In this document: positions 1-64,000 of the stretch, in pieces | Numbering within the stretch: the first letter of the stretch is position 1 | How the letters are laid out: every line of letters begins with the position of its first letter | Assembly: GCF_036971445.1 (NCBI RefSeq) | Contig: NC_091478.1 | Location: 88,536,001 to 88,600,000 of the forward strand | Direction of reading: 5' to 3' | Length of the DNA stretch: 64,000 nt | DNA from: Narcine bancroftii | Lineage: Eukaryota | The notes under the pieces: generated by a model | Databases searched by the model: none | What the model was told of the DNA's origin: nothing | What the model saw: only the letters and a program-made list of their open reading frames with translations | Translations under genes and position numbers: made by a program

Positions 1-1250
1 ACATCGACATTGAATGACATCTTGACTCAGATCAGAATAAAAAAAGACTACTATTTTGAATCAATAATGGGGTTTGTCGTTATCTCGCATTTTGTACTGC
101 AAGTCGAAGTTTTGCTTCTCTATCCAAATAACTCATCGAATTATTATCGGTCTTGGGGTTGACCAGCTGAGGGTATTCTTCTTAAAGCTCTATGTGCTCT
201 TTCCAGTGCGAATCCCCCAGATAAAAATTCTTGCCCTAATATTTGCGGAATTCAGGCTTTAAAGAAACGAAGAGGGTCTTGTCCTTCTATACCTTCTGCC
301 AAACCAACAATTTTCACATTATTCCTTCTGCTTTGATTTTCCAAATAATCTATTTTTCTTTCTAGCTCCTTCTCTCGATCTCCTAATTCTGACTGATTTT
401 TCCACCTTCAACACTTTTTCTGTTAGAAGCCACTTGTTGTTTACAATCCAAAAAAGCAGTCTGAAATTTTTTTAAATTCTTCATAAGATGCATCCACATG
501 TGTTTTAACTATATTTAATTCTGAACTTATACCAGCATTAATTTGAACCATTTCATTCATTAGAGATGCCAACAAAGGTTTTATAACAGCTTGAATAACT
601 GCATTCAATTGTATACATTGTGAATCAGTAAAACTCCACTCTGCTCTCTCTGACATGGTGGCAGAACAAGGTAACTGCAGCTCCTGCTGCAATTCAACAG
701 ACGTCATTTTAAAAGTTTTACTGCGGGTCTGGACTCCCAGCGACGGCACCCCGACTTCTTCAGGGGGTCGCCGCTGGTCTCCCCCTGCATCTTGTTGTTT
801 TCCCATCTATTCGCGAAGAAAAACGATTTCTTCAGATTGTAATGCTCCCTGATGCTCTTCCTGCATGCTCCCCCCTATTGAAATCGAAAGGCTTTCCAAA
901 TCGGGGTCCACTTCTCGGGAACATGCACCTTCTTCCAGAGAATGGGTAATTACAGCACAATCGTTCATTTGGGGAGTAATAGGTTTTTTTTGCAGCCTCA
1001 ACAGGTGATCTTTAGGATTTAGGCAATGAGAAAATTGAGCCTGGGGCTGTTTCAAGTCGTCTAGGCCCCAGATCCTCAGCACTTCAAAAATGTATTTTCT
1101 TTTGAACTTGAGATTTAGTCTTTTTACTATTAGTGGCCATAATAATTCCTTAATACTTTAAACTAAAATTTTTAAAGTTTAAACTTGAAAACAAAGGGTT
1201 AAAAAATGGGTATTTAAAAGTCTGGCCAGAAAGGTCGAGATTGCCACGCC
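1..1250 (-). mobile_element. L1-clade LINE, 5' end and ORF1 (degenerate; runs off the window)
   Basis: The minus strand at about 264-360 reads KIDYLENQSRRNNVKIVGLAEGIEGQDP, the L1 ORF1p coiled-coil/RRM junction motif. Confidence 0.85.
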
Positions 1251-1326
1251 ATCTTGCCACGCGCCCCCCCCCCTCCCCCTTTTCTTATGGTTTGAACTGA
1301 TTTGCATTTGCATCTTTTTACTGCAG

Positions 1327-1668
1327 CCACCTTGGATGTGAAAGTCTTTCCAGCAGTGTTCAATGCCACAATTGGTGAAGAAGTCCTGCTAAATTGCTTA
1401 TTTTCTCAAACCATTGAGTTTGACTTGATGTACATTGTGATTGAATGGAACCAGAGAGCAGGAGATCATGAAAAGGCTATTTGTCTGTTGGACTTCGGGG
1501 AATATGAAAGCTACAGACCAGGATCAAGTCTCTTTCAAAATGAAATAAGCAAAGGAAATGCATCTTTACTCCTAAAAAATGTTACTGTGGATGACATTGG
1601 ATCATATTCCTGTATCGTTTCGCTATTTTCTGATAAAAATATGGGTAATGTTAATCTGTCAATTACAG
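1327..1668 (+). CDS. Exon: Ig V-set domain (B7/butyrophilin/tapasin-like)
   Basis: Acceptor ctgcag| at 1326 and donor G|gtgagt at 1669, phase 1-1. Motifs VLLNC, IEW and GNASLLLKNVTVDDIGSYSCIV. Four N-glycosylation sequons (NAT, NAS, NVT, NLS). Confidence 0.92.
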
Positions 1669-4600
1669 GTGAGTACAGGAATAATGTCTAAAATACAATC
1701 TGTTAAAATTGGCATTGGGAGTTCCAGTGCTGGGAACTAGGATCTCAACAGGTCCACTTAAAAGGCACAAATTTGACATTAATGTTTTCTTTACCATTTT
1801 CTTTTCCTATCTTGCCCTTCACGTATTTTAAAAGGCCAGCATCTAATTACTGTTTGTAATATTCAAAGAGAAGGCATTCCTCAAAACTTTTATTAAGCAG
1901 TCTGTTACTGCCTTTAAATTATTCTCAAATTCTACTGAATGTAAATAGCATATGTATTTCTGCAAAATGGCGGTGCACTAGAACTGCTGTAACGACAGCG
2001 CTGCTGCAGGTGTGGACCCATGGAGAGCGGAGTCACAGTGCTACCGCAGGTCCAATTATCCTCAGCTCTCTACAGGCTTTAAATGGCCTGTAAATGGAGC
2101 CTTGGAGGTTTTATTTAAAATTACAGTAACCACAGTGACTGTACCCTAGAGAGTGGCACCTATGAATGGCAGTAGCCACGATGAGTTACAGACTCCGGGG
2201 AAGCAGAGGACTGGCGTGGCATACCAGAGAATGAGGCGACTACCCCCGTTTGAGAAGGAGAAGCATGGGAGACAACCCATAGGACAGAGACCACAGAGGC
2301 TGAACAGTGAGGGGCTCTGAAGTTGAGGAACATTCAGACAGCGGGCTGTTGACAATTAGAGGCAAGGAACCTATGCAGGCTGTTGAAGACGGCGGGTGAG
2401 GGATTCGCACTGGGCTGTGGACAGCTAGAGACTGACTCAGGACTGGCTCAGGACTGGCTGAAGGGGTAATATGTTGGATCTGGGATGCGAGAGGGTGCCA
2501 AGGGCACTGAAGAGTTCCTGATTGTGTCGGAGATTCGGGTCTGGAGCTTGAACTGGTCTCTATGCGACTGCCGGGTCTGCAGAAGTGTTGGAGGAAAATC
2601 TGTGGACCACTCAGTGACTCTAGGAGGATCTCTCTTTTGCTTCTCTTTCTCTAACTGTGAGAGGGACCAGGCAATTTCGGCTGATGCCGAATCGACCTCA
2701 TGGCGGACAAAAACAAATTTTGTGTAATATTGCACTGTCTTTATTACATGACAATAAATTAAATCTTGAATCATATGCTTTTGAGGAAGCAGACATCGAT
2801 TTACCAGAAATCATATCTGTACTAAAAAATATTACATTTTAAGGCAACATCTAAGAAGTCCTTCTTCTTCTTCTTCTTTCCCTCTACTGCCATCAACATG
2901 GCCCACATCTCCTCTATTTCCCACACATTTGCCCCTAGATGAAGAACAGGGTTCCCCTTAACCTCCCTTACCAGCCTCCGCATCCAACATATCCTCTGCA
3001 ATTTCTACCACCTACAGTGTGATCCCACCACTAGACATATCTTCCCCTCTCTGGTTCTGCAGAGACTACTCCCTCGTTCACTATCCTTTCCCACATCGCC
3101 CCCTCAAGTGCTTACCCCTGTGACCGCATGAAGTGCTACATTTGTGCCCAAACCACCTTTCTCACCACCTTTCAGGCTCCAAACAGTCCTTCCAAGTGAT
3201 GCAATGCTTCACATGTGAATCTGCAGGGGATCATCTACTACATCTGGTGGTCCCATTGTATCTCTCTTTGACATCAGAGAGAATGGATGCAGACAGGGAC
3301 ATCACTTCTGTCTACCCTAATAATGGGAATCTACCAGTGCCCAGCTGTTTTAATTCCACACCCCATTCCCACATCATTTGTCTGTCCATGGCCTCAAGCA
3401 CAGTCAAACCGAGGCTACCCGCAAATCAGGAATAGAGTCAAATATTCCATCTGGGCACTCTTCAGCCAGATGGCATTAACTAGACTTCCCCATTTTCTTT
3501 TGGGGTACTCCCTGTCTCTTTCTCTCTCTCTCTCTCCCCCTCCTCTCTTTCCTCCTCTCTCCCCCATCACCCTCCCTCTCTCTCTTTCCTTCTGTCTCCT
3601 TTCCTTCAGCTCCTAATGTCCTTCTCTCTTTTTTCAGAGATCTATCCCCTCCTCATCACTTCGCAGCTTTTTTCTCCTCTCCCCTCCCACGCGCATCCTC
3701 CTATGACCTTTCGCCTGTTTTGCCTTGCTCCTCCCCCGCCCCACCCCTTGGGCCAAAATGTTGGTTACCCTTTGCTTCTGATAGATGCTGCATGACGAGG
3801 AGGTCGAGGAGGAGGTGCGTTGGCTGAGCGATGGGGCAGACAGTATATAAAGTAAACTTACCGGTCAGGGGCTTAATCAGGTGACGAGGAGGAGGTGCAT
3901 TGGCTGTGCAACGGGGTGGTAAATACATAAAGCTTACTTAACAGCCAGGTTTAATTAGTGAGGGAGGGAGGGACAATGAGCGACCAAAGGAGTGGGACTT
4001 GGGACTTCCAGGCTTTGGCTCAACAGGCTTCGGAAAAAGCAGGCGAGGATAAAGGTAAGCTGTATTATTTGCTTTTCTTAATGTTTAATATAGAATTCAG
4101 AGACATGCCTATGGGGTTAGTGCTCTGTTCTGGGTGTCAGATATAGGAACCAAGGGTGACTTCCACACTCCGCAATGGCCACAACTGCGCCTGGTGCACC
4201 GTGATGCAGTTCGCACTTCCTTAAAGACTCAGTTGGGGAACTGGAACTGCAGCTTGATGACCTGCGGTTTGTTAGAGAGAGTGAGGAGATGGTTGATAGG
4301 ACCTTCACCCTCCCCAACGGTCACTCCTGCATTGGGTGCACCAGGATGCAGCTCCTTAAGGACCAAATTAGGGAGATGGATTTTCAGCTTGATGACCTGC
4401 GGGTTGTTAGGGAGAGGGAAGAGGTTATTGATAGGACGTACAGGGAGGTAATTACCCCTAGACGAGAGGTGTTGGGTAAGTGGGCAACTGTCAGGGGAGG
4501 GAATAAAAATGCCAGGATAATGGAGAGCACCTTTGTGACTCTTCCTCTCTGCAATTGTATTGGATACTGTTGGGGGTAATGGCCTGACAGGGGATGGCCA

Positions 4601-7600
4601 CACTAAGCCTGGCGCTGTGGTACAGAAGGGAAGGAAGAGGAATGCAGTGGTCATAGGGGACTCCATTGTCAGGAGTAAATACAAGGGATTCTGTGAGCCT
4701 GATAGATATACCCACATGGTATTTTGTCTCCCAGGTGCCAGGGTGTGAGATATCTCAAATCGGGTCCAGAGTATTCTGAGAACAGCCTGATGTCTTGGTA
4801 CTTGTGAGTACCAATGACATTGATTTTAAAAAAAAAGGGAGGAGGACATGAAAAGGAATTACAGTGTGTTAGGATGGAAGCTAAGAGACAAGACATTCAG
4901 GGTAGTGATCTGTGGATTGCTACCTGTGCCAAGTGCAAGTGGGGGCAAAAATGGAAGGATCAGACAGATGAATGGGTGGCTGAGGGGCTGGTGCAGAAGG
5001 AAGGGTTTCAGAATCTTAGACCATTGGGATCTCTTCAGGGGGAGGCATGACCTCTACAAGAAGGATGGGTTACACCTGAACCCAAAAGGGGTTAATAAGC
5101 AGGTGTGGTTTAAACTAATTTGGCTGGGGGATGGGAGCCTGAGTGATAGGGCAATGGATAGGAAAGAGAAAATAGGAAAAGTTCAGATAGGCAGTGAAAT
5201 TAAAAGGACAGAAGGAGCAGAAAGGGATTGGAGAGTATGGCCAAGTGCGTCAGGTAACAAGGTGAGAAATGTGGGGAGTGACAGATTAAAGGTATTGTAC
5301 ATGAACAAACGGAATATAAGAAATAAAATGGATGAGCTTGAGGCTCAACTGCATATTGGCGAGAATGATGTTATAGGAATAACAGAGACACCACTGCAGG
5401 AGGGCTGGGATTGGGAAATTAATATTCCAGGGTTTATGTCCTATCGAAGGGACAGACAGGTGGGTAGAGGGAGTGGAATGGATCTGTTGGTGAGGAATGA
5501 TTTTCAGTCCCTTGAAAGGAGTGACATAAAAGCAAGTGGAGTAGAGTCTGGAGAGAGTTGAGAAATTGCAAGGGCAAGAGGGCCATAATGGGAGTCATAT
5601 ACAAGCCCCCAAATGGTAGCTCGGATATTGGAGGCAGAATAAATCAGGAGTTAAGATTGGCATGTCAGAATGGCTATGATGCAGTTGTTATGGGAGATTT
5701 CAACATGCAGGTAGACTGGGAAAATCTAGCTGGTGCGGAACTGCAAGAAAGTGAGTTTATAGAATGTGTCCAGGATACATTTTTAGAGCAGCTCATGATG
5801 GACCCCACCAGAGGGAAGACAATTCGGGATGTGGTGTTGTATAACATAGAAACATAGAAGATAGGAGCAGGAGTAGGTCATTCGGCCCTTCGAGCCTGCT
5901 CCGCCATTCAATGAGATTATGGCTGATCTTAAAGTTCAGTACCCCGTCCCCGCCTTCTCTCTGTAACCCTTAATTCCCTTATACTGAAGAAATATATCTA
6001 ATTCCCTCTTAAATATATTCAATGAACCTGCCTCTACTGCTCTCTGTGGTAATGAATTCTACAGATTCACCACCCTCTGGGTAAAGAAATTTCTCCTCAT
6101 CTCGGTCCTAAATGTTTTGCCTATTATCCTCGAACCATGGCCCCGGGTTCTGGACTCCCCCACCATTGGAAACATCCCATCTGCATCCATTCTGTCCAGT
6201 CCTGCCAGAATTTTATATGTCTCTATGAGATCCCCTCTCATTCTTCTAAACTCCAGCGAGTACAATCCCAATTTGCGCAATCTTTCCTCATAAGTCATTC
6301 CTGCCATTCCAGGTATCAGCCTGGTGAATCGCCTCTGCGCTCCCTCCATTGCAAGAACATCCTTCCTCAGATAAGGTGACCAAAACTGCACACAATACTC
6401 CAGGTCTGGTCTCACCAGGGCTCTTTACAACTGCAGTAAGGTATCCTTGTTCCTAGACTCAAACCCTCTTGATATGAAGGCCAACATACCATTTGCTTTT
6501 TTAACCTCCTGCTGTACCTGCATACTCACCTTCAGAGACTGGTGCACAAGAACCCCTAGGTCTCTCTGCACTTCCCCATTTCCCAATCTATTGCCATTCA
6601 AATAGTAGTCTGCCCTCCGGTTTGTATTACCAAAGTGGATAACCTCACATTTATCCACATTGTAATGCATTTGCCATGTATCTGCCCAGTCCCCCAATTT
6701 ATCCAAATCACACTGGAGCTTCCTGACCCCCTCTTCAGTGCACACAACCCCTCCTGCAAATTTGGAGATCTTACGTCCAATCCCCTCATCTAGATCATTA
6801 ATGTGAATTGTGAACAGCTGGGGTCCCAGTACAGATCCCTGTGGCACCCCACCGGTCACCGCTTGCCAACAATGCGGATTTGATAAGGGATCTTGAAGTA
6901 GGGGAGCCATGAGGTAATAACGACCATAATATGGTAAGTTTTAATTTGCAATTTGAAAGGGAGAAGGAAAGAAAGTCAGAAATATGAGTACTACATTTGA
7001 ATAAAGGGGAATATGCAGCCATGAGGGAGGAGCTTGCCAAAATACAATGGAAGGATTCTCCCTGGCTGGGAGAACAATGGAACAAAAATGGCAGATATTT
7101 CTGGGCATTTTTCACAAGGTACAGGAGCAGTTCATTCCAAAGAGGAAGAAGGGTTCTAAGGTGAGCAAAGGGCAACTGTAGCTGACAAAGGAAGTCGAGA
7201 ACAGTATCAAGACCAAGGAGAGGAAGTATAATATAGCAAAGAGGAACCTTCAAAGAGCAACAGAAGATAACTAAGAAAGCTATACGATATTGCTTTAAGA
7301 TGAAGGATGGTGAGGGAGGGGGGGGGAAATAAAACGACACTGTATATATTTTAAAATGAAAATGTATGTATCTTGATCAATGTGGTTTATAGTGTGAAAA
7401 ATAAAAAAATAAAAAAAAAAGATGAAGGATGGTGAAAAAAATGAGAATGTCACTGTACATACTAATACCGAACATTACTGATGTGGTTCACGGTGAAATG
7501 TTAAATAAAAAAATTATAAAAATAATTTTAAAAAAGAAAATTATATCAAGAATGCTTATAAAGGGAGTACAATATTTACTCTACTTCTTTTGTCTTTGTA

Positions 7601-10600
7601 GCACCTCCTGTGGTTTCAATAAATACCGTAAATATTATTATGGAACCTGGAGAAGATAAAGTAATTATTTCTGTGATGCAAAACTTCTATCCGGAGAAAC
7701 TTTCTGTCTCTTGGTTAAAAAATAACTCAAAAGACAATGAAAGCCAAGTTAATATCACATCCCAAGCGGTTGCAGGAACACAACAACGAAATCAAGATGG
7801 GACATTTAACCTAATTTCATTCCTGATTATCAAAGGCAACAAAGGGGATGATGGAGTTTTTTATATCTGTCGAGTCACTCATGAAGCATTAAAAGTACCA
7901 ATACAAAAAGCTGTTGGGTTGACCATAAAGGGTGAGTTATAAAAGGGGAGAATGGTGTTGGTTTTTTCATGAGTCCCATTTATTTTCACTTTGGGAAATT
8001 TGATTTGAATTTTATGTAACTGAGCATAGACAGAGGGGGCATCATGAGAAGCAGACATCACTGAATCCCACGTACTTGAACAGAACTTTTAGCATTGTCG
8101 TGCCATGTTTCCCTTAAGATGAGAAGTCTTTGTAGTTTATTTGCGAAATGTTCACAAGATATTATAATAGAAAAGCTCTAATCTTTGACCTAATTTTATC
8201 AAAATTGTCTATGACAAGGCAGTGGTATCATATTTTCACTGCAAATATTAATACCATATCTGGATCACATGGTTTTTTAATTAATTCTGGTGTTCTTTTG
8301 TTAAAAAATACAATGAAACAATTATTTACTGTTATTACCTGACTGTTTTCAAAACTATGCTCAAAAATAATTAATATTTTGATTAATCAGATATCTGACA
8401 CAATGTAACCCCCATCAAGAACCAAGCTACATGCAGGATGTTAATGTAAAGTGGGCATGTTCTCCCCAGAGAAGGATGCATTTCGAGAAGAGTTGTCTTT
8501 CAAATGGGGGCATTAAATTGAGGTTTATGTTTCAAAAATCCCATGGCATAATTTTAAAGAAAATCTCAATGTCTCTTGGTGACTTGTTTATCCCTCTCTC
8601 AAAAGTTTCAAAAGTCCCAAAATTACTGCTCAATATCATGTTGCTGTTTGAAGTAGCTTGCTATGTTGAAAATTCTACATCTTCTGAATTAATTTTGAAG
8701 GTACAACATTGGCTGTAAAATGCTTTGAACTGTTCTAAAACAAGTGAATGTTCTAGAAAGTGAAAATTCTAGAAGTACGTTTCAAAAACTTCTGTGGGTT
8801 GTAGGTTAATTGGAGTATTTGGGCGGCTTGGGGGCTGGAAGGGCCTGTTACCATGCAATTTAAATTTTAAAAATTTAAATTTAAAAGATACCTTTCTGAT
8901 CTCCTGTCTGCACAATGTGAGGTACTGTCCCATTTCCTGGTGATGGTCCGGCAGAATTTACCCGCTTACCCCCACCCCGTTTTTTTTCGTCTGAACCAGC
9001 AAACTATTTTGGAGTGCAGGTCAGTGGGTCTCAACTTTCCTCAGTATCAGGCCCACCTGACTTGCGGCATAACATGCCATGGCCTGCTAGTGGCAATAAC
9101 TGAGCAATATTTTCATCAAAGGTAGGTCTGTAAATTTAAAATATTTTATTTAACATTTTTAAAGACCTACACAGAAACCCACTGGTTTAAAACCACTGAC
9201 TATGCAAAATTTATTAATTTAAGGGCTGGGAACACTTGAAGTGGCACAATAATCCTTCTACAATTCACTAGCTGTGTTTAGGATTGCTTAGATCTTCCTG
9301 AAGTCTCCTTGATCCTCACGGCATGAATCACAACAGCTGGGATTACTAGAGAAGGTGCCTCTGGAAGTAAAAATGCTAAGAATTGAACTTTGTAATGCAA
9401 GAATGCTGCCTCCAGCAGTAGTAGAGGGCTGTGGGTGTGAGGAAGGGAAAATTTATATTGTGGATTATATTGTAGGTTTACGTGAGTTGGAACAGCCTGT
9501 GCTGTTATGTTTTCTGTTTTACTCAAAGTCTGTTTCCTCAAAATTTACTAAACTTCAACTGTTCCTACACCATATTTCGAACATCTTCAGAAACATCAGC
9601 TGTTTATATAATATGCCTCTCTTTTGAAACATCCCATTGCACTTTACAACCAATCGTATGTTTGTTACATTGGAAGCAATGCTTCAAATTATGCTGTAAT
9701 TCAATTTTAAAATTTGCTTTTTGATTTCAAATGTTGTTCGGCTTACAGAAACTAATAATCTTGAATATTTTATTGACTTTTGTGTTTCTAGGCTCCACTC
9801 TAACTTCTAGATCAAGAATATTGTTCGCAGCTGTTGTGACCTTTCTGCTCACAGCAGTTATCTGCTATGGAACATGTGTTTTCTACAATCAAAGAACAGG
9901 TAAATAATAGAAGTCGTTAAACTTAATTTTGTGATGGGGTTGAGTTTTGTAAAGGTGCATTTCTTTCCCCGAGAAGTTAATAGTGTTCTGTCACTTTGAG
10001 CCATTTGCGGTCTCTATGGTGGTAATGTGATCCAATGGATGAGGTAGTCTACTTCAGCGATGTTGACCCTGTGACAGTGTTCCTTTGTAAAGACTTACTC
10101 ATCTCCCTGGTGTTTTGTTATAATGTTTTTATTTCTATGATATTCCGATACACATACTTTTCTAATTAGATTTGCATACCTAATGTATTTTAAGATGATG
10201 TCTCGTGCTTCGAGATCTTGACTGCTTTTCAGAAATTGACTTCAGTGGGATTGATTAAAAAGAAAAAGAATGCTGGAAATAATCAGCAGGTCAGGCCACG
10301 ATTTTTAGGAAGAAAATCTTTGGATCCTCAACTGGAATATTAGCCCTGTTTCTCTTTCTAAAGATGTGACTTGACCTGCTAAGTATTTCTCACATTTTCT
10401 GTTTTTATTTTAGATATCCAGCATCCACAATTTTTTTTTTAAATTTTCACCAAGATTGGTCATTGCCAACCAATCATATCGGAAGAGGAGCTTAAGTTAA
10501 AAATAAAGCAAGAGGATTAGTAAAATAAATGACAAATGATAGAGAAAATTATAATTGTAGCATTTTTTTGAAGTAATTCTGGTTTTTCTGTTTTACAGAT

Positions 10601-13600
10601 ACTCCCAGAGTGTCAAATATAATCATATCAAACTATTGGAATAAGGCCAATCCACTTTCTCTTACTTGTGCAGTTTTCTGGTTCAGACCAAAATCAATTG
10701 TCATCTCTTGGTCCAGAGGAGAAGTGGGTAAATTCCACAGGACCCTCATCAGTAAATGGGACAGCGCCTCACACTGTGCAGGCAAGAAAACAGAAAGTTA
10801 TTTTCAGAATGAACAGGGACAAGTTGAAAGAATGCCGTTCACGAGAGGAGAATATGATGTTGCAGTGTCTTTGAAAGATCACAAAGAATGTGGAATGCAC
10901 AGTTTAATATCTCAGCTCACATTCAGAGGTGAAAAAGTTGCAAAAAGAGAACAGGCTTATTATTTTGAAGTCTTGCATTATGCATTTGAGCAACCCATTT
11001 TAAAAACAGTTGTTGTAGAAATCAAAGGTAAGTTGCTTTTTTTTCCTATTGCATATAAATCTAAAGAAAATTAGAATTGTTTTAAACGATGCCAAAATAG
11101 GCATTGAAAAAGAAATAGAAACCTTTTGAGTATACACTGTGCCGTGCCATATATATCTTACAAATTATTGTGTGCAATCAATATTTAGCATTCGGTTGCT
11201 TAATTCATGTTAATCTTCTGTCAATTATTTTCTTTCCGCCTCTGACTCATTTACATACTTTGGGTAAATTAATGACCAAAGGAATAACAAACATAAAAAC
11301 AAAATTTGCTGAAAATATTCAAGAAATGAGGCAACATCTGTTTAATATTATAAATAATATTTTAGGTTCTATATTTGATCTTTATTCTCAGATAATCGAT
11401 TATAATTAGAGCTACTACACCACCTGTTTTCTGAATTGTACTGTTAACATTGTGGTAAACCACTGTCATGTATAATTATCTGGTCAGGCATACCTATTGG
11501 CCAGTTGTACCTGTAGCCCCTCTTCACAGACCCCTGTTACTCGGTACAGGACAACCGAACAGTAGGGATATGCTAAGTTCTCAAGTGAATAAAAGTCTAT
11601 TGGTTTTTCTACAGTAGTCTTCTGAGTAATTGATGGTGCATCAAACATTATGTAAATCCTGCACAAGAACATCCTGCTTCCCTCCCCTCTTCAAAGTTTC
11701 AATGTTCCCATTCGTTGATCATTTAAGAAATATTGTGTTTTTCTATGTGTACTATCACACTGGATAGCCTTACAAAATATTCCACTTATACATTTAACTG
11801 GTTTAATTGCAGAATCATAATATCTCACTCACAGATATCTTAATAATCAAGTGTATTATCACTTGGATACATTACACCAAATCCCATTATCTAAATAATT
11901 AATTATCAGTCATAAATACCTAAATCTTCAATACCAATCCTTGTAGAACCCACCAGAAAGAACTTGGATTGGATTAAATGGAAGTTGTATAGTTGTTCAG
12001 TATAACTTGATGAGAATAGTTGTGCAAAGTACTCTTGAGTGAATCATCTTATTGGAGAAAGAATCTCTAAAACAGGAAGGGCCTGTAACAGTGCTGTTTA
12101 TCTAAATAAATAACATTTTAAATAAAGGGTTAAAATTGTAAAGTAAATGTTCTCTGAAGCAACACACAACCCCTTGGGAGCCAACATTCAGCCAGCAGAG
12201 TCCCATGGTCATGCCCCACCCACAGCAGCTGTTTGAATAAAGTTGCGATAAAGTTGGATTTAAATAAAATGACGGCACCTCGGATGGAGAGCCGGCTGAT
12301 GCTGCTCGTCGCTGGGGTGGCTCTCCCAAAGTGTCTCCCTACCCCTGTCTCGTAAAGAATCTTTATTCATATTAGGTACATCTGGCTTTATCTGTAAACT
12401 TGGGGGAGTGCAGGTTAATTATGATGGTGGCATGGTTAGCTAGTGCTATGCTGTTACAGGGTCAGCGACTGGGGTTCAAATTTGAATTTTGTAAGTTAAG
12501 GGAATTACCTGATTAAAGTGAACTTTGCTTCATTAAAGATGATAATACTGACTTTTTTCCAAATTACTTTACATTTTGCACTGTCTTTTTGTCTTTTAAT
12601 CTGTGTATTCTTAATGCAAGTGTATTAGGCATTGGAACAGTGTATCTCAGTCAACCGGAAAATTCGCATATGCGGCATCCACGATCCCTGTACGTGCCGA
12701 ATAATGAGAATTCTACTGTATATGTTAACTTTATTTTTGATAAAATTTCTAACAGGTGATGATGACAGTATTGAATATTTTCCAACACAAGTAAAGCACA
12801 ATGATTGGGCAGTGCAGGCTATTGAAGAAGGACGGCGCACTGTGGTTAATTACATCAGTCCAAACATAGTTCCACTCTTAAATCTTTTAATGGAGCAGAG
12901 AATAATCTCCGAAGATGATCTCAGTGATGTAAAAGCTAAGCCAGACGTTGACAAAGGACGAACTCTTTTGGACATGATGAGTCACAAAGGAGAGCAGGCC
13001 AGTGCTCAATTTTTCAATGTACTACACGACACTGATTACCTTTATCCTGGCATCAGAAGATATATAACATCACTGATGGAACCCTACACTGAGAAAGGTG
13101 ATAGGCCAATTTTTGATCTACATGAAGACATACCAACTGTTTTATTTGAGTTTAATGATGAAAAAAACAGAATATCTAATATTTCTGAAGGTAAGTGTAA
13201 TTAGAATTAATGGGCATTTCTGTGTTTTAATAGTTCCATATCATTAGTATGTAAGCTCTGTAATATTCTACAATACATGCAAATACTGAAATTTGGATAT
13301 GGTTAATACCGTGGATTCAATTTGTTTATGTGGTTGAGGTGAGTATTTGCAGTTTTGAAATCTTCACATTCGGATGAGCAATTAAGCAGCACGAGGACAA
13401 CTTCTTCCCCTCTGCTGGGAGATTCCTGAATGAGCAATGAACCATAGACAGTCAGTTGCTTTTTTCTTTTTCTTGAACAATTTTTATTCATTTTGTCATG
13501 TGGTTCATATAAATATTTGCACTGTGATTTTCCTGGAAAACAATCCATTTTGTGACGTGTTCATGACCATTGATTCTGATTCTCATACGTTAAAACAAAA

Positions 13601-16600
13601 ATCAAACTTTAAATAGAAAAATTACAGCACAGAAACAGGCCATTTTGCCCCCTCTAGTCTGTGCCAAGCCACTTTTTCTTTCCTAGTCCCACTGACCTGC
13701 ACTCAGTTTATAACCCTCCATACCTCTCCCATCCATATGCCTATCCAAATTTCCCTTAAATGTTGAAATCAAGCCCACATTTGTGGAACAATTGTAGTGA
13801 GAGATCTCCAAACATAATCCTCAACCTCAGGACATAATCTCTCTGAAGGTGTTATCTTCTCCAGTCCCAATCACACCCCCCACCCCTCCCCCCCCAACAT
13901 TTTTCCATTGAGATCATTAAGTGTGTGATATCCTCTACTCACCATCAACAATCTTCCACCCCACTGCATGTACAATTGCACAAGTACACCAACTAGTTTT
14001 ACCAATTCCCCAGCTCCAAATGCCAATTTTATTATCTTCACGGATTACAAAGGTGGTGTCGGTTTAAGGAACTTTTTGGATTGGATTAAATGAAAGGTGC
14101 ATAGTTGTTCAGTATAAATTGATGAGAATAGTTGTCCAAAGTACTCTTGAGTGAATCATCTTCATGGAGAAAGAATCTCTAAAACTCTACAGTCTCTGAT
14201 GTTCCTTATTCTCAAGATGGAAATGTCAAATATAAAGAGTTTTAAGATGAGAGGGAGAATGTTTCAAGGAGATTTACAAGGCAAGATTTTTTTTTAATGC
14301 AATGCCTGGAACATGTTTCCCACAGGAGATGATGGAAGGAGATGTGATAGCAGCATTTAAACAGGCATGTGAACAGACCGGGAACAGAGGGATATAAACC
14401 ATGTGCAGGCAGATGTGCAATCTAATTGGCATCATAGGTTGAAAAGCTGTTTCTATGCTGTACTGCACTGTTCTATATTCTTGGCAGTGCCAGAGATGGT
14501 GGCAGTATCTGTTGGCACATCCACACATACTTTAGACAGTGAATGATTCATATGCCATTTGTTACCTTGTTTTTTATTGACTATAAAAGTACTTTAAAGG
14601 ACAGTTTTACACCAGTTTTTGATGAATTTATTCTAATCATGCACCCCAAATTATATTCCAGCAGAGGTTAGATTTTTAGTTGGAAATATTAACTGGATAT
14701 AATTTCTGCTTTAAAAGAAAATGAGAGCAATATCTTAAAAACTACCAGTGATATCAAGTATCCAGTTTGGTAAATTGATTTTTAAATAAAAAGTTCTTCC
14801 AATCACATTGAAAAGGTCCTCAAGATTATCATGATCCATTCTCCAAATCAGCCAGCTCTCCTGCCTTCTCCCCATTACCTTGGATTCTCTGACTATTCAG
14901 GTTCCGATCAATCTCTACCTAAAATACACCTACTGCCACGGCTGCCCATGGAGGAAAATTCCAGAGGTCCACCATTCTCTTGCTATATAAATTCATCCAG
15001 GTCTCTGTTATAAATGGGTACCCTTCAATCCTGAAGTTGTCCGGTCTTGTCCTCAACTCCTCTACCATGGGAAACAACTTTGCCATGTACTCTGCCCAGA
15101 ATTTTCAACATTCAAAGTGATTTTATGCTGTCCCCCCATCATTCTTCTGAACTCCAAGAGCCATCATACGTTTCTCAAGTGCATTATAATAATGTACTTC
15201 ATTCCAGCAATCAGTCTTGTAAATGTTCTCTGAACCCTCTCCAATGCCAGCACATCCTTTCTTAAATAAGGAGGCCAAAACTGTACCCTGTACTTCAAGT
15301 GAGGCCTCCCCAGAGCCTTACAAAAGCCTCAACTTTGCATCCCTGCTCTTGTATCTTATTCTTCTCAATATGAATATCAACCTTCCATTCACCTTCTTCA
15401 CCACCAACTCAACCTAGAGGTTAACCTTTTGGGTATTCTGCACCAGAATTCCTGTCCCTTTGCACTTCCAAATTTTGAATAATCTCCCCATCCAAATAAT
15501 AGTTTTCCCTTTTATTCCTTCTACCAAAGTGCATGATTGTTCACTTTCCAACAGTGCCTTTCATTTTTCTCTACTTTGTTCATTCTCCTAATTGATCTAA
15601 GTCTCTCTGCAGCCTCTCCATTTCCTCCTCGCTATCTATTCCTCCATCTACCTTTGCATCATCTGCAAACTTAGCCACAGCAATTTATTCCACATTCCAT
15701 ATCATTAATATACAACGTAAAAAGAAGTGGCCTCAACAATGACCCTTGCGGCAGACCCCTGTGGATCCCTTTATTCCTACTCTGTTTCCTGCCAACCGGC
15801 CAATGCTCTATCCTTACAAGCATATCTCCTGTAATTCCATAGGCCCTCATTTTGTGAAGCAGTCTCGTATGCGGTGCCTTTCGAAATTCCAATTATGTAG
15901 CATCCACTACATGTCCTTTTCCTGACTTGCTTGTGGTTTCCTCAAAAAAATTGCATTAGTTCTGTCAGGCAAGATTTTCCCTTAACAAATCCATGATGAT
16001 GTTGGCCTATCATGTCATGCATCTTCAGGAACTCCATAACCTCATCCTTGACAATCGACCAACAACTTCCCAACCACCAATGTTGGATTAACAGGTCTAC
16101 AATTTACTTTCTGCTGCTTCCCCTTCCATTTTAAATAGTGACGTGACCCTTGCAATTTCAAAATCATGCCCAAATCTATTGATTCTTGGAAAATCGTTTT
16201 TAATGCTTTACAATCTCTACATCTTTCAGAACCCAAAAGTGCATTCCATCTGGTCCAGGAGACCGATATACCCTTAGACTTTTCAGCTTCCCAAGCACCT
16301 TCTCTCTGGTGATCATGATTACTCATGCCTCTCTTCCCTGACACCCTTTGAATGTCCTGTATCCTGTTTATGTCTTCCACGGCAAAATACTCGTTCACTT
16401 CCTCTGCCATCTCCATGTCTCCCATTATAATTTCTCCAGTGTCATTTTCTATTGCCCATTCAGAGCCAGCTCTTCAGCGCTTGACGTCCTGCTTTGCGGA
16501 AACTGCCAAAATGTTTGGCCTGGAAGTCAGCCTGAAGAAAACTGAGGTCCTCCATCAGCCAGCTCCCCACCATGACTACCAGCCCCCCCACATCTCCATC

Positions 16601-19600
16601 GGGCACACAAAACTCAAAACGGTCAACCAGTTTACCTATCTCGGCTGCACCATTTCATCAGATGCAAGGATCGACAATGAGATAGACAACAGACTCGCCA
16701 AGGCAAATAGCGCCTTTGGAAGACTACACAAAAGAGTCTGGAAAAACAACCAACTGAAAAACCTCACAAAGATAAGCGTATACAGAGCCGTTGTCATACC
16801 CACACTCCTGTTCGGCTCCGAATCATGGGTCCTCTACCGGCACCACCTACGGCTCCTAGAACGCTTCCACCAGCGTTGTCTCCGCTCCATCCTCAACATC
16901 CATTGGAGTGCTTACATCCCTAACGTCGAAGTACTCGAGATGGCAGAGGTCGACAGCATCGAGTCCACGCTGCTGAAGATCCAGCTGCGCTGGATGGGTC
17001 ACGTCTCCAGAATGGAGGACCATCGCCTTCCCAAGATCGTGTTATATGGCGAGCTCTCCACTGGCCACCGTGACAGAGGTGCACCAAAGAAAAGGTACAA
17101 GGACTGCCTAAAGAAATCTCTTGGTGCCTGCCACATTGACCACCGCCATTGGGCTGATATCGCCTCAAACCGTGCATCTTGGCGCCTCACAGTTTGGCGG
17201 GCAGCAACCTCCTTTGAAGAAGACCGCAGAGCCCACCTCACTGACAAAAGGCAAAGGAGGAAAAACCCAACATCCAACCCCAACCAACCAATTTTCCCTT
17301 GCAACCGCTGCAATCGTGTCTGCCTGTCCCGCATCGGACTTGTCAGCCACAAACGAGCCTGCAGCTGACGTGGACTTTTTACCCCCTCCATAAATCTTCG
17401 TCCGCGAAGCCAAGCCAAAGAAAAAAAAGATATCTACTCTTGCCCATTTTTCACCCTTAATGTACTTTTATTAAAAAAAGTTAGTATTCTTTTTGATATT
17501 ATTTCCTTTCAAAATTAATCTTTTCTAATTATCTTTTTGGTTGCCTTCTGTATGATTTTGAAAGCTTCCCAGTCCTTTATCTTCCCACTAATTTTTGCTT
17601 CCATATATTCCATGGAACATATAGTTTCTATTGCTTTATTTATGTCGAAACCTCCATTGCCTATATTCCAATTATCTGTCTTCCAATAAAATCTTTGTTC
17701 TTGCAAGGCCACGTCTTGTGGCAAACATTGTCGTATCACCACAGGATAATTATTATTTCATTTCTCTGAGGTTGATTTAATTTTCATGATTTGTGCGGAA
17801 TGTTTTCACTGTGTTCCCATTGTTACCACTGTTCATTGTTCTGTCTTTTGTAATTACAGAAATTTCTGAAGCAGTGGCTAAACATAAACTCACATTAAAG
17901 GCACAAATGGAGAGAATAAAACCATACTTTGCATTTGATAACTCTAGACCATTGTTACTGGATCATTTTACCAACCTTGTTATCCTCAATGCCCGAGAAA
18001 GGAACAAAATAGAACACGAGCTGCTGCAGCACAGAGACTATACAGCATGCGAGCACATAGACATGAAGCACCTATTTTCACCTTCTGACCCTTGGAAACA
18101 ACTACCACGAGTCACTCTAGTGCAAGGAGTGGCAGGTATAGGAAAAAGTGTAATGATTCAGAAGCTCGCTCACAGTTGGGCATGTGGAACGCTGTACACT
18201 AGATTTTGTTTGTTGCTATATTTCAATTTCCGTGAGTTAAACACCATCACTAAGGAAATCAGTCTGACTGAGCTCATTACGTGTGCTTACCCTCATCTGA
18301 CAGCATCATGCAAAGAACTCCTGAAATTTCCTGCCAGAATTCTATTTTTACTTGATGGATTGGATGAATTCAAATGGTCTCTTGAATTTAATGTTCAATC
18401 AGTTGATGAACCATCCATTGCTCAACCCATCAACCATTTGATTGTAAGCATCATAAAGGGAGATCTTCTTCATGGCGCAACTGTTCTTGTCACATCCCGC
18501 CCAACATCCATTGACTTAGACCACAAAACCTATTTTGATCGATGTGTTGAAATATTAGGATTTTCCACAAGAGAAATCGCAGCATACTTTCGGAAGTGCC
18601 TCAAGGATAAAAAAGTTGCCAATCATGTCTTCCAAACTGTGAAGAGCATCGATTCCCTGTATGGGCTCTGCTATGTCCCAGCATTTTGTGACATCCTGTG
18701 CTTCTATCTCCATAAATCTTTTCGCTGCAAAGGCAAGTGGTCCAATCTGTCTTCATTTCCTCGGACTATCACTGATTTGTTTCTCCGATTCACCAAATGT
18801 TTACTGGTGCAGACCAAGGATGAGGAAGAAAACCCTGAGTCCTTCTGCATAGAAGACAGTCAAGATAGAAATGAAATTCTTAACTTGGCACGACTTGCAT
18901 GGGATGGAATCATCAATAAAGTTATAATATTTTCACCTGAAGACATTGAAAGGAACATCTCTCAAAAGGGCAAAACAACAAATGCCTTCTGGAAGAAAAT
19001 TCTCACCAAAGAGAGCATGGAATTGATGCATTCTCACATTTGGCAGTTTTTCCATTTGACTCATCAGGAATTTTTTGCAGCACTCTATTGTACTTCTGGC
19101 GTGGATCATGTGCACCAAGCCTTCAATTCAAAGAGCAACACATTTGAGTTTGTGTTGAGGTTCACAGCTGGACTAATCTCTCACAGCAACAGAAAACTTG
19201 TCAAACAGTTGATGCCTGAACATCAAGTTGAAGAGAGAGAGGTCTTTTTGGCCATTGAAAATGCTGCTGCTGTTGATGTTCCAAAAGAAGACCTCCTGAC
19301 ACCTGAAAATGTCAAAAAATACACATCACACAAAAGACAAAAACTAATAGCCTCTCATTGTTTGCATGAAGCAGCAAATAAAGATCTAACAAAACTAGTT
19401 GCTGCCAAAACCAGTGATATTGTAAATTTTTCTTATATATCTTTGAATGTGACCGACTGCACAGTGATTGGAAACCTTCTTTCACATCACACAACTATTG
19501 AAACTCTGGAACTGGATGGGTGCAAAGCTGGAGCTTCAGGTTTACAAAGATTGGAGTCTGTGTTCTCTAGAGTCAAAACACTGAGGTATTGAAGTTTTAT

Positions 19601-22600
19601 TGTGTTTCTTTAGGCTGTGCAATTCAATCTGAAATATAGTAAAACCCCTGTTATCCGAAATTCAAGCAATTAGCAAAAAAATTGCAGAAAGTAAATAGGT
19701 AAAAAATATGAAAGTTTAAAACTTTTTAACAATTGTGCAACATTCAATTTCAGGCAACCGGAAAATTCACTTATACAGCATCTACCAATTCTCCATAGGT
19801 GCCAAATACTAGGGATTGTACTGTAAAAAGGTTAAGTAGGTATTTCATACAAATTGTGTGATCTCTAATTTTATGTTCAGATTAGTGTCTGATGCACTAA
19901 TACCCAGCAATGCCCAATGTCATCCAACAGCGGGGAATGCATACTGGGTCACCTGCAATTTTGCCTCTGTATGCCACATGTTGGTTACGTGTGTAGAAAC
20001 AGATCATCATTGTGAGTCAATGTTGCATCAATGGAATTTGCCTGAATATATGGAAGCTGCCTTTAGTCATAGAGTCATAGCATCATACTTCAAAAAAAAG
20101 CAGGCCATTCAGCCCAACATCCATGTCAACCAGTGGTCACCCATCACCTAGCACTTAACCCATAGCTTTGTGTACCTAAGCAATTTAAGTACTCATCCAG
20201 ATGTTTCTTAAATGCTAGTAAAAACATAGAAATACTGGAGGAACTCAGCAGGCTCACAGCATCCATAGGAGGAAAAGATAGATCAGGAGTGACCAAACCA
20301 TGGCTCATGAGTCACATATAGCCCTTTGACATATAATGTGCAGCTCGCAAAGCTCCTGATGCCCCGACTGCGGACATGTTACACCCTAGTTCCCAAAGCC
20401 CTAGCCCCCTTCCCATCCGAGCTCCCAAAGCCCCAACTGTGGACACTCACCTAAGCCCTGGCTGCCCGCCCATCCAAGCTCCATGCAACCTGATTATGAA
20501 TTCTCACCTAGGCCCTGGCTGCTTGCCCATCTGAGCTCCCAACACCCTGACCACCTTCCCATCCAAGCTCCTGACACCCAAACCATGGAATCTCGCATAG
20601 GCCCTGGCCACCAGCCCAACCAAGTTCCCGATGCTCTGAATGACACAGGTACTTCCCGCGGTCAAAAGTAGTAGACACCCTAAATTTTACCCTAAAGATT
20701 GGTCCACAAATTCAGCAATTACATCCATATATATGGTATGTGTACTTTTTGATTATTGAAACTAATACAAATTAGCATTTTAAAAACTACATACATTAAT
20801 AAATATTATATACATGTATTTCTTAATATTTATATAAAATTTTTGTAACAAAATGTACATGTAGGAGTAAAACATATAATATTTTTTCATGCCTTACGGT
20901 TCTCAAACATCTGAAATATATTGTGGTTGTTGCGTTAAGCAACTTTGGCCACCGCTGTCTTAGATATAAAAATTTCTTAAATGCTCTCAGCCACGTAGCA
21001 TCAATCATTCTCTCAGTGCATTCTCAGTGCTTGCATCTCTCTAAGGCTGCTCTTGTATCCACTTAATTTCCTTCTGTACTCCAAATCCATATCCCCTAGT
21101 TTTATCTACCTCTGAAATAGGGGAAAAGTTCTTGCAGTCTGCCTTATCTTTACCCATTAGAATTCAGTGTACATCAATCATGTCCCTTCTTAACCTTGTC
21201 TGCTTTGGGGGGAAGAGACCTGTTTGCTTCAGTCTCTCCGCAAAACTGAACCGCTCTATCCCAGGAATTGAATCTCCACTGCACCCTCTTTGGCTCCATC
21301 ACATCCTTTGAGCACCGAACGTATCAGCACTCCCTCAGGCACATCTGACACATACATCCCCTTTCCCTGTCCTCACTGGTGTGAACACTGTCCCATTATC
21401 CCTCCACAGCTTTTCTGACACTCCAACCCCATTGCTTGTCCCCTGACCTGACAACCTGGTCCCAACCCAGTGACCTCTATCACAGCCATCCCATCCTGAT
21501 TACTGACACCCCAATACTCCAGCAGCCACCCATCCTTCAATCTTGTTCCTAAACTGCTCCTTTGGACCAGGCCTACCTCCTCCAAAAATATCATATCCAA
21601 GATGCATCCTCCCAATATTACCTTCATCGCTTCAACTTGAGTTTTTATTTGCATCCAAGATAAATATTTTTGATCTTTTTTTTTTTTAACTTCATAAGGA
21701 TTGGAATATTGATGCAAATTCTTCCTGTTAGAATTGAATAATGAACAAGAGGCAATAAATTATAATCTTTAAGCTATGGAAAACTATCTGCACACCATCA
21801 ATAGGATTATGAATTATAGATATACAGCACGGTAACAGGCCCTTTCAGCCCATGAACCCATGCCGCCCAATTACACCCAATTGGCCTACAACCTCCGGTA
21901 CATTTTGCAGGAAACCAGAGCCCCCAGGGAAAATCAGTGATTATAATTCAATCATCATTGATTGAAATGTATATTCATTGTTCACATTGGGCACCAAATG
22001 ATAATTATTGTTTCATTTGTATGGACAGTTTAGAGGGGAACATGCTGAAGGACGAAGGAGCAGAGTTGATTGCAAATGCACTGAAAATTGAGACGTGTAA
22101 AATAGAAACCTTGAGGTAAAACTTCCACGTGTTTTCCATATTTGTGTACATTTAGATTGATAAAGGATTGGGCTTTTATTTTTAAAAATTAGTACACTCG
22201 TAAAATTTAAAATGAACAAAGAATTTATAGTTGTATGAAACTAGAACATGAAAGGATGTGGAATAATGAATAAAAATAGGCTTAAAGTTTCACTGCTTAA
22301 ATGTAGCAAGTTATGAGTTCATTAGCTCCGAGCTATTGCCTCATAAACATGTTTTAAAATTCTTAACATAAACATGGAGATTGTGATCCTTTTAATTGTG
22401 AAAAATTATTGTTGTCATTTTATAGTATTGTGATTAATACTGTGACGTAATGAACATTGGGAGGTGTTACATTTGGTGATGTGAAACATAAAAATTGGTG
22501 GATAGAATCGTACAATTATACTGTATTGAAATGGGCCATTTAGCTCAATTAGTTCATTATCTCCAGAGGATGTGCATTGCCCAGCTCTTGTCCTAAAGCT

Positions 22601-25600
22601 TTGCGTTCCTGAACAATTCAAGTGTTCATCCAGATCCTTCTCGAATGCTGACCGCAATCCACCATCATCTATTCTTTCAGACAGTGCTTTCTAGGTGCTC
22701 ACCACTCTCTGGGTGAAGAAGGTTCATATCCCCTGTAAATATCATCCTCTATGTTCTCTAGTTGTGTCCACATCTGCTGAAGGAAAACACAACAGTCCAC
22801 CCTATCTCTCCCTATCACTTTTATATACTTCTACCTTGTCCCTTCTAGACCTCTTCAGTTCTGGGGAGAATAGACCCTGCCTCTCCAGATGTTCCTCATA
22901 ACTGAACTGCATTATCCCTGGCAAAATTCAGGTGAATCTCCTCTGCATCCTAAATCTATATATTCTGAGGTAAGTAGCATATGAATTGAACATTAAAGAG
23001 ATTTTTTTGAAAAAAATTAGTTATTAATCATGATAAATCATACAATAAAGATACAAACAAATAAAACATAATACATACATGATATTTTTAACCCTTAAAA
23101 CCCCCCTACCCTAACCCACCCACCCACCCCTCCCAACCCCACTCAAAACTACCCCAAAAGAAAGGGGGGAAAGAAAGGAGATCAATTAACATAGCACTCT
23201 TCAATTATTTGCCATGGTTTGGAGCAACATCATCAATGCCTGGGAAAATGATTAATAATTCAATCCCATATATTCCAAATACGGGCTCCAGGTTTTAACA
23301 AAAAAGGAATAATTATTGCGTAAATTATATGTTATCTTTTCCAACGGAATACAAGATCTCTTTTCCAAATGCCATTACTGAATACTCAAATTACTCTCAT
23401 TTTTCCAAGTAGTTGCCAAACATTTACCAGCCACAGCCAAAGCCAATCTCAAAATAGCAATTTGAAATTTATTTAATTTTAACTCCAAACTCAATTTCTT
23501 AATATAACCCAATAAAAGTACCAAAGGATCAAGTGAAATTTTGAATTTAAAAACAGCTTTTAAAAGTTTCTTAAATTTACGCCAAAAAGGTTTCACCGTC
23601 TCATATAGCCAAGTAGAATGTAAAAAAGAACCAAATCAGAAGAGATAAACTTATATTTCCTTAATTTCTCTGGAGTTAAGTATAACTGATGAAGAAAATT
23701 ATAATGAACAAATCTATATCTTACATTTACAATTTTAGTCATACTCCCCTCACACAAGTTCATCCAATCATCCTGAGAAATAGATGTGGACAGGGCCCTG
23801 ATCACTTCTCGCATTCTAGACAGAAAGTCTTAAAATCAATTCTCTGTCCTGATAACGCAAACATCTGATCAAAATAGAATTTGGAGCTTGACCAGGAAGT
23901 AGCTTCCTTCTTATTGCTCAGTTGGATCTATCCAATTCCAGATCATTCGAGAAATATGCTATTCCCAAAACCTTGGGAATCCCCTTCTGAAAAAACTGAA
24001 CTGGGTCCAGACCTTCAAAATCTTCTGGAAGATCACCGATTTTCACATTATTTCTCCGACTCTGATTTTCCAAAGCATCAGTCTTCTTCAACAAATCACT
24101 TTTCTGAATTTCCCAACCAGTAAATGAATCGTCCATCTGTCCCATCCTTTCTTTACATTGGTCCACATCATCTTTACAATCAATAAATTCTTCTTCAATC
24201 TTCTTAAATTTATCCTGAACCTTATCCACTGCTTTGAAACATTTTGCCACATCCATTTTAATATAAGATATTTCCCCCTTCATTTCAGCAAATTGTTCCT
24301 TCATAACTGAAAATCCTTGACTCATTTGAACAGCCATGTTCTCCATTTGTTTAAACAAATCAATAGATAAAGTTGGTTCTGAAGGGTGAGGATCAGAGTT
24401 TAAAGTTTGCCTCACCATGGGCCTACCCTTATAGATAACTGTATTCTCCTCCTCCTTAAGTTGTTCCTCCTCTTCTTCCAGTCTAGCAATGTCCACCTAT
24501 TCCTCCTCCGTCAACATGGAGGTTGCCTCGACCTGAATATGGGCACAGACCCCACCCCCACCCCCGTCAGTCCAGGGAGGTCAGGTCTCCCCGCATCCTG
24601 GGCCATATCGGGTGTAGTGCGCTTGCGCAAAGTTTCATGCATGCGCAGTTGTTCGACTTGATCGGGAGGAGGTCACCATCGGGCACCGGCACCATCTTCC
24701 GCAGCAATGCGTGAAGTCGGCGCTGGTGTAGTATGCACCTTACCAAAGAACTGGCGTTGCTGTCTAGTCTGAGAAGAAATTGAGTCCAGAGGCTCCACCT
24801 GCAAGGTAGGCTGAGATTCTTCAGTAATTGTTAACTGTTTAATAGCCATTTTCTTTGCTGGTTGAGCTTTAGTTTTCCTCATAGCTGCTTGTAGAGTACT
24901 TCAACAGTATAATCAACAAGTTCTAAAAATATTTTTAAAACTTTAAAACAGGTTTTGAATAGAAACATAGAAAATAGGTGTAGGAGTAGGCTATTTGGCC
25001 CTTCAAGCCTACACCGCCATTCATTATGATCACGGCTGATCAGTACCCGGTTCCTGGCTTCTCCCCATACTCCCTAATCCCCTTGACCACAAGGGCCAAA
25101 TCTAACCTACACTTAAATATTGACAGGGAACCGGCCTCAACTATTTCCTGTGGCAAAGAATTCCACACATTTTCCACTCTCTGAGAGAAGAAATTTTTCC
25201 TCATCTCAGTCCTAAAAAACTTCCCCCTTATCCTTAAACTATGGCGCCTGGTTCTGGTTTTTTCCCAGCATTGGAAACAACCTTCCTGCGTCTAGTCTGT
25301 CTAAACCCTTAAGAATTTTATAAGTTTCTAAGATCCCCCCTCAATCTTCTAAATTCCAGAGAATACAAGTCTAGTCTATCCAACCTTTCTTCATATGCAA
25401 GTCCCTCCGTCCCTGGTATCAGCCGAGTGAACCTTCTCTGCACCCCCTCCAAGGCAAGGATATCCTTCCTCAGATAAAGTGACCAAAACTGCATGCAGTA
25501 CTCCAGGTGTGGTCTCAACAAGGCCCTGTACAGCTGCAGCAGGATCTCCCTACTCCTGTACTCAAATCCTCTCACTATGAACGCCAACATACCATTCGCC

Positions 25601-27568
25601 TTCCTCACTGCCTGCTGCACCTGCACGCCCACTTTCAATGACTGATGCACAGCAAGACCCAAGTCTCGCTGCATCTCCCCTTTTCCTAAACAGATACCAT
25701 TTAATAGTTCTGCCAGTTCTCCCTACACCATCGCGCCACACCTACCAAAGATTGCCTAATGAGGAATATATCCAACCAAGTTGTCATTAAAGTGAAGGTG
25801 ATGATTCAGATGATGCACAATTGCATTTGGATATCATCGAAATCCAGATCTGTGTTGTAAATAATACAGCAACACAATCGCTGGAATCTTCTTTGCAGGT
25901 TGAAGCACAATTCCATCGGTGAGAAAGGGGCAGCACAAATTGCAGAAGCTTTGAAAACAAACAGCAGGCTGGAAGTACTGGGGTATGTATTAAACCAACT
26001 TGTCGACTTCTTTGGAGCTCTCCTAAATAGTGGCAAGTTCTATTTATAGGATACATTAAATATAGAAGGATGCTTCAAAAAGTTTCATGCAAGCATTAAC
26101 GAGCAAAAATTGAAATGGAACCACAAAAGGAGAAGTTAGGTCAAATTTTGATCAAAAAGGTGGATTTTAAGGAATATTTGTTTTTAAAGAAGGAAGAAGA
26201 GAGGTGATAAGGTTGAGGAAGGAAACCCTAGAGAGGAATTAAAGTACCACACCACAGAGGAGACGCTGGCAGCGAAATAGCATTGTGTAGTGAGCCACTG
26301 TTACAGAGGTAGAAATAAGCATTCTTAACAATTAATACACATTGGTGCAATGTATATTTATGTATTTTTTCATTTTGTTTTGACATGTGCAAGGGGTTGA
26401 TGGCAAAGAAAGAATTTGTGATGGAACTAAGATGAAGGTTTCAGCCTTTTCACTTTTTATTTTGAGAAACTTTCTGCTTATTCAATACTAGATGCCAAAC
26501 AAGGGACTTAGAAACTGTGATGTGCTCAAGAGTGCTGAGAAGGGGCTAGATGCCATCATTATAGATTTGGAAACAGATGCTTGATGTAGAAAACTGTTGC
26601 TTAAGGAATGCTTGTAGATGGGAAATAGAAGTGGCCAAGGACAGATTATTGGGAGACACCAGTTCGCAACGCAGGAGAGAGAAGCCATTGCTGGTGATGC
26701 TATAGAGACCATTGGAAAAGTAACATGAGAATCAGACAATGCAGGTCCCACCCAACAGTACAAAGATGAGGGTGTGGTATCAAAGGGCTGTAAAAGATGA
26801 GGAGGGAGAGGTTACCTTGATCACATTCACCTGCGATGCCAATACTAATTTTAAAAATTCAATCACATTGTTCTCTAAAATCTTTGAAGAAAGAAATGTG
26901 GGGCAAGACTAGAGGTAAATGACATTGCAGCTGCAGAAGTTGTATTACTGATATCTCCCTAATTTTATCTATGTCACCTTGCCTTCATTAGGTTGCGAGC
27001 AAATGTTGTCGAAGCCAAAGGTGCCAAGTTATTGGCTGAGGCCCTGGAAATCAATTCCACACTGAGAGTTCTTGGGTATGTTGCTCTTTTTCCCTTTTCC
27101 TGTTTACACGCGATAGTTTGCCAGATTACAGAAGTTCAGGGCAGCACTTTTATAACTTGTTTTAAAAACTCCATTGTTCCTAGATATTGGGCAACAAAAA
27201 TTTTCATTGTAGCTTGTGCTATCCATGTTAAAAAGTGTTTTCAGTTTTGTATTTTATTACGTGACCTAAATTAACTGAGATCAAAATGTAAGCTCGTGTA
27301 CTCATCTCTAATTAAAGTCACAATTCCATCATCAATCAATTAATAATAGAACTACCATATTTGACAGCATACAGGACCCCACCCTCTTTTTCCCAAAAGA
27401 ATCACCTCAAAAACCACCACTATATGCAAAGGTGACTTTTTGATGCCACTATTTTTCAAGAACCTGGCAGGAGGAAAGTGCTCAAACTACTCACCCGTGC
27501 TTTCCGGAGTTGCCATCGCTCTCTTCCCCTGGTAGGAAGGCTCACTCTCTCCCTCCTTCCCACCCGCC

Positions 27569-27602
<34 letters not shown>

Positions 27603-30600
27603 CTTCCTCCCTCTTGTCGCTCACTCTCTCCCACAGTGGTTTGAGGGGAGCACTTTGTTCAGCAAGCAGAGCTCCCTGAACAGATTGAATGAAGCACAGG
27701 GGTAGATGGCAATGAGCAAGCAGCTTGCTCGGGGGTCCCGTTGCTCGCTCCCTCTCTCCCTTGCTATCTCCCACAGTGCTTTGAGGAGAGTGCTGGGCCT
27801 CAATGATTAGGCTCATCAACAAAGCCTGATCATTGAGGTCCAGTGCTCCCCTCAAAGCACTGTAGGAGAGAGCGATTGATGAGAGGGAGGGAGCAAGCGA
27901 TGGAACCACTGAGCAAATTGAATGAGGTAAATACACTATGTGACAGATTATGTTGTGTTTGTATTGTATATAGATATTTTTTTGGAGATAAATTGGGGCA
28001 GGTTTCTTAGTGTAGGTCACATACAAACACTTCAAAACAGATCTCATTTAAAATACTGGAGTTCCGCTCAAGCCAGATAGGGCGGCTCCTGGGGGCCTTG
28101 CAAAAACTTTGGGGAGTGCCCAAGAGACTTCACTAATGAATTATTGTTTTGAAAAGCAACGGATGAAAGAGATGAGAGGAGTAGTTCAGAGCAGCAGTCT
28201 GCTTGGGAGTGCAGCTTGCTGTTCTAAGAGGCCATATGGTTTTGCAAGTAGAGTGAGAGAGAGAGATCGATCAGTTCTGCAGTTATTACAGTCAGCAGCA
28301 ACAGCTGGGACTGGAACAGGACAAGCTGGAAGGCTTGAGGAAAAACCCCATTTGGAAGACGGGTTGAGAATGTTTAGTTCAGCCTGGTCAAAGCCCTTGT
28401 GGTCCTTACAAGTGGAGAGGACTGGCTGCCTAATGTTTCACTTGAAATAAGGGAAACAAAAAGGAACTCTGTGGTGACCTGAAAGAAAGAGGTTATCATC
28501 TGGAAAACTCTGATGGAACAAGTTTCTTCGGCAAGACACTGATGTGGCTGATTAAAAGGGATCAGTTTGTGTCTAGGAACAACAAATCTCTCTCTGAAAA
28601 CCAACAAGAACCTTCCTGAGCGGTAACCATTTACCTTTCAAGCACCAAAGCCTGGTGAACTTTATAAATGTTAAATCCTGTGCACAGTATAAGAATTGCC
28701 TGCAACAAGTAAACTTGCAAGAATGAGAAGTGAGATTGGACTGTGAATCAATTAACTTCTCTAAACTTACACACACATTACATACATGTGCGCTTAAGGG
28801 GGTTAGTTAAGTTAATAGTGATAAGTTAAAGTGTGATTCTGTTTTCATGTTTAAAGATAATTAAAAGCAACTTTTGTTTAAGTATCCATTTGTCTTGGTG
28901 AATATCTATTGCTGCTGGGTTTTGGGTCCTGTGGGCTCATAACAACTAAAACAATTTTTTACTGAAATCTCACACTAAAAATGGGGGGTGAGGGCCGGCA
29001 GTGGGGTTCTTGTATGCTGTCAAATACAGTTGTGCCTTAGATTTGCTGAAATATATTATCTAAAAGTCCATAAATTGTGCAAGATCTCCATCATGTGCTC
29101 ATATCTTTGTATGGGACAGACCACCTGGCTGAGCATATTACTCTCATGGACTCTCCCTGCTAGGAGTTCCCTCTGGAAAATTCCAGAATATACAGCATTT
29201 TGATGGAAGTTGCTGAGCGGAACAGAGGCATACTAATCTTCATGAAGAGGAGAGTGGGTCAAATTGGTATCCTCATGGAAAACCATTTGACAAAAATTGA
29301 GGATGGTGTTTTCCAGGGCAAACCTTTGCCACGGGGAAACAGGCATAGGTACACCTAAGATCCATTGTTGCATGAATCATGATTGATGTCATTCTATTCA
29401 CAAGGCCCATGCAACAAGTTTCAAGGTGCAAATTTTGTCAGGATGAATCTGGAGGGAGTGATCATAGGTGAATGGAAGGAACTCTATGGCCATGAAACCA
29501 TTTCCTGTTGACTGTGCTTTTTAACATGGAAACGCCCAATGAAAGCTCACTGAATGGGTTCAGCTAAGAACACAGATCAATTTTGCTCAACAATTTGATT
29601 CCTCACAACCAATGCCTATACCTGATTCCATATAATTTATTTGACTTCTGAGAAAAACGCAATGATGTTTCTGCCTCTCTTTATCTTGAGCTATCTGGGG
29701 AATTTTTGTTTTAAAATGAACAATAATGTATTTTTATTCCTTTGGACTAACTCAGCCTACAATGTAACAAGATAGGCGACCAAGGCGCAATGTACATGGC
29801 ACAAGCAATTGAAAGAAATCGTAGTTTGGTTGAATTACGGTATGGATTAAATCTGAGATCTCACATTAAAACTTCTCCCAGCTTCCCCCTTGCATGCACA
29901 CTCACCTGCAATAATTTTTAAACTCTTAGTGCATTTTTGTTGATTTTTTTTTCCCTTTAATTAAGGGTTTGTGAGCTGTTCCATGTCTTTTTTATCCACT
30001 CTTCAACTGACAGTTCCCTTCTTTTTCAACAGTTGCTGCATGTCATGTATCCTCAGTAATAAACTCCCTGGAGTTTGCTTTCCATTTTCATGTTAAGTGC
30101 CATGTTTAATTCTCTTCCCATCTGATGGATGATCTTGTCTAATCTCTAATCCTCTTTGTTTTAGTTTAATTTATCTCTCTGCAATTTATTTGTGCTAATG
30201 TGGTAATGGCTTCTTTATACCTTTATTTTTCTTCTTGAGAGTACTCTTCCCCTTTCTCTAATCTCATTACATTATGATCAGAACTGATATCTGTCTGCTC
30301 TTTACCCTCTCCCTTTGTAACCTATCATTTTATTTCTCACTCCTTCTGTCTCCTTTCTCTTGACAGCCACAGCCTTTTAAAATTAGACATCAGTTTATCA
30401 TTGGTTTGGATCTTCTGTTGATAAGAGAACAGCCCATCTCAGCATGACCATTCTTCCAGCATATAGCCAGGAAGAATGTTACACTAGGAGGCTGGCTTCC
30501 TCACAGTGCACTTAGGGCCTCTCTGCTCATAAGTGGCCAAATCACTGTGAGGCTTGACCCTTTGCTCACTGGCAGTACAAGCTCTCATTGAAACTGGTTA

Positions 30601-33420
30601 TAATTTATCCAAAACACCTAAAAACTAAATAATAAAGATTATTATAAAACATTAAGATAGTTAAAAACATCACTCACACTTAAAAACAATTGAATATATT
30701 GAAATAAACTGAATTATATCAAATAATAATGTCAGCTTACCCAGTCATCTTTGCATGCTATGCATGCACCAGTTTAACTTGATGTGGGCTTAGTGATCAA
30801 TTTTCCCAATCCAAGGACTGGGAAACCTGAGGAAGCTCTCATTTCCTGATGGCTCCATGAGAACATGGCACTTGCTATAAGTTTCTATAAAGGCCTGCTT
30901 GCTCTTCCATGTTCCGCACCTTTGCCAGTTGAGAGCTTGAAAGTCAACAAGTCAAAAGCTCAAGCCATCTTTTAAGTGGAAGGTCTCCCCAGCCAAGTCA
31001 TGATTTAATTCACCACCTTTTTTTTTTAACCTGTTTCCATGTGGAAATGTCTTGTACAGTAGATTCACCTTTTCAAACTCGTTTCAGTTGTTCTTTTCCA
31101 TTGCTTTATTTTTAATTGAGTCAGTTGCAATTATAGGATCAATCCCACAACAGACTCAATTACGAAATCATTGCCTTGACCAACAAATCATAAAGGTATG
31201 ATTAATATTCCTGTGATTAAATAGTGGGGAGGAGGGCAGGTGAGATCTGGTCCTGATGTCCCACTCACCCAGAAAAAGTGTACATGTAATACATCACCTC
31301 TCCTTTCTCGGGGTCATGATCACTGTCTGGCTTGCCAGGCAGGTGGTCACTGCAAATGGCCTCTCCTACATTACGGCATCCGAGGCAATACCTTCTCATC
31401 GGTGTCCCCTGTTTTCACTGAGTTGCTGCTCCATGACACAATCGAATGTTCAGCAGTATAACTGGATGGGTCAGCTGGGCTCAGCCTTCATCAGCCAGCT
31501 TAAGAGAAGGAAAACTGATTTCAAACCCAGGCAGATGGGCCTCATTAGCCTCGTAGGCCATCCATCCAGGAGAAGGACACTCCAACGTAACACCTAAAAC
31601 CCGGGGACCTGCTGTTACTGTCCCAGCTTGCTAGGCCATGGCAGATAAATGCCAGGTGTTAAGAGTTGGGCCAGCACTGCACTCCACCTAAAAGATCCAT
31701 TGTGCAGGCTCAAAGGACATTTCCTAAATTTTCATTCACAAAGCCAAGCCATGAATTAAAATGTATCATAACAAAAACAAAGTGATGAACTATTCAGCAG
31801 GTCAGGGTACATCTTTGGAAGAGAAAGCGAGCTAAAGTTTCAGGTCGAACACCATTTCAGAACTCTTGGTTCTAACCAAGCATCTTTGTCCTGGAATATT
31901 GACCCACTTCTCTGCCCACAGATGAGTCCATCCTTATGAGTAGCTCTAGCATTTTCTGTTTTTTTTTTAAAAGATTTCCAACATCTGCAGTTGTTTCTTG
32001 ATTGTCAGTTAAACAGTTCAACTTTTTCAGTCAAGCACTGTTCTTTACATAGTCGCTCTTCCAGCAAGGTCCACATCCTAAAAAAATGAATAAATAAATA
32101 GTATAGTGTGCAGAAATATTTTATTTAATTTTTGCAATTCACATTTAACCTGTTATTTTATGGTACAAATAAACTGGATGTGTGCAGACTTGGAGGTAAT
32201 GAAATCACTGACAAGGGGAGTGATTACTTCAGAAGAGCTTTAGAAGTGAATAGTACGCTTGAAGAATTATGGTAAGAATTTTGTTTTAATCGTTCATATG
32301 TTTAAAGGGTTATTTTGGGGGGTTGAGGACTGTACACAGAGGGCTGCTATTTTATTGAACAAAGCAATCCATTAAGTAGCAGATTATATTATTAGGACAT
32401 CTGTTTGTTGTAATTGTGATCAAATAACTGAAAAAATTTCATTTCTGTTAATAATGAAATGTTCTGCAGTGTGTAGAGCAATATAAGTTGCTTCTTTAAA
32501 ATGCAATTGAATTGAAAAAGAAAATACTAAAACTATGGATGCTTTAATGTTTCTATATTTAAATTTTTTTTATTCATCAATATTTAAAGTTAAATTTAAG
32601 TTCAGCCACCAAAGGTATGCAATAGCACAGCCTGTATTTGAAAACATAACATGAGATATTAATCAAGAAGATGGACTCGGTTTATATATTTAAAAATCAT
32701 ATTTTAAATATCTGAAAAATAGATCAGTATTACAAAGAAAATATTTTTAGAGTCTACCACAATCTTTTTCACAATGAATTAAAGGAAATGTCACATTGTT
32801 TATGTGTGCTTGTTACATGCTGGCAGAAATTACTGTGAAGGCCTCCAAAGGAAACAAATAACATATGCTCATGGGAAGCAGAGGAACTGAAGCTGCTAAG
32901 ATCTCGAGCAGGCAATTAGAAGCTGAAAAACTCAGCGAGTCAGGGCAGCATCCACGGAGAGAAATTATCAATTAATTTTTTCGAATCAGATCCCTTTCTG
33001 GAGAGTCGCAAAAGAGGTCTTGAGAAAGGCTCCTTACCTAAGTGTTGACTGCTGGTTTCTCTCCAGGGATGCTGGCTGATCTGAGTCTCTCCAGCTTCTC
33101 ATTGTTTAGGCAACACGTGCTCAATTAAAGGAAGTTGGAGAAAAAGTTGGCTGCAATACATGGAGCCAACCTTTTCTGTTACTTTAGTTGATGAAAAATT
33201 GAACCGATTCCATTGTACATGAAAACTTCAGACATTTTTATTAGAAAATTACCCTTAAATGTACTGTTTGGGGATTTGCCACATCTAATATTGAATATAA
33301 ATTTTGTGTTCTTCTGATTTTTTTTAATATTTTAGGATTCTGGTAAATAACATTTCAAGTGGTGAAAAGAAAAGATTGACAAACGCCAGATATAAGAACC
33401 CAAATCTTCGATTGAATTAA
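1327..33420 (+). CDS. Spliced gene model (5'-partial, 12 exons): IgV-IgC1-TM-IgC1-like-CARD-NACHT-LRR, predicted membrane-anchored NOD-like receptor
   Basis: Exons 1327-1668, 7602-7931, 9792-9899, 10599-11027, 12756-13190, 17860-19585, 22029-22115, 25899-25982, 26992-27075, 29756-29839, 32188-32271 and 33336-33420 total 3878 nt. Adding 1 nt from an upstream phase-1 exon gives 1293 codons including the stop. All junctions are AG/GT, in frame and free of internal stops. Joining into one transcript is inferred. Confidence 0.75.
2880..3790 (+). mobile_element. Penelope-like element remnant (GIY-YIG region) with CT-rich tail
   Basis: Degenerate RVPL..SLRIQHI..LQCDPTTRHIFPS, then CYIC, and KQSFQVMQCFTCESA, matching the Penelope linker and endonuclease pattern. 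Boundaries are approximate. Confidence 0.65.
3800..7290 (+). mobile_element. CR1-clade LINE 5' part (ORF1 zinc finger and SGNH esterase, ORF2 AP endonuclease), interrupted by another CR1
   Basis: AVVIGDSIVR, DGLHLN, IGITET, YRRDR and VMGDFN motifs with frameshifts. The sequence stops at about 5845 and resumes at about 6870 (ADLIRDLEVGEP..NDHNMV). Confidence 0.88.
5843..6868 (-). mobile_element. CR1 LINE 3' fragment (RT C-terminus and 3' UTR) nested in the opposite orientation
   Basis: GVPQGSVLGPQLF, RPDLEYCVQFWSP, and the acatagaaacatagaa tail repeat. Confidence 0.92.
7602..7931 (+). CDS. Exon: Ig C1-set domain (extracellular)
   Basis: Acceptor ttgtag| and donor G|gtgagt, phase 1-1. Motifs APP, NFYPEKLSVSW, NQDGTFNLISFL and YICRVTHEAL. 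Three sequons. The B-strand Cys is replaced by Ser. Confidence 0.9.
9792..9899 (+). CDS. Exon: single transmembrane helix
   Basis: Not in the ORF track. Acceptor tttctag| and donor G|gtaaat, phase 1-1, 108 nt. Translates GSTLTSRSR-ILFAAVVTFLLTAVICYGTCVFY-NQRT, a 23-residue uncharged hydrophobic stretch. Confidence 0.85.
10599..11027 (+). CDS. Exon: atypical Ig C1-like domain, predicted cytoplasmic
   Basis: Acceptor ttttacag| and donor G|gtaagt, phase 1-1. Motifs PRVSNI, LSLTCAVFWFRPKSIVISW, GMHSLISQLTF and YYFEVLHYAF (F-strand Cys replaced by Phe). Confidence 0.85.
11964..12073 (+). repeat. 110-bp direct repeat, copy A (upstream of the CARD exon)
   Basis: ttggattggattaaatg...gagaaagaatctctaaaac; about 7 mismatches to 14076-14185 by eye. 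Confidence 0.9.
12756..13190 (+). CDS. Exon: CARD (death-fold) domain plus linker
   Basis: Acceptor ctaacag| and donor G|gtaagt, phase 1-1. CARD pattern in AIEEGRRTVVNYI..PLLNLLMEQRIISEDD..KGRTLLDMMSHKGEQASAQFFNVL. Confidence 0.88.
14076..14185 (+). repeat. 110-bp direct repeat, copy B (downstream of the CARD exon)
   Basis: Ungapped match to 11964-12073. Confidence 0.9.
14780..17650 (-). mobile_element. Decayed CR1 LINE ORF2 fragment, interrupted by an RTE
   Basis: Minus-strand remnants GLPQGSLLRPLLFTLYINDM, KAPHTRLLHKMRAYGI and EMAEEVNEYF. Boundaries are approximate. Confidence 0.75.
16454..17429 (+). mobile_element. RTE-clade (BovB-like) LINE, 5'-truncated, ORF end intact
   Basis: Open frame AHSEPALQ..FTYLGCTIS..QLRWMGHVSRM..CNRCNRVCLSRIGLVSHKRAC (terminal C2H2-like motif), stop at 17368, short 3' UTR and A-rich tail. 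Confidence 0.93.
17860..19585 (+). CDS. Exon: FISNA-like segment, NACHT NTPase, HD1, winged helix, HD2 and first LRRs
   Basis: Acceptor ttacag| and donor AG|gtattg, phase 1-2. Walker A GVAGIGKS (18126-18149), Walker B ILFLLDGLDEF (18339-18371), sensor-1 VLVTSRP, VEILGFS, LCYVPAFC and FFHLTHQEFFAALY. One large exon, as is typical of vertebrate NLRs. Confidence 0.97.
19635..19825. mobile_element. Tc1/pogo(Tigger)-like MITE
   Basis: Imperfect terminal inverted repeats tatagtaaaacccctgttat and atactagggattgtactgta, with TA ends. Confidence 0.55.
20345..20640 (+). repeat. Degenerate C-rich minisatellite (unit about 55 bp)
   Basis: Recurring ctcacctaggccctggctgc..cccatccaagctcc units. Confidence 0.6.
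22029..22115 (+). CDS. LRR exon 1 (RI-like, 87 nt)
   Basis: gacag| ... AG|gtaaaa, phase 2-2; SLEGNMLKDEGAELIANALKIETCKIETLR. Confidence 0.9.
23000..24960 (-). mobile_element. Internally deleted L1-clade LINE (ORF1 joined to the ORF2 C-terminus and 3' UTR)
   Basis: ORF1 motif LENQSRRNNVKIGDLPE (ORF 23918-24496). ORF2 end motifs HYNFLHQLYLTPEKL and KCLATTWK follow immediately, with the junction near 23790. Confidence 0.85.
24961..25700 (-). mobile_element. CR1 LINE 3' fragment
   Basis: QRDLG..LYRALLRPHLEYCMQFWS and the agaaacatagaa tail. Confidence 0.9.
25899..25982 (+). CDS. LRR exon 2 (84 nt)
   Basis: ttgcag| ... GG|gtatgt, phase 2-2; LKHNSIGEKGAAQIAEALKTNSRLEVLG. Confidence 0.92.
26992..27075 (+). 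CDS. LRR exon 3 (84 nt)
   Basis: cattag| ... GG|gtatgt, phase 2-2; LRANVVEAKGAKLLAEALEINSTLRVLG. Confidence 0.92.
27353..29030. mobile_element. Non-autonomous TIR DNA transposon (Tc1/pogo-like) carrying a solo LTR
   Basis: Terminal inverted repeats catatttgacagcatacaggacccc (about 27356-27380) and ggggttcttgtatgctgtcaaatacag (29003-29029). Confidence 0.7.
27951..28944 (+). mobile_element. Solo LTR related to the LTR of the Gmr1-like element at 33.7 kb
   Basis: TGTTGTG...CATAACA ends and near-TSD atta/acta. Shares agtgtaggtcac..acagatctcatttaaaat..gctcaagccaga with 33748-33823. Confidence 0.75.
29756..29839 (+). CDS. LRR exon 4 (84 nt)
   Basis: actcag| ... CG|gtatgg, phase 2-2; LQCNKIGDQGAMYMAQAIERNRSLVELR. 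Confidence 0.9.
32188..32271 (+). CDS. LRR exon 5 (84 nt)
   Basis: gtgcag| ... TG|gtaaga, phase 2-2; LGGNEITDKGSDYFRRALEVNSTLEELW. Confidence 0.9.
33336..33420 (+). CDS. Terminal coding exon (LRR cap)
   Basis: Polypyrimidine tract then ttttag|, phase 2. Reads WILVNNISSGEKKRLTNARYKNPNLRLN*, with TAA at 33418-33420. Resembles the short final exon of NOD1/NOD2/NLRC3-type genes. Confidence 0.82.
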
Positions 33421-33731
33421 TTTTATAAAATAACATGTATAGTTTGCACTTAAAGGTTTTTAGAGCCTATAAATTTCCAGAAGCACACTTTTCTGTTCAA
33501 ATATGTGCTCTGACTTACCTGTCTTCCTTGGCAAATTGTTCTAAAATGAAGCCTCTTAAAATGTTAAGTGCAACGAAAGAACTATATATTTGCTGTTTAA
33601 AAATAGTTATCACAACTTTTATATTTGAATGACAATGCACAACAAAGTTCAAATTTCAGGAAGCTTTCATCAATTTACAAGTGTAATGGATTATTTTCTA
33701 TTGCATTTAAATATCTTTTAAAGGAGATAAA

Positions 33732-36700
33732 TTGTGAGGGTTTTTATAGTGTAGGTCACAAACAAACGCAAGCACTTCACAATACAGATCTCATTTAAAA
33801 TGCCAGAGGTCTGCTCAAGCCAGACAGTCTAGGCTCCTACTGCCTTTGGAAAGACAATGGAAACTGCTTTGCTGAAGGACTTCACAAGTAGGTGTTAATT
33901 GGACATGCTGTGGAGTAATGGATTATTGTTTTGGAAAGCAACAGATGAAAGGACTCAGAAAATTGGGTCCAGTTCCGCAATCTGTCTGAATGCAGTTTGC
34001 TGTTCGAAGGTCATATGATTTGGCAAGCAGAGAGGAGACCAAACAGGCTTTCTCTAAGAGAGAAAGAAAGAGACTGAGAGACTGCTGTTTTCTGCAGTGG
34101 CCGTCGGAAGCTTGTTTGAAACCCCATTTGGAAGTCAGTGTAGGTAGCTGCCTGCAGACCGCCTCACACTTCGTGCACAGCGTTGCAGCTGGTTTTTGGG
34201 GTCCTCTGAACGCCATAACATTTTATGGGGGCTCATCGTTTAGGATTTGAACATTGCAATTTGATGATTTATTAGTTGATTGGGTTTTTTTTTGCAAGCT
34301 ATTTTGTCTGGAATTTGAACTTAAAGCTGGTACCTGGAAAAATGGCAGCAATGGATGTAGATACATTTTTGTTACAACCATCACCTGTAGAGCTGCGGAG
34401 CAAGAGAAAAGAGGAACTGATAGCTGTTTCTAAGGCATTGAATATTGCTGAAGTTAAATATTGGATGAGAAAAGTACAGATACAGAGAATTATAGTGAAA
34501 TATTATATGTGAAGGAAAATTTGTTGAAGAAGACAGAAAATTTTCCAGAGAATAGATCTTTTGAATTTCAATTGGAATTGGAGAAATTGAGGGTGCAAGA
34601 AGAAAGAGAGAAACATAATTTTGAGTTGCATAGACAACAATATGAAGCTGAAAAGCAAAGAACAGAGGCTGAGAGAAAAAGGGTATATAAGTTAGAGGAA
34701 GGTGAAAGACAACGAGGAAATTGAAAGGGACAGACAGTTTCAATTAGAGAAGTTAAGAATGGAGATAGAGAAAGGTAAGAGAGCTGAGGCTATAACTCCT
34801 GGGGAGAGGTGAATCTAGTGCCTCCTTTTGATGGGGGAAATATAGATACATATTTTCAGCTTTTTGAAAAGGTTGCTGAGAGCTCGAGATGGCCAAAAGA
34901 AAAATGGCCTCTTATGCTTCAAAGAGTATTGAAAGGAAAAGTACAAGTTGCATACTCTAGCATGACTGCAGAGCAAGTGACAAATTATGAAACTGTTAAG
35001 CAAACAGTACTGAAAGCTTATGAGTTGGGTCCAGAAGCATATAGGCAAAAATTTAGGAGTTTGGTGAAAACATGGAATCAATCTTGTATGGATTTTGGTC
35101 TGAAGAAATCTGTGTGTTTTGACCGGTGGTGCACCTCAAAAGGAATAAACAATGATTTTGACAGATTGAAAGAATTAATATTAATAGAGGAAATTAAAAG
35201 GTGTGTCCCAGAGGAGATTAAATTATACCTTTATGAGAGAGATGTGGGGATGTGGCAGCAGGCAGCTAGATTAGCAGATGAATTTGCTCTGATACACAAA
35301 AGTACATTCCAAAATAAATGACATTTTCAGAGAGCTAATGTGGAACAGATTAATAAACCTGTTCATAAGGTTTAGTATGGAGCTGGATAGTAGGCCTGAA
35401 ATAAAGTCTGGAGAAAATGTTAAAAGAAAAGATGAAGGAAAGATAGGAAAGGTCAGAACTTCTGCATTTGTATGTCATTTTTGTAAGAAACCTGGTCATG
35501 TGATTACAAATTTGTCTAGTCTTGAAAAAGAAAAGAGAAAAACAGGTTTTACCAGAAGCATGTATTCAAACAGTGGAATTTAAGGAGCGCAGACGTGCCA
35601 AACCTGGTAAGGAGGTCATGGATGTTTTCAATCCTTTTGTGTCAGGGGGCTTTGTCTCAATAAAGGAGGAAGAACCACAGGTTCCAGTTAAAATTCTTAG
35701 AGATACTGGGGCTGCTCAGTCATTGTTGTTGGGAAGTGTTTTAACTATGGATCAAAGGGCTGACACAGGAGAGACAACTTTGATTAAAGGTGTTAGAGGT
35801 GAGGTAGAATCAATATCGCTTCACAAGGTTGTGCTGAATTTAGAATTAGTCAAAGGACCTGTTGTAGTAGGAGTAATTCCAAAGTTACCCATGCAGGGTG
35901 TTACAGAGTTCTGTGTTGTGTATTGGCCTATGTGTTGTGTGGTTTTATGTTAAAAAATGACAGTTTGCCTTAGAGAGCCAAGGTGAAGATGGACTGCTGA
36001 GAGAGTGAAAGACAGACTGAGCATGTGCAGAAAATGATCTAAAAATTTCTGGACTTGGATGATAAACCACCACTGGGGGGTGCTGTGGAGTGGAGGAAGG
36101 CCCAGAGCATGAGTCATGGTCTGGAGGACAGTTTAGAATGTTGGGATTTCAAAAAGGGATGAATATTCTGAAGGCAGCCAGAAGGATCCGGGCCAAGCCA
36201 GTGGTTCCTCTCTCTGCAAGCAACACAAGAAGACAACTTCAAATTTTGTGCTCTCACTCTCTCTCAAAGATCTTTTGGCTTCAGTTTACCAAACAAACTG
36301 AATTTTGTTTATGATCTTTGCTTCAGTTGAGATCAAAGTATTGTGAGTCTTGTGTCTAAGTTTTTCTGTGGGCTGGTTAGAAATATAACTTATACTTTAA
36401 TTACATATGTTATATTTAGGCTGGGGAATTTATTAGTTTTACACTGTTATAGAAATTTGCATAGTAACCAGTGGGCATTGTTATAAAAGGGGGGATTTTG
36501 AATTAAAGTTTGATGGTGATTTTTTTTTTGTTAATAAAGTTATTGTTCATCTTTACCCCTGTGTGATATGTCTTCTTTGTGGTTGCTGGTTTGATCTTGT
36601 AACAAGGGTGTTTGTTTTTGTTGGGAAATGATTTGGCAGAGAATAAAGTTGGGTCAGTTTTAAGATTGACAAATCGGCCTAGTAAGGATGAGGTTAGAGA

Positions 36701-39095
36701 TGGTGAGGATATATCCTGCATGTGTGGTAACTAGGTCTGTTACAAAGGAAATTATGATAGCGAAGAAAATCCAGTTGATAGAGATTTGACCAGTACTTCT
36801 GAAGTACTTTTGAAAGAACAGGGTCATTGTGAGAGTGAGGATTTCTTTTTGTCAAGGAAAGAGTTCATTCAGCAATAGAAAATGGATGCAGATCTTGTTA
36901 GCTTAAGGGAGAAAGCAGTAACTGAACAGGAGAGTGAAGAAATGGCTTGTGGATATTACTTAAAAGGTGAAGTGTTGATGAAAAAATGGAGACCTCTTGA
37001 TATTCCTGCTAATGAAGAATGGGGAGTGATTCATCAGGTGGTTATTCCTAGAAATTACTGAAAGGAAATATTAGATCTAGCCCACAGTACACCTTTGGAT
37101 GGTCATCTTGGTGTAAAGAAAACTATGAATAAGATTTTGAAACAATTTTTCTGGCCTGGTTTTAGGAAGGATGTTCTAAGTTGGTGCCAGACATGTCACG
37201 TTTGTCAGGTTGTGGGGAAACCTAATCAGGGTCCTCCAGTGGCTCCATTACAACCTATTGCTGTTGTTGGGGAACTTTTCACTAGGGTTATTGTAGATTG
37301 TGTAGGTCCCTTGCCGAAAACTAAGTCTGGTAACCGGTATAACAATTATGTGTGCAGCGTCAAGATTTCCAGAGGCTATACCACTGAGAAATATTAAAGC
37401 CAAAGGTTGTAAAGGCTCTGGAAAGATTTTTTCACTGTGTTTGGACTACCAGAGTGATCAAGGATCTAACTTTATGTCTGGGTTGTTTCAACAGTTGGTT
37501 TATGAGTTGGGAATAAAGCAGATCACTTCATCTGCATGCCATCCTAAAACTCAGGGAGCTTTGGAAAGATTTCATTGTACAGAGAATGGAAAAGATTGAG
37601 ATGAAGGTATTAATTTATTGTTGTTTACAGCAAGGGAGGCTGTGCAGGAGTCATTAGGCATCAGCCCCTTTGAAATTGTGTTTGGACATCAAGTTAGAGA
37701 AACCTTTAATGTTGATAAGTGGGTTAATGAGGATGTACAGTTGAATTTTCTAGATTATGTTTCTAAATTAAAGGATAGGTTACATAAAGTGTGGACTTTG
37801 ACTCAAGAGAATTTGGAAACGGCTCAGAGTAAAATGAAGCGTTTATTTGACAGGAAAGCTCAGGTGAGGAATTTCAAAAAAGAAGTAAAGTTTTGATTTT
37901 GTTTCCAACACATGACAATCCTTTGAAAGCTAGATTTTTTGGACCATACACAATTAAATCAAAACTGAATGATGTTAACTATGTTGTTAACACTCCAGAT
38001 AGAAGGTATAAAACTCAAGTTTGTCACAAAAATATGTTGAAACCTTATTACGAGAATAAGGTTAGTGGAGAACAATCTGTATCAGAGGTGTTGGCTGTTG
38101 ACAGAGTGGAGGAAGTGGTGGATCATAAGATTATGGAAACAGAATCTTGTGAGGGTAACCTTAAAGAAACCATGGTTCCTGTGCACCTGTCTAACTCAAC
38201 AATTTTGGAAAATTTGGAAGAAAAGTTAGGCCATCTTAAGTTACAAGAGCAGCTGCAGTTGAAATAATTACTTTTGAAATGCACAAATTTGTTCCCTGAT
38301 GTCCAAAAAGGACATCAGTGATTTACCATGATGTAGATGTAGGAGAGACAAGTCCCATAAAACACCATCCATATAGAATAAACATTCAAAAGGGTAAAAT
38401 CAAGGATCAGGAGGTGGAATATATGTTGAGGAATGACATTATTAGAGCTTGGAACTCAGATTGGAGTTCTCTTTATATTCTGGTACCAAAACCAGATGGA
38501 ACTGTTAGGTTCTGTCCAGATTACAGGAAGTTTAATTCAGTAACGAAAAGAGATGCTTATCCTATTCCAAGAATAGATGACTATTGATAAGATTGGGAAA
38601 GCTAAATTTCTTACTAAGGTGGATTTGTTGAAGGGTTACTGGTATGTGCCTTTAACTGAGAGAGGAAAGAATATTTCAGCTTTTGTAACTCCAACCGGTT
38701 TATACGAGTATAATGTGTTACCTTTTGGCATGAAAAATGCCCCTGTAACATTCCAGAGGATGATTAATTTGGTTATCCAAGGGTTAACTCATACAGATAC
38801 TCATATTGACGAATTAGTCACAAAATGTGACACATGGGAAGAACATCTAAGGCAATTGGACAAATTGTTTGCAAGATTATCCAAAGCAAATTTAACTGTT
38901 AAATTTACACAAAGAGTCAATTTGCAAATTTACAGTAACATACTTGGGTCATGTAGTTGGTCATGGCAAAGTTACACCTATTCAAGCTAAGGTGAATGCA
39001 ATTTCTGAGTTTCCTGTTCCAAATAGCAAGAAAGCAGAGAGAAGGTTTTAGGAATGGCAGGATATTATAGGAAATTTTGCAGAATGCAATGGAAG
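33732..39095 (+). mobile_element. Gmr1-like Ty3/Gypsy LTR retrotransposon (5' LTR, SCAN-like gag, protease, integrase, RT), decayed and 3'-truncated
   Basis: The LTR ends cataaca at 34220, followed by a degenerate tRNA-Pro-type PBS tgggggctcatc (34226). Gag KAYELGPEAYRQKFR, zinc knuckle CHFCKKPGH, protease LRDTGAAQS, integrase GHLG..CHVCQ..VDCVGP..SDQGSNF (37.1-37.6 kb), then RT YPIPRID..DLLKGYW..PFGMKNAP (38.3-39.0 kb). Confidence 0.92.
35899..36604 (+). mobile_element. Solo LTR (706 bp) inserted in the Gmr1-like protease region
   Basis: TGTTACA...TGTAACA inverted termini, perfect 4-bp TSD AGGG (35895-35898 and 36605-36608), internal AATAAA. Confidence 0.9.
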
Positions 39096-42000
39096 TAAAC
39101 ATTTTTTTAATCCAGTTTTGAGCTATTAAAGAAACAAAGAATTTAATTCTACAAAAATGTACTATAGAAGAAGGGCTAAAACTTTATCTTATGCTATCCA
39201 GCCACTTTGAAAATATTTATTCCTGGCAGATAAAACATTTTTTAGTTGAACCAGAAAAAGCTAAACAGTTTGCTGAACAGTTGCCAGAAAATCAACAAGA
39301 AAAAGTGGAACAAAAGGACATCTGAAGTTGATATGCATAAATTTGTTTTGATTCAAAGAAATCTTACACTGTACTTATTATAGATGTTAAGGATTTGATT
39401 GTTTTAAGGTTTTAATTTTTTTGAAAATTTGTTTCTATATTTTCTGGGGTGAGGGCTGGGGAAGAAAGACAATATGCTGCAAGATTAGGTGACAACTTGT
39501 TTATACCACAACCCAAGATGTTAAGGGAGTTGTGGTTTTCTTACAAGTTAGTAAAGACAACTCAATTGGGGGATTTTTTTTTTCTTTTTCTAATTCTTAC
39601 TATCTTTATGCTACTTGTGTCAAAAATAATACTTTTCAAACTGGTATTTTTAGAGGAATAGAGTTAGAAGATTTGAAATGGTGGTACATAAAGAAATTGA
39701 GATTAATAAAATGAATACATTAAAATTTATAACTATTAACATTAATGGAATACAGAATCAGATCAAAAGGAAAAAATATTGACACTAATACAAAAAGAAA
39801 AAATAGATATAGCATTTATACAAGAAACACATTTAACAGAGGCAGAACATCTTAAACTGAAAAGAGGTTGGGTAGGTTATGTATTGGCATCATCTTATGA
39901 TTCAAAAGCTAGAGGAGTTTCTATCTTAATCAACAAAAATATATGTATTAAAATAGAAAAAGTAGCTACAGATCCGGCAGGTAGATACATCATGATAAAC
40001 TGTCAGATTTATTTGGAATCTTGGATACTATTCAAATATGCACCTAATGAGAATGATAAGAAATTTATGCAAGATTTTTTATATTTATTGAACACTTAAG
40101 GGCATATTTTGTTAGGTGGAGATTTTAATTTTAGTTTTGATTCTTTATTAGATAAAACTGGAAGAAATACCATAAAAGAATAAAGCAGCTAAACCTACAT
40201 TAAGTCTAATGCAAGATATGAAATTAATAGACATATGGAGAAAGAAACACCCAAAGGAAAAAGATTATTCATATTATTCCAATAGGCATAAAACCGACTC
40301 CAGGATAGATTTTTTTTAACTTTCTGCTCAAATACAAGGAAGAGTTCTGAATATAAAGCAAGATTACTATCAGATCATTCACCCCTATTACTAACAATTG
40401 CTCGAGAAGATATTCAACCTAAAAGATATAGATAGAGATTTAACTCCATGCTATTAAAAAGAAAAGATTTTTGAGATTTTATAGAGCATCAAATTAAAAC
40501 ATATTTGATATTAACTCTAATTCTGTAACAAAAAAAGTGATATTGTGGGATGCGATGGAAGCTTTCATTCAAGGGCAAATAATTAGTTATACAACCAAAA
40601 TTGAAAAAGAATACAGTCAAGAAACCGAACAATTAGTAAAAGATATATTAATTTTAGAGAAAGATTTAATAAAAACAAGAAGGCATAGACAAGAAAAGAC
40701 AATTGACAAAAAAAATTGAAATATAATACATTACAAACATATAGAGTAGAAAAAGATATGAGGACTAAACAAAGATATTACAAGGAAGGAGAGAAAACGC
40801 ACAAAATTCTGGCTTGGCAATTAAAAACAACAAGCAATAAGAACTATTGTAGCAACAAAGAAGGGAAACAATCAGATCTCATACCAACCACAAGAAATTA
40901 ATGATTTTTTTTTTAATTATGAACTATATCAATCCAAATGTTTAGGAGAAAGTTCTGAAATAGCTGATTTTCTGTCCCACATTGACCTACCTCAATTAGA
41001 TTTGGAGGAACGATACCAAACTGTCAAAGTCATTGACTAAAACAGAAGTTTATTAATGTCTTTCCCAAATAATAAAGTGCCAGGTGAAGACAGATTTCCC
41101 ATGGAATTCTATAAAACCTTCAAAGAATTATTAGTTCCATCCTTCTTAGAAGTATTAAAACAAGTGGAAGAAACTCAAGAATTACCTGAATCTTGTAAAA
41201 TGGCTATAATTTCAGTAATACCAAAAAAAAGGAAAGATCCTTTATTATCATCCTTATATAGTCCAATATCTTTGTAAATACAGATTACAAACTTATTGCA
41301 AAATTATTAGCAAATAGGCTAACAAATTATTTACCAAAATTAGTGAAATCAAACCAGACTGGATTTGTTAAAAATAGAATATCAGCTGACAATGTGTGTA
41401 AATTTATTAACTTGATTCATATGGCACAAACAAGGAAAGAACAAACTGTTGCAGTAACATTAGATGCTGAAAAGGCCTTTGATAGGCTTGAATGGAGTTT
41501 CTTGTTTAAAGTATTACCGAAATTTAAAGTACCAGGACAATTAATTAACTGAATTAAGGCTTTGTATAACAATCCTAAGGCAAGAGTATTGACTAACGGG
41601 TATATCTCAAATTCTTTCTCATTAAATAGATCGACTAGACAGGGATGTCCACTATCACCTTTCCTTTATGTTTTAGCTATAGAACTATTAGCAGAATTGA
41701 TAAGATCTGATGAAACAATAAAGGGAATAAAAATAAATGATAAATAATTTAAAATTAGCCTATTTGCTGACGATATTATTGTGTGCTTAAGCAAACCCAA
41801 AATGTAAATAAAGATGTTACACACTAAATTGAAAGAATACGGTGCAGTATCAGGATATAAAGTTAACACTGATAAAAGTGAAGTAATGCCAATGAACACA
41901 GCAGATTATACACATTGTAAACATTTTAAATGGTAGATGCAGGGCAATACATTATCTAGGTATTAGAATAGACAATAATTGAAATCATCCATTAAAATTA

Positions 42001-43626
42001 AACTATCAACCACTATTAAAAATGGAAAGACTTGCCTATAACTCTGATAGGGATGGTAAATTGTATAAAAATGAATATATTTCTGAGATTACAGTATTTT
42101 TTTTCAATCGTTACCTATTCCCTTATTCCAAAAGCTGAATAAATTAATAAGAAAATTTCTATGGAAGGTTCAGAAAGCGAGAGTGGCTTTGAACAAGTTA
42201 ACATGGTCTTATAAATAAGAGGGTTTGCAGCTATCAAATTGTAAAAATTACTATAAGGCAGCACAATTAAAATTTTTGTCAAACTTATATCAACTAGGGG
42301 AAAAACTAGCTTGGCTCAGGATAGAGTTATATAAATTAGAAGAGAATTTTTCTGAAAATGTAATTTATAAATGGAATGAGAAATTAGTAAGGAATAAAAA
42401 TACACCAATATTACATCATATATTTAAAATTATGGAGTAATATACATTTAGTAAGAGAGATGGTAAACTATCAACTAACAAATATGTTGTTAAAGCAAAA
42501 ACAATTAATTCCTTTTACAATGAACAATAATTTTTTTAATGACTGGACAGGAAAAGGAATTGAAAGAATAAAAGATTGTTTCTTGGGTAATATTTTAATG
42601 GCATTTGATTAATTGAAAGATAGATATGAAATATTAAATGACATCATATTTTCTTAGTATCAATTAAAACATTTAAAGGAGAAAATAGGAACAAGTTTAA
42701 GGCTACCTGAGTCAAGCTGTTTTGGATATATAATTATATAATTATAGACACATTGATAGTTAAAAAATTATTATAAATATGTATATTAAATTACAAAAAA
42801 ATAAAAATGATAAAGAAATGTACAAATCAAAACACATTGGGAAGAGGATTTAAATATACAGATAAAAAAACAAAACTTGGTCTGAACTATGTAATGGTAT
42901 GATAAATACAATAAATACTCGGTATATGGTACAATATAATTTGTTACATAGATTATATATTGCACCTCAAAAATTAAAAGAATGGAATCCTACATTATCA
43001 GATAAAATGATTCTGTTGCAAACAAGAGATTGGTACATTTGGACATGAGAGAAAGTAAAATTTTTCTGGAATGAATTGAATCTAATATTAAATCAAATAA
43101 CAAAAAGTAAAGTAGCTAAAGATCCAAAAAATTTTCTAAATAATATAAATTAAAACGACACAGTTAAAAGGCAATATATTATAATTGCTTGAGCAGCGGC
43201 AAAACAATGCATAGGAACAACTTGGAAAATGGAAGCATCTTTGAAAATACAGCGCTGGTACATAGAAATAGATAGTTATATTCCATTAGAAAAAATTACA
43301 TATAATTTAAGAGATCATTTTAGACAATTTAACACAACCTGGGAACCATATATAAAGTTCATTTGTGATTGTCAGACTTAAACCTCCAACCCTGAAAGGG
43401 TTAGTAAAATGTATGTTACCGAATATAATATATATATTTATCGAGTCAATAAAAATTGGAAAATAACCAGGTTACATTGTTTGGGGGGGGGGGGTAATTT
43501 TGGGGGAGGAGAGGGAGGACGGATGGGAGAAAATAGAAAATGTCATTGTATAGATATATGAATTTGCATAAACAAAGGGTATAGTTTTGAATTATTGTGA
43601 CTTATTAAATAAAACATTTTCAAAAA
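39096..43626 (+). mobile_element. L1-clade LINE, 5'-truncated and decayed (ORF1 end, ORF2 EN and RT, 3' UTR)
   Basis: IAFIQETHL, GGDFN, SDHSP, LDAEKAFDRLEW, RQGCPLSP and LFADD, with many stops and frameshifts. G-rich 3' UTR and AATAAA. Confidence 0.92.
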
Positions 43627-46600
43627 GTATATTACTGCATGACAAAAATAGTCCAAACTTGTCTTTACCACAAAATAAATGTATGTTGATTAAAATATCA
43701 AGTTTTGAAATTCACTTCCATCTGTGATGATCTAAGAACTGAGAAGATTTGCCTACACTTGCTGTCTCCAGAGCTTAGGAAGAGCAGAAGAGACGCGAGA
43801 GCCTTGTTTGACTTTCTGTGTGCTTCCTGGATCAATTTAGCAGACTATGCTGGAAGCTGTGTTGTGAACTGAGCAACTGTAGACATACATTTATTGTAGC
43901 CCAGAACAGCACAATCTGACTGGGTGGGTGTTTACTTTAATCATGTAAATATTTGTTTTTGTTATTAATTGTGTAATAAAATCATTTTATTGAACATATT
44001 GATTGGATAAGAATCTGATGGTAATAAATTTCTGCAAAATCAGCTTTATAAGGAAGGTAAGTCACAAACTTTTGGCCATTGAAGTATCACTTTTTTCTTC
44101 CACTAACTGCAACTGTGAATATTTTATCCTTTTATACTTATTATCTCTCTTCCTGTCTTAGCATATTGTAATTGAATGTATATTGTTGTATTTGGTGCAT
44201 CATGTACCTGCTTGGCTGCAGCCATTAGAATTTTGGTGCATCTATACTTAACTGTACTAGTTAGTGTACATGAACAAAACCGACCATCATCATCTGTAGA
44301 GATCTACTGTTTGCTGCTTCTAACCTTGAACATTGGACTTTAAGAACTTTTGAGCACCTGAAATTCTGGACAGCTATCTTCCACCTTGGCATATCTACTG
44401 GTCTTTGAAGACATTTAATGCAGAGGTTGATAGAAATATGGTTTACGTGGGTAGCTAAGAATGTGAAGTTGAGGGGACAATCAAAAATGATCTTATTAGT
44501 GGAGGAGTCGGCTTGTGGGACCAAATACCCTACTCCTGCTGCTCATCCATAGTTCATATACTTAAAAATCCTATCTTATAAAATGCCATTTTGTTTCCTA
44601 CTTTGAAAAATGCTTGAAGCATTAATAATGTTCGTTTGGAAATGGGGCAACTTCCCCAAACAAACTTAACTACCTGCAACATTTTTTTTTCCAAATAAAA
44701 CTTTTATCCGTTGCATTTTGATGTCGTTGCCATCATGTCACATGTAAGTGGGCAATATTTACAATTAGAGCAGATTTTACTCCTACAAAATCTCCCCCTT
44801 CAACAATCTTACAGAATCTGCACATGAGGAAATTCTGTATCACTTAGCGCAAAGCAGAGAGACTCCACACCAAGCGACTCATCTGTAAAATTGGTCCAAT
44901 TGCATATTCACTACAATCATCTGACCCACTCAACATTTCTTGTTAATTTTTTTTATGTCCTCAGCAATGCAAAGGGGTATTTTGTACTTGCATTGAAATT
45001 TGACTTGAATGGATATCAAAAATTAACAATGACCAACACATGACTTCCATCTTAGCAGCTAAGTATGATAACTGTGGAATGCTAGTGAGAATTTCTACAA
45101 CAAAGTATTCTGTATTGTCATTTAAAGGTATTGCTGACCTAAAGTTTCCCATTCATTTAAATCTAATAGGTGATCTGTAAGAATAATTGAGGTCTGGTTC
45201 AAACCAGACATTAGAAATCCAAATACTGTAAAACAAAGCCTAAATGTATGATTTAGCAAGTCCCACATTTAATGTCACAAGAATATTAGAATGAAATTTC
45301 CTATTTATCTTTGATTTAAGAAATCCTATTCAAATTTATACAACCAGACCAAACAGCAGTTCTCCGGTCTACTGTGCTCATACAATACACAGCAAATAAT
45401 AATCACACGCATAAAAATACAATTTAAAATAAAAATATATGAATATTTTGGGATGATTCTCTCACCGGATACTGTTTATCAATGTCACAGCCTGAAGGAA
45501 GAAGCTATTTCCCAGCCTGGCAGAACTGCCTTTGATGCTCCTGGCCCCTCCTTGACTCCTGGTAGTGAGTCAAAGATACGGACTGCTGGATGGAAAGAGT
45601 CCTCAAAAATTCTTTGACCCCCCCCCCCTCCTTAAATTACGCTCCTGGAAATGGAGACTCCATTGATCTTGGCCATCTTAATGATACTTTGTATGGACAT
45701 CCAATCCAATGCTTTGCAGCTACCGTACATTTTTTAAATTGTCCTTCCATAAAGCTGACAAATAATACGAATTATCAACCTACTCTATCAAAGGTGAGCA
45801 GCTATTGAGAGAAGAATGAAGAACAAAACATTATTATTACAGTCACTATTTTGTAAATTATATTATTTCTAAACGTGTCATGTTGAGCTACCAATATTTA
45901 ATCCAGAGTTCAGTTGTAATCCAAGACAGTTGATATATAAATCAAGATCATCAATAATTTATTGAGCTAATTTTTAGATTACATTTTGGAAAAACTGTTG
46001 GTGAATCTCTCTCTGTCTAAGCTCTGATAAGTAAGTTCTATGCAAAAAATGCTGACTTGAAATTTACCTCATATTTTTCCTTAATGAAGCAGTCTAATGA
46101 ATGACGATTATGTAGCTCATAATCCAAATGGGTTAAATTATCAGGTCAGAGTTAACACTTAGTGAGCATTAGTGAACTATTTATTTTTCTGTAGTGGTTT
46201 CCAGTGGAAACCTTATATACACTTTCCATGATCACTTTTGTTTGCATTTCTGTTTAGCTGTTACTGAGTTAATTGTTCATTGTTTAAATAGATTTCACAC
46301 TGATGTTAACTATTCTAACAATTCTCCTCGCTAAAGTAATTTTATTGTTTTTATAAATAATCCTGGTTTTTTTTAAAGTTCTTTTATTTGGCAGTGTTAA
46401 TCTGTTTGTCTTTACATTTTTGTTTGTCATCTTCTGAGAACCTTGAGACAAACTCACTTTTATATCTAACCATCCATGTTTCAAGAGAATGTACATTGTC
46501 TTAATTCTTAAACATTTTTGGCTTTGATTGTAATTTTAACTGTTAGCAAAATGCCAATAGTATATTGAAGCATTTGACCATCTGTTATTGAGGTTTCCTC

Positions 46601-46901
46601 AGGAAATGTTTTTAAATTTGTCTGCTTAAGTATTGAAAAACAGTAAAGTATGCAGATCAGCCTTTGGCCTTATTTACATAACTAGATCTTACCTTCTGAA
46701 TTTTACCATTTAATTGCTTTTTATTGGGAGCAGTAAATAAAATATAGTTTTAACGTGACCCAGACTTTTAAATTTCAAATTTACTGTTTTATGCAGTTGA
46801 CAGAATTGATTCTGTACATGTTCCTGTACAAAAGGTCCAACTCAAGTATTTTTCATGTTAAAATGGAAAACAATTGACTTGTACACCCTGTTGCAATCAA
46901 A

Positions 46902-49900
46902 ATCCCCTTTCACACTTGCATCCCACTAAATCGGCCGTTCGCTGTCCCGGGAGAGGAATGGGGGTTTGGCCTTTCACACTTGACCACTCCTAACCGGGAC
47001 ACTGAATGCTTTCACACTTGGAAGGGTTTACCCCCAGCGTTTGGTCTATTCTACCTTTAATCGGAATTGCTTACATGACGCAGCACACAAAAGTGATGTC
47101 ATCTCATTCTGTACAATGGCCGACCTCAGATAGATTGCCTCAGACAACTGGAAGATATATGAATCCATCACCAAACAATCAGGTCTTATCAGCCTCCTTA
47201 TCTGCAAGTTGGTGCAAAGAGATTGGCTGAGCTGAGAGTCAACCGTAAAAAGTGCTTGATTTTAATGAAGTATCTTTAACGGGTGCAAAATAGCAGAAGG
47301 ATGTGGAAGAGGGAGAGACCTCAGGGACTTCTATTCTTGGATCGTTTTTGAAAAATATGATGATACCCAGTGGCGTAAGAATCTACGAATGTCTCGTGCT
47401 ACATTTGATTTCACTGTTGGGATACTGGAGCCACACCTGAGGAAGAAGAACACAAAATGCTGAAGACCTCTGGAACCTCGGTCAGACTTGCACCAGCATT
47501 GTAGTGGTATGGCACTCCTGGAGAGTATCGTTACATCAGTGTGTTTTTTTTGGTGTTGGTATCTCCACTGTAATCATGGTGGTGAGGCAGGTGACTGCAG
47601 CGGTGAAAAAGTATCTCATGCCACGTTTCATAAGAGTGGCTGACTGTGGAGCGTCTTCAAGAGACCTTGGAAGCATTTGAAAGAAGGGAAGGTTATCAAA
47701 TGTGTGCCGGAGCCATAGATGGCACACTTATTCCCATCATTGCCCATAGGATGATCCAGCATCCTACCACAATCAAAAAGGATGACACTCCATCATTCTG
47801 CAAGCTGTTGTTGACCACAACTGGTGGTAAGGTTGATCTTTCCATTATTAACATTTATCCTCACTTGAAAATATAGCCATTAGTTGATTCAATTATGTGG
47901 GCTGTCCCAGTTGCATCCATGATTCTCGCGTTCTTGTCAACTCTCCGATATAAATAACTGATGAAGATGCAGGTGGTCACCTATTCCCCAGTGACGTAAG
48001 TGATTTCTGACAGCGCATTATGATGCCTTAACAAGTGCATGTGACCTGGAAGTGTGATAAACCCCAGTTTTGCCTCTTCCCTTCTGCTCCTTCTCACCCA
48101 CAGTATTTGATTGTATCACAAATCTCCAGAAATGTGAATGGTGTGGAAATACCTGCGCATTTGATCGGGAATCCGGCCGTCCCACTGCGAAAATGGTGGA
48201 AGAAGGGGTTCATGCAACATCACGTCATTGATCAACATAAGAGCACATTCAACTTCAGACTAAGTTCTGCTAGAGTGGTTGTGGAGAATGCATTTGGCCA
48301 TCTCAAAGGTCGCTGGAGGTACCTGTCCAAACTAATAGATATTAATACTACCTTTGTGTCAGATATAGCTGTTGCCTGCTGTGTTTTGCATAATATCTCC
48401 GAGCTTAAAAAGGAGCTCTTCCCGGAAGAGTGGAGGGCTGAAGTCTCCAATCTCCCTCTTCCAGAAAATGTCCCTTATAGTGGTGCCGCAGGCTATACGC
48501 GAGGCTATAATGACAGTCCTATGTGGAAATGAGGATAATGACTGAGTGTGATCCTATAGAAGTCTATAAAATTTTATTGCTCGTCCTTCAACATAATGCA
48601 ACTGTTAAATTCAAACTTTAAAATAGAAACTGTTTAATAACCATTGGAACTTTATGTACAACATCAATGTTAAACACAGACAATAATTTTCAATAAAAGG
48701 CAGCCCAAAAACGTTAACCTCTTTAAAACACATATTTGGCAAATTTTCATTTACATTGACCTTCAACTTAACTTCAACATAGTCCAGAATTGTAAATTTT
48801 ATAACTTCGGTGAAGAACAAAGGATATAAACCGATCACTCAACATTCTCGTCCTCCAGCAGGTGAATGCAGGAGCCGAGATAATGGCCAATAATGGCTTG
48901 ATCAGCTGAACCCTCAGTGCCTACAGGTGATTAGTGTGTCCCCCGGGGGTGGGGGGGGAAGGGGGGTTGATAAGGGTTGGGATGTAGACTGGGTGCACCA
49001 CTGGAGACAGAAGATGGCAGTGGGAAGGGGAATGCTGTGTAGGTTGGAAAGAGGGAGGAGAATGGAATGGGAAGGGTAATGGTGGTGCTCGGCAGGATGG
49101 GGTATGCAAGATACACATAGCATCATGGTGGCAGAGGTTGGTTGGAATGATGGCGAGGCTAGCGGGAAGGGGGAATGCAAGAGGCCTACCAAGGGTGTAA
49201 GGACACTGAATGGTGGAGGTCCAAGGTTGGATTCACCCAATCACTTCAATTGATGAGGCCAATCTGCTTATAACTACTGTCTGCCTGCATCTCCTGTAGA
49301 ATCTCTGTTATCAGGCTGCCAATCCTTCATTTTCAGCCTGGCGTGCCTGTTGCAGTGCCATCCATTGCTCCTGGATCAGCCTCTGCAATGCCTCAGCCTG
49401 TCTCTCCCTTCTGTCACGTAATCATTCATGGTCCATCTGGTCTATTTTGGCTAAGAGCACACGCATCTCATTTTCCTCCTCCTGCTACTTCATAGGCTTC
49501 TGTCTTCTCAGCCTCCTCTCACCTGCATATCGGTGAGACAAGTATGCGAATTAAATGCCATGCCCTCACCTTTAATTCAACCAAGATTTTTCTTTGAACA
49601 GACTAATTATGAGTCTTTATCAGCTTCCAATACAGCAGGAGGTGTTATCCCTGTATTATTGCCAGGTGATGTCAGATCAGTTCCCATCTGCTGATCAGCC
49701 AAGGTTGTGACAGGAGATGAAGTTGAGGTTCTGGGGGAGGGGAGGGCATCAGGAGCAGATGAGGAACCAGGGGTGGTTGATGGTTCTGTTGGAGATGAGA
49801 CACAAGGCGCATTCTGTTTGTGCACCTCACCCTCCTCATCCTCCACCTCAGGTTGCAAACTGGGTTGAGGGGATCGCACATCAGTAACCCCCCCCCACCT

Positions 49901-50656
49901 TCCTAGCCACAAGGTTGTCCACAAGGGCGAGAGGTGGCACCTGCCTGCTTGAACCCCAGTTGTCAAAAGCAAGATTAAAATAATCCAGTCCCAGCGGTCT
50001 GCGCCCATCCTCCCATTATGGTCCATGACCTGGAGCAGCCTCCTCCTGAGTGTTTTTAATTTGTGATGACCTGTGTCTGGTCCCCTTTATACCCCAGTTC
50101 CCTCAGCTTTGTGGCAAATCCCTCATAAAATCGGCCATCCGTAATTGTGCCCGTTAACTCATAACCTGATGCCTCCTCTAACCTTAGTGTTAGAAGCTGC
50201 TGCACCTCCCTGTCACCCCAGTTTGCAGAAGCCATTATTTTTGTTCTATTTTAACCTTTTTCACTGATTTGAACTTCTTTAAAGTCATCCCAAATAAATT
50301 CTGATCTTGTGAATCACAGCGCTTAACAAGTTCAGCCAGTGTGCCTGCTAACTTCAGAGGCGAGATGGAGGAGGAGTGTCTGGATTACCTTCACTCCAGC
50401 ATGTCTGCAGCTCCCTTCCACCCAGACCTTGACGTGATCACGCAAAAGAAATGATGTCATTTCAATCCCACAATGCAATCGCCTGTTTCACACTTGCCTG
50501 ACCACAACGCTGGCATCCGCAGGTGCCAGGGATTGTACTAGGGGTCGAGGCCACCAATCCCCGACGTGAGATGAGCTGATTTAGCTTTCATACTTCCCAC
50601 TGTAAAGGCCGATTGGCGATTGATTCCTGGGATCACTTGTAAGTGTGAAAGGGGCT
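46902..50656 (+). mobile_element. PIF/Harbinger DNA transposon, full length but decayed
   Basis: TIRs atcccctttcacact and agtgtgaaaggggct with 3-bp flanks AAA/AAA. The + strand carries a DDE transposase remnant (CAGAIDGTLIPI; FNFRLSSARVVVENAFGHLKGRWR). A convergent - strand Myb/SANT-like ORF starts at 50235 (MASANWGDREVQQLLTLR). Confidence 0.9.
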
Positions 50657-52054
50657 AAAGTAACCCTACTTGTGGGTGTTGGATTTCCCAATGGCAGGGG
50701 TGGAGACTTCACTTGTACAGTGAAATGTTACAAAGGGGACTTTGGAGGAAACAAATTGGCTTCTTTGTATTTGCAATATTGATAATTTTGACAGTTATTA
50801 ATCAATTTTTTAGTGAAGCTTGTTTGAAAACCTGCCTTAGCCTCATTGTAGAGCTGACTTCATAATCCTGGCAAGAGATCAACAAATGATTCAAACCTTT
50901 AGAACCAAAACCCTGATTATAAAATAGATCTTACTGTTTTGTAGAATTAGGGTACAAACAGGAGGCAAAAGAGGTATGGCTTATTTAAAAAGAAAATTAA
51001 AAATCCAGCTTTGCATTTCCTTCCTTCCTTCCTGAACACAGTCACGTTACAGAAATACAGTAAAACAAACATTACTCAACCAACCTTTCTGCTATCTGCA
51101 ATGCTATGAAGGCTGATAGGAATATTTTCCTTCCAAAACAGGTATGTGTTTTTTTTTAACATGGTTTATGGCAATTTTGCTAAGTCTTCCTTTAACCAGA
51201 CCTTTAGTTGCCAGCCAATGCTCACACAGATAAACTGTCCGGCCAGCGGAACCTTTAGTTTGGAGGAATGTTTCTGGCATCTTAAAATTATCTGAAACAG
51301 AAATAGTCCTTGTACTTTAAAATTAACTGTGGCCTTTGAGACAAGGTTGTGGTGGGGAAATTAAAGATCAGCATTTGTGACCTGATTACTTTCACTTCAA
51401 GTCAAAGAAATGTTTTGGCTTTGTTTTTGTGTCAGGAATGAAGGATGGGGATATTTTATTAACAAACTTTATGATTAGAAAATATCTTTCATTTAAGAGA
51501 TGATCTCACAGAAGAGATCATTTGTTAATGCGATACCGAAAGAGAGCTAAGTTAAGGTTTGGTTAGATACATTGTTGGAGTAGGGCATTTCATCATAAAT
51601 ACGCCCTTCAGTCCAAATATAATATGCCTTGCCATGAACTGGAAGTGAGAAAAAGGAGAGGAATGACAAAAAAACAAATATAAACCTCCTATGTCATGGC
51701 AATTCTACGATGGAGAGTGATCGTAATCGAGACCAGGTACACAAGGAAGGAGAACAAAATGCAGATTAAATGCAAGATAAATGAGACAGAAAGTTTTTAA
51801 AAAATTAAATATCCAGATGAATTTTTGACAGATAGGAGAGAAATTTCTCATTTTAAATTGTTCCTTCTTGAGCTGGAAATGTTCAGCGCCATTTATTAAT
51901 CACCATGACTATAATTTCTACTGCTGGGATGAGATCTGAATTTCTGCTAGTTGATGTGCAGATGTATCAGATTCTTGAGGTAAAATGGAGATGGTGTGTT
52001 CAAGGGAGCTATTATTTTAATGAGACAGGTTTTGAAGCAATGGATATAAAATTC

Positions 52055-53565
52055 CCTGAAAGTGGTCTCACAGGTGGAGAGGGTTGAGTAAAGAGAGCTT
52101 TTGGCATATTGGCCTGCAAAATCAAAGTGTTGAGTTAAAGAGTTGGGATGTTATGGTAAAGTTGTATAAGACATTGGTGAGACTAAATTTAGAGTATTGT
52201 GTGCAGTTTCGCTCACCTAACTACAGGAAAGATATCAATAAGTTAGAAAGAGGGCAGAGAAGATTTACTAGAATGTTGCCCAAACTTGAGGAACTGAGTA
52301 ACAGGGAAAGGATAAATCGGTTAGGACTTTATTCCCTGGAACAGAGAAGAAAGCAGGTCGATTTGATAAAGGTATTTAAAATTGTGATGGCGGTAGACAG
52401 AGTAAATGTCAGCTTTTTTTTCCATTGCACGAGCCCCCGTTTTAGAAAAATGGGATTATCACTAAGGGATAGCATAAACAGGAAGAATCGAATGGTCATT
52501 GTTAACATTTCACACAAGCACCATCACAAGTCACACCCCAGCAACAATTAGATACATTGGAAGAAATGAGGGACAGCTTGTCACAGTCTGTTCCAGATTC
52601 AATACATTTGCAAAGATATTGTGATTTTGCAAGGGAGAGCCATTCTGACTGCTGAAGAGAAAACAGCTTTTTGAAGCAGCTCGTGTGGCCAGCCATTTTT
52701 GTGGAATTCAGAGCAAAGCATACTCTGAATGAATGACTGGGCCTTTTTGGTGGATTGACCTGTTGCAGGAGGGTCTTTTTGGAGGCAAAGTGCTTTATTT
52801 TGATTGTGACTAACAGTGAAGGTAGCTTGAAGAAACCGGTGCCAGGGTCTCGGAAGCTCCGTGGAGACTGCCCAGTTTGAGTCTTGCCTACAAAAGGACC
52901 AGGAGTGTTATGACCACAGCTCATGAGGATGGACATTTATTCAAAGACAATGCAAGAAGAATTCGTGAGTCTGTAGCAGCGACAACTCCGGTCTTCAACA
53001 TTAATTCTGGGCCTCAATTTCAAAGGCCGATGCTTCAACACTGAATTTGAAAGACTGAACTTTGAAGTATGCTCTAGATTTTGGCCTGGACTGTAATGGT
53101 TTGAGTATATCACACGCACTATTACACCTGCACATAGCTGGGGATAGATTTGTGTTAAGGATAGTTTAAAAGTTAAGACTATAGTTTAAGAGTTAGAAAT
53201 AAAATTAGTGTTTTAAAATGAAACACTGACTGGTTCATTGTCTATTACTGCTCATTACATGCGGTTCCTAACAGTAGGTAAGATATAAACCAGAGGACAT
53301 TAGTTAAGGGTGAAAGGGGAAAAGTTTAGGGGGAACTTGTTCACACAGAGAGGAGTGGTGGGAGTGTGGAACAAACTCTCAACTAAAGTAGTGAATGCAG
53401 GCTCAATTTTAACACTTAAAAAGAATTTGGACAGATACGCAGATGGGAGAGGTATGGGGGGGCTATGGACTGGGCGCAGGTTAGTGGGATTGGGCAAAAA
53501 AAAAGGTCCCGCATGGACTCAAAGGGCCAATGGGGTCTATTTCTGTGCTGTAATGTTCTCTGGTT
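52055..53565 (+). mobile_element. CR1 3' fragment split by an LTR-like insertion (about 52426-53273)
   Basis: KLYKTLVRLNLEYCVQF lies before the insertion and KGEKFRGNLFTQR after it. The insert begins TG and ends TAACA, with no clear TSD. Confidence 0.65.
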
Positions 53566-54013
53566 CTGTGGAAGCTGACCACTACATTCTTGAGATTTTC
53601 AATTGATCATCCAGCTCTTGAACTTTCTGTCAATTGATGCATTCGTTGCCATCCAAGCTTCATGATCTCACTCCTTTTTTTTTCTGGAAAGAGTTAGCTC
53701 AACAGTTTTTTTAAATTTATGGATATGACGCAGTAATAGCCCATGCCACTCAAATATACCCACGTGACTAAATAACCTACCAACCCTGTTCATCTTTGGA
53801 ATGTAGGAGGAAATCCACGTAGGTTTGAACCTGGGACACTGACACTGTAATAGCTTTGCACTAACCTCTACACTAACCATGCCACCCATAAAGAGGTGAA
53901 TTTCCTTGGAACTTATTTCATGGGTTAGATCACCTTGTGTTCATTCCCAGTTCTAGCACTGTGCCATATAACAGTTAAACTGGCTCCACTGCACAAATTG
54001 TGCTCCAGGTGAC

Positions 54014-57000
54014 TGTGGTGAATGACTGCCAAGCTGCCTGTCTCCCCTCTGGCGAACCTTGCTGTACTAACATTGGCTGTGCATTATCTCTACTGTTAAG
54101 GACACTCCCCTTGGGTATAACTGCGTATGCACCTATTGTCTTTCATTATTGTACCATGAGTTTCTGCTAATAAAAGCCATGATTATTGTTTGACCACATC
54201 GTCTTTGTCTACTTCATCAACTGGCACTTCAATTTTATTAGCAGAAATGGATGCAGCACTCAAGCCAGAGCAGTTGATAATCGACCAGTCTGCCCCAAGG
54301 GCCAGAGAAATTTTCAACCACTGGATTGCTTGTTTTGATTACTACATGGCTCGAAACAACATGATCGACGAGGGGCCACCTGAACTCTCTGCTGGGTGAG
54401 GTCCCTTTTGCTGTAACGCAAGGAGTTACCACTCTGGCTATAGCCCGGGAACGTCTGACTGCATACTATGAAGTGCCACGGAATGTGGTGCTTGCTCAAC
54501 ACCAGTTGCTGACTAGACGCCAGAAACCTGGGGAAAGTGATGCTGCCTATGCACTGGCCCTCGACTCGCTGGCAAATGAATGTGATGTCAGGGCAGTCAA
54601 TGTGCAACACCGCAATGCCTTGAAGCTGGATGCTTTTGTCAACGGGATTTACTCCAGTTAGATCCGACAGAGGCTGCTGGAGACAAACCCTTTAACCTTC
54701 GACTGGGCAGTCACTCTAGCCAAAAAACAGAGAAGTGCCATGCGGTCCAGTGAAGTGCTATAAACCGAAAAGGAAACATCCAGGAGTGCTTGAACCCCAA
54801 AAGAAAGAAAAGGGTGAATTCCTAAAAAATGCTACTTCTGTGATAAGAGCTGGCACCCCAGACATAAGTGCCCAGCTCGATTTGCTCCATGCAGCTGTTG
54901 TGGGAAACTCGGCCACTTCGCTAAAGCGTGTAAGGCGAAAAGTACTCCCACTGATAAGAAGAGAAGCACCAAGTAAATGCAACCTGGAGCTGCAGGAATG
55001 GAAGACAACTGTGAAAAAGGGGGAATCTTCAGACGAGCAGGGTGAATCGACTTCAAGTAACGGCGAGGTGAGATCCCCTGTGATAGCTCAATTGACTGTA
55101 AAGCTTAGGGGATGTTACGGACTGGAATGGTCAACTATGAAGGGGGAGGTGAATGGTAAGACTCTTGATTATCTAATAGATTCGGGGAGTACTAACAGCT
55201 ACATCCAAGAGAAAGTTGCCAGAGCCTTAAATTTGCGGAGATATCCAGTGAACCGAAAGATATCGATGGCTTGAGGTGAACTTACAAAAACTGTATGCGA
55301 CAAGCGTAAAGTTACTTTAAATTTGCAGAGACATTGCCTTGCTGATGTGTGGCTCTTTATTATGCCGGAGCTCTGCACCCCTGTGTTACTGGGGTTAGAT
55401 ATTCAATCTCAGATGAACAGTGTCGTGTTAAATTTCGGTGGGCCACTACTATCCCCCACGCTAGTTACTGCAGTCTGTCTGCATTAAAGATCAAAGCTCC
55501 TTCCCTTTTCAGTGATTTATCCCCTGAATGTCAGCCGATTGCCACTAAGAGCCGTTCTTACAGCAAAGAGGATTGTGAGTTTATCAAAGCGGAGACGCAG
55601 AGACTGCTTAAAGAGGGAGTAATTGAACCTAGTAAGAGTCCATGGCGGGCCCAAGTGATAGTCATGAAAAATCACACTAAGAGACGACTGGCTATTGATC
55701 ACAGCCAGATGATCAACCGTTACACTAACCTGGATGCCTAGCCCCTGCCACGGATCAATGAAATGATTAATCAGATAGCGCAATACAAAGTGTACTCCAC
55801 TATCGACCTCAAAGCAGCTTATCACCAAATCCCCATTAAGAAAAGGGAACGGCCCTTTACGGCTTTTGAGGCTGATGGGGGTGGGGGGGTTATACCAGTT
55901 TAAAAGGGTACCTTTGGGGGTCACTAATGGTGTGTCCGTGTTTCAGAGGGAAATGAATAAGATTGTTAGAACGTATGAGTTACAGGGTACGTTTCCCGAT
56001 CTGGATAATGTCACTATCTGTGGGAAAACACAGACTAAGCACGACAACAACTTAAAGAAATTTTTAGCAACAGCTAAAGAACTCAACCTTATATTTAACG
56101 AGGGCGAATGTGTGTTCAACGCGACAGAGCTACCCATTCTGGGCTACATTGTCCGCAAGGGTGAAATCTGCCCCGACCCGGAAAGAATGGCCCCCCTTAA
56201 GAAGTTACAACCCCCAGACTCAGCAAAAGCCCTTAAAAGGTGTATGGGATTCTTTTCCTACTACTGCAAATGGGTTCAGGACTACGCCACGAAGTCACGC
56301 CCTCTGTTTGACACTAAATTTTTTCCTCTCTCTCCAATGGCCTTGAAGGCTTTCGAGAGAATTAAAGCCGATATTGCCAAAGCTGCACTCTCACCTATTG
56401 ATGAGGATATCCCATTCCAAGTGGAAACTGATGCCTCAGATTGTGCCTTGGCAGGAACCCTCAATCAAAAGGGCAGACCTGTGGCATTCTTCTCCCGCAC
56501 GTCACGTGGACCTGAACTTAAACATCCTGCCATTGAAAAAGAAGGCCAGGCTATTATTGAAGCTGTTCACCACTGGAGACACTTTCTAGCCAGCAGAAAA
56601 TTTACTCTTGTCACTGATCAGAAATCTGTAGCCTACATGTTCAGTACTAAACACAAAAGTAAAATCAAGAACGATAAGATGGCACGCTGGCGAATAGAAC
56701 TCTCAACTTATAATTATGAGATCCAGTACAGACCGGGCAGGTTAAATGATCCCTCTGACGCATTGTCACGATCTGCTGCTGGTGCTCAGCTGGAGGGGCT
56801 AAAAGAGATCCATACCAGACTGTGCCACCCAGGGGTCATGAGGTTCTTCCACTACATAAGGGCTAACAACCTTCCTTACTCTCTGGAAGAAGTCAGGAAA
56901 CTGACTAAAAGCTGTCCTGTTTGCGCAGAATGCAACCGCAATACTTCAAAGCTCTGGAGGCCACTCTTATCAAGGCAACGCGACCTTTTGAGAGGATTAG

Positions 57001-58300
57001 CATAGATTTTAAAGGACCGTTACCTTCCAACAACAAAAATGTATATTTCCTTACTGTAATTGACGAATATTCCAGGTTTCCCTTTGCGATACCCTGCCCT
57101 GACATCTCATCAGCATCTGTCATTAAGTCACTTGAGAGAATTTTCAGCATTTTTGGTTTTCCCAGTTACATTCATACCGATAGGGGCTCAGCATTCATGA
57201 GCGCTGAACTGCGGCGAGCCCTGCTACGGAAGGGGATTGCCACCAGCTGTATTACCATACTCCGAGCTACAACCCGCAGGGCAATGGGCAGGTCGAAAGG
57301 GCTAATGCTACAGTCTGGAAGACTGTTAATCTTGCTTTAAAAACACATGGTTACCCTGTTACCCGGTGGCAGGAGGTGCTGCCTGAGGTGCTACATTCTA
57401 TTCGGTCATTATTGTGTACTGCAACAAATCAAACACCTCATGAATGTATGTTTGCCTTTCCTAGGAAATCAGGAACTGTGATGGACTGGCCAACCTGTTT
57501 ATCTGAGCCTGGTACCGTGTTGCTGAAGAGCCATGCTTGGGCGCGTAAAACAGACCCCCTAGTCCAACCAGTTCAGCTACTGCATACCAACCCCAACTAC
57601 GTTCATATTAAATTCCCAGACGGGAGTACTGACACTGTACCCCTAAGAGATCTGGCCTCGCCTGGTTCGCCCCTTCCTCACACCCCTACTCAGAGTGAGC
57701 CTGAGAGATTGGGCTCATCCCCCCAGCCTGTGACCCCTAGTAAGCTTTTAGATGGCCATGCTGAGGCTTCACTGCCTCACGCTGGCGATTCTGGAGCGGG
57801 TCCAGAAGTCAATCCTTTCCACACTACAGACCCAGGAACTGTATCAGTTCCCAAGGTTGCAAAGGAGCTGCCTGTTTTGAGAAGCACCAGAATTCGTAAA
57901 CAACCTAATAGGCTGACATATTCATAAAACATCTCATTATATTTCGATTGCTTGCTAGATACTGGCGTATTTTGGCTATTAGAGTATTCTCAATACCAAA
58001 CATCGTATCCATGTAACGCTTGCTTCAGTCTTTCCTAGCCACTGTTCTTTTGATTTTAACCCTTCTTCTGCCAGGGGGAGACTGTAGTGAATGTCTGTCA
58101 AGCTGCCTGTCTCCCTTCTGGCGAGCCTTGCTGTACTAACATTGGCTGTGCATTATCTCTACTGTTAAGGACGCTCCCTTTAGGTATAACTGCGTATGCA
58201 CCTATTGTCTTTCATTATTGTACCATGAGTTTCTGCTAATAAAAGCCATGATTATTGTTTGACCACATCGTCTTTGTCTACTTCATCAACTGGCACTTCA
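54014..58300 (+). mobile_element. Full-length Ty3/Gypsy LTR retrotransposon (gag, PR, RT, RNase H, IN) with frameshifts and stops
   Basis: 218-bp LTRs at 54014-54231 and 58083-58300, perfect 5-bp TSD GTGAC, PPT agggggagac. Motifs LIDSGST, VETDASD, LCHPG..CPVCAEC, IDFKGP and HTDRGSAF. Confidence 0.96.
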
Positions 58301-59261
58301 GTGACATTGTGGGGAGAAACAAACTGTTGTGTGGAAACTAGACCATTGGATGATACACCCCCATCCTTGATGGGTTTTGAGGTGCTTTTAAGTGTTCCTA
58401 AAAAGTTCAAGGGGGGTTAAAAGTTGAATATAAATTAAAGTATACATTTTTGAAATAAATATTAATTCATAAAATATATTTCTGTTAAGTCAAATAAATC
58501 AACCACTTTCCCACCAGGTCAGTAGATCACTCTGTGTGGCTGGTAGTAAACTGATGGGTCAGATACAAAGTGTTTCCCACATCCTTGACTCTGCTGGAAT
58601 GAGCTCCAGTGCAGGTTAAGCAGCAGGAGATCAGAAGCCTCGGCCATTCCCTGTCAGAAGACAGGAACACTCTGGCCTACACTTCGCTGTCTGCCTGCAT
58701 TATCAAGGTGCAGCTGTACCAGAAGTCCTTGACTTGATGGTGAGACTAATGAAAATGTTTACTCACATCTACTTTCTATGCTATTGATTGGTGTTGTAAA
58801 TGCACAGAGCAGTATAAAGTAGCAGAACAAGAACACAGGACAGTGTACGGTGTCAGGGTGAAAAGATCTTTTAGGATATTACAAAGGCAGCACATGAGTA
58901 TCGGCAAGAATCTAATTGCAAGATTTGTTGATGTAGTTGATGGGCAATAAATTACACTGCATTTCTGATTATAGAATTATAAATATAATTTCAACAGCTT
59001 ACAGTAGCTGTACATTCCCATCTGGGAATATTATACAGTAAATATACTGCATGATTCTTATGGGAAATCTGGAACCTCATAAAAATGATAAATACTGAGC
59101 AAGCTTTTCATCCTACAGTGTGAAGGGAGGGAAGTTTAGGGGACACATCAGTGGTCAGTTTTTTTTTTACACAGAGTTGTGGGGTGGTGGTGGAAGCTGA
59201 AACATTTGGGGCATTTAAGAGACTTAGACAGGAAAATAGAGGGTTACGTGGTATGGAGGGT

Positions 59262-60117
59262 CATAGGTATATCTAGGGTATGGCAGGTGGGGCAGAGAAC
59301 AAGGGTGCCACTTGCAGGGGGCGCCATTGTCCTTGCCTTACCTGCCCAATATCTGAGTCCCCAGCCCATTAATTAATATCCATCCCAGGGGTAAAATGCT
59401 GCACTGTCAATGCTCACTTGAGCACCCCGAAGTGCCGTTCCTGGCCGGCATCTCATCGGGCTGCTTTGGGGCCGCTCCAGCACGCAAGCGGCACCTGGAG
59501 GCGGTTCAATATGGAATCAGTGAGGAAAACAATGGCCATCTTCCCTATCCATAATCCCCCACGCAGCTGGAACTACCCTGCAAGCGCAAGCCAGGGAAAA
59601 ACTGAGCAGTTCCGGCTGCATAGGGTAGGGAAGACAGCCATTTTTCCCATTGAGCCACTGGCACTGACGAGCAGCCCTGAAGGCCAAAGTGGCCCAGTAA
59701 GGTGCTGGAGGCCAGGCAGCCGGCGGGGCTGTCACAGCCCGCTCCGGCCACCCCGTGCCAGCTGCCAGCCCCTGCCAACATGACGCCCCCTGACGGCCCC
59801 TGCCGACAGCCCGCCTTGGCCGCCTGCGGAGATTTTCCAATTAATACTTTGCCAAATAAATAATCTGTGAACTGATGGATGTTATTGTTATTCATTTATT
59901 TAGACATAGCATCACTTAAAAATAAGAAGTACTCATTGATGTTTTATTTAATGGAACGACAAACTGAACAAAGTATTTCAAAGTATAGAATAAAAACCTA
60001 ACTAAATAGATTACTTCGTAGAGTGTGTGGTGGCAGTTGTTGGTGCAGTTTTTTTAATGAGGGGGCGCAAATCTCAGTGACAGTCCTAGGGTGCCACTTG
60101 ACCGAGATACGCCACTG
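59262..60117. mobile_element. hAT-like non-autonomous element inserted in a CR1 3' UTR
   Basis: Right TIR gagatacgccactg and degenerate left TIR cataggtatatctag. Flanks ggagggt and ggaagggt resemble an 8-bp TSD. The CR1 tail continues on both sides. Confidence 0.6.
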
Positions 60118-63100
60118 GGAAGGGTTTAGTACTTTTTTTAAAGGAATATATGGGTCAGCACAACATTGAGGGCCGAAGGGCCTGTACTGTGCTGTCGTGT
60201 TCCATTTTCTATTTCTATTACAAAGTTTTGCATGAAACGTGCAAGTTTATTAACTTTTGATCAGCTGGCTTGCTCATCTGCCCTTAGCAGCGTACTATAG
60301 ATGAAATTTACTCACTGGTTTTTACTGGCTCTGACTTAGTTTAACTTTTCCATTCGATAGGGAGTCAGTGGACCCTTTCAAATCGCCATGTAACTGGGTC
60401 ACTAATTGTGCAAATTGCCCAGTTTACCCCATTTTACATAGCAGTTTGAAAGGGCCTAGTGTTACGCATTGCATAGCCTGGTATACCCAGTCACCCACTT
60501 TGATGTTTGAGAGACTCATAGACAGACATATGGATGAAAGAAAAATAGAGAGTTATGAGGTAGGAAGGATTTAGTATTGTTTTTGTAGGAATATATAGGT
60601 CGGCACAACTTTGAGGGCAAAGGATCTGTAGTGTTCTATAATGTGAGGTTTTGCGCTGAGAGAATAAAGCTTGAATCATTTGGAATACATGGTCAAAATG
60701 TTAGCTCTGAAATTAATCCTTCATGTAAAAACCTAGCTGTATTCAAAGCAGTGTTCCCTCCCAGATGATCCCATGACAGTCTCTTTCTTTGAGCCAGAGA
60801 TTTCCTGCTTCTCATATTTCCAATCCTGTTTATCATCTGAATGTGCAGTAAAAAGCAATGCTTGCAATCATGAAGGTGGCAACCAGCCAACAAGTACACC
60901 AGAGCCTGATCCGTAAAGGAGATGGGAATAAACAGCAATTATCAGTGGAGACTGGAAACACTCCTTTCTGCTCCACCTTTAGCTTTGGAAGATCATTCTT
61001 GGCAGCAGATGTTGATTTGGCAGCAACTCCTTTAAAATCAGGAACCAACATGCTTTGTTCTCAGCATTTAGAAGCCACACTGAGCTACCTCTGTGATAAC
61101 AGAAAATGCCAAAGTAGGTTCTTTAACAGCCGCTTTTGCATGAAAATCAAGTACCGTGAACACAATGCAGTTTCTAAATCTCTCTGGTTTCATTCTGCAT
61201 TCTTGGCAGGAACTGCCTTTCATTGAACTCCTGTGATTAAATCAATTGGACAGAGTCCACGCCCTGCATCTTTCAGCTGTTGCCCTTTTCCAGTGATTTC
61301 CTCATCCTGAAATTAAAGGGAGAAACTACAGGCCTGTTGCACCTGCACCAGGACAGATTAATCGTTAATGGATGAGTGAGCTGACTCATTCAATGCAATA
61401 TCATCCTATTAACTAGCTTAAATCAAAGGCATCTCTTGAACATGATCTTTATCCAAGCTCTGGCCCTATCAATAAGTGACTGTCACTGTATTTTAATATC
61501 AAGCCAGTGGGATGAACCTACAATCACACTAGTTAAATGTAGGGAACTCATTCCATGCAGGTACAAACTTCAATCATAATATTAACTGGTAGTTCCAGTG
61601 GTGAAAATCTTGTTTTGTCATGTAAAAGCAATAAGAAAAGGTATCAGGATTCTGGGGTCCAGAGATAGAATCACTTGAAGCTTCTTAATACTTTCTCTGT
61701 GAAGTAAGGAGAAATAATATTTTTCATTCATGCCCAAAAAGAAAAGGTTTAACACTATACTCTAGCTTTCTTCCTTCTCTCCCAAATGATCCCATGATCA
61801 GAGATTTCTTGCCTTCCAAATTTCCAATCCTGTTTATCATCTGAATTCAACTCCTTTATCACCAAAATCACCTCCTTCCTCCACACCCCATCCCCATTTC
61901 TCACCCAAATCTCCACCTAGATGGAATTAGTTGAACCTGGCATCGTGGGCTGTTCTTGTTCTTCGCTGTTCAGTTCTCCATCCTGCTTGAGGAGATCTCA
62001 CCCAGCCTTTTGTCAGCCTTTAGAGCAGCTTTTGGAGATTGTCAAATCATTTCAAAAATCTTAAAGAAAGTATATTTTAACAACAGAACTTCTCTAATTT
62101 AACAAATAGTAATAGAATGTAGAATTTTTCTTGATTAAAATATCATGTAATAATTACTTATATATCATTCTATCTAGATAGTTAAACCTGAAAGTTAGAT
62201 TCTCCACCAGGGCATCCAAAATTTGCATAGCATTAACAAAAATATGCAGAACATAACTGGAATAACCAGTCTGGCAAAAAGGCTAATGACAGGCTTTGTC
62301 CAAAATTCAGCACGGCATCTCTTGGCAGGCAGGCTGGTATATTGACATTTGTTTTTCAGAAGACGGTGAAATCTGACTCAAACACATGAGACGCTTCTGC
62401 ACACGGAAGGAGGTCAGTGTATAGGACATACATTCTGGGTAGCTGAGACTATAGCAGAGGTAAGAGTCAAAGGTTCTTTACTGGTTAAAATTGTGAATGA
62501 GTGGCGATGTTTTTTTTCTCAGTCATTTGAATCTGTGACAGTGGACAGTGATTTGATGTGTGCAAAATAAAAAGGTTTCTTTCAACTTCACCTTCAGTAA
62601 CGAGACTCTGAGGAATCCTCACCTGGCTAACTGGGACTACATTAGATTCCAGGTACAATGGTTGTGGGGATGATGACGCTTTGATAAGCAGTGACGAGCA
62701 GGCCTGGGCACGCAGAGGAGCGAGATCAATTTGTACACAGATTATCAGACTTCAGCACCCAGCCGACACTAACCATACCATCAGTTGCCTTTTCCCAATT
62801 CAGTAAGGAACTGGTTGCAGTTCTGGCTAACCAATTCTTTCAATTTGGCTGTGACCAGGTGTTATGTTTTTCAAGTCAAGATAATTGTCATCTGATTGCA
62901 CAAGTATAACCCGACGAAACAGCGTTCTCTGGTCCTCAATGCAAAATATGCAGACAAACAACCAGACATAACACACATACAGACAAACAATACATATGCA
63001 GAACAAGTATTTCATCCATACAAATAAATAAACAGACAAATAGATAAATAAATAGAAGTCTTGGTTGGTTAGTGTGAGCAGGTTCTTTGGTCGTTCAGCA

Positions 63101-63149
63101 TTCTCACTACCTGTGGGAAGAAAGGAACAGCAATGTTCCTTTCTGCCAT

Positions 63150-64000
63150 TAGGAATCCACACTGGAGGAATTATGCGATGGAGTAGTGGCTGGTAGGAGA
63201 ATACCAGCCTTCTCCAGAAAAGAAGGAAAAAAGTGAAGAAAAAGCAAAGCCCCAGACACACAAATCACAGCAAATAAAAAATAAAGGTGTGGAGAAAATG
63301 GCACCTAAGAAAGAAAAGCCAAAAACAACGGGAAGAAAAGAAGAAAGAAAGACACCGGAAGAGAAAGGTGAAGGCCTTACCTGCACAAAAAAGCAGGGAC
63401 CCGCCGTGGAAAGAGGAGCCCGCTCCCCGAGGTTAGTGGAGATCCTGCAGGGTCGCAACCCACCGACCGCAGGACTGCAAAAATGGCTCATGGAGCCAAA
63501 CAGGGGTGCGCACGACGAGAACATCGACGGGAGGGGGGACCAGCTGTGAACTGAAACTCCACAGCATGAACAGCTGAGAAAGGCCCAACAGCAGGGCTCC
63601 CAGCTGGAAGATAAAGAAAGCAACGGGAACGGGAAGGGTGAGAAAGAAAAAAGGAAACTAGAGACACAACAGATAACCACCCCAGAAGAAAAGGACCAAC
63701 ATCAAGAAACCTTGGAAAAAAAAATACCCAACAAACTGAGACAAGTTTGTCTCAACTTGAGACAAGAAAGTCAGAAGAGACACAGATAGAAGGAAGAGAA
63801 ATAGAAGACACAAACCCAAGAGCAGACACAGAAGAAGTAGGAGAACACCAAGCTCTGCACAGAGGAATAGGAGGTAAAATGAATGGAGAGTACATAGATT
63901 AAAAAAATTTTCAAGAACAAATGAAAGCATTAAAAGAATGGCTAACACTAGAATTTAGTGAAATGAAAGGAAAAAATGAAAAGTACAGAAGAAAAAGTGA
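63150..64000 (+). mobile_element. Probable L1-clade LINE 5' UTR and ORF1 start (runs off the window)
   Basis: A-rich + strand, MAPKKEK.. start, and a Lys/Glu-rich coiled-coil-like reading at the window end. The diagnostic RRNN motif is not reached. Confidence 0.55.

What the first reader, a model, noticed from the sequence alone, without database searches (positions are those of the whole stretch)
1327..33420. Candidate cell-surface NOD-like receptor: IgV-IgC1-TM-IgC1-CARD-NACHT-LRR in one reading frame
Seen: 12 same-strand exons splice in frame with canonical sites. There is no stop-containing terminal exon after the Ig/TM exons, and no Met inside the CARD exon before the middle of the CARD. 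Known: vertebrate NLRs (NOD1, NOD2, NLRC3, NLRP) are soluble cytosolic sensors, while V-C1-TM proteins of the B7/butyrophilin/tapasin group have short or B30.2 tails. Inference: an Ig ectodomain is wired across the membrane to a complete CARD-NLR. Extracellular or luminal ligand binding could then drive NACHT oligomerisation and CARD signalling, or simply tether the NLR to a membrane. I am not aware of a characterised vertebrate receptor with this architecture.
Basis: partly seen in the sequence, partly recalled or inferred. Interest (0 to 1): 0.96.

Follow-up and report, generated by a model that had tools for sequence, protein, structure and literature searches.

The report
Membrane-anchored B7-H6–NLR fusion receptor gene
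This electric-ray gene really does encode one protein with a B7-H6-like antibody-type outer part, a membrane anchor and a complete CARD-NACHT-LRR danger sensor inside the cell. The layout is conserved in all sharks and rays examined but has not been characterised.

Summary
Confirmed. The 12 exons exist at the stated places, all with AG/GT sites and matching phases. They tile residues 23-1313 of the public model XP_069757798.1 of Narcine bancroftii exactly; the leader exon lies upstream of the window. Domains: IgV, IgC1, one TM helix, a disulfide-less Ig-like domain, CARD, an NLRP3-like NACHT with intact Walker motifs, and six LRR exons.

The same architecture is modelled in at least 19 shark and ray species. 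Two models come from a different, non-NCBI annotation. One is an author-deposited nurse-shark record named "B7H6" (1318 aa). Ray-versus-shark identity is 50-81% in every module, and the Ig half and NLR half give the same species-like tree. The post-membrane Ig domain has Phe in place of the second canonical Cys in all 12 aligned species, which fits a cytosolic position. No isoform is Ig-only or NLR-only.

Function is inferred. I found no paper describing this protein; the nearest analogue is a sea-cucumber Ig-TM-NACHT.

The scan had already noted this gene's 5' end (s1-877404) and a related B7-H6-like gene elsewhere in this genome (s1-877790), but not the NLR fusion.

The parts
1327..1668 (+). 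Exon E1: B7-type IgV domain (extracellular), phase 1-1. The leader/signal-peptide exon lies upstream of the window.
   Evidence: Pfam V-set 2e-9. Best PDB matches are B7-H3 2.5e-15, B7-H4, PD-L1 and B7-H6 3e-6. Equals residues 23-135 of P0284. Both canonical Cys and two N-glycosylation sequons are conserved.
7602..7931 (+). Exon E2: IgC1 domain (extracellular), phase 1-1.
   Evidence: Pfam C1-set 1e-11. The best non-antibody PDB match is human B7-H6, 1.2e-11 over the whole domain. Narcine alone has Ser for the first canonical Cys (codon 7670-7672).
9792..9899 (+). Exon E3: stalk, single transmembrane helix and a basic stop-transfer motif (YNQRT), phase 1-1.
   Evidence: It is the only segment with 19-residue Kyte-Doolittle hydropathy above 1.6 in the mature protein, and it scores 1.85-2.63 in all 12 species. 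It aligns with the TM and CV(F)YN(Q/K)R motif of turtle B7-H6. It is a helix (254-279) in the low-confidence AF2 model.
10599..11027 (+). Exon E4: cytosolic Ig-like (C1-derived) domain with a ~24-residue loop insertion and no canonical disulfide, phase 1-1.
   Evidence: Weak C1-set match (E 0.12). B and C strands align with antibody C domains. AF2 model pLDDT 68.9, pTM 0.68, all-beta. All top 500 Foldseek PDB matches are Ig domains. LxCAV, W and YxFxVxH are invariant, with Phe at the second Cys position in 12 of 12 species. 49% identical over 41 residues to a post-TM C1 domain of turtle B7-H6.
12756..13190 (+). Exon E5: CARD plus a ~50-residue linker, phase 1-1. It is skipped in annotated isoforms of two species.
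   Evidence: Pfam CARD 2e-9. PDB matches: ICEBERG 1e-5, NOD1 CARD 2e-3, caspase-1 CARD 0.04. Skipped exactly in Narcine X4 and Pristiophorus X2.
17860..19585 (+). Exon E6: FISNA-like lead-in, NACHT NTPase, winged-helix and helical domains, first LRR. Phase 1 in, phase 2 out.
   Evidence: Pfam NACHT 5e-37, NLRC4_HD2 2e-6, NOD2_WH 0.011, FISNA 0.098. Walker A GVAGIGKS, Walker B LFLLDGLDEF and TSRP are present. The best PDB match is NLRP3 at 7e-45; NOD2 scores 1.7e-28.
22029..22115 (+). Exon E7: one ribonuclease-inhibitor-type LRR (87 nt, phase 2-2).
25899..25982 (+). Exon E8: one LRR (84 nt, phase 2-2).
26992..27075 (+). Exon E9: one LRR (84 nt, phase 2-2).
29756..29839 (+). Exon E10: one LRR (84 nt, phase 2-2). 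It is skipped in Narcine isoform X3.
   Evidence: Pfam LRR_6 1e-12 on the public model.
32188..32271 (+). Exon E11: one LRR (84 nt, phase 2-2).
33336..33420 (+). Exon E12: C-terminal LRR cap and TAA stop (33418-33420).

Best explanation
The window holds one real gene of the lesser electric ray, Narcine bancroftii. It encodes a type I single-pass membrane protein. Outside the cell are a B7-H6-like IgV-IgC1 pair. Inside are a disulfide-less Ig-like spacer domain, a CARD, an NLRP3-like NACHT ATPase and six LRRs. It is a B7-H6/NLR fusion that arose by phase-1 exon shuffling before sharks and rays split, and it has been kept as a single-copy orthologue since.

Shown: the exons, the domains, the single TM, the conservation, and identity with public models.

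Inferred from the leader peptide plus one TM, and from the lost disulfide in E4: the topology.

Inferred mechanism, with my odds given that the gene is real:
(a) about 0.4, inside-out or dual sensing. The cytosolic LRR-NACHT senses a danger signal and oligomerises at the membrane. It signals through its CARD and at the same time clusters the B7-H6-type ectodomain for NKp30-type lymphocyte receptors. This is analogous to BTN3A1, whose cytosolic B30.2 domain senses phosphoantigen.
(b) about 0.3, outside-in. Engagement of the ectodomain drives NACHT and CARD assembly.
(c) about 0.2. The Ig-TM part is only a membrane tether.

The CARD-less splice form would act as a non-signalling regulator.
For: Exon anatomy and phases. 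Exact tiling of XP_069757798.1. The same V-set + C1-set + CARD + NACHT + LRR content appears in proteins of 1289-1346 aa from 13 species in the search and more in the cluster lists, with the N-terminal 425 aa 49-73% identical over 96-98% of its length. Non-NCBI models chiPu_0004173 and scyTo_0015947 and the author-deposited nurse-shark QTT61908.1 'B7H6' carry the full architecture. Ray-versus-shark identity: IgV .71, IgC1 .70, TM .50, E4 .54, CARD .63, NACHT .79, LRR .81. The Ig-half and NLR-half trees are congruent with each other and with the accepted species tree. E4 has an Ig fold with Phe at the second Cys position in all 12 aligned species. There is one conserved TM, and signal-peptide-like leaders are present in the orthologues. 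Turtle B7-H6 aligns colinearly through IgV, IgC1, TM and the start of the first post-TM C1 domain. The NACHT exon has no relative above 35% identity outside its own 50% cluster, which is led by this gene's public model. No isoform is Ig-only or NLR-only, and CARD skipping is annotated in two species. For the inside-out reading: the LRR and NACHT are the most conserved parts; B7-H6 is known as a ligand displayed to NK cells; BTN3A1 is a precedent (PMC10533412).
Against: I saw no RNA reads across 9899/10599, 11027/12756 or 13190/17860. Most supporting models come from one pipeline (NCBI Gnomon), which can carry a fusion from species to species through protein homology. I could not check whether QTT61908.1 derives from cDNA. 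Reading through the E3 or E4 donors gives early stops, so shorter Ig-only products are not excluded. Narcine has lost the first Cys of its C1 domain and has a long branch in the Ig half (0.34 against 0.04 in Pristis), which may mean its ectodomain is under relaxed constraint. The direction of signalling, the ligand and the CARD partner are all inference. The full-length AF2 model is uninformative (pLDDT 42.6).
Confidence: 0.85

Rival explanations
1. There are two neighbouring genes: a B7-H6-like gene (IgV-IgC1-TM-Ig) that ends by read-through or polyadenylation after E3 or E4, and a separate CARD-NACHT-LRR gene with an unrecognised 5' exon in intron 4. Annotation pipelines and the first reader joined them because all the exons are phase 1.
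For: Phase 1-1 is the norm for Ig exons, so in-frame joining is expected by chance at the one true fusion junction about 1 time in 3. Read-through of the E3 and E4 donors meets stops after 2 and 14 codons, and AATAAA/ATTAAA hexamers occur in both introns. No read-level evidence was obtained.
Against: The arrangement, the phases and the open frame are kept in at least 19 species, including models from a different, non-NCBI annotation and an author-deposited sequence. E5 has no Met before the middle of the CARD. Intron 4 has no CpG-rich stretch (GC 28-39%). No NLR-only or Ig-only isoform or protein was found in the 316-1004 aa range or among the cluster members. Isoforms that join E4 directly to E6 are annotated in two species. 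Hexamer density in the introns is near the AT-rich background.
Confidence: 0.07
2. The fusion gene is real in elasmobranchs, but the Narcine copy is decaying, or its ectodomain has lost its original binding function.
For: Narcine alone has Ser for the first canonical Cys of the C1 domain (IISVM against IICEM). It has the longest terminal branches: 0.34 in the Ig half and 0.16 in the NLR half, against medians of 0.094 and 0.052. Isoform X2 has a leader that does not look like a signal peptide.
Against: All 12 exons are open with intact splice sites. The Walker A and B motifs, the CARD and the LRRs are intact. The NLR half is still 76-83% identical to the orthologues. NCBI annotates four isoforms for this gene.
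Confidence: 0.08
3. This is a pure outside-in receptor. Ligand binding to the Ig ectodomain clusters the tails and drives NACHT oligomerisation and CARD signalling. The LRRs serve only for auto-inhibition.
For: This is the general logic of single-pass immune receptors. The CARD resembles the caspase-1/ICEBERG and NOD1 CARDs. The ectodomain is 70% conserved over the shark-ray split, which suggests a fixed partner.
Against: The LRR and NACHT are the most conserved modules, which would not be needed for a mere oligomerisation scaffold. In mammals B7-H6 is a displayed ligand rather than a receptor (my own knowledge). Nothing was tested here.
Confidence: 0.3

Closest known systems
B7-H6 / NCR3LG1 (ligand of the NK receptor NKp30)
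   Same: IgV-IgC1 ectodomain plus a single TM. The C1 domain's best non-antibody PDB match is human B7-H6. The best non-NLR relatives of the N-terminal 425 aa are turtle NCR3LG1, which aligns colinearly through the TM and into the start of a post-TM C1 domain. The nurse-shark orthologue is deposited under this name.
   Different: Human B7-H6 has a short tail of signalling motifs (my own knowledge). Here the tail is Ig-like + CARD + NACHT + LRR, more than 1000 residues. The V domain alone scores higher with B7-H3. Binding to NKp30 is untested.
NLRP3 and the elasmobranch/amphibian 'NLRP3-like' NLRs
   Same: The NACHT with a FISNA-like lead-in, WH/HD domains and intact Walker motifs. NLRP3 is the best PDB match at 7e-45.
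   Different: Only 31-35% identity to any other NLR. It has a CARD rather than a PYD. Its LRRs are single-repeat 84-nt exons. It is membrane-anchored with an ectodomain. The NCBI names NLRC3-like and NOD1-like are not supported as orthology.
Butyrophilin BTN3A1 (B7-related V-C ectodomain with a cytosolic B30.2 sensor)
   Same: A B7-superfamily ectodomain is joined across the membrane to a cytosolic ligand-sensing domain. This is an 'inside-out' precedent (PMC10533412).
   Different: The sensor here is a NACHT-LRR with a CARD, not B30.2/SPRY; Pfam finds no SPRY match. The resemblance is of working principle only.
Sea-cucumber membrane NLRs AjNLRC4 and AjNLR-new (Ig + TM + NACHT)
   Same: These are the only described NLRs with an Ig domain, a TM and a NACHT in one chain. 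AjNLRC4 is reported with the Ig outside and the NACHT inside (PMC8699970, PMC13133943).
   Different: They are echinoderm proteins. AjNLRC4 lacks a CARD by its authors' description. They act through cytoskeleton-driven phagocytosis. Homology with this gene was not tested, and an independent origin is likely.
NOD1 / NOD2
   Same: CARD-NACHT-LRR order, 84-nt LRR exons, and action at membranes (recruited there by lipidation; my own knowledge).
   Different: They are soluble proteins. Here the anchor is a genetically encoded TM plus ectodomain. The NACHT is closer to NLRP3 than to NOD2.

Membership tests
NLR (NOD-like receptor) family | Central NACHT NTPase with Walker A and Walker B motifs | tested here: met
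   Pfam NACHT 5e-37. GVAGIGKS and LFLLDGLDEF are present in the translation.
NLR (NOD-like receptor) family | C-terminal leucine-rich repeats | tested here: met
   Six LRR exons of 84-87 nt. Pfam LRR_6 1e-12 on the public model.
NLR (NOD-like receptor) family | Death-fold effector domain N-terminal to the NACHT | tested here: met
   Pfam CARD 2e-9. ICEBERG and NOD1 CARDs match in the PDB.
NLR (NOD-like receptor) family | Soluble cytosolic protein with no signal peptide or TM (true of all characterised vertebrate NLRs) | tested here: not met
   Leader peptide plus one conserved TM helix upstream of the CARD.
NLRC3 or NOD1 orthologue (the names in NCBI annotation) | Orthologue-level similarity of the NACHT-LRR to NLRC3 or NOD1 | tested here: not met
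   The best relatives of 316-1004 aa are 'NLRP3-like' at 31-33% identity. The best PDB match is NLRP3, with NOD2 weaker. NOD1 matches only in the CARD, at 2e-3.
B7-H6 / NCR3LG1 | IgV-IgC1 ectodomain followed by a TM | tested here: met
B7-H6 / NCR3LG1 | Closest non-self relatives are NCR3LG1 | tested here: met
   Turtle NCR3LG1 scores 8e-33 and 1e-31, with colinear alignment. Caveat: the V domain alone scores best with B7-H3.
B7-H6 / NCR3LG1 | Binds NKp30 (NCR3) | not testable with these tools
Butyrophilin | Cytosolic B30.2/SPRY domain | tested here: not met
   Pfam finds no SPRY/B30.2 match on the full public models.
Echinoderm Ig-TM-NACHT receptors (AjNLRC4 type) | Sequence homology beyond the shared domain types | not tested
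Only the papers were read.

The most novel reading that the evidence does not exclude
The ancestral gnathostome B7-H6 was not a passive stress ligand. It was the outer face of a membrane NLR. Cytosolic danger sensing by its NACHT-LRR directly clusters or exposes the NKp30 ligand on the same molecule and fires CARD signalling at the same time. One protein thereby links cell-intrinsic innate sensing to lymphocyte recognition. Bony vertebrates later lost the NLR tail and replaced this hard-wired link with transcriptional induction of B7-H6.
Probability: 0.2. Interest if true: 0.95.

Novelty: new variant of a known kind. Interest (0 to 1): 0.78.

Why it matters
Every characterised vertebrate NLR is a soluble cytosolic sensor. 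Here a complete CARD-NACHT-LRR is permanently wired to a B7-H6-type ectodomain through a membrane helix, and the arrangement has been kept since before sharks and rays diverged.

If the protein works as one unit, it physically joins two branches of immunity that are treated separately: inflammasome/NOD-type sensing, and NK/T-cell ligand display.

It gives a natural test case for whether induced proximity at a membrane can switch on a NACHT, or whether a NACHT can drive inside-out signalling as butyrophilins do. It would also revise the evolutionary history of B7-H6 and NKp30.

On the practical side, the current database names (NLRC3-like, NOD1-like, and in one case PLEKHF1) hide the gene from both research fields.

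Tried and rejected
1. Read evidence. The look-up of sequencing runs on 9700-19699 gave four runs from one study, holding 37-45% of the sampled words.

3. A search for short transcript-derived fragments containing E4 (78-248 aa) was blank. Given the length window, this says little.

4. The full-length AF2 model of the CARD-less isoform was poor (pLDDT 42.6). I used it only for the TM helix.

5. Flajnik 2012, Ohta 2015 and Kinlein 2021 are not held, so I could not check whether the nurse-shark record has been described in print.

6. Rfam found no RNA family in the window.

7. Poly(A) hexamers and CpG content of introns 3 and 4 were uninformative.

Each exon was searched by reference. The joined proteins I used are public models that the tools returned (P0121, P0267, P0284).

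9. I rejected NOD1 or NLRC3 orthology and butyrophilin membership.

Full report
**Observation.**

All three acceptors and all three donors it named are AG and GT. I located the remaining boundaries from three-frame translations and a scan for AG...GT intervals.

Exons and phases:
- E1 1327-1668, E2 7602-7931, E3 9792-9899, E4 10599-11027 and E5 12756-13190 are all phase 1 on both sides.
- E6 17860-19585 goes from phase 1 to phase 2.
- E7 22029-22115, E8 25899-25982, E9 26992-27075, E10 29756-29839 and E11 32188-32271 are single-repeat LRR exons in phase 2.
- E12 33336-33420 ends in TAA.

Pfam, exon by exon:
- V-set 2e-9
- C1-set 1e-11
- nothing for the 35-residue E3
- a weak C1-set match for E4 (E 0.12)
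- CARD 2e-9
- NACHT 5e-37, with NLRC4_HD2, NOD2_WH and a faint FISNA match

I searched the spliced model exon by exon, by reference, and did not join the exons for any search.

**Identity of the gene.**

A search of 1.84 billion cluster representatives with the NACHT exon, which has no length limit, returned a 100% match at residues 426-999 of a 1168-aa protein. That protein is XP_069757801.1, "NLR family CARD domain-containing protein 3-like isoform X4" of Narcine bancroftii, the lesser electric ray. It consists of leader + E1-E4 + E6-E12 and skips the CARD exon.

Isoform X1 (XP_069757798.1, 1313 aa) contains everything. The whole-codon translation of each window exon tiles its residues 23-1313, one split codon apart. 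An earlier scan note (s1-877404) had seen that 5' end as a B7/butyrophilin-like gene next to POP4.

**Is the fusion real, or an artefact of phase-1 exons?**

In-frame joining alone is weak evidence. Ig exons are phase 1-1 by default, and reading through the E3 or E4 donors meets stops after 2 and 14 codons. The comparative evidence is much stronger.

- *Same architecture in many species.* Searching with the N-terminal 425 residues found proteins of 1289-1346 aa with V-set, C1-set, CARD, NACHT and LRR Pfam content. They cover 96-98% of the query at 49-73% identity. The rays are Pristis, Mobula and Hemitrygon. The sharks are Pristiophorus, Heptranchias, Heterodontus, Carcharodon, Chiloscyllium, Scyliorhinus, Mustelus and Rhincodon. 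Cluster lists add Hypanus, Mobula birostris, Cetorhinus, Scyliorhinus torazame, Chiloscyllium punctatum and Ginglymostoma.
- *Models from outside NCBI's pipeline.* Two models are GenBank GCC/GCB "hypothetical protein" records (chiPu_0004173, 1352 aa; scyTo_0015947, 1190 aa) and are colinear with the NCBI models. I attribute them to the 2018 shark genome projects from memory; I did not check their provenance.
[quoted passage not shown] It is 1318 aa and carries the whole Ig-TM-Ig-CARD-NACHT-LRR chain.
- *No close relative of the NLR half elsewhere.* In the 316-1004 aa range the NACHT exon has no relative above 33% identity. Among cluster representatives it has none above 35% outside its own cluster. 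So no NLR-only orthologue exists in these collections.
- *No isoform separates the halves.* No annotated isoform is Ig-only or NLR-only. The variants are exact CARD-exon skips (Narcine X4, Pristiophorus X2), single-LRR skips, and N-terminal truncations.

**Conservation.**

In a 12-species alignment, ray-versus-shark identity is IgV 0.71, IgC1 0.70, TM exon 0.50, E4 0.54, CARD 0.63, NACHT 0.79 and LRR 0.81. Maximum-likelihood trees of the Ig half and of the NLR half each recover rays against sharks at 100/100. Their internal order is the same and matches the accepted phylogeny. The Ig half evolves about twice as fast. This is the pattern of one single-copy gene inherited as a unit since before the shark-ray split.

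**Topology.**

The orthologues begin with typical signal-peptide-like leaders, for example MNCFLV...ILSSVA|TLDV. The mature protein has exactly one segment of TM-grade hydrophobicity. It lies in E3, is conserved as hydrophobic in all 12 species, and is followed by basic residues.

E4 follows the TM and is the informative part.
- Its B and C strands align with antibody constant domains.
- An AF2 model built on the orthologue alignment is all-beta (pLDDT 68.9, pTM 0.68) with a disordered 24-residue loop.
- All top 500 Foldseek PDB matches are Ig domains.
- LxCAV, the core Trp and YxFxVxH are invariant. The second canonical Cys position is Phe in all 12 aligned species.

An Ig domain that lost its disulfide in the common ancestor and has kept the fold signature since is what one expects on the reducing, cytosolic side. 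This ties E4 to the TM upstream. Because E4 has no stop, it also ties E4 to the NLR exons downstream.

**Origin of the halves.**

The V domain is B7-type. Its PDB matches are B7-H3 2.5e-15, B7-H4, PD-L1 and B7-H6 3e-6. The best non-antibody match of the C1 domain is human B7-H6 at 1.2e-11.

The best non-NLR relatives of the whole N-terminal part are turtle NCR3LG1/B7-H6 models. One of them aligns colinearly through IgV, IgC1, the TM (CV(F)YN(Q/K)R) and into the start of its first post-TM C1 domain. Another of its post-TM C1 domains is 49% identical to the start of E4. A second scan note (s1-877790) reports a B7-H6-like gene with post-TM C1 domains elsewhere in this genome. I did not examine it.

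The NACHT is NLRP3-like (7e-45; NOD2 1.7e-28), with intact Walker A, Walker B and sensor motifs. The CARD is nearest to ICEBERG/caspase-1 and to NOD1. The simplest history is a phase-1 exon-shuffling fusion of a V-C1-TM-C1 B7-H6-like gene with a CARD-NLR.

**Mechanism (inferred).**

I hold the structural statement at about 0.85-0.9. For function I weigh three models.

- *Inside-out or dual sensing, about 0.4.* The most conserved parts are the LRR and NACHT, that is, a complete cytosolic sensor. B7-H6 is known as a ligand shown to NK cells. BTN3A1 shows that a B7-related ectodomain can report what a cytosolic domain senses (PMC10533412). NACHT oligomerisation at the membrane would fire the CARD and cluster the ectodomain together.
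- *Tether only, about 0.2.*

The in-frame CARD-less isoform, annotated in a ray and a shark, would give a non-signalling competitor.

**Known or new?**

Nine searches of the held literature found no description of a vertebrate NLR with an ectodomain and TM, and no paper holding both B7H6 and NLRC3. The whale-shark NLR survey does not mention it.

The only described Ig-TM-NACHT receptors are from a sea cucumber (PMC8699970, PMC13133943). The three papers most likely to discuss shark B7H6 are not held. The depositor's name for QTT61908.1 shows that at least one laboratory knows the sequence.

I therefore rate the finding as a new variant of a known kind. It is real, conserved, already in databases under misleading names, and functionally uncharacterised as far as I could see.

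**Limits.**

- The full-length AF2 model was poor.
- Absence from chimaeras and bony vertebrates rests only on blank protein searches.

Noticed in passing
window 7670-7672 (within E2): Narcine alone has Ser where all 11 other species have the first canonical Cys of the IgC1 domain (IISVM against IICEM). This leaves the second Cys unpaired. Narcine also has by far the longest branch in the Ig half (0.34 against 0.04 in Pristis).
   Followed up: partly
P0280 (turtle NCR3LG1 model, 967 aa), residues ~265-967: Turtle B7-H6 models carry a TM-like segment followed by five more C1-set domains. At least some of these keep their canonical cysteines, and no second TM follows. A disulfide-bonded Ig array on the cytosolic side is odd. 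The cause may be alternative TM-exon use or a model error.
   Followed up: no
P0300 (Mustelus asterias isoform X1), after residue 275: There is a 34-residue insertion right after the TM that repeats the start of the E4 domain (KVAPKVTDIVKSNHLHMDDPLSLVCAV...). It is a partial exon duplication or an alternative donor. Mustelus isoform X5 instead lacks the IgC1 and TM exons.
   Followed up: no
P0291 (Cetorhinus maximus, 1317 aa): The basking-shark orthologue is named 'pleckstrin homology domain-containing family F member 1 isoform X1'. This suggests a read-through model with a neighbouring PLEKHF1 gene. With the POP4 note upstream, it hints at a POP4 / B7H6-NLR / PLEKHF1 gene order. No PLEKHF1 exon was seen in window 33.4-64 kb.
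   Followed up: partly
window 4848-5857 (+), 6059-6910 (-), 15671-17368, 25318-25674 (-): The introns hold non-LTR retrotransposon debris: a GDSL-esterase-type ORF (3e-7), reverse-transcriptase fragments (2e-8), and a 338-aa ORF at 16352-17368 with no Pfam match that looks like an RT C-terminal piece.
   Followed up: partly
window 34809-39000 and 54735-57927 (+); 48035-48532 (+): Two LTR-retrotransposon-like gag-pol stretches lie downstream of the gene (SCAN-like capsid 2.5e-8; RT plus RNase H 4e-26). There is also a Harbinger-type DDE transposase fragment (3e-13).
   Followed up: partly
The tool's own message says the filter also trips by chance. I did not examine it further or send it to any search tool.
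   Followed up: no
window 9700-19699, runs X1-X4: Four small runs (112-330 million letters, one study) hold 37-45% of the sampled words of a stretch that is only 27% exon. They are labelled 'RNA? (a guess)'. Whether they are unspliced RNA or DNA could not be settled.
   Followed up: no

Follow-up and report, generated by a model that had tools for sequence, protein, structure and literature searches.

Organization of the locus

The window analyzed here is a stretch of 64,000 nucleotides from Narcine bancroftii (NC_091478.1, positions 88,536,001 to 88,600,000), to which all coordinates below refer. It carries a gene with the layout signal-IgV-C1-TM-C1-CARD-NACHT-LRR, where TM is the transmembrane exon. 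The signal-peptide exon lies upstream of the IgV exon, outside the window, and a signal-like N-terminus is present in 12/12 orthologs. The following features were mapped:

1327..1668, + strand: IgV exon, B7-family-like ectodomain domain 1 (Pfam V-set; exon map)
7602..7931, + strand: pre-TM C1-set exon (Pfam C1-set, E 1e-11; spliced contigs)
9792..9899, + strand: TM exon (hydropathy 1.85-2.63 in 12 orthologs; spliced in 4/4 runs)
10599..11027, + strand: post-TM C1-set-like domain exon (B-strand Cys kept, F-strand Cys to Phe at 10964-10966)
12756..13190, + strand: CARD exon (Pfam CARD, E 2e-8; matches the ICEBERG, NOD1, and caspase-1 CARDs)
17860..19585, + strand: NACHT-WHD-HD2 exon (Pfam NACHT, E 2e-36)
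22029..33420, + strand: six LRR and terminal exons at 22029-22115, 25899-25982, 26992-27075, 29756-29839, 32188-32271, and 33336-33420 (RefSeq protein mapped onto the window; Pfam LRR_6)

The IgV exon matches B7-H3, B7-H4, PD-L1, and B7-H6. In the pre-TM C1 of N. bancroftii, the B-strand Cys, found in 11/12 orthologs, is replaced by Ser (TCT at 7670-7672, matched by the transcript contigs), a loss that the first-pass annotation of this DNA had overlooked. In the TM exon, residues 262, 266, 270, and 273 form a Thr/Thr/Cys/Thr stripe that does not vary. In the NACHT exon, the Walker A and B, sensor-1, and WHD motifs are intact and conserved in 12/12 orthologs, and LRR and NACHT together form the most conserved part of the protein (84%). 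The Pfam NACHT, LRR_6, and CARD matches all lie above cut-off, giving the domain set of an NLRC-type receptor; the best PDB match of the NACHT is NLRP3 (157 bits), and RefSeq labels the protein "NLRC3-like" or "NOD1-like." The ortholog could not be linked to the older accessions of a whale-shark NLR list. It is not a soluble cytosolic NLR with an N-terminal effector, since a signal-like N-terminus, two Ig domains, and a TM segment precede the CARD.

The post-TM C1 exon is spliced and conserved in sharks and rays

The exon at 10599-11027 has canonical AG/GT ends, is in phase 1 at both ends, and comprises 143 codons. Transcript evidence came from contigs of four runs of one study; the RNA status of these runs was guessed, and the contigs are spliced. 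In line with the first-pass annotation, which had this domain following the TM exon, all four runs (4/4) show the exon joined in frame to the TM exon on one side and the CARD exon on the other. The spliced C1-TM-C1-CARD-NACHT order was contained in one contig in three of the four runs and in two overlapping contigs in the fourth, with 0 differing letters, and the CARD-NACHT joint was spliced in every run. Contigs drop rare variants, and the splice joints are those given here; minor skipping may occur in N. bancroftii.

The full architecture is common to all 12 orthologs searched, each with an intact CARD. Among 37 protein records, which represent at least 17 sharks and rays, the post-TM C1 exon is present in all 37 and the TM in 36. 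Skipping of the TM exon, which would make the domain luminal, was seen in a single predicted isoform model from Mustelus, lacking C1 and TM. The CARD exon is absent from annotated isoforms of two distant species that keep the ectodomain, C1, and NACHT-LRR. These results show that exon 10599-11027 is included and conserved; it is best explained as belonging constitutively to a gene that sharks and rays have kept.

Sequence and predicted fold of the post-TM C1 domain

The motifs LTC-x4-FRP-x2-I-x3-W and Y-Y-F-E-V-L-H were read in the exon, and the C1 hallmarks reported previously (B-strand Cys, C-strand Trp, F-x-P, and x-V-x-H) are present; C23, F28, W37, V124, and H126 are invariant in 12/12 orthologs. 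The reported replacement of the F-strand Cys by Phe (TTT at 10964-10966) was found in 37/37 records. On that count, we rejected the idea that this codon, which differs from TGT by a single base, arose recently or through sequencing error. Because the F-strand Cys is Phe, the domain lacks the canonical B-F disulfide of the C1 set. The long insertion was likewise confirmed: 60 residues separate the conserved Trp from the Gly, versus 28 in the pre-TM C1, and the insertion spans ~61 to 66 residues in 12/12 orthologs. Both the Cys-to-Phe change and the insertion exceed chance. The domain has the lowest identity within the protein (64% versus 70-84% elsewhere in 12 orthologs), and 21/142 of its positions are invariant in these orthologs, including the Phe and two Trp that are atypical of C1 domains.

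Structure prediction, proposed in the first-pass annotation as a check, yielded a C1-set Ig fold, a beta-sandwich with ABED/CFG strands (pLDDT 77). The top structural match of the model was the B7-H6 C domain (Z 12.8, rmsd 2.1, 97 residues), and Ig light-chain and HLA-DP C domains lay within 1 Z of it. Between strands C and D, the model contains an extra strand and a low-confidence loop (domain residues 59-82) of variable length, with many Ser/Thr and acidic residues and, in 11/12 orthologs, a Tyr; its column conservation is modestly lower (0.69 versus 0.75-0.82). Pfam PF07654 matched residues 16-40 only and below cut-off (13.2 bits versus 21; E 0.12). Searching the PDB with the single sequence gave weak matches (best E 0.018), and an ESM Atlas search returned bacterial Ig-like clusters only, all below 0.9, which were set aside. 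The C1-set fold is thus a prediction of the structure model, the Pfam C1-set match being weak by itself. A homodimer prediction scored 0.00 with the alignment not used and is evidence neither way.

Relationship to a B7-H6-like family with post-TM C1 arrays

The best PDB match of the ectodomain was human B7-H6 (91 bits, E 6e-25, residues 20-222), a small margin above B7-H3 (85 bits). Post-TM C1 arrays also occur in a B7-H6-like V-C1-TM-(C1)n family, with members in bichir, coelacanth, lungfish, caecilian, frogs, turtle, geckos, and sawshark; the sawshark carries both gene types, C1-array and NLR-fused. Members are mostly "uncharacterized" and are named NCR3LG1 in four geckos. Human B7-H6 is matched far better by a gecko member than by this gene (137 versus 91 bits), and NKp30 binding by the product of this gene therefore cannot be assumed. 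Both cysteines are kept in 18/18 pre-TM domains of the family but in only 53/121 post-TM domains, and the first post-TM domains carry an insertion at the same place (median, ~51 residues). The family and this gene thus have in common that post-TM repeats often lose Cys and that the repeat next to the membrane carries a long insertion, whereas the family has 2 to 13 post-TM repeats and this gene has one, followed by the NLR. Neither CARD nor NACHT was found among the Pfam matches listed for family members.

By sequence, the post-TM C1 resembles the post-TM C1 arrays of this ancient family, which extends from bichirs to geckos. Family profiles scored 57 bits (second post-TM repeat) and 49 bits (first post-TM repeat) against the domain, compared with 29 bits for the family pre-TM profile and 25 bits for that of its own pre-TM C1. 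In the tree, the domain grouped, on a long branch, with the family's second post-TM repeats (80/92), and the pre-TM C1 of the gene was sister to that of the C1-array family (96/96), the tree containing no human sequence. AU tests rejected neither an origin from a first post-TM repeat (p 0.47) nor one by copying of the pre-TM C1 within the gene (p 0.225). Inheritance of the post-TM C1 from the family's post-TM array is nevertheless probable. An ancestral B7-H6-like gene with a cytosolic C1 repeat tail would have joined a CARD-NACHT-LRR gene, with the fusion point presumably in the phase-1 intron behind the first retained C1 repeat.

Topology of the post-TM C1 domain

C1-set domains are usually regarded as extracellular and as linked to adaptive immunity. 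According to established membrane-protein biogenesis, a signal peptide and one TM segment followed by an intact NACHT, the arrangement found here, imply a cytosolic C-terminus. The post-TM C1 is very probably a cytosolic, disulfide-free Ig fold. The type I topology proposed in the first-pass annotation is therefore probably right; the within-gene asymmetry offered as independent proof of it did not hold up. The sequon counts were reproduced (0 in the post-TM C1 versus 4 + 3 = 7 in the two pre-TM domains), but zero is at chance level (P(0)=0.48 by shuffling). At least one sequon occurs in the post-TM C1 of 8/12 orthologs, the total is near chance (11 observed versus 8.1 expected), and sequons per 100 amino acids amount to 1.57 in the NACHT-LRR part versus 1.59 in the extracellular C1. 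Absence of sequons was consequently dropped as a topology argument. The gene's own extracellular C1 has also lost a Cys, and the repeat class nearest to the post-TM C1 keeps both in 7/7; Cys loss is therefore no domain-by-domain marker of location. The cysteine argument holds only across the family sequences (both Cys in 18/18 pre-TM versus 53/121 post-TM domains).

Net positive charge is higher before the TM than after it in 10/12 orthologs and equal in 2, a bias contrary to the positive-inside rule. Together with the moderate TM hydropathy, the sequons in 8/12 orthologs, and the TM-less Mustelus model, this bias would suit a hydrophobic segment that is no stop-transfer helix, or a dominance of TM-skipped forms, either of which would leave the post-TM C1 outside the cytosol. 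We regard this as very improbable, since an intact NACHT ATPase and CARD would end up in the lumen, the TM is kept in 36/37 records and 4/4 runs, and the sequons are near chance.

Possible roles of the post-TM C1 domain

We favor, at slightly less than an even chance, a role for the cytosolic C1 as a structural coupler between the membrane and the CARD in outside-in signaling. The ectodomain may be clustered by an NKp30-family receptor or another ligand, and the TM helices, with the post-TM C1 (which starts ~6 residues below the membrane) as a rigid link, would pass this clustering inward. There it would favor nucleotide exchange and NACHT oligomerization, and recruitment of a caspase-1/ASC-like or RIPK2-like CARD partner by the CARDs could follow; output might be dampened or redirected by the isoform lacking the CARD. 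A more tentative proposal, and a rather doubtful one in its entirety, is that an ancestral B7-H6 had an intracellular C1 array, that one copy was fused to a full NLR in the shark-and-ray ancestor, and that NK-receptor engagement directly triggers an inflammasome- or nodosome-like membrane platform with the disulfide-free C1 as coupler.

Signaling might instead run inside-out, a model known from butyrophilins, with the NACHT-LRR sensing cytosolic danger and the C1 transmitting the signal to the outside, where the ectodomain would then cluster or become accessible to NK or T cells. The high conservation of LRR and NACHT (84%) is expected of a sensor, and the annotated CARD-less isoforms keep the ectodomain, C1, and NACHT-LRR in two distant species; B7-H6 itself is an NKp30 ligand according to PMC3817299. 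However, the CARD is intact in 12/12 orthologs, which points to inward output, and the ligand is purely putative, making this direction unlikely. The loop at residues 59-82 could alternatively serve as a lure for a protease or kinase, whether of the host or of a pathogen, its cleavage or modification releasing or activating the CARD-NACHT-LRR part. Its low confidence, variable length, Ser/Thr and acidic content, and Tyr in 11/12 orthologs would fit such an integrated decoy or tripwire, as would the status of the domain as the fastest-evolving part of the protein. Yet the insertion appears at the same place in NLR-less family members and is ancestral to them, loop conservation is only modestly reduced, and all 37 records retain the domain, with no case of loss or swapping; we consider a decoy improbable. 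The low identity of the domain and its readily carried phase 1-1 exon are also consistent with a passive remnant brought along at the fusion breakpoint, a mere filler providing length or solubility. This too seems quite unlikely, given that the domain stayed intact in 37/37 records despite the possibility of clean skipping and that its 21 invariant positions include the Phe and both atypical Trp.

One polypeptide conserved across sharks and rays joins an NK-ligand-type ectodomain to CARD-NACHT-LRR, which makes B7-H6 "reverse signaling" and NLR activation by membrane clustering directly testable. The analysis further draws attention to the family, sparsely annotated so far and ranging from bichirs to geckos, whose C1-set repeats follow the TM. 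Such repeats would be natural C1 folds stable without a disulfide, of relevance to Ig-domain evolution and intrabody design.

Comparison with known systems

A literature search met no description of this architecture, although primary comparative B7H6/NKp30 papers outside its reach may describe it. None of the component parts is new, and B7H6 is the name under which the nurse-shark gene is deposited: this ortholog (QTT61908.1) has the whole architecture found here and is 67% identical over 1306 positions. NLRC-type receptors such as NOD1 share the CARD-NACHT-LRR order and intact nucleotide-binding motifs, whereas here the CARD lies within the chain and is held by a type I membrane anchor. Butyrophilins likewise join a B7-like IgV-IgC-TM part to a cytosolic recognition module, which in their case is B30.2 behind a coiled coil rather than C1-CARD-NACHT-LRR. 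B7-H6 (NCR3LG1) has the same IgV-C1-TM ectodomain, but its human tail, as described in PMC3817299, contains ITIM, SH2, and SH3 motifs in place of C1-CARD-NACHT-LRR.

In sea cucumber, too, there are proteins anchored in the membrane in which Ig, TM, and NACHT occur together. AjNLRC4 is reported with two TM segments and neither CARD nor LRR (PMC8699970) and AjNLR-new with an intracellular Ig and an extracellular NACHT (PMC13133943). In contrast to the two TM segments reported for these proteins, the gene studied here has one TM exon after the signal, and it possesses both CARD and LRR. We infer that it arose independently of AjNLRC4 and AjNLR-new.

The NLR fusion exon is genuine and conserved

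The exon at 10599-11027 is real and conserved, and it belongs to a striking gene in which a B7-H6-like ectodomain is joined to an NLR (the NLR fusion). It encodes a C1-like Ig domain that follows the transmembrane (TM) segment (post-TM C1). Database proteins identical to it are Narcine bancroftii RefSeq models named "NLRC3-like," and exon coordinates were obtained by placing the RefSeq isoform X1 protein on the window; the signal exon lies beyond it.

Exons of the NLR fusion, from isoform X1 mapping, with Pfam matches
1327-1668, IgV exon; V-set
7602-7931, pre-TM C1 exon; C1-set
9792-9899, TM exon
10599-11027, plus strand, post-TM C1 exon
12756-13190, CARD exon; CARD
17860-19585, NACHT exon; NACHT
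last ends at 33420, six LRR exons; LRR

Canonical splice sites flank the exon, which is phase 1 on both sides and open in a single frame. Its C1 motifs are present as described in the first-pass annotation, as is the Phe codon (TTT, 10964-10966) at the F-strand Cys position, and recounting gave the same absence of N-x-S/T sequons (0, versus 7 pre-TM) and the same long insertion (60 residues from the conserved Trp to the E-strand Gly, versus 28 in the first C1). The domain starts ~6 residues past the TM and stops ~20 short of the CARD.

Transcript-type contigs from four runs of one study were aligned over 7570-19650. In three runs, a single contig extends unbroken from C1 through TM, post-TM C1, and CARD to NACHT and shows no other letters, and two overlapping contigs cover the C1-to-NACHT chain in the remaining one; the exon is present, spliced between TM and CARD, in all four.

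Eighteen proteins were recovered when the N-terminal 549 residues served as query: 14, from 12 sharks and rays, share this architecture (the CARD is missing in 2), and 4 are other Ig proteins. Cluster members brought the set to 37 records covering at least 17 named species; all contained the post-TM C1 exon, with Phe at the F-strand position in every one, and the CARD was found in 35. Skipping of the TM exon, which the first-pass annotation had linked to a luminal domain, is absent from 36 of the 37 records and occurs in one Mustelus model (isoform X5), in which 144 residues, encoded by the exons for pre-TM C1 and TM, are skipped and IgV is joined to the Cys-less C1. The deposited name of the nurse-shark ortholog, QTT61908.1, is "NCR3 ligand (B7H6)," and the gene is therefore already on record.

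Several side observations were made. In two Mustelus models, a stretch of ~34 residues from the beginning of the post-TM C1 exon is duplicated. Exact skipping of the CARD exon, which joins post-TM C1 directly to NACHT, is annotated in Narcine (X4) and Pristiophorus (X2), and each intron flanking this exon holds one copy of a 110-nt direct repeat (94% identical; 11964-12073 and 14076-14185). NCBI's name for the Cetorhinus ortholog, PLEKHF1 isoform X1, is a hint that PLEKHF1 is its neighbor in the genome. Broken gag/pol-like frames at 34788-38990 and 54720-57927 are, judging from their translations, presumably of LTR-retrotransposon type. We take 16352-17430, in the CARD-NACHT intron, to be a LINE-like remnant (its multi-copy depth is very high in the four runs), 4.2-7.4 kb to hold further LINE-like fragments, and 48032-48532 to be a DDE/Harbinger-type transposase-like fragment.

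Predicted fold and relatives of the domain

Structure prediction supports the Ig fold. An AlphaFold2 model built from a 20-sequence alignment (pLDDT, 77; pTM, 0.74) shows a beta-sandwich to which residues 47-54 add a further strand; residues 59-82 are modeled with low confidence. Foldseek matched it to Fab, MHC, and TAPBPR chains, and the best VIA-align match was the B7-H6 C domain (Z, 12.8; rmsd, 2.1; 97 residues), tied to within 1 Z by the C domains of Ig light chain and HLA-DP. Pfam C1-set on the domain alone fell under the cut-off.

A HMMER search of 1.84 billion representatives returned 13 proteins: the elasmobranch gene, two Ig heavy-chain-like proteins, one unrelated repeat protein, and nine multi-C1 proteins from reedfish, coelacanth, lungfish, caecilian, Xenopus, and sawshark, whose C1 repeats are located after a TM. 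Profile searching added bichir, turtle, frogs, and geckos, the protein being named NCR3LG1 in four geckos. This C1-array family, found from bichir to gecko and in sawshark, is mostly unannotated and B7-H6-like, with 2 to 13 post-TM C1 repeats; Cys-bearing and Cys-less repeats alternate in some frog proteins. A gecko ectodomain matches human B7-H6 at 137 bits; the Narcine ectodomain, for which human B7-H6 is the top hit, matches it at 91 bits.

Inheritance of post-TM C1 from the post-TM array of this family is favored by sequence comparison, though not proven. Profiles of the second and first post-TM repeats scored 57 and 49 bits on it, above the pre-TM profiles (29 and 25 bits), and the juxtamembrane repeats have in common with it the long insertion as well as a second Trp. 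In a tree of 64 domains and 89 columns, with the insertion and F-Cys columns removed and the bootstrap not settled, post-TM C1 grouped with second repeats (support, 80/92) and the gene's pre-TM C1 with that of the family (96/96). However, AU tests on 30 rows do not separate these origins, since neither duplication of the gene's own exon (P = 0.225) nor descent from a first repeat (P = 0.47) was rejected.

Position relative to the membrane

The post-TM C1 is likely a cytosolic, disulfide-free C1 domain, as the first-pass annotation had proposed, on better grounds than those it offered. Membrane-protein biogenesis rules are an established basis for placing the downstream part of such a protein in the cytosol; the signal-like N-terminus, the one TM exon, and the intact NACHT downstream therefore point to a cytosolic position more strongly than the asymmetry in Cys and sequons does.

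That asymmetry was surveyed in 30 proteins, in which 166 domains were found and 3 truncated ones among them dropped, and is real across the C1-array family: in 18 proteins both Cys are kept in 18/18 pre-TM versus 53/121 post-TM domains (Fisher P = 2e-6, the domains not being independent) and in 3/18 first post-TM domains. Sequons observed versus expected in the family were 50 versus 31.7 pre-TM and 81 versus 72 post-TM. Among NLR fusion orthologs, both Cys are kept in 11/12 pre-TM and 0/12 post-TM C1 domains. Within the gene, the argument is weak because zero sequons has a P value of 0.48, at least one occurs in 8/12 orthologs, sequon density is 1.57 per 100 residues in NACHT-LRR versus 1.59 in the pre-TM C1, and the pre-TM C1 has itself lost a Cys. 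Its B-strand Cys (retained in 11/12 orthologs) is Ser in this species only (TCT, 7670-7672; matched by transcript contigs), and the pre-TM C1 of Narcine therefore also lacks its disulfide.

Three results count against the cytosolic reading, whose rival is a placement outside the cytosol: 10/12 orthologs show a reversed charge bias around the TM, both Cys are retained in 7/7 members of the nearest repeat class, and one Mustelus model is without the pre-TM C1 and TM. The positive-inside rule is followed in 14/18 C1-array family proteins.

Proposed function and comparison with known systems

We favor post-TM C1 as a rigid coupler between the ectodomain and CARD-NACHT. Clustering of the ectodomain would be transmitted through it to CARD-NACHT, which would oligomerize and then recruit a CARD partner. 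Thr262, Thr266, Cys270, and Thr273 of the TM are invariant in 12/12 orthologs and lie on one helix face; this stripe is suggestive of helix packing and is a possible oligomerization or acylation motif. The nearest PDB sequences to the CARD are ICEBERG (E = 1e-5), NOD1 (0.002), and caspase-1 (0.04), and to the NACHT, NLRP3; these neighbors do not fix the CARD partner. Competing with the rigid coupler are inside-out display by the ectodomain, a decoy loop within post-TM C1, and a passive remnant; the domain has the lowest conservation of all domains (64%), yet it was lost in 0/37 records.

We take butyrophilins to be a comparison system for this B7-H6-like NLR gene. Neither the elasmobranch B7-H6-NLR architecture nor cytosolic C1 arrays in B7-H6 were found described in the literature searched, a scope that also took in passages of PMC12227049, PMC6514059, PMC3817299, PMC10751288, and PMC11599192 and lay outside the primary comparative B7H6/NKp30 papers. 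Whale-shark NLRs are catalogued in PMC8455134, whose examined passages (section 40 and supplement 11 included) held no mention of an Ig or TM fusion; those of PMC12436146 held none of sharks. Putative membrane-bound NLRs are reported in sponges (PMC12909245). Sea cucumber is known to have membrane proteins that pair Ig with NACHT (PMC13133943 and PMC8699970), as the elasmobranch gene does.
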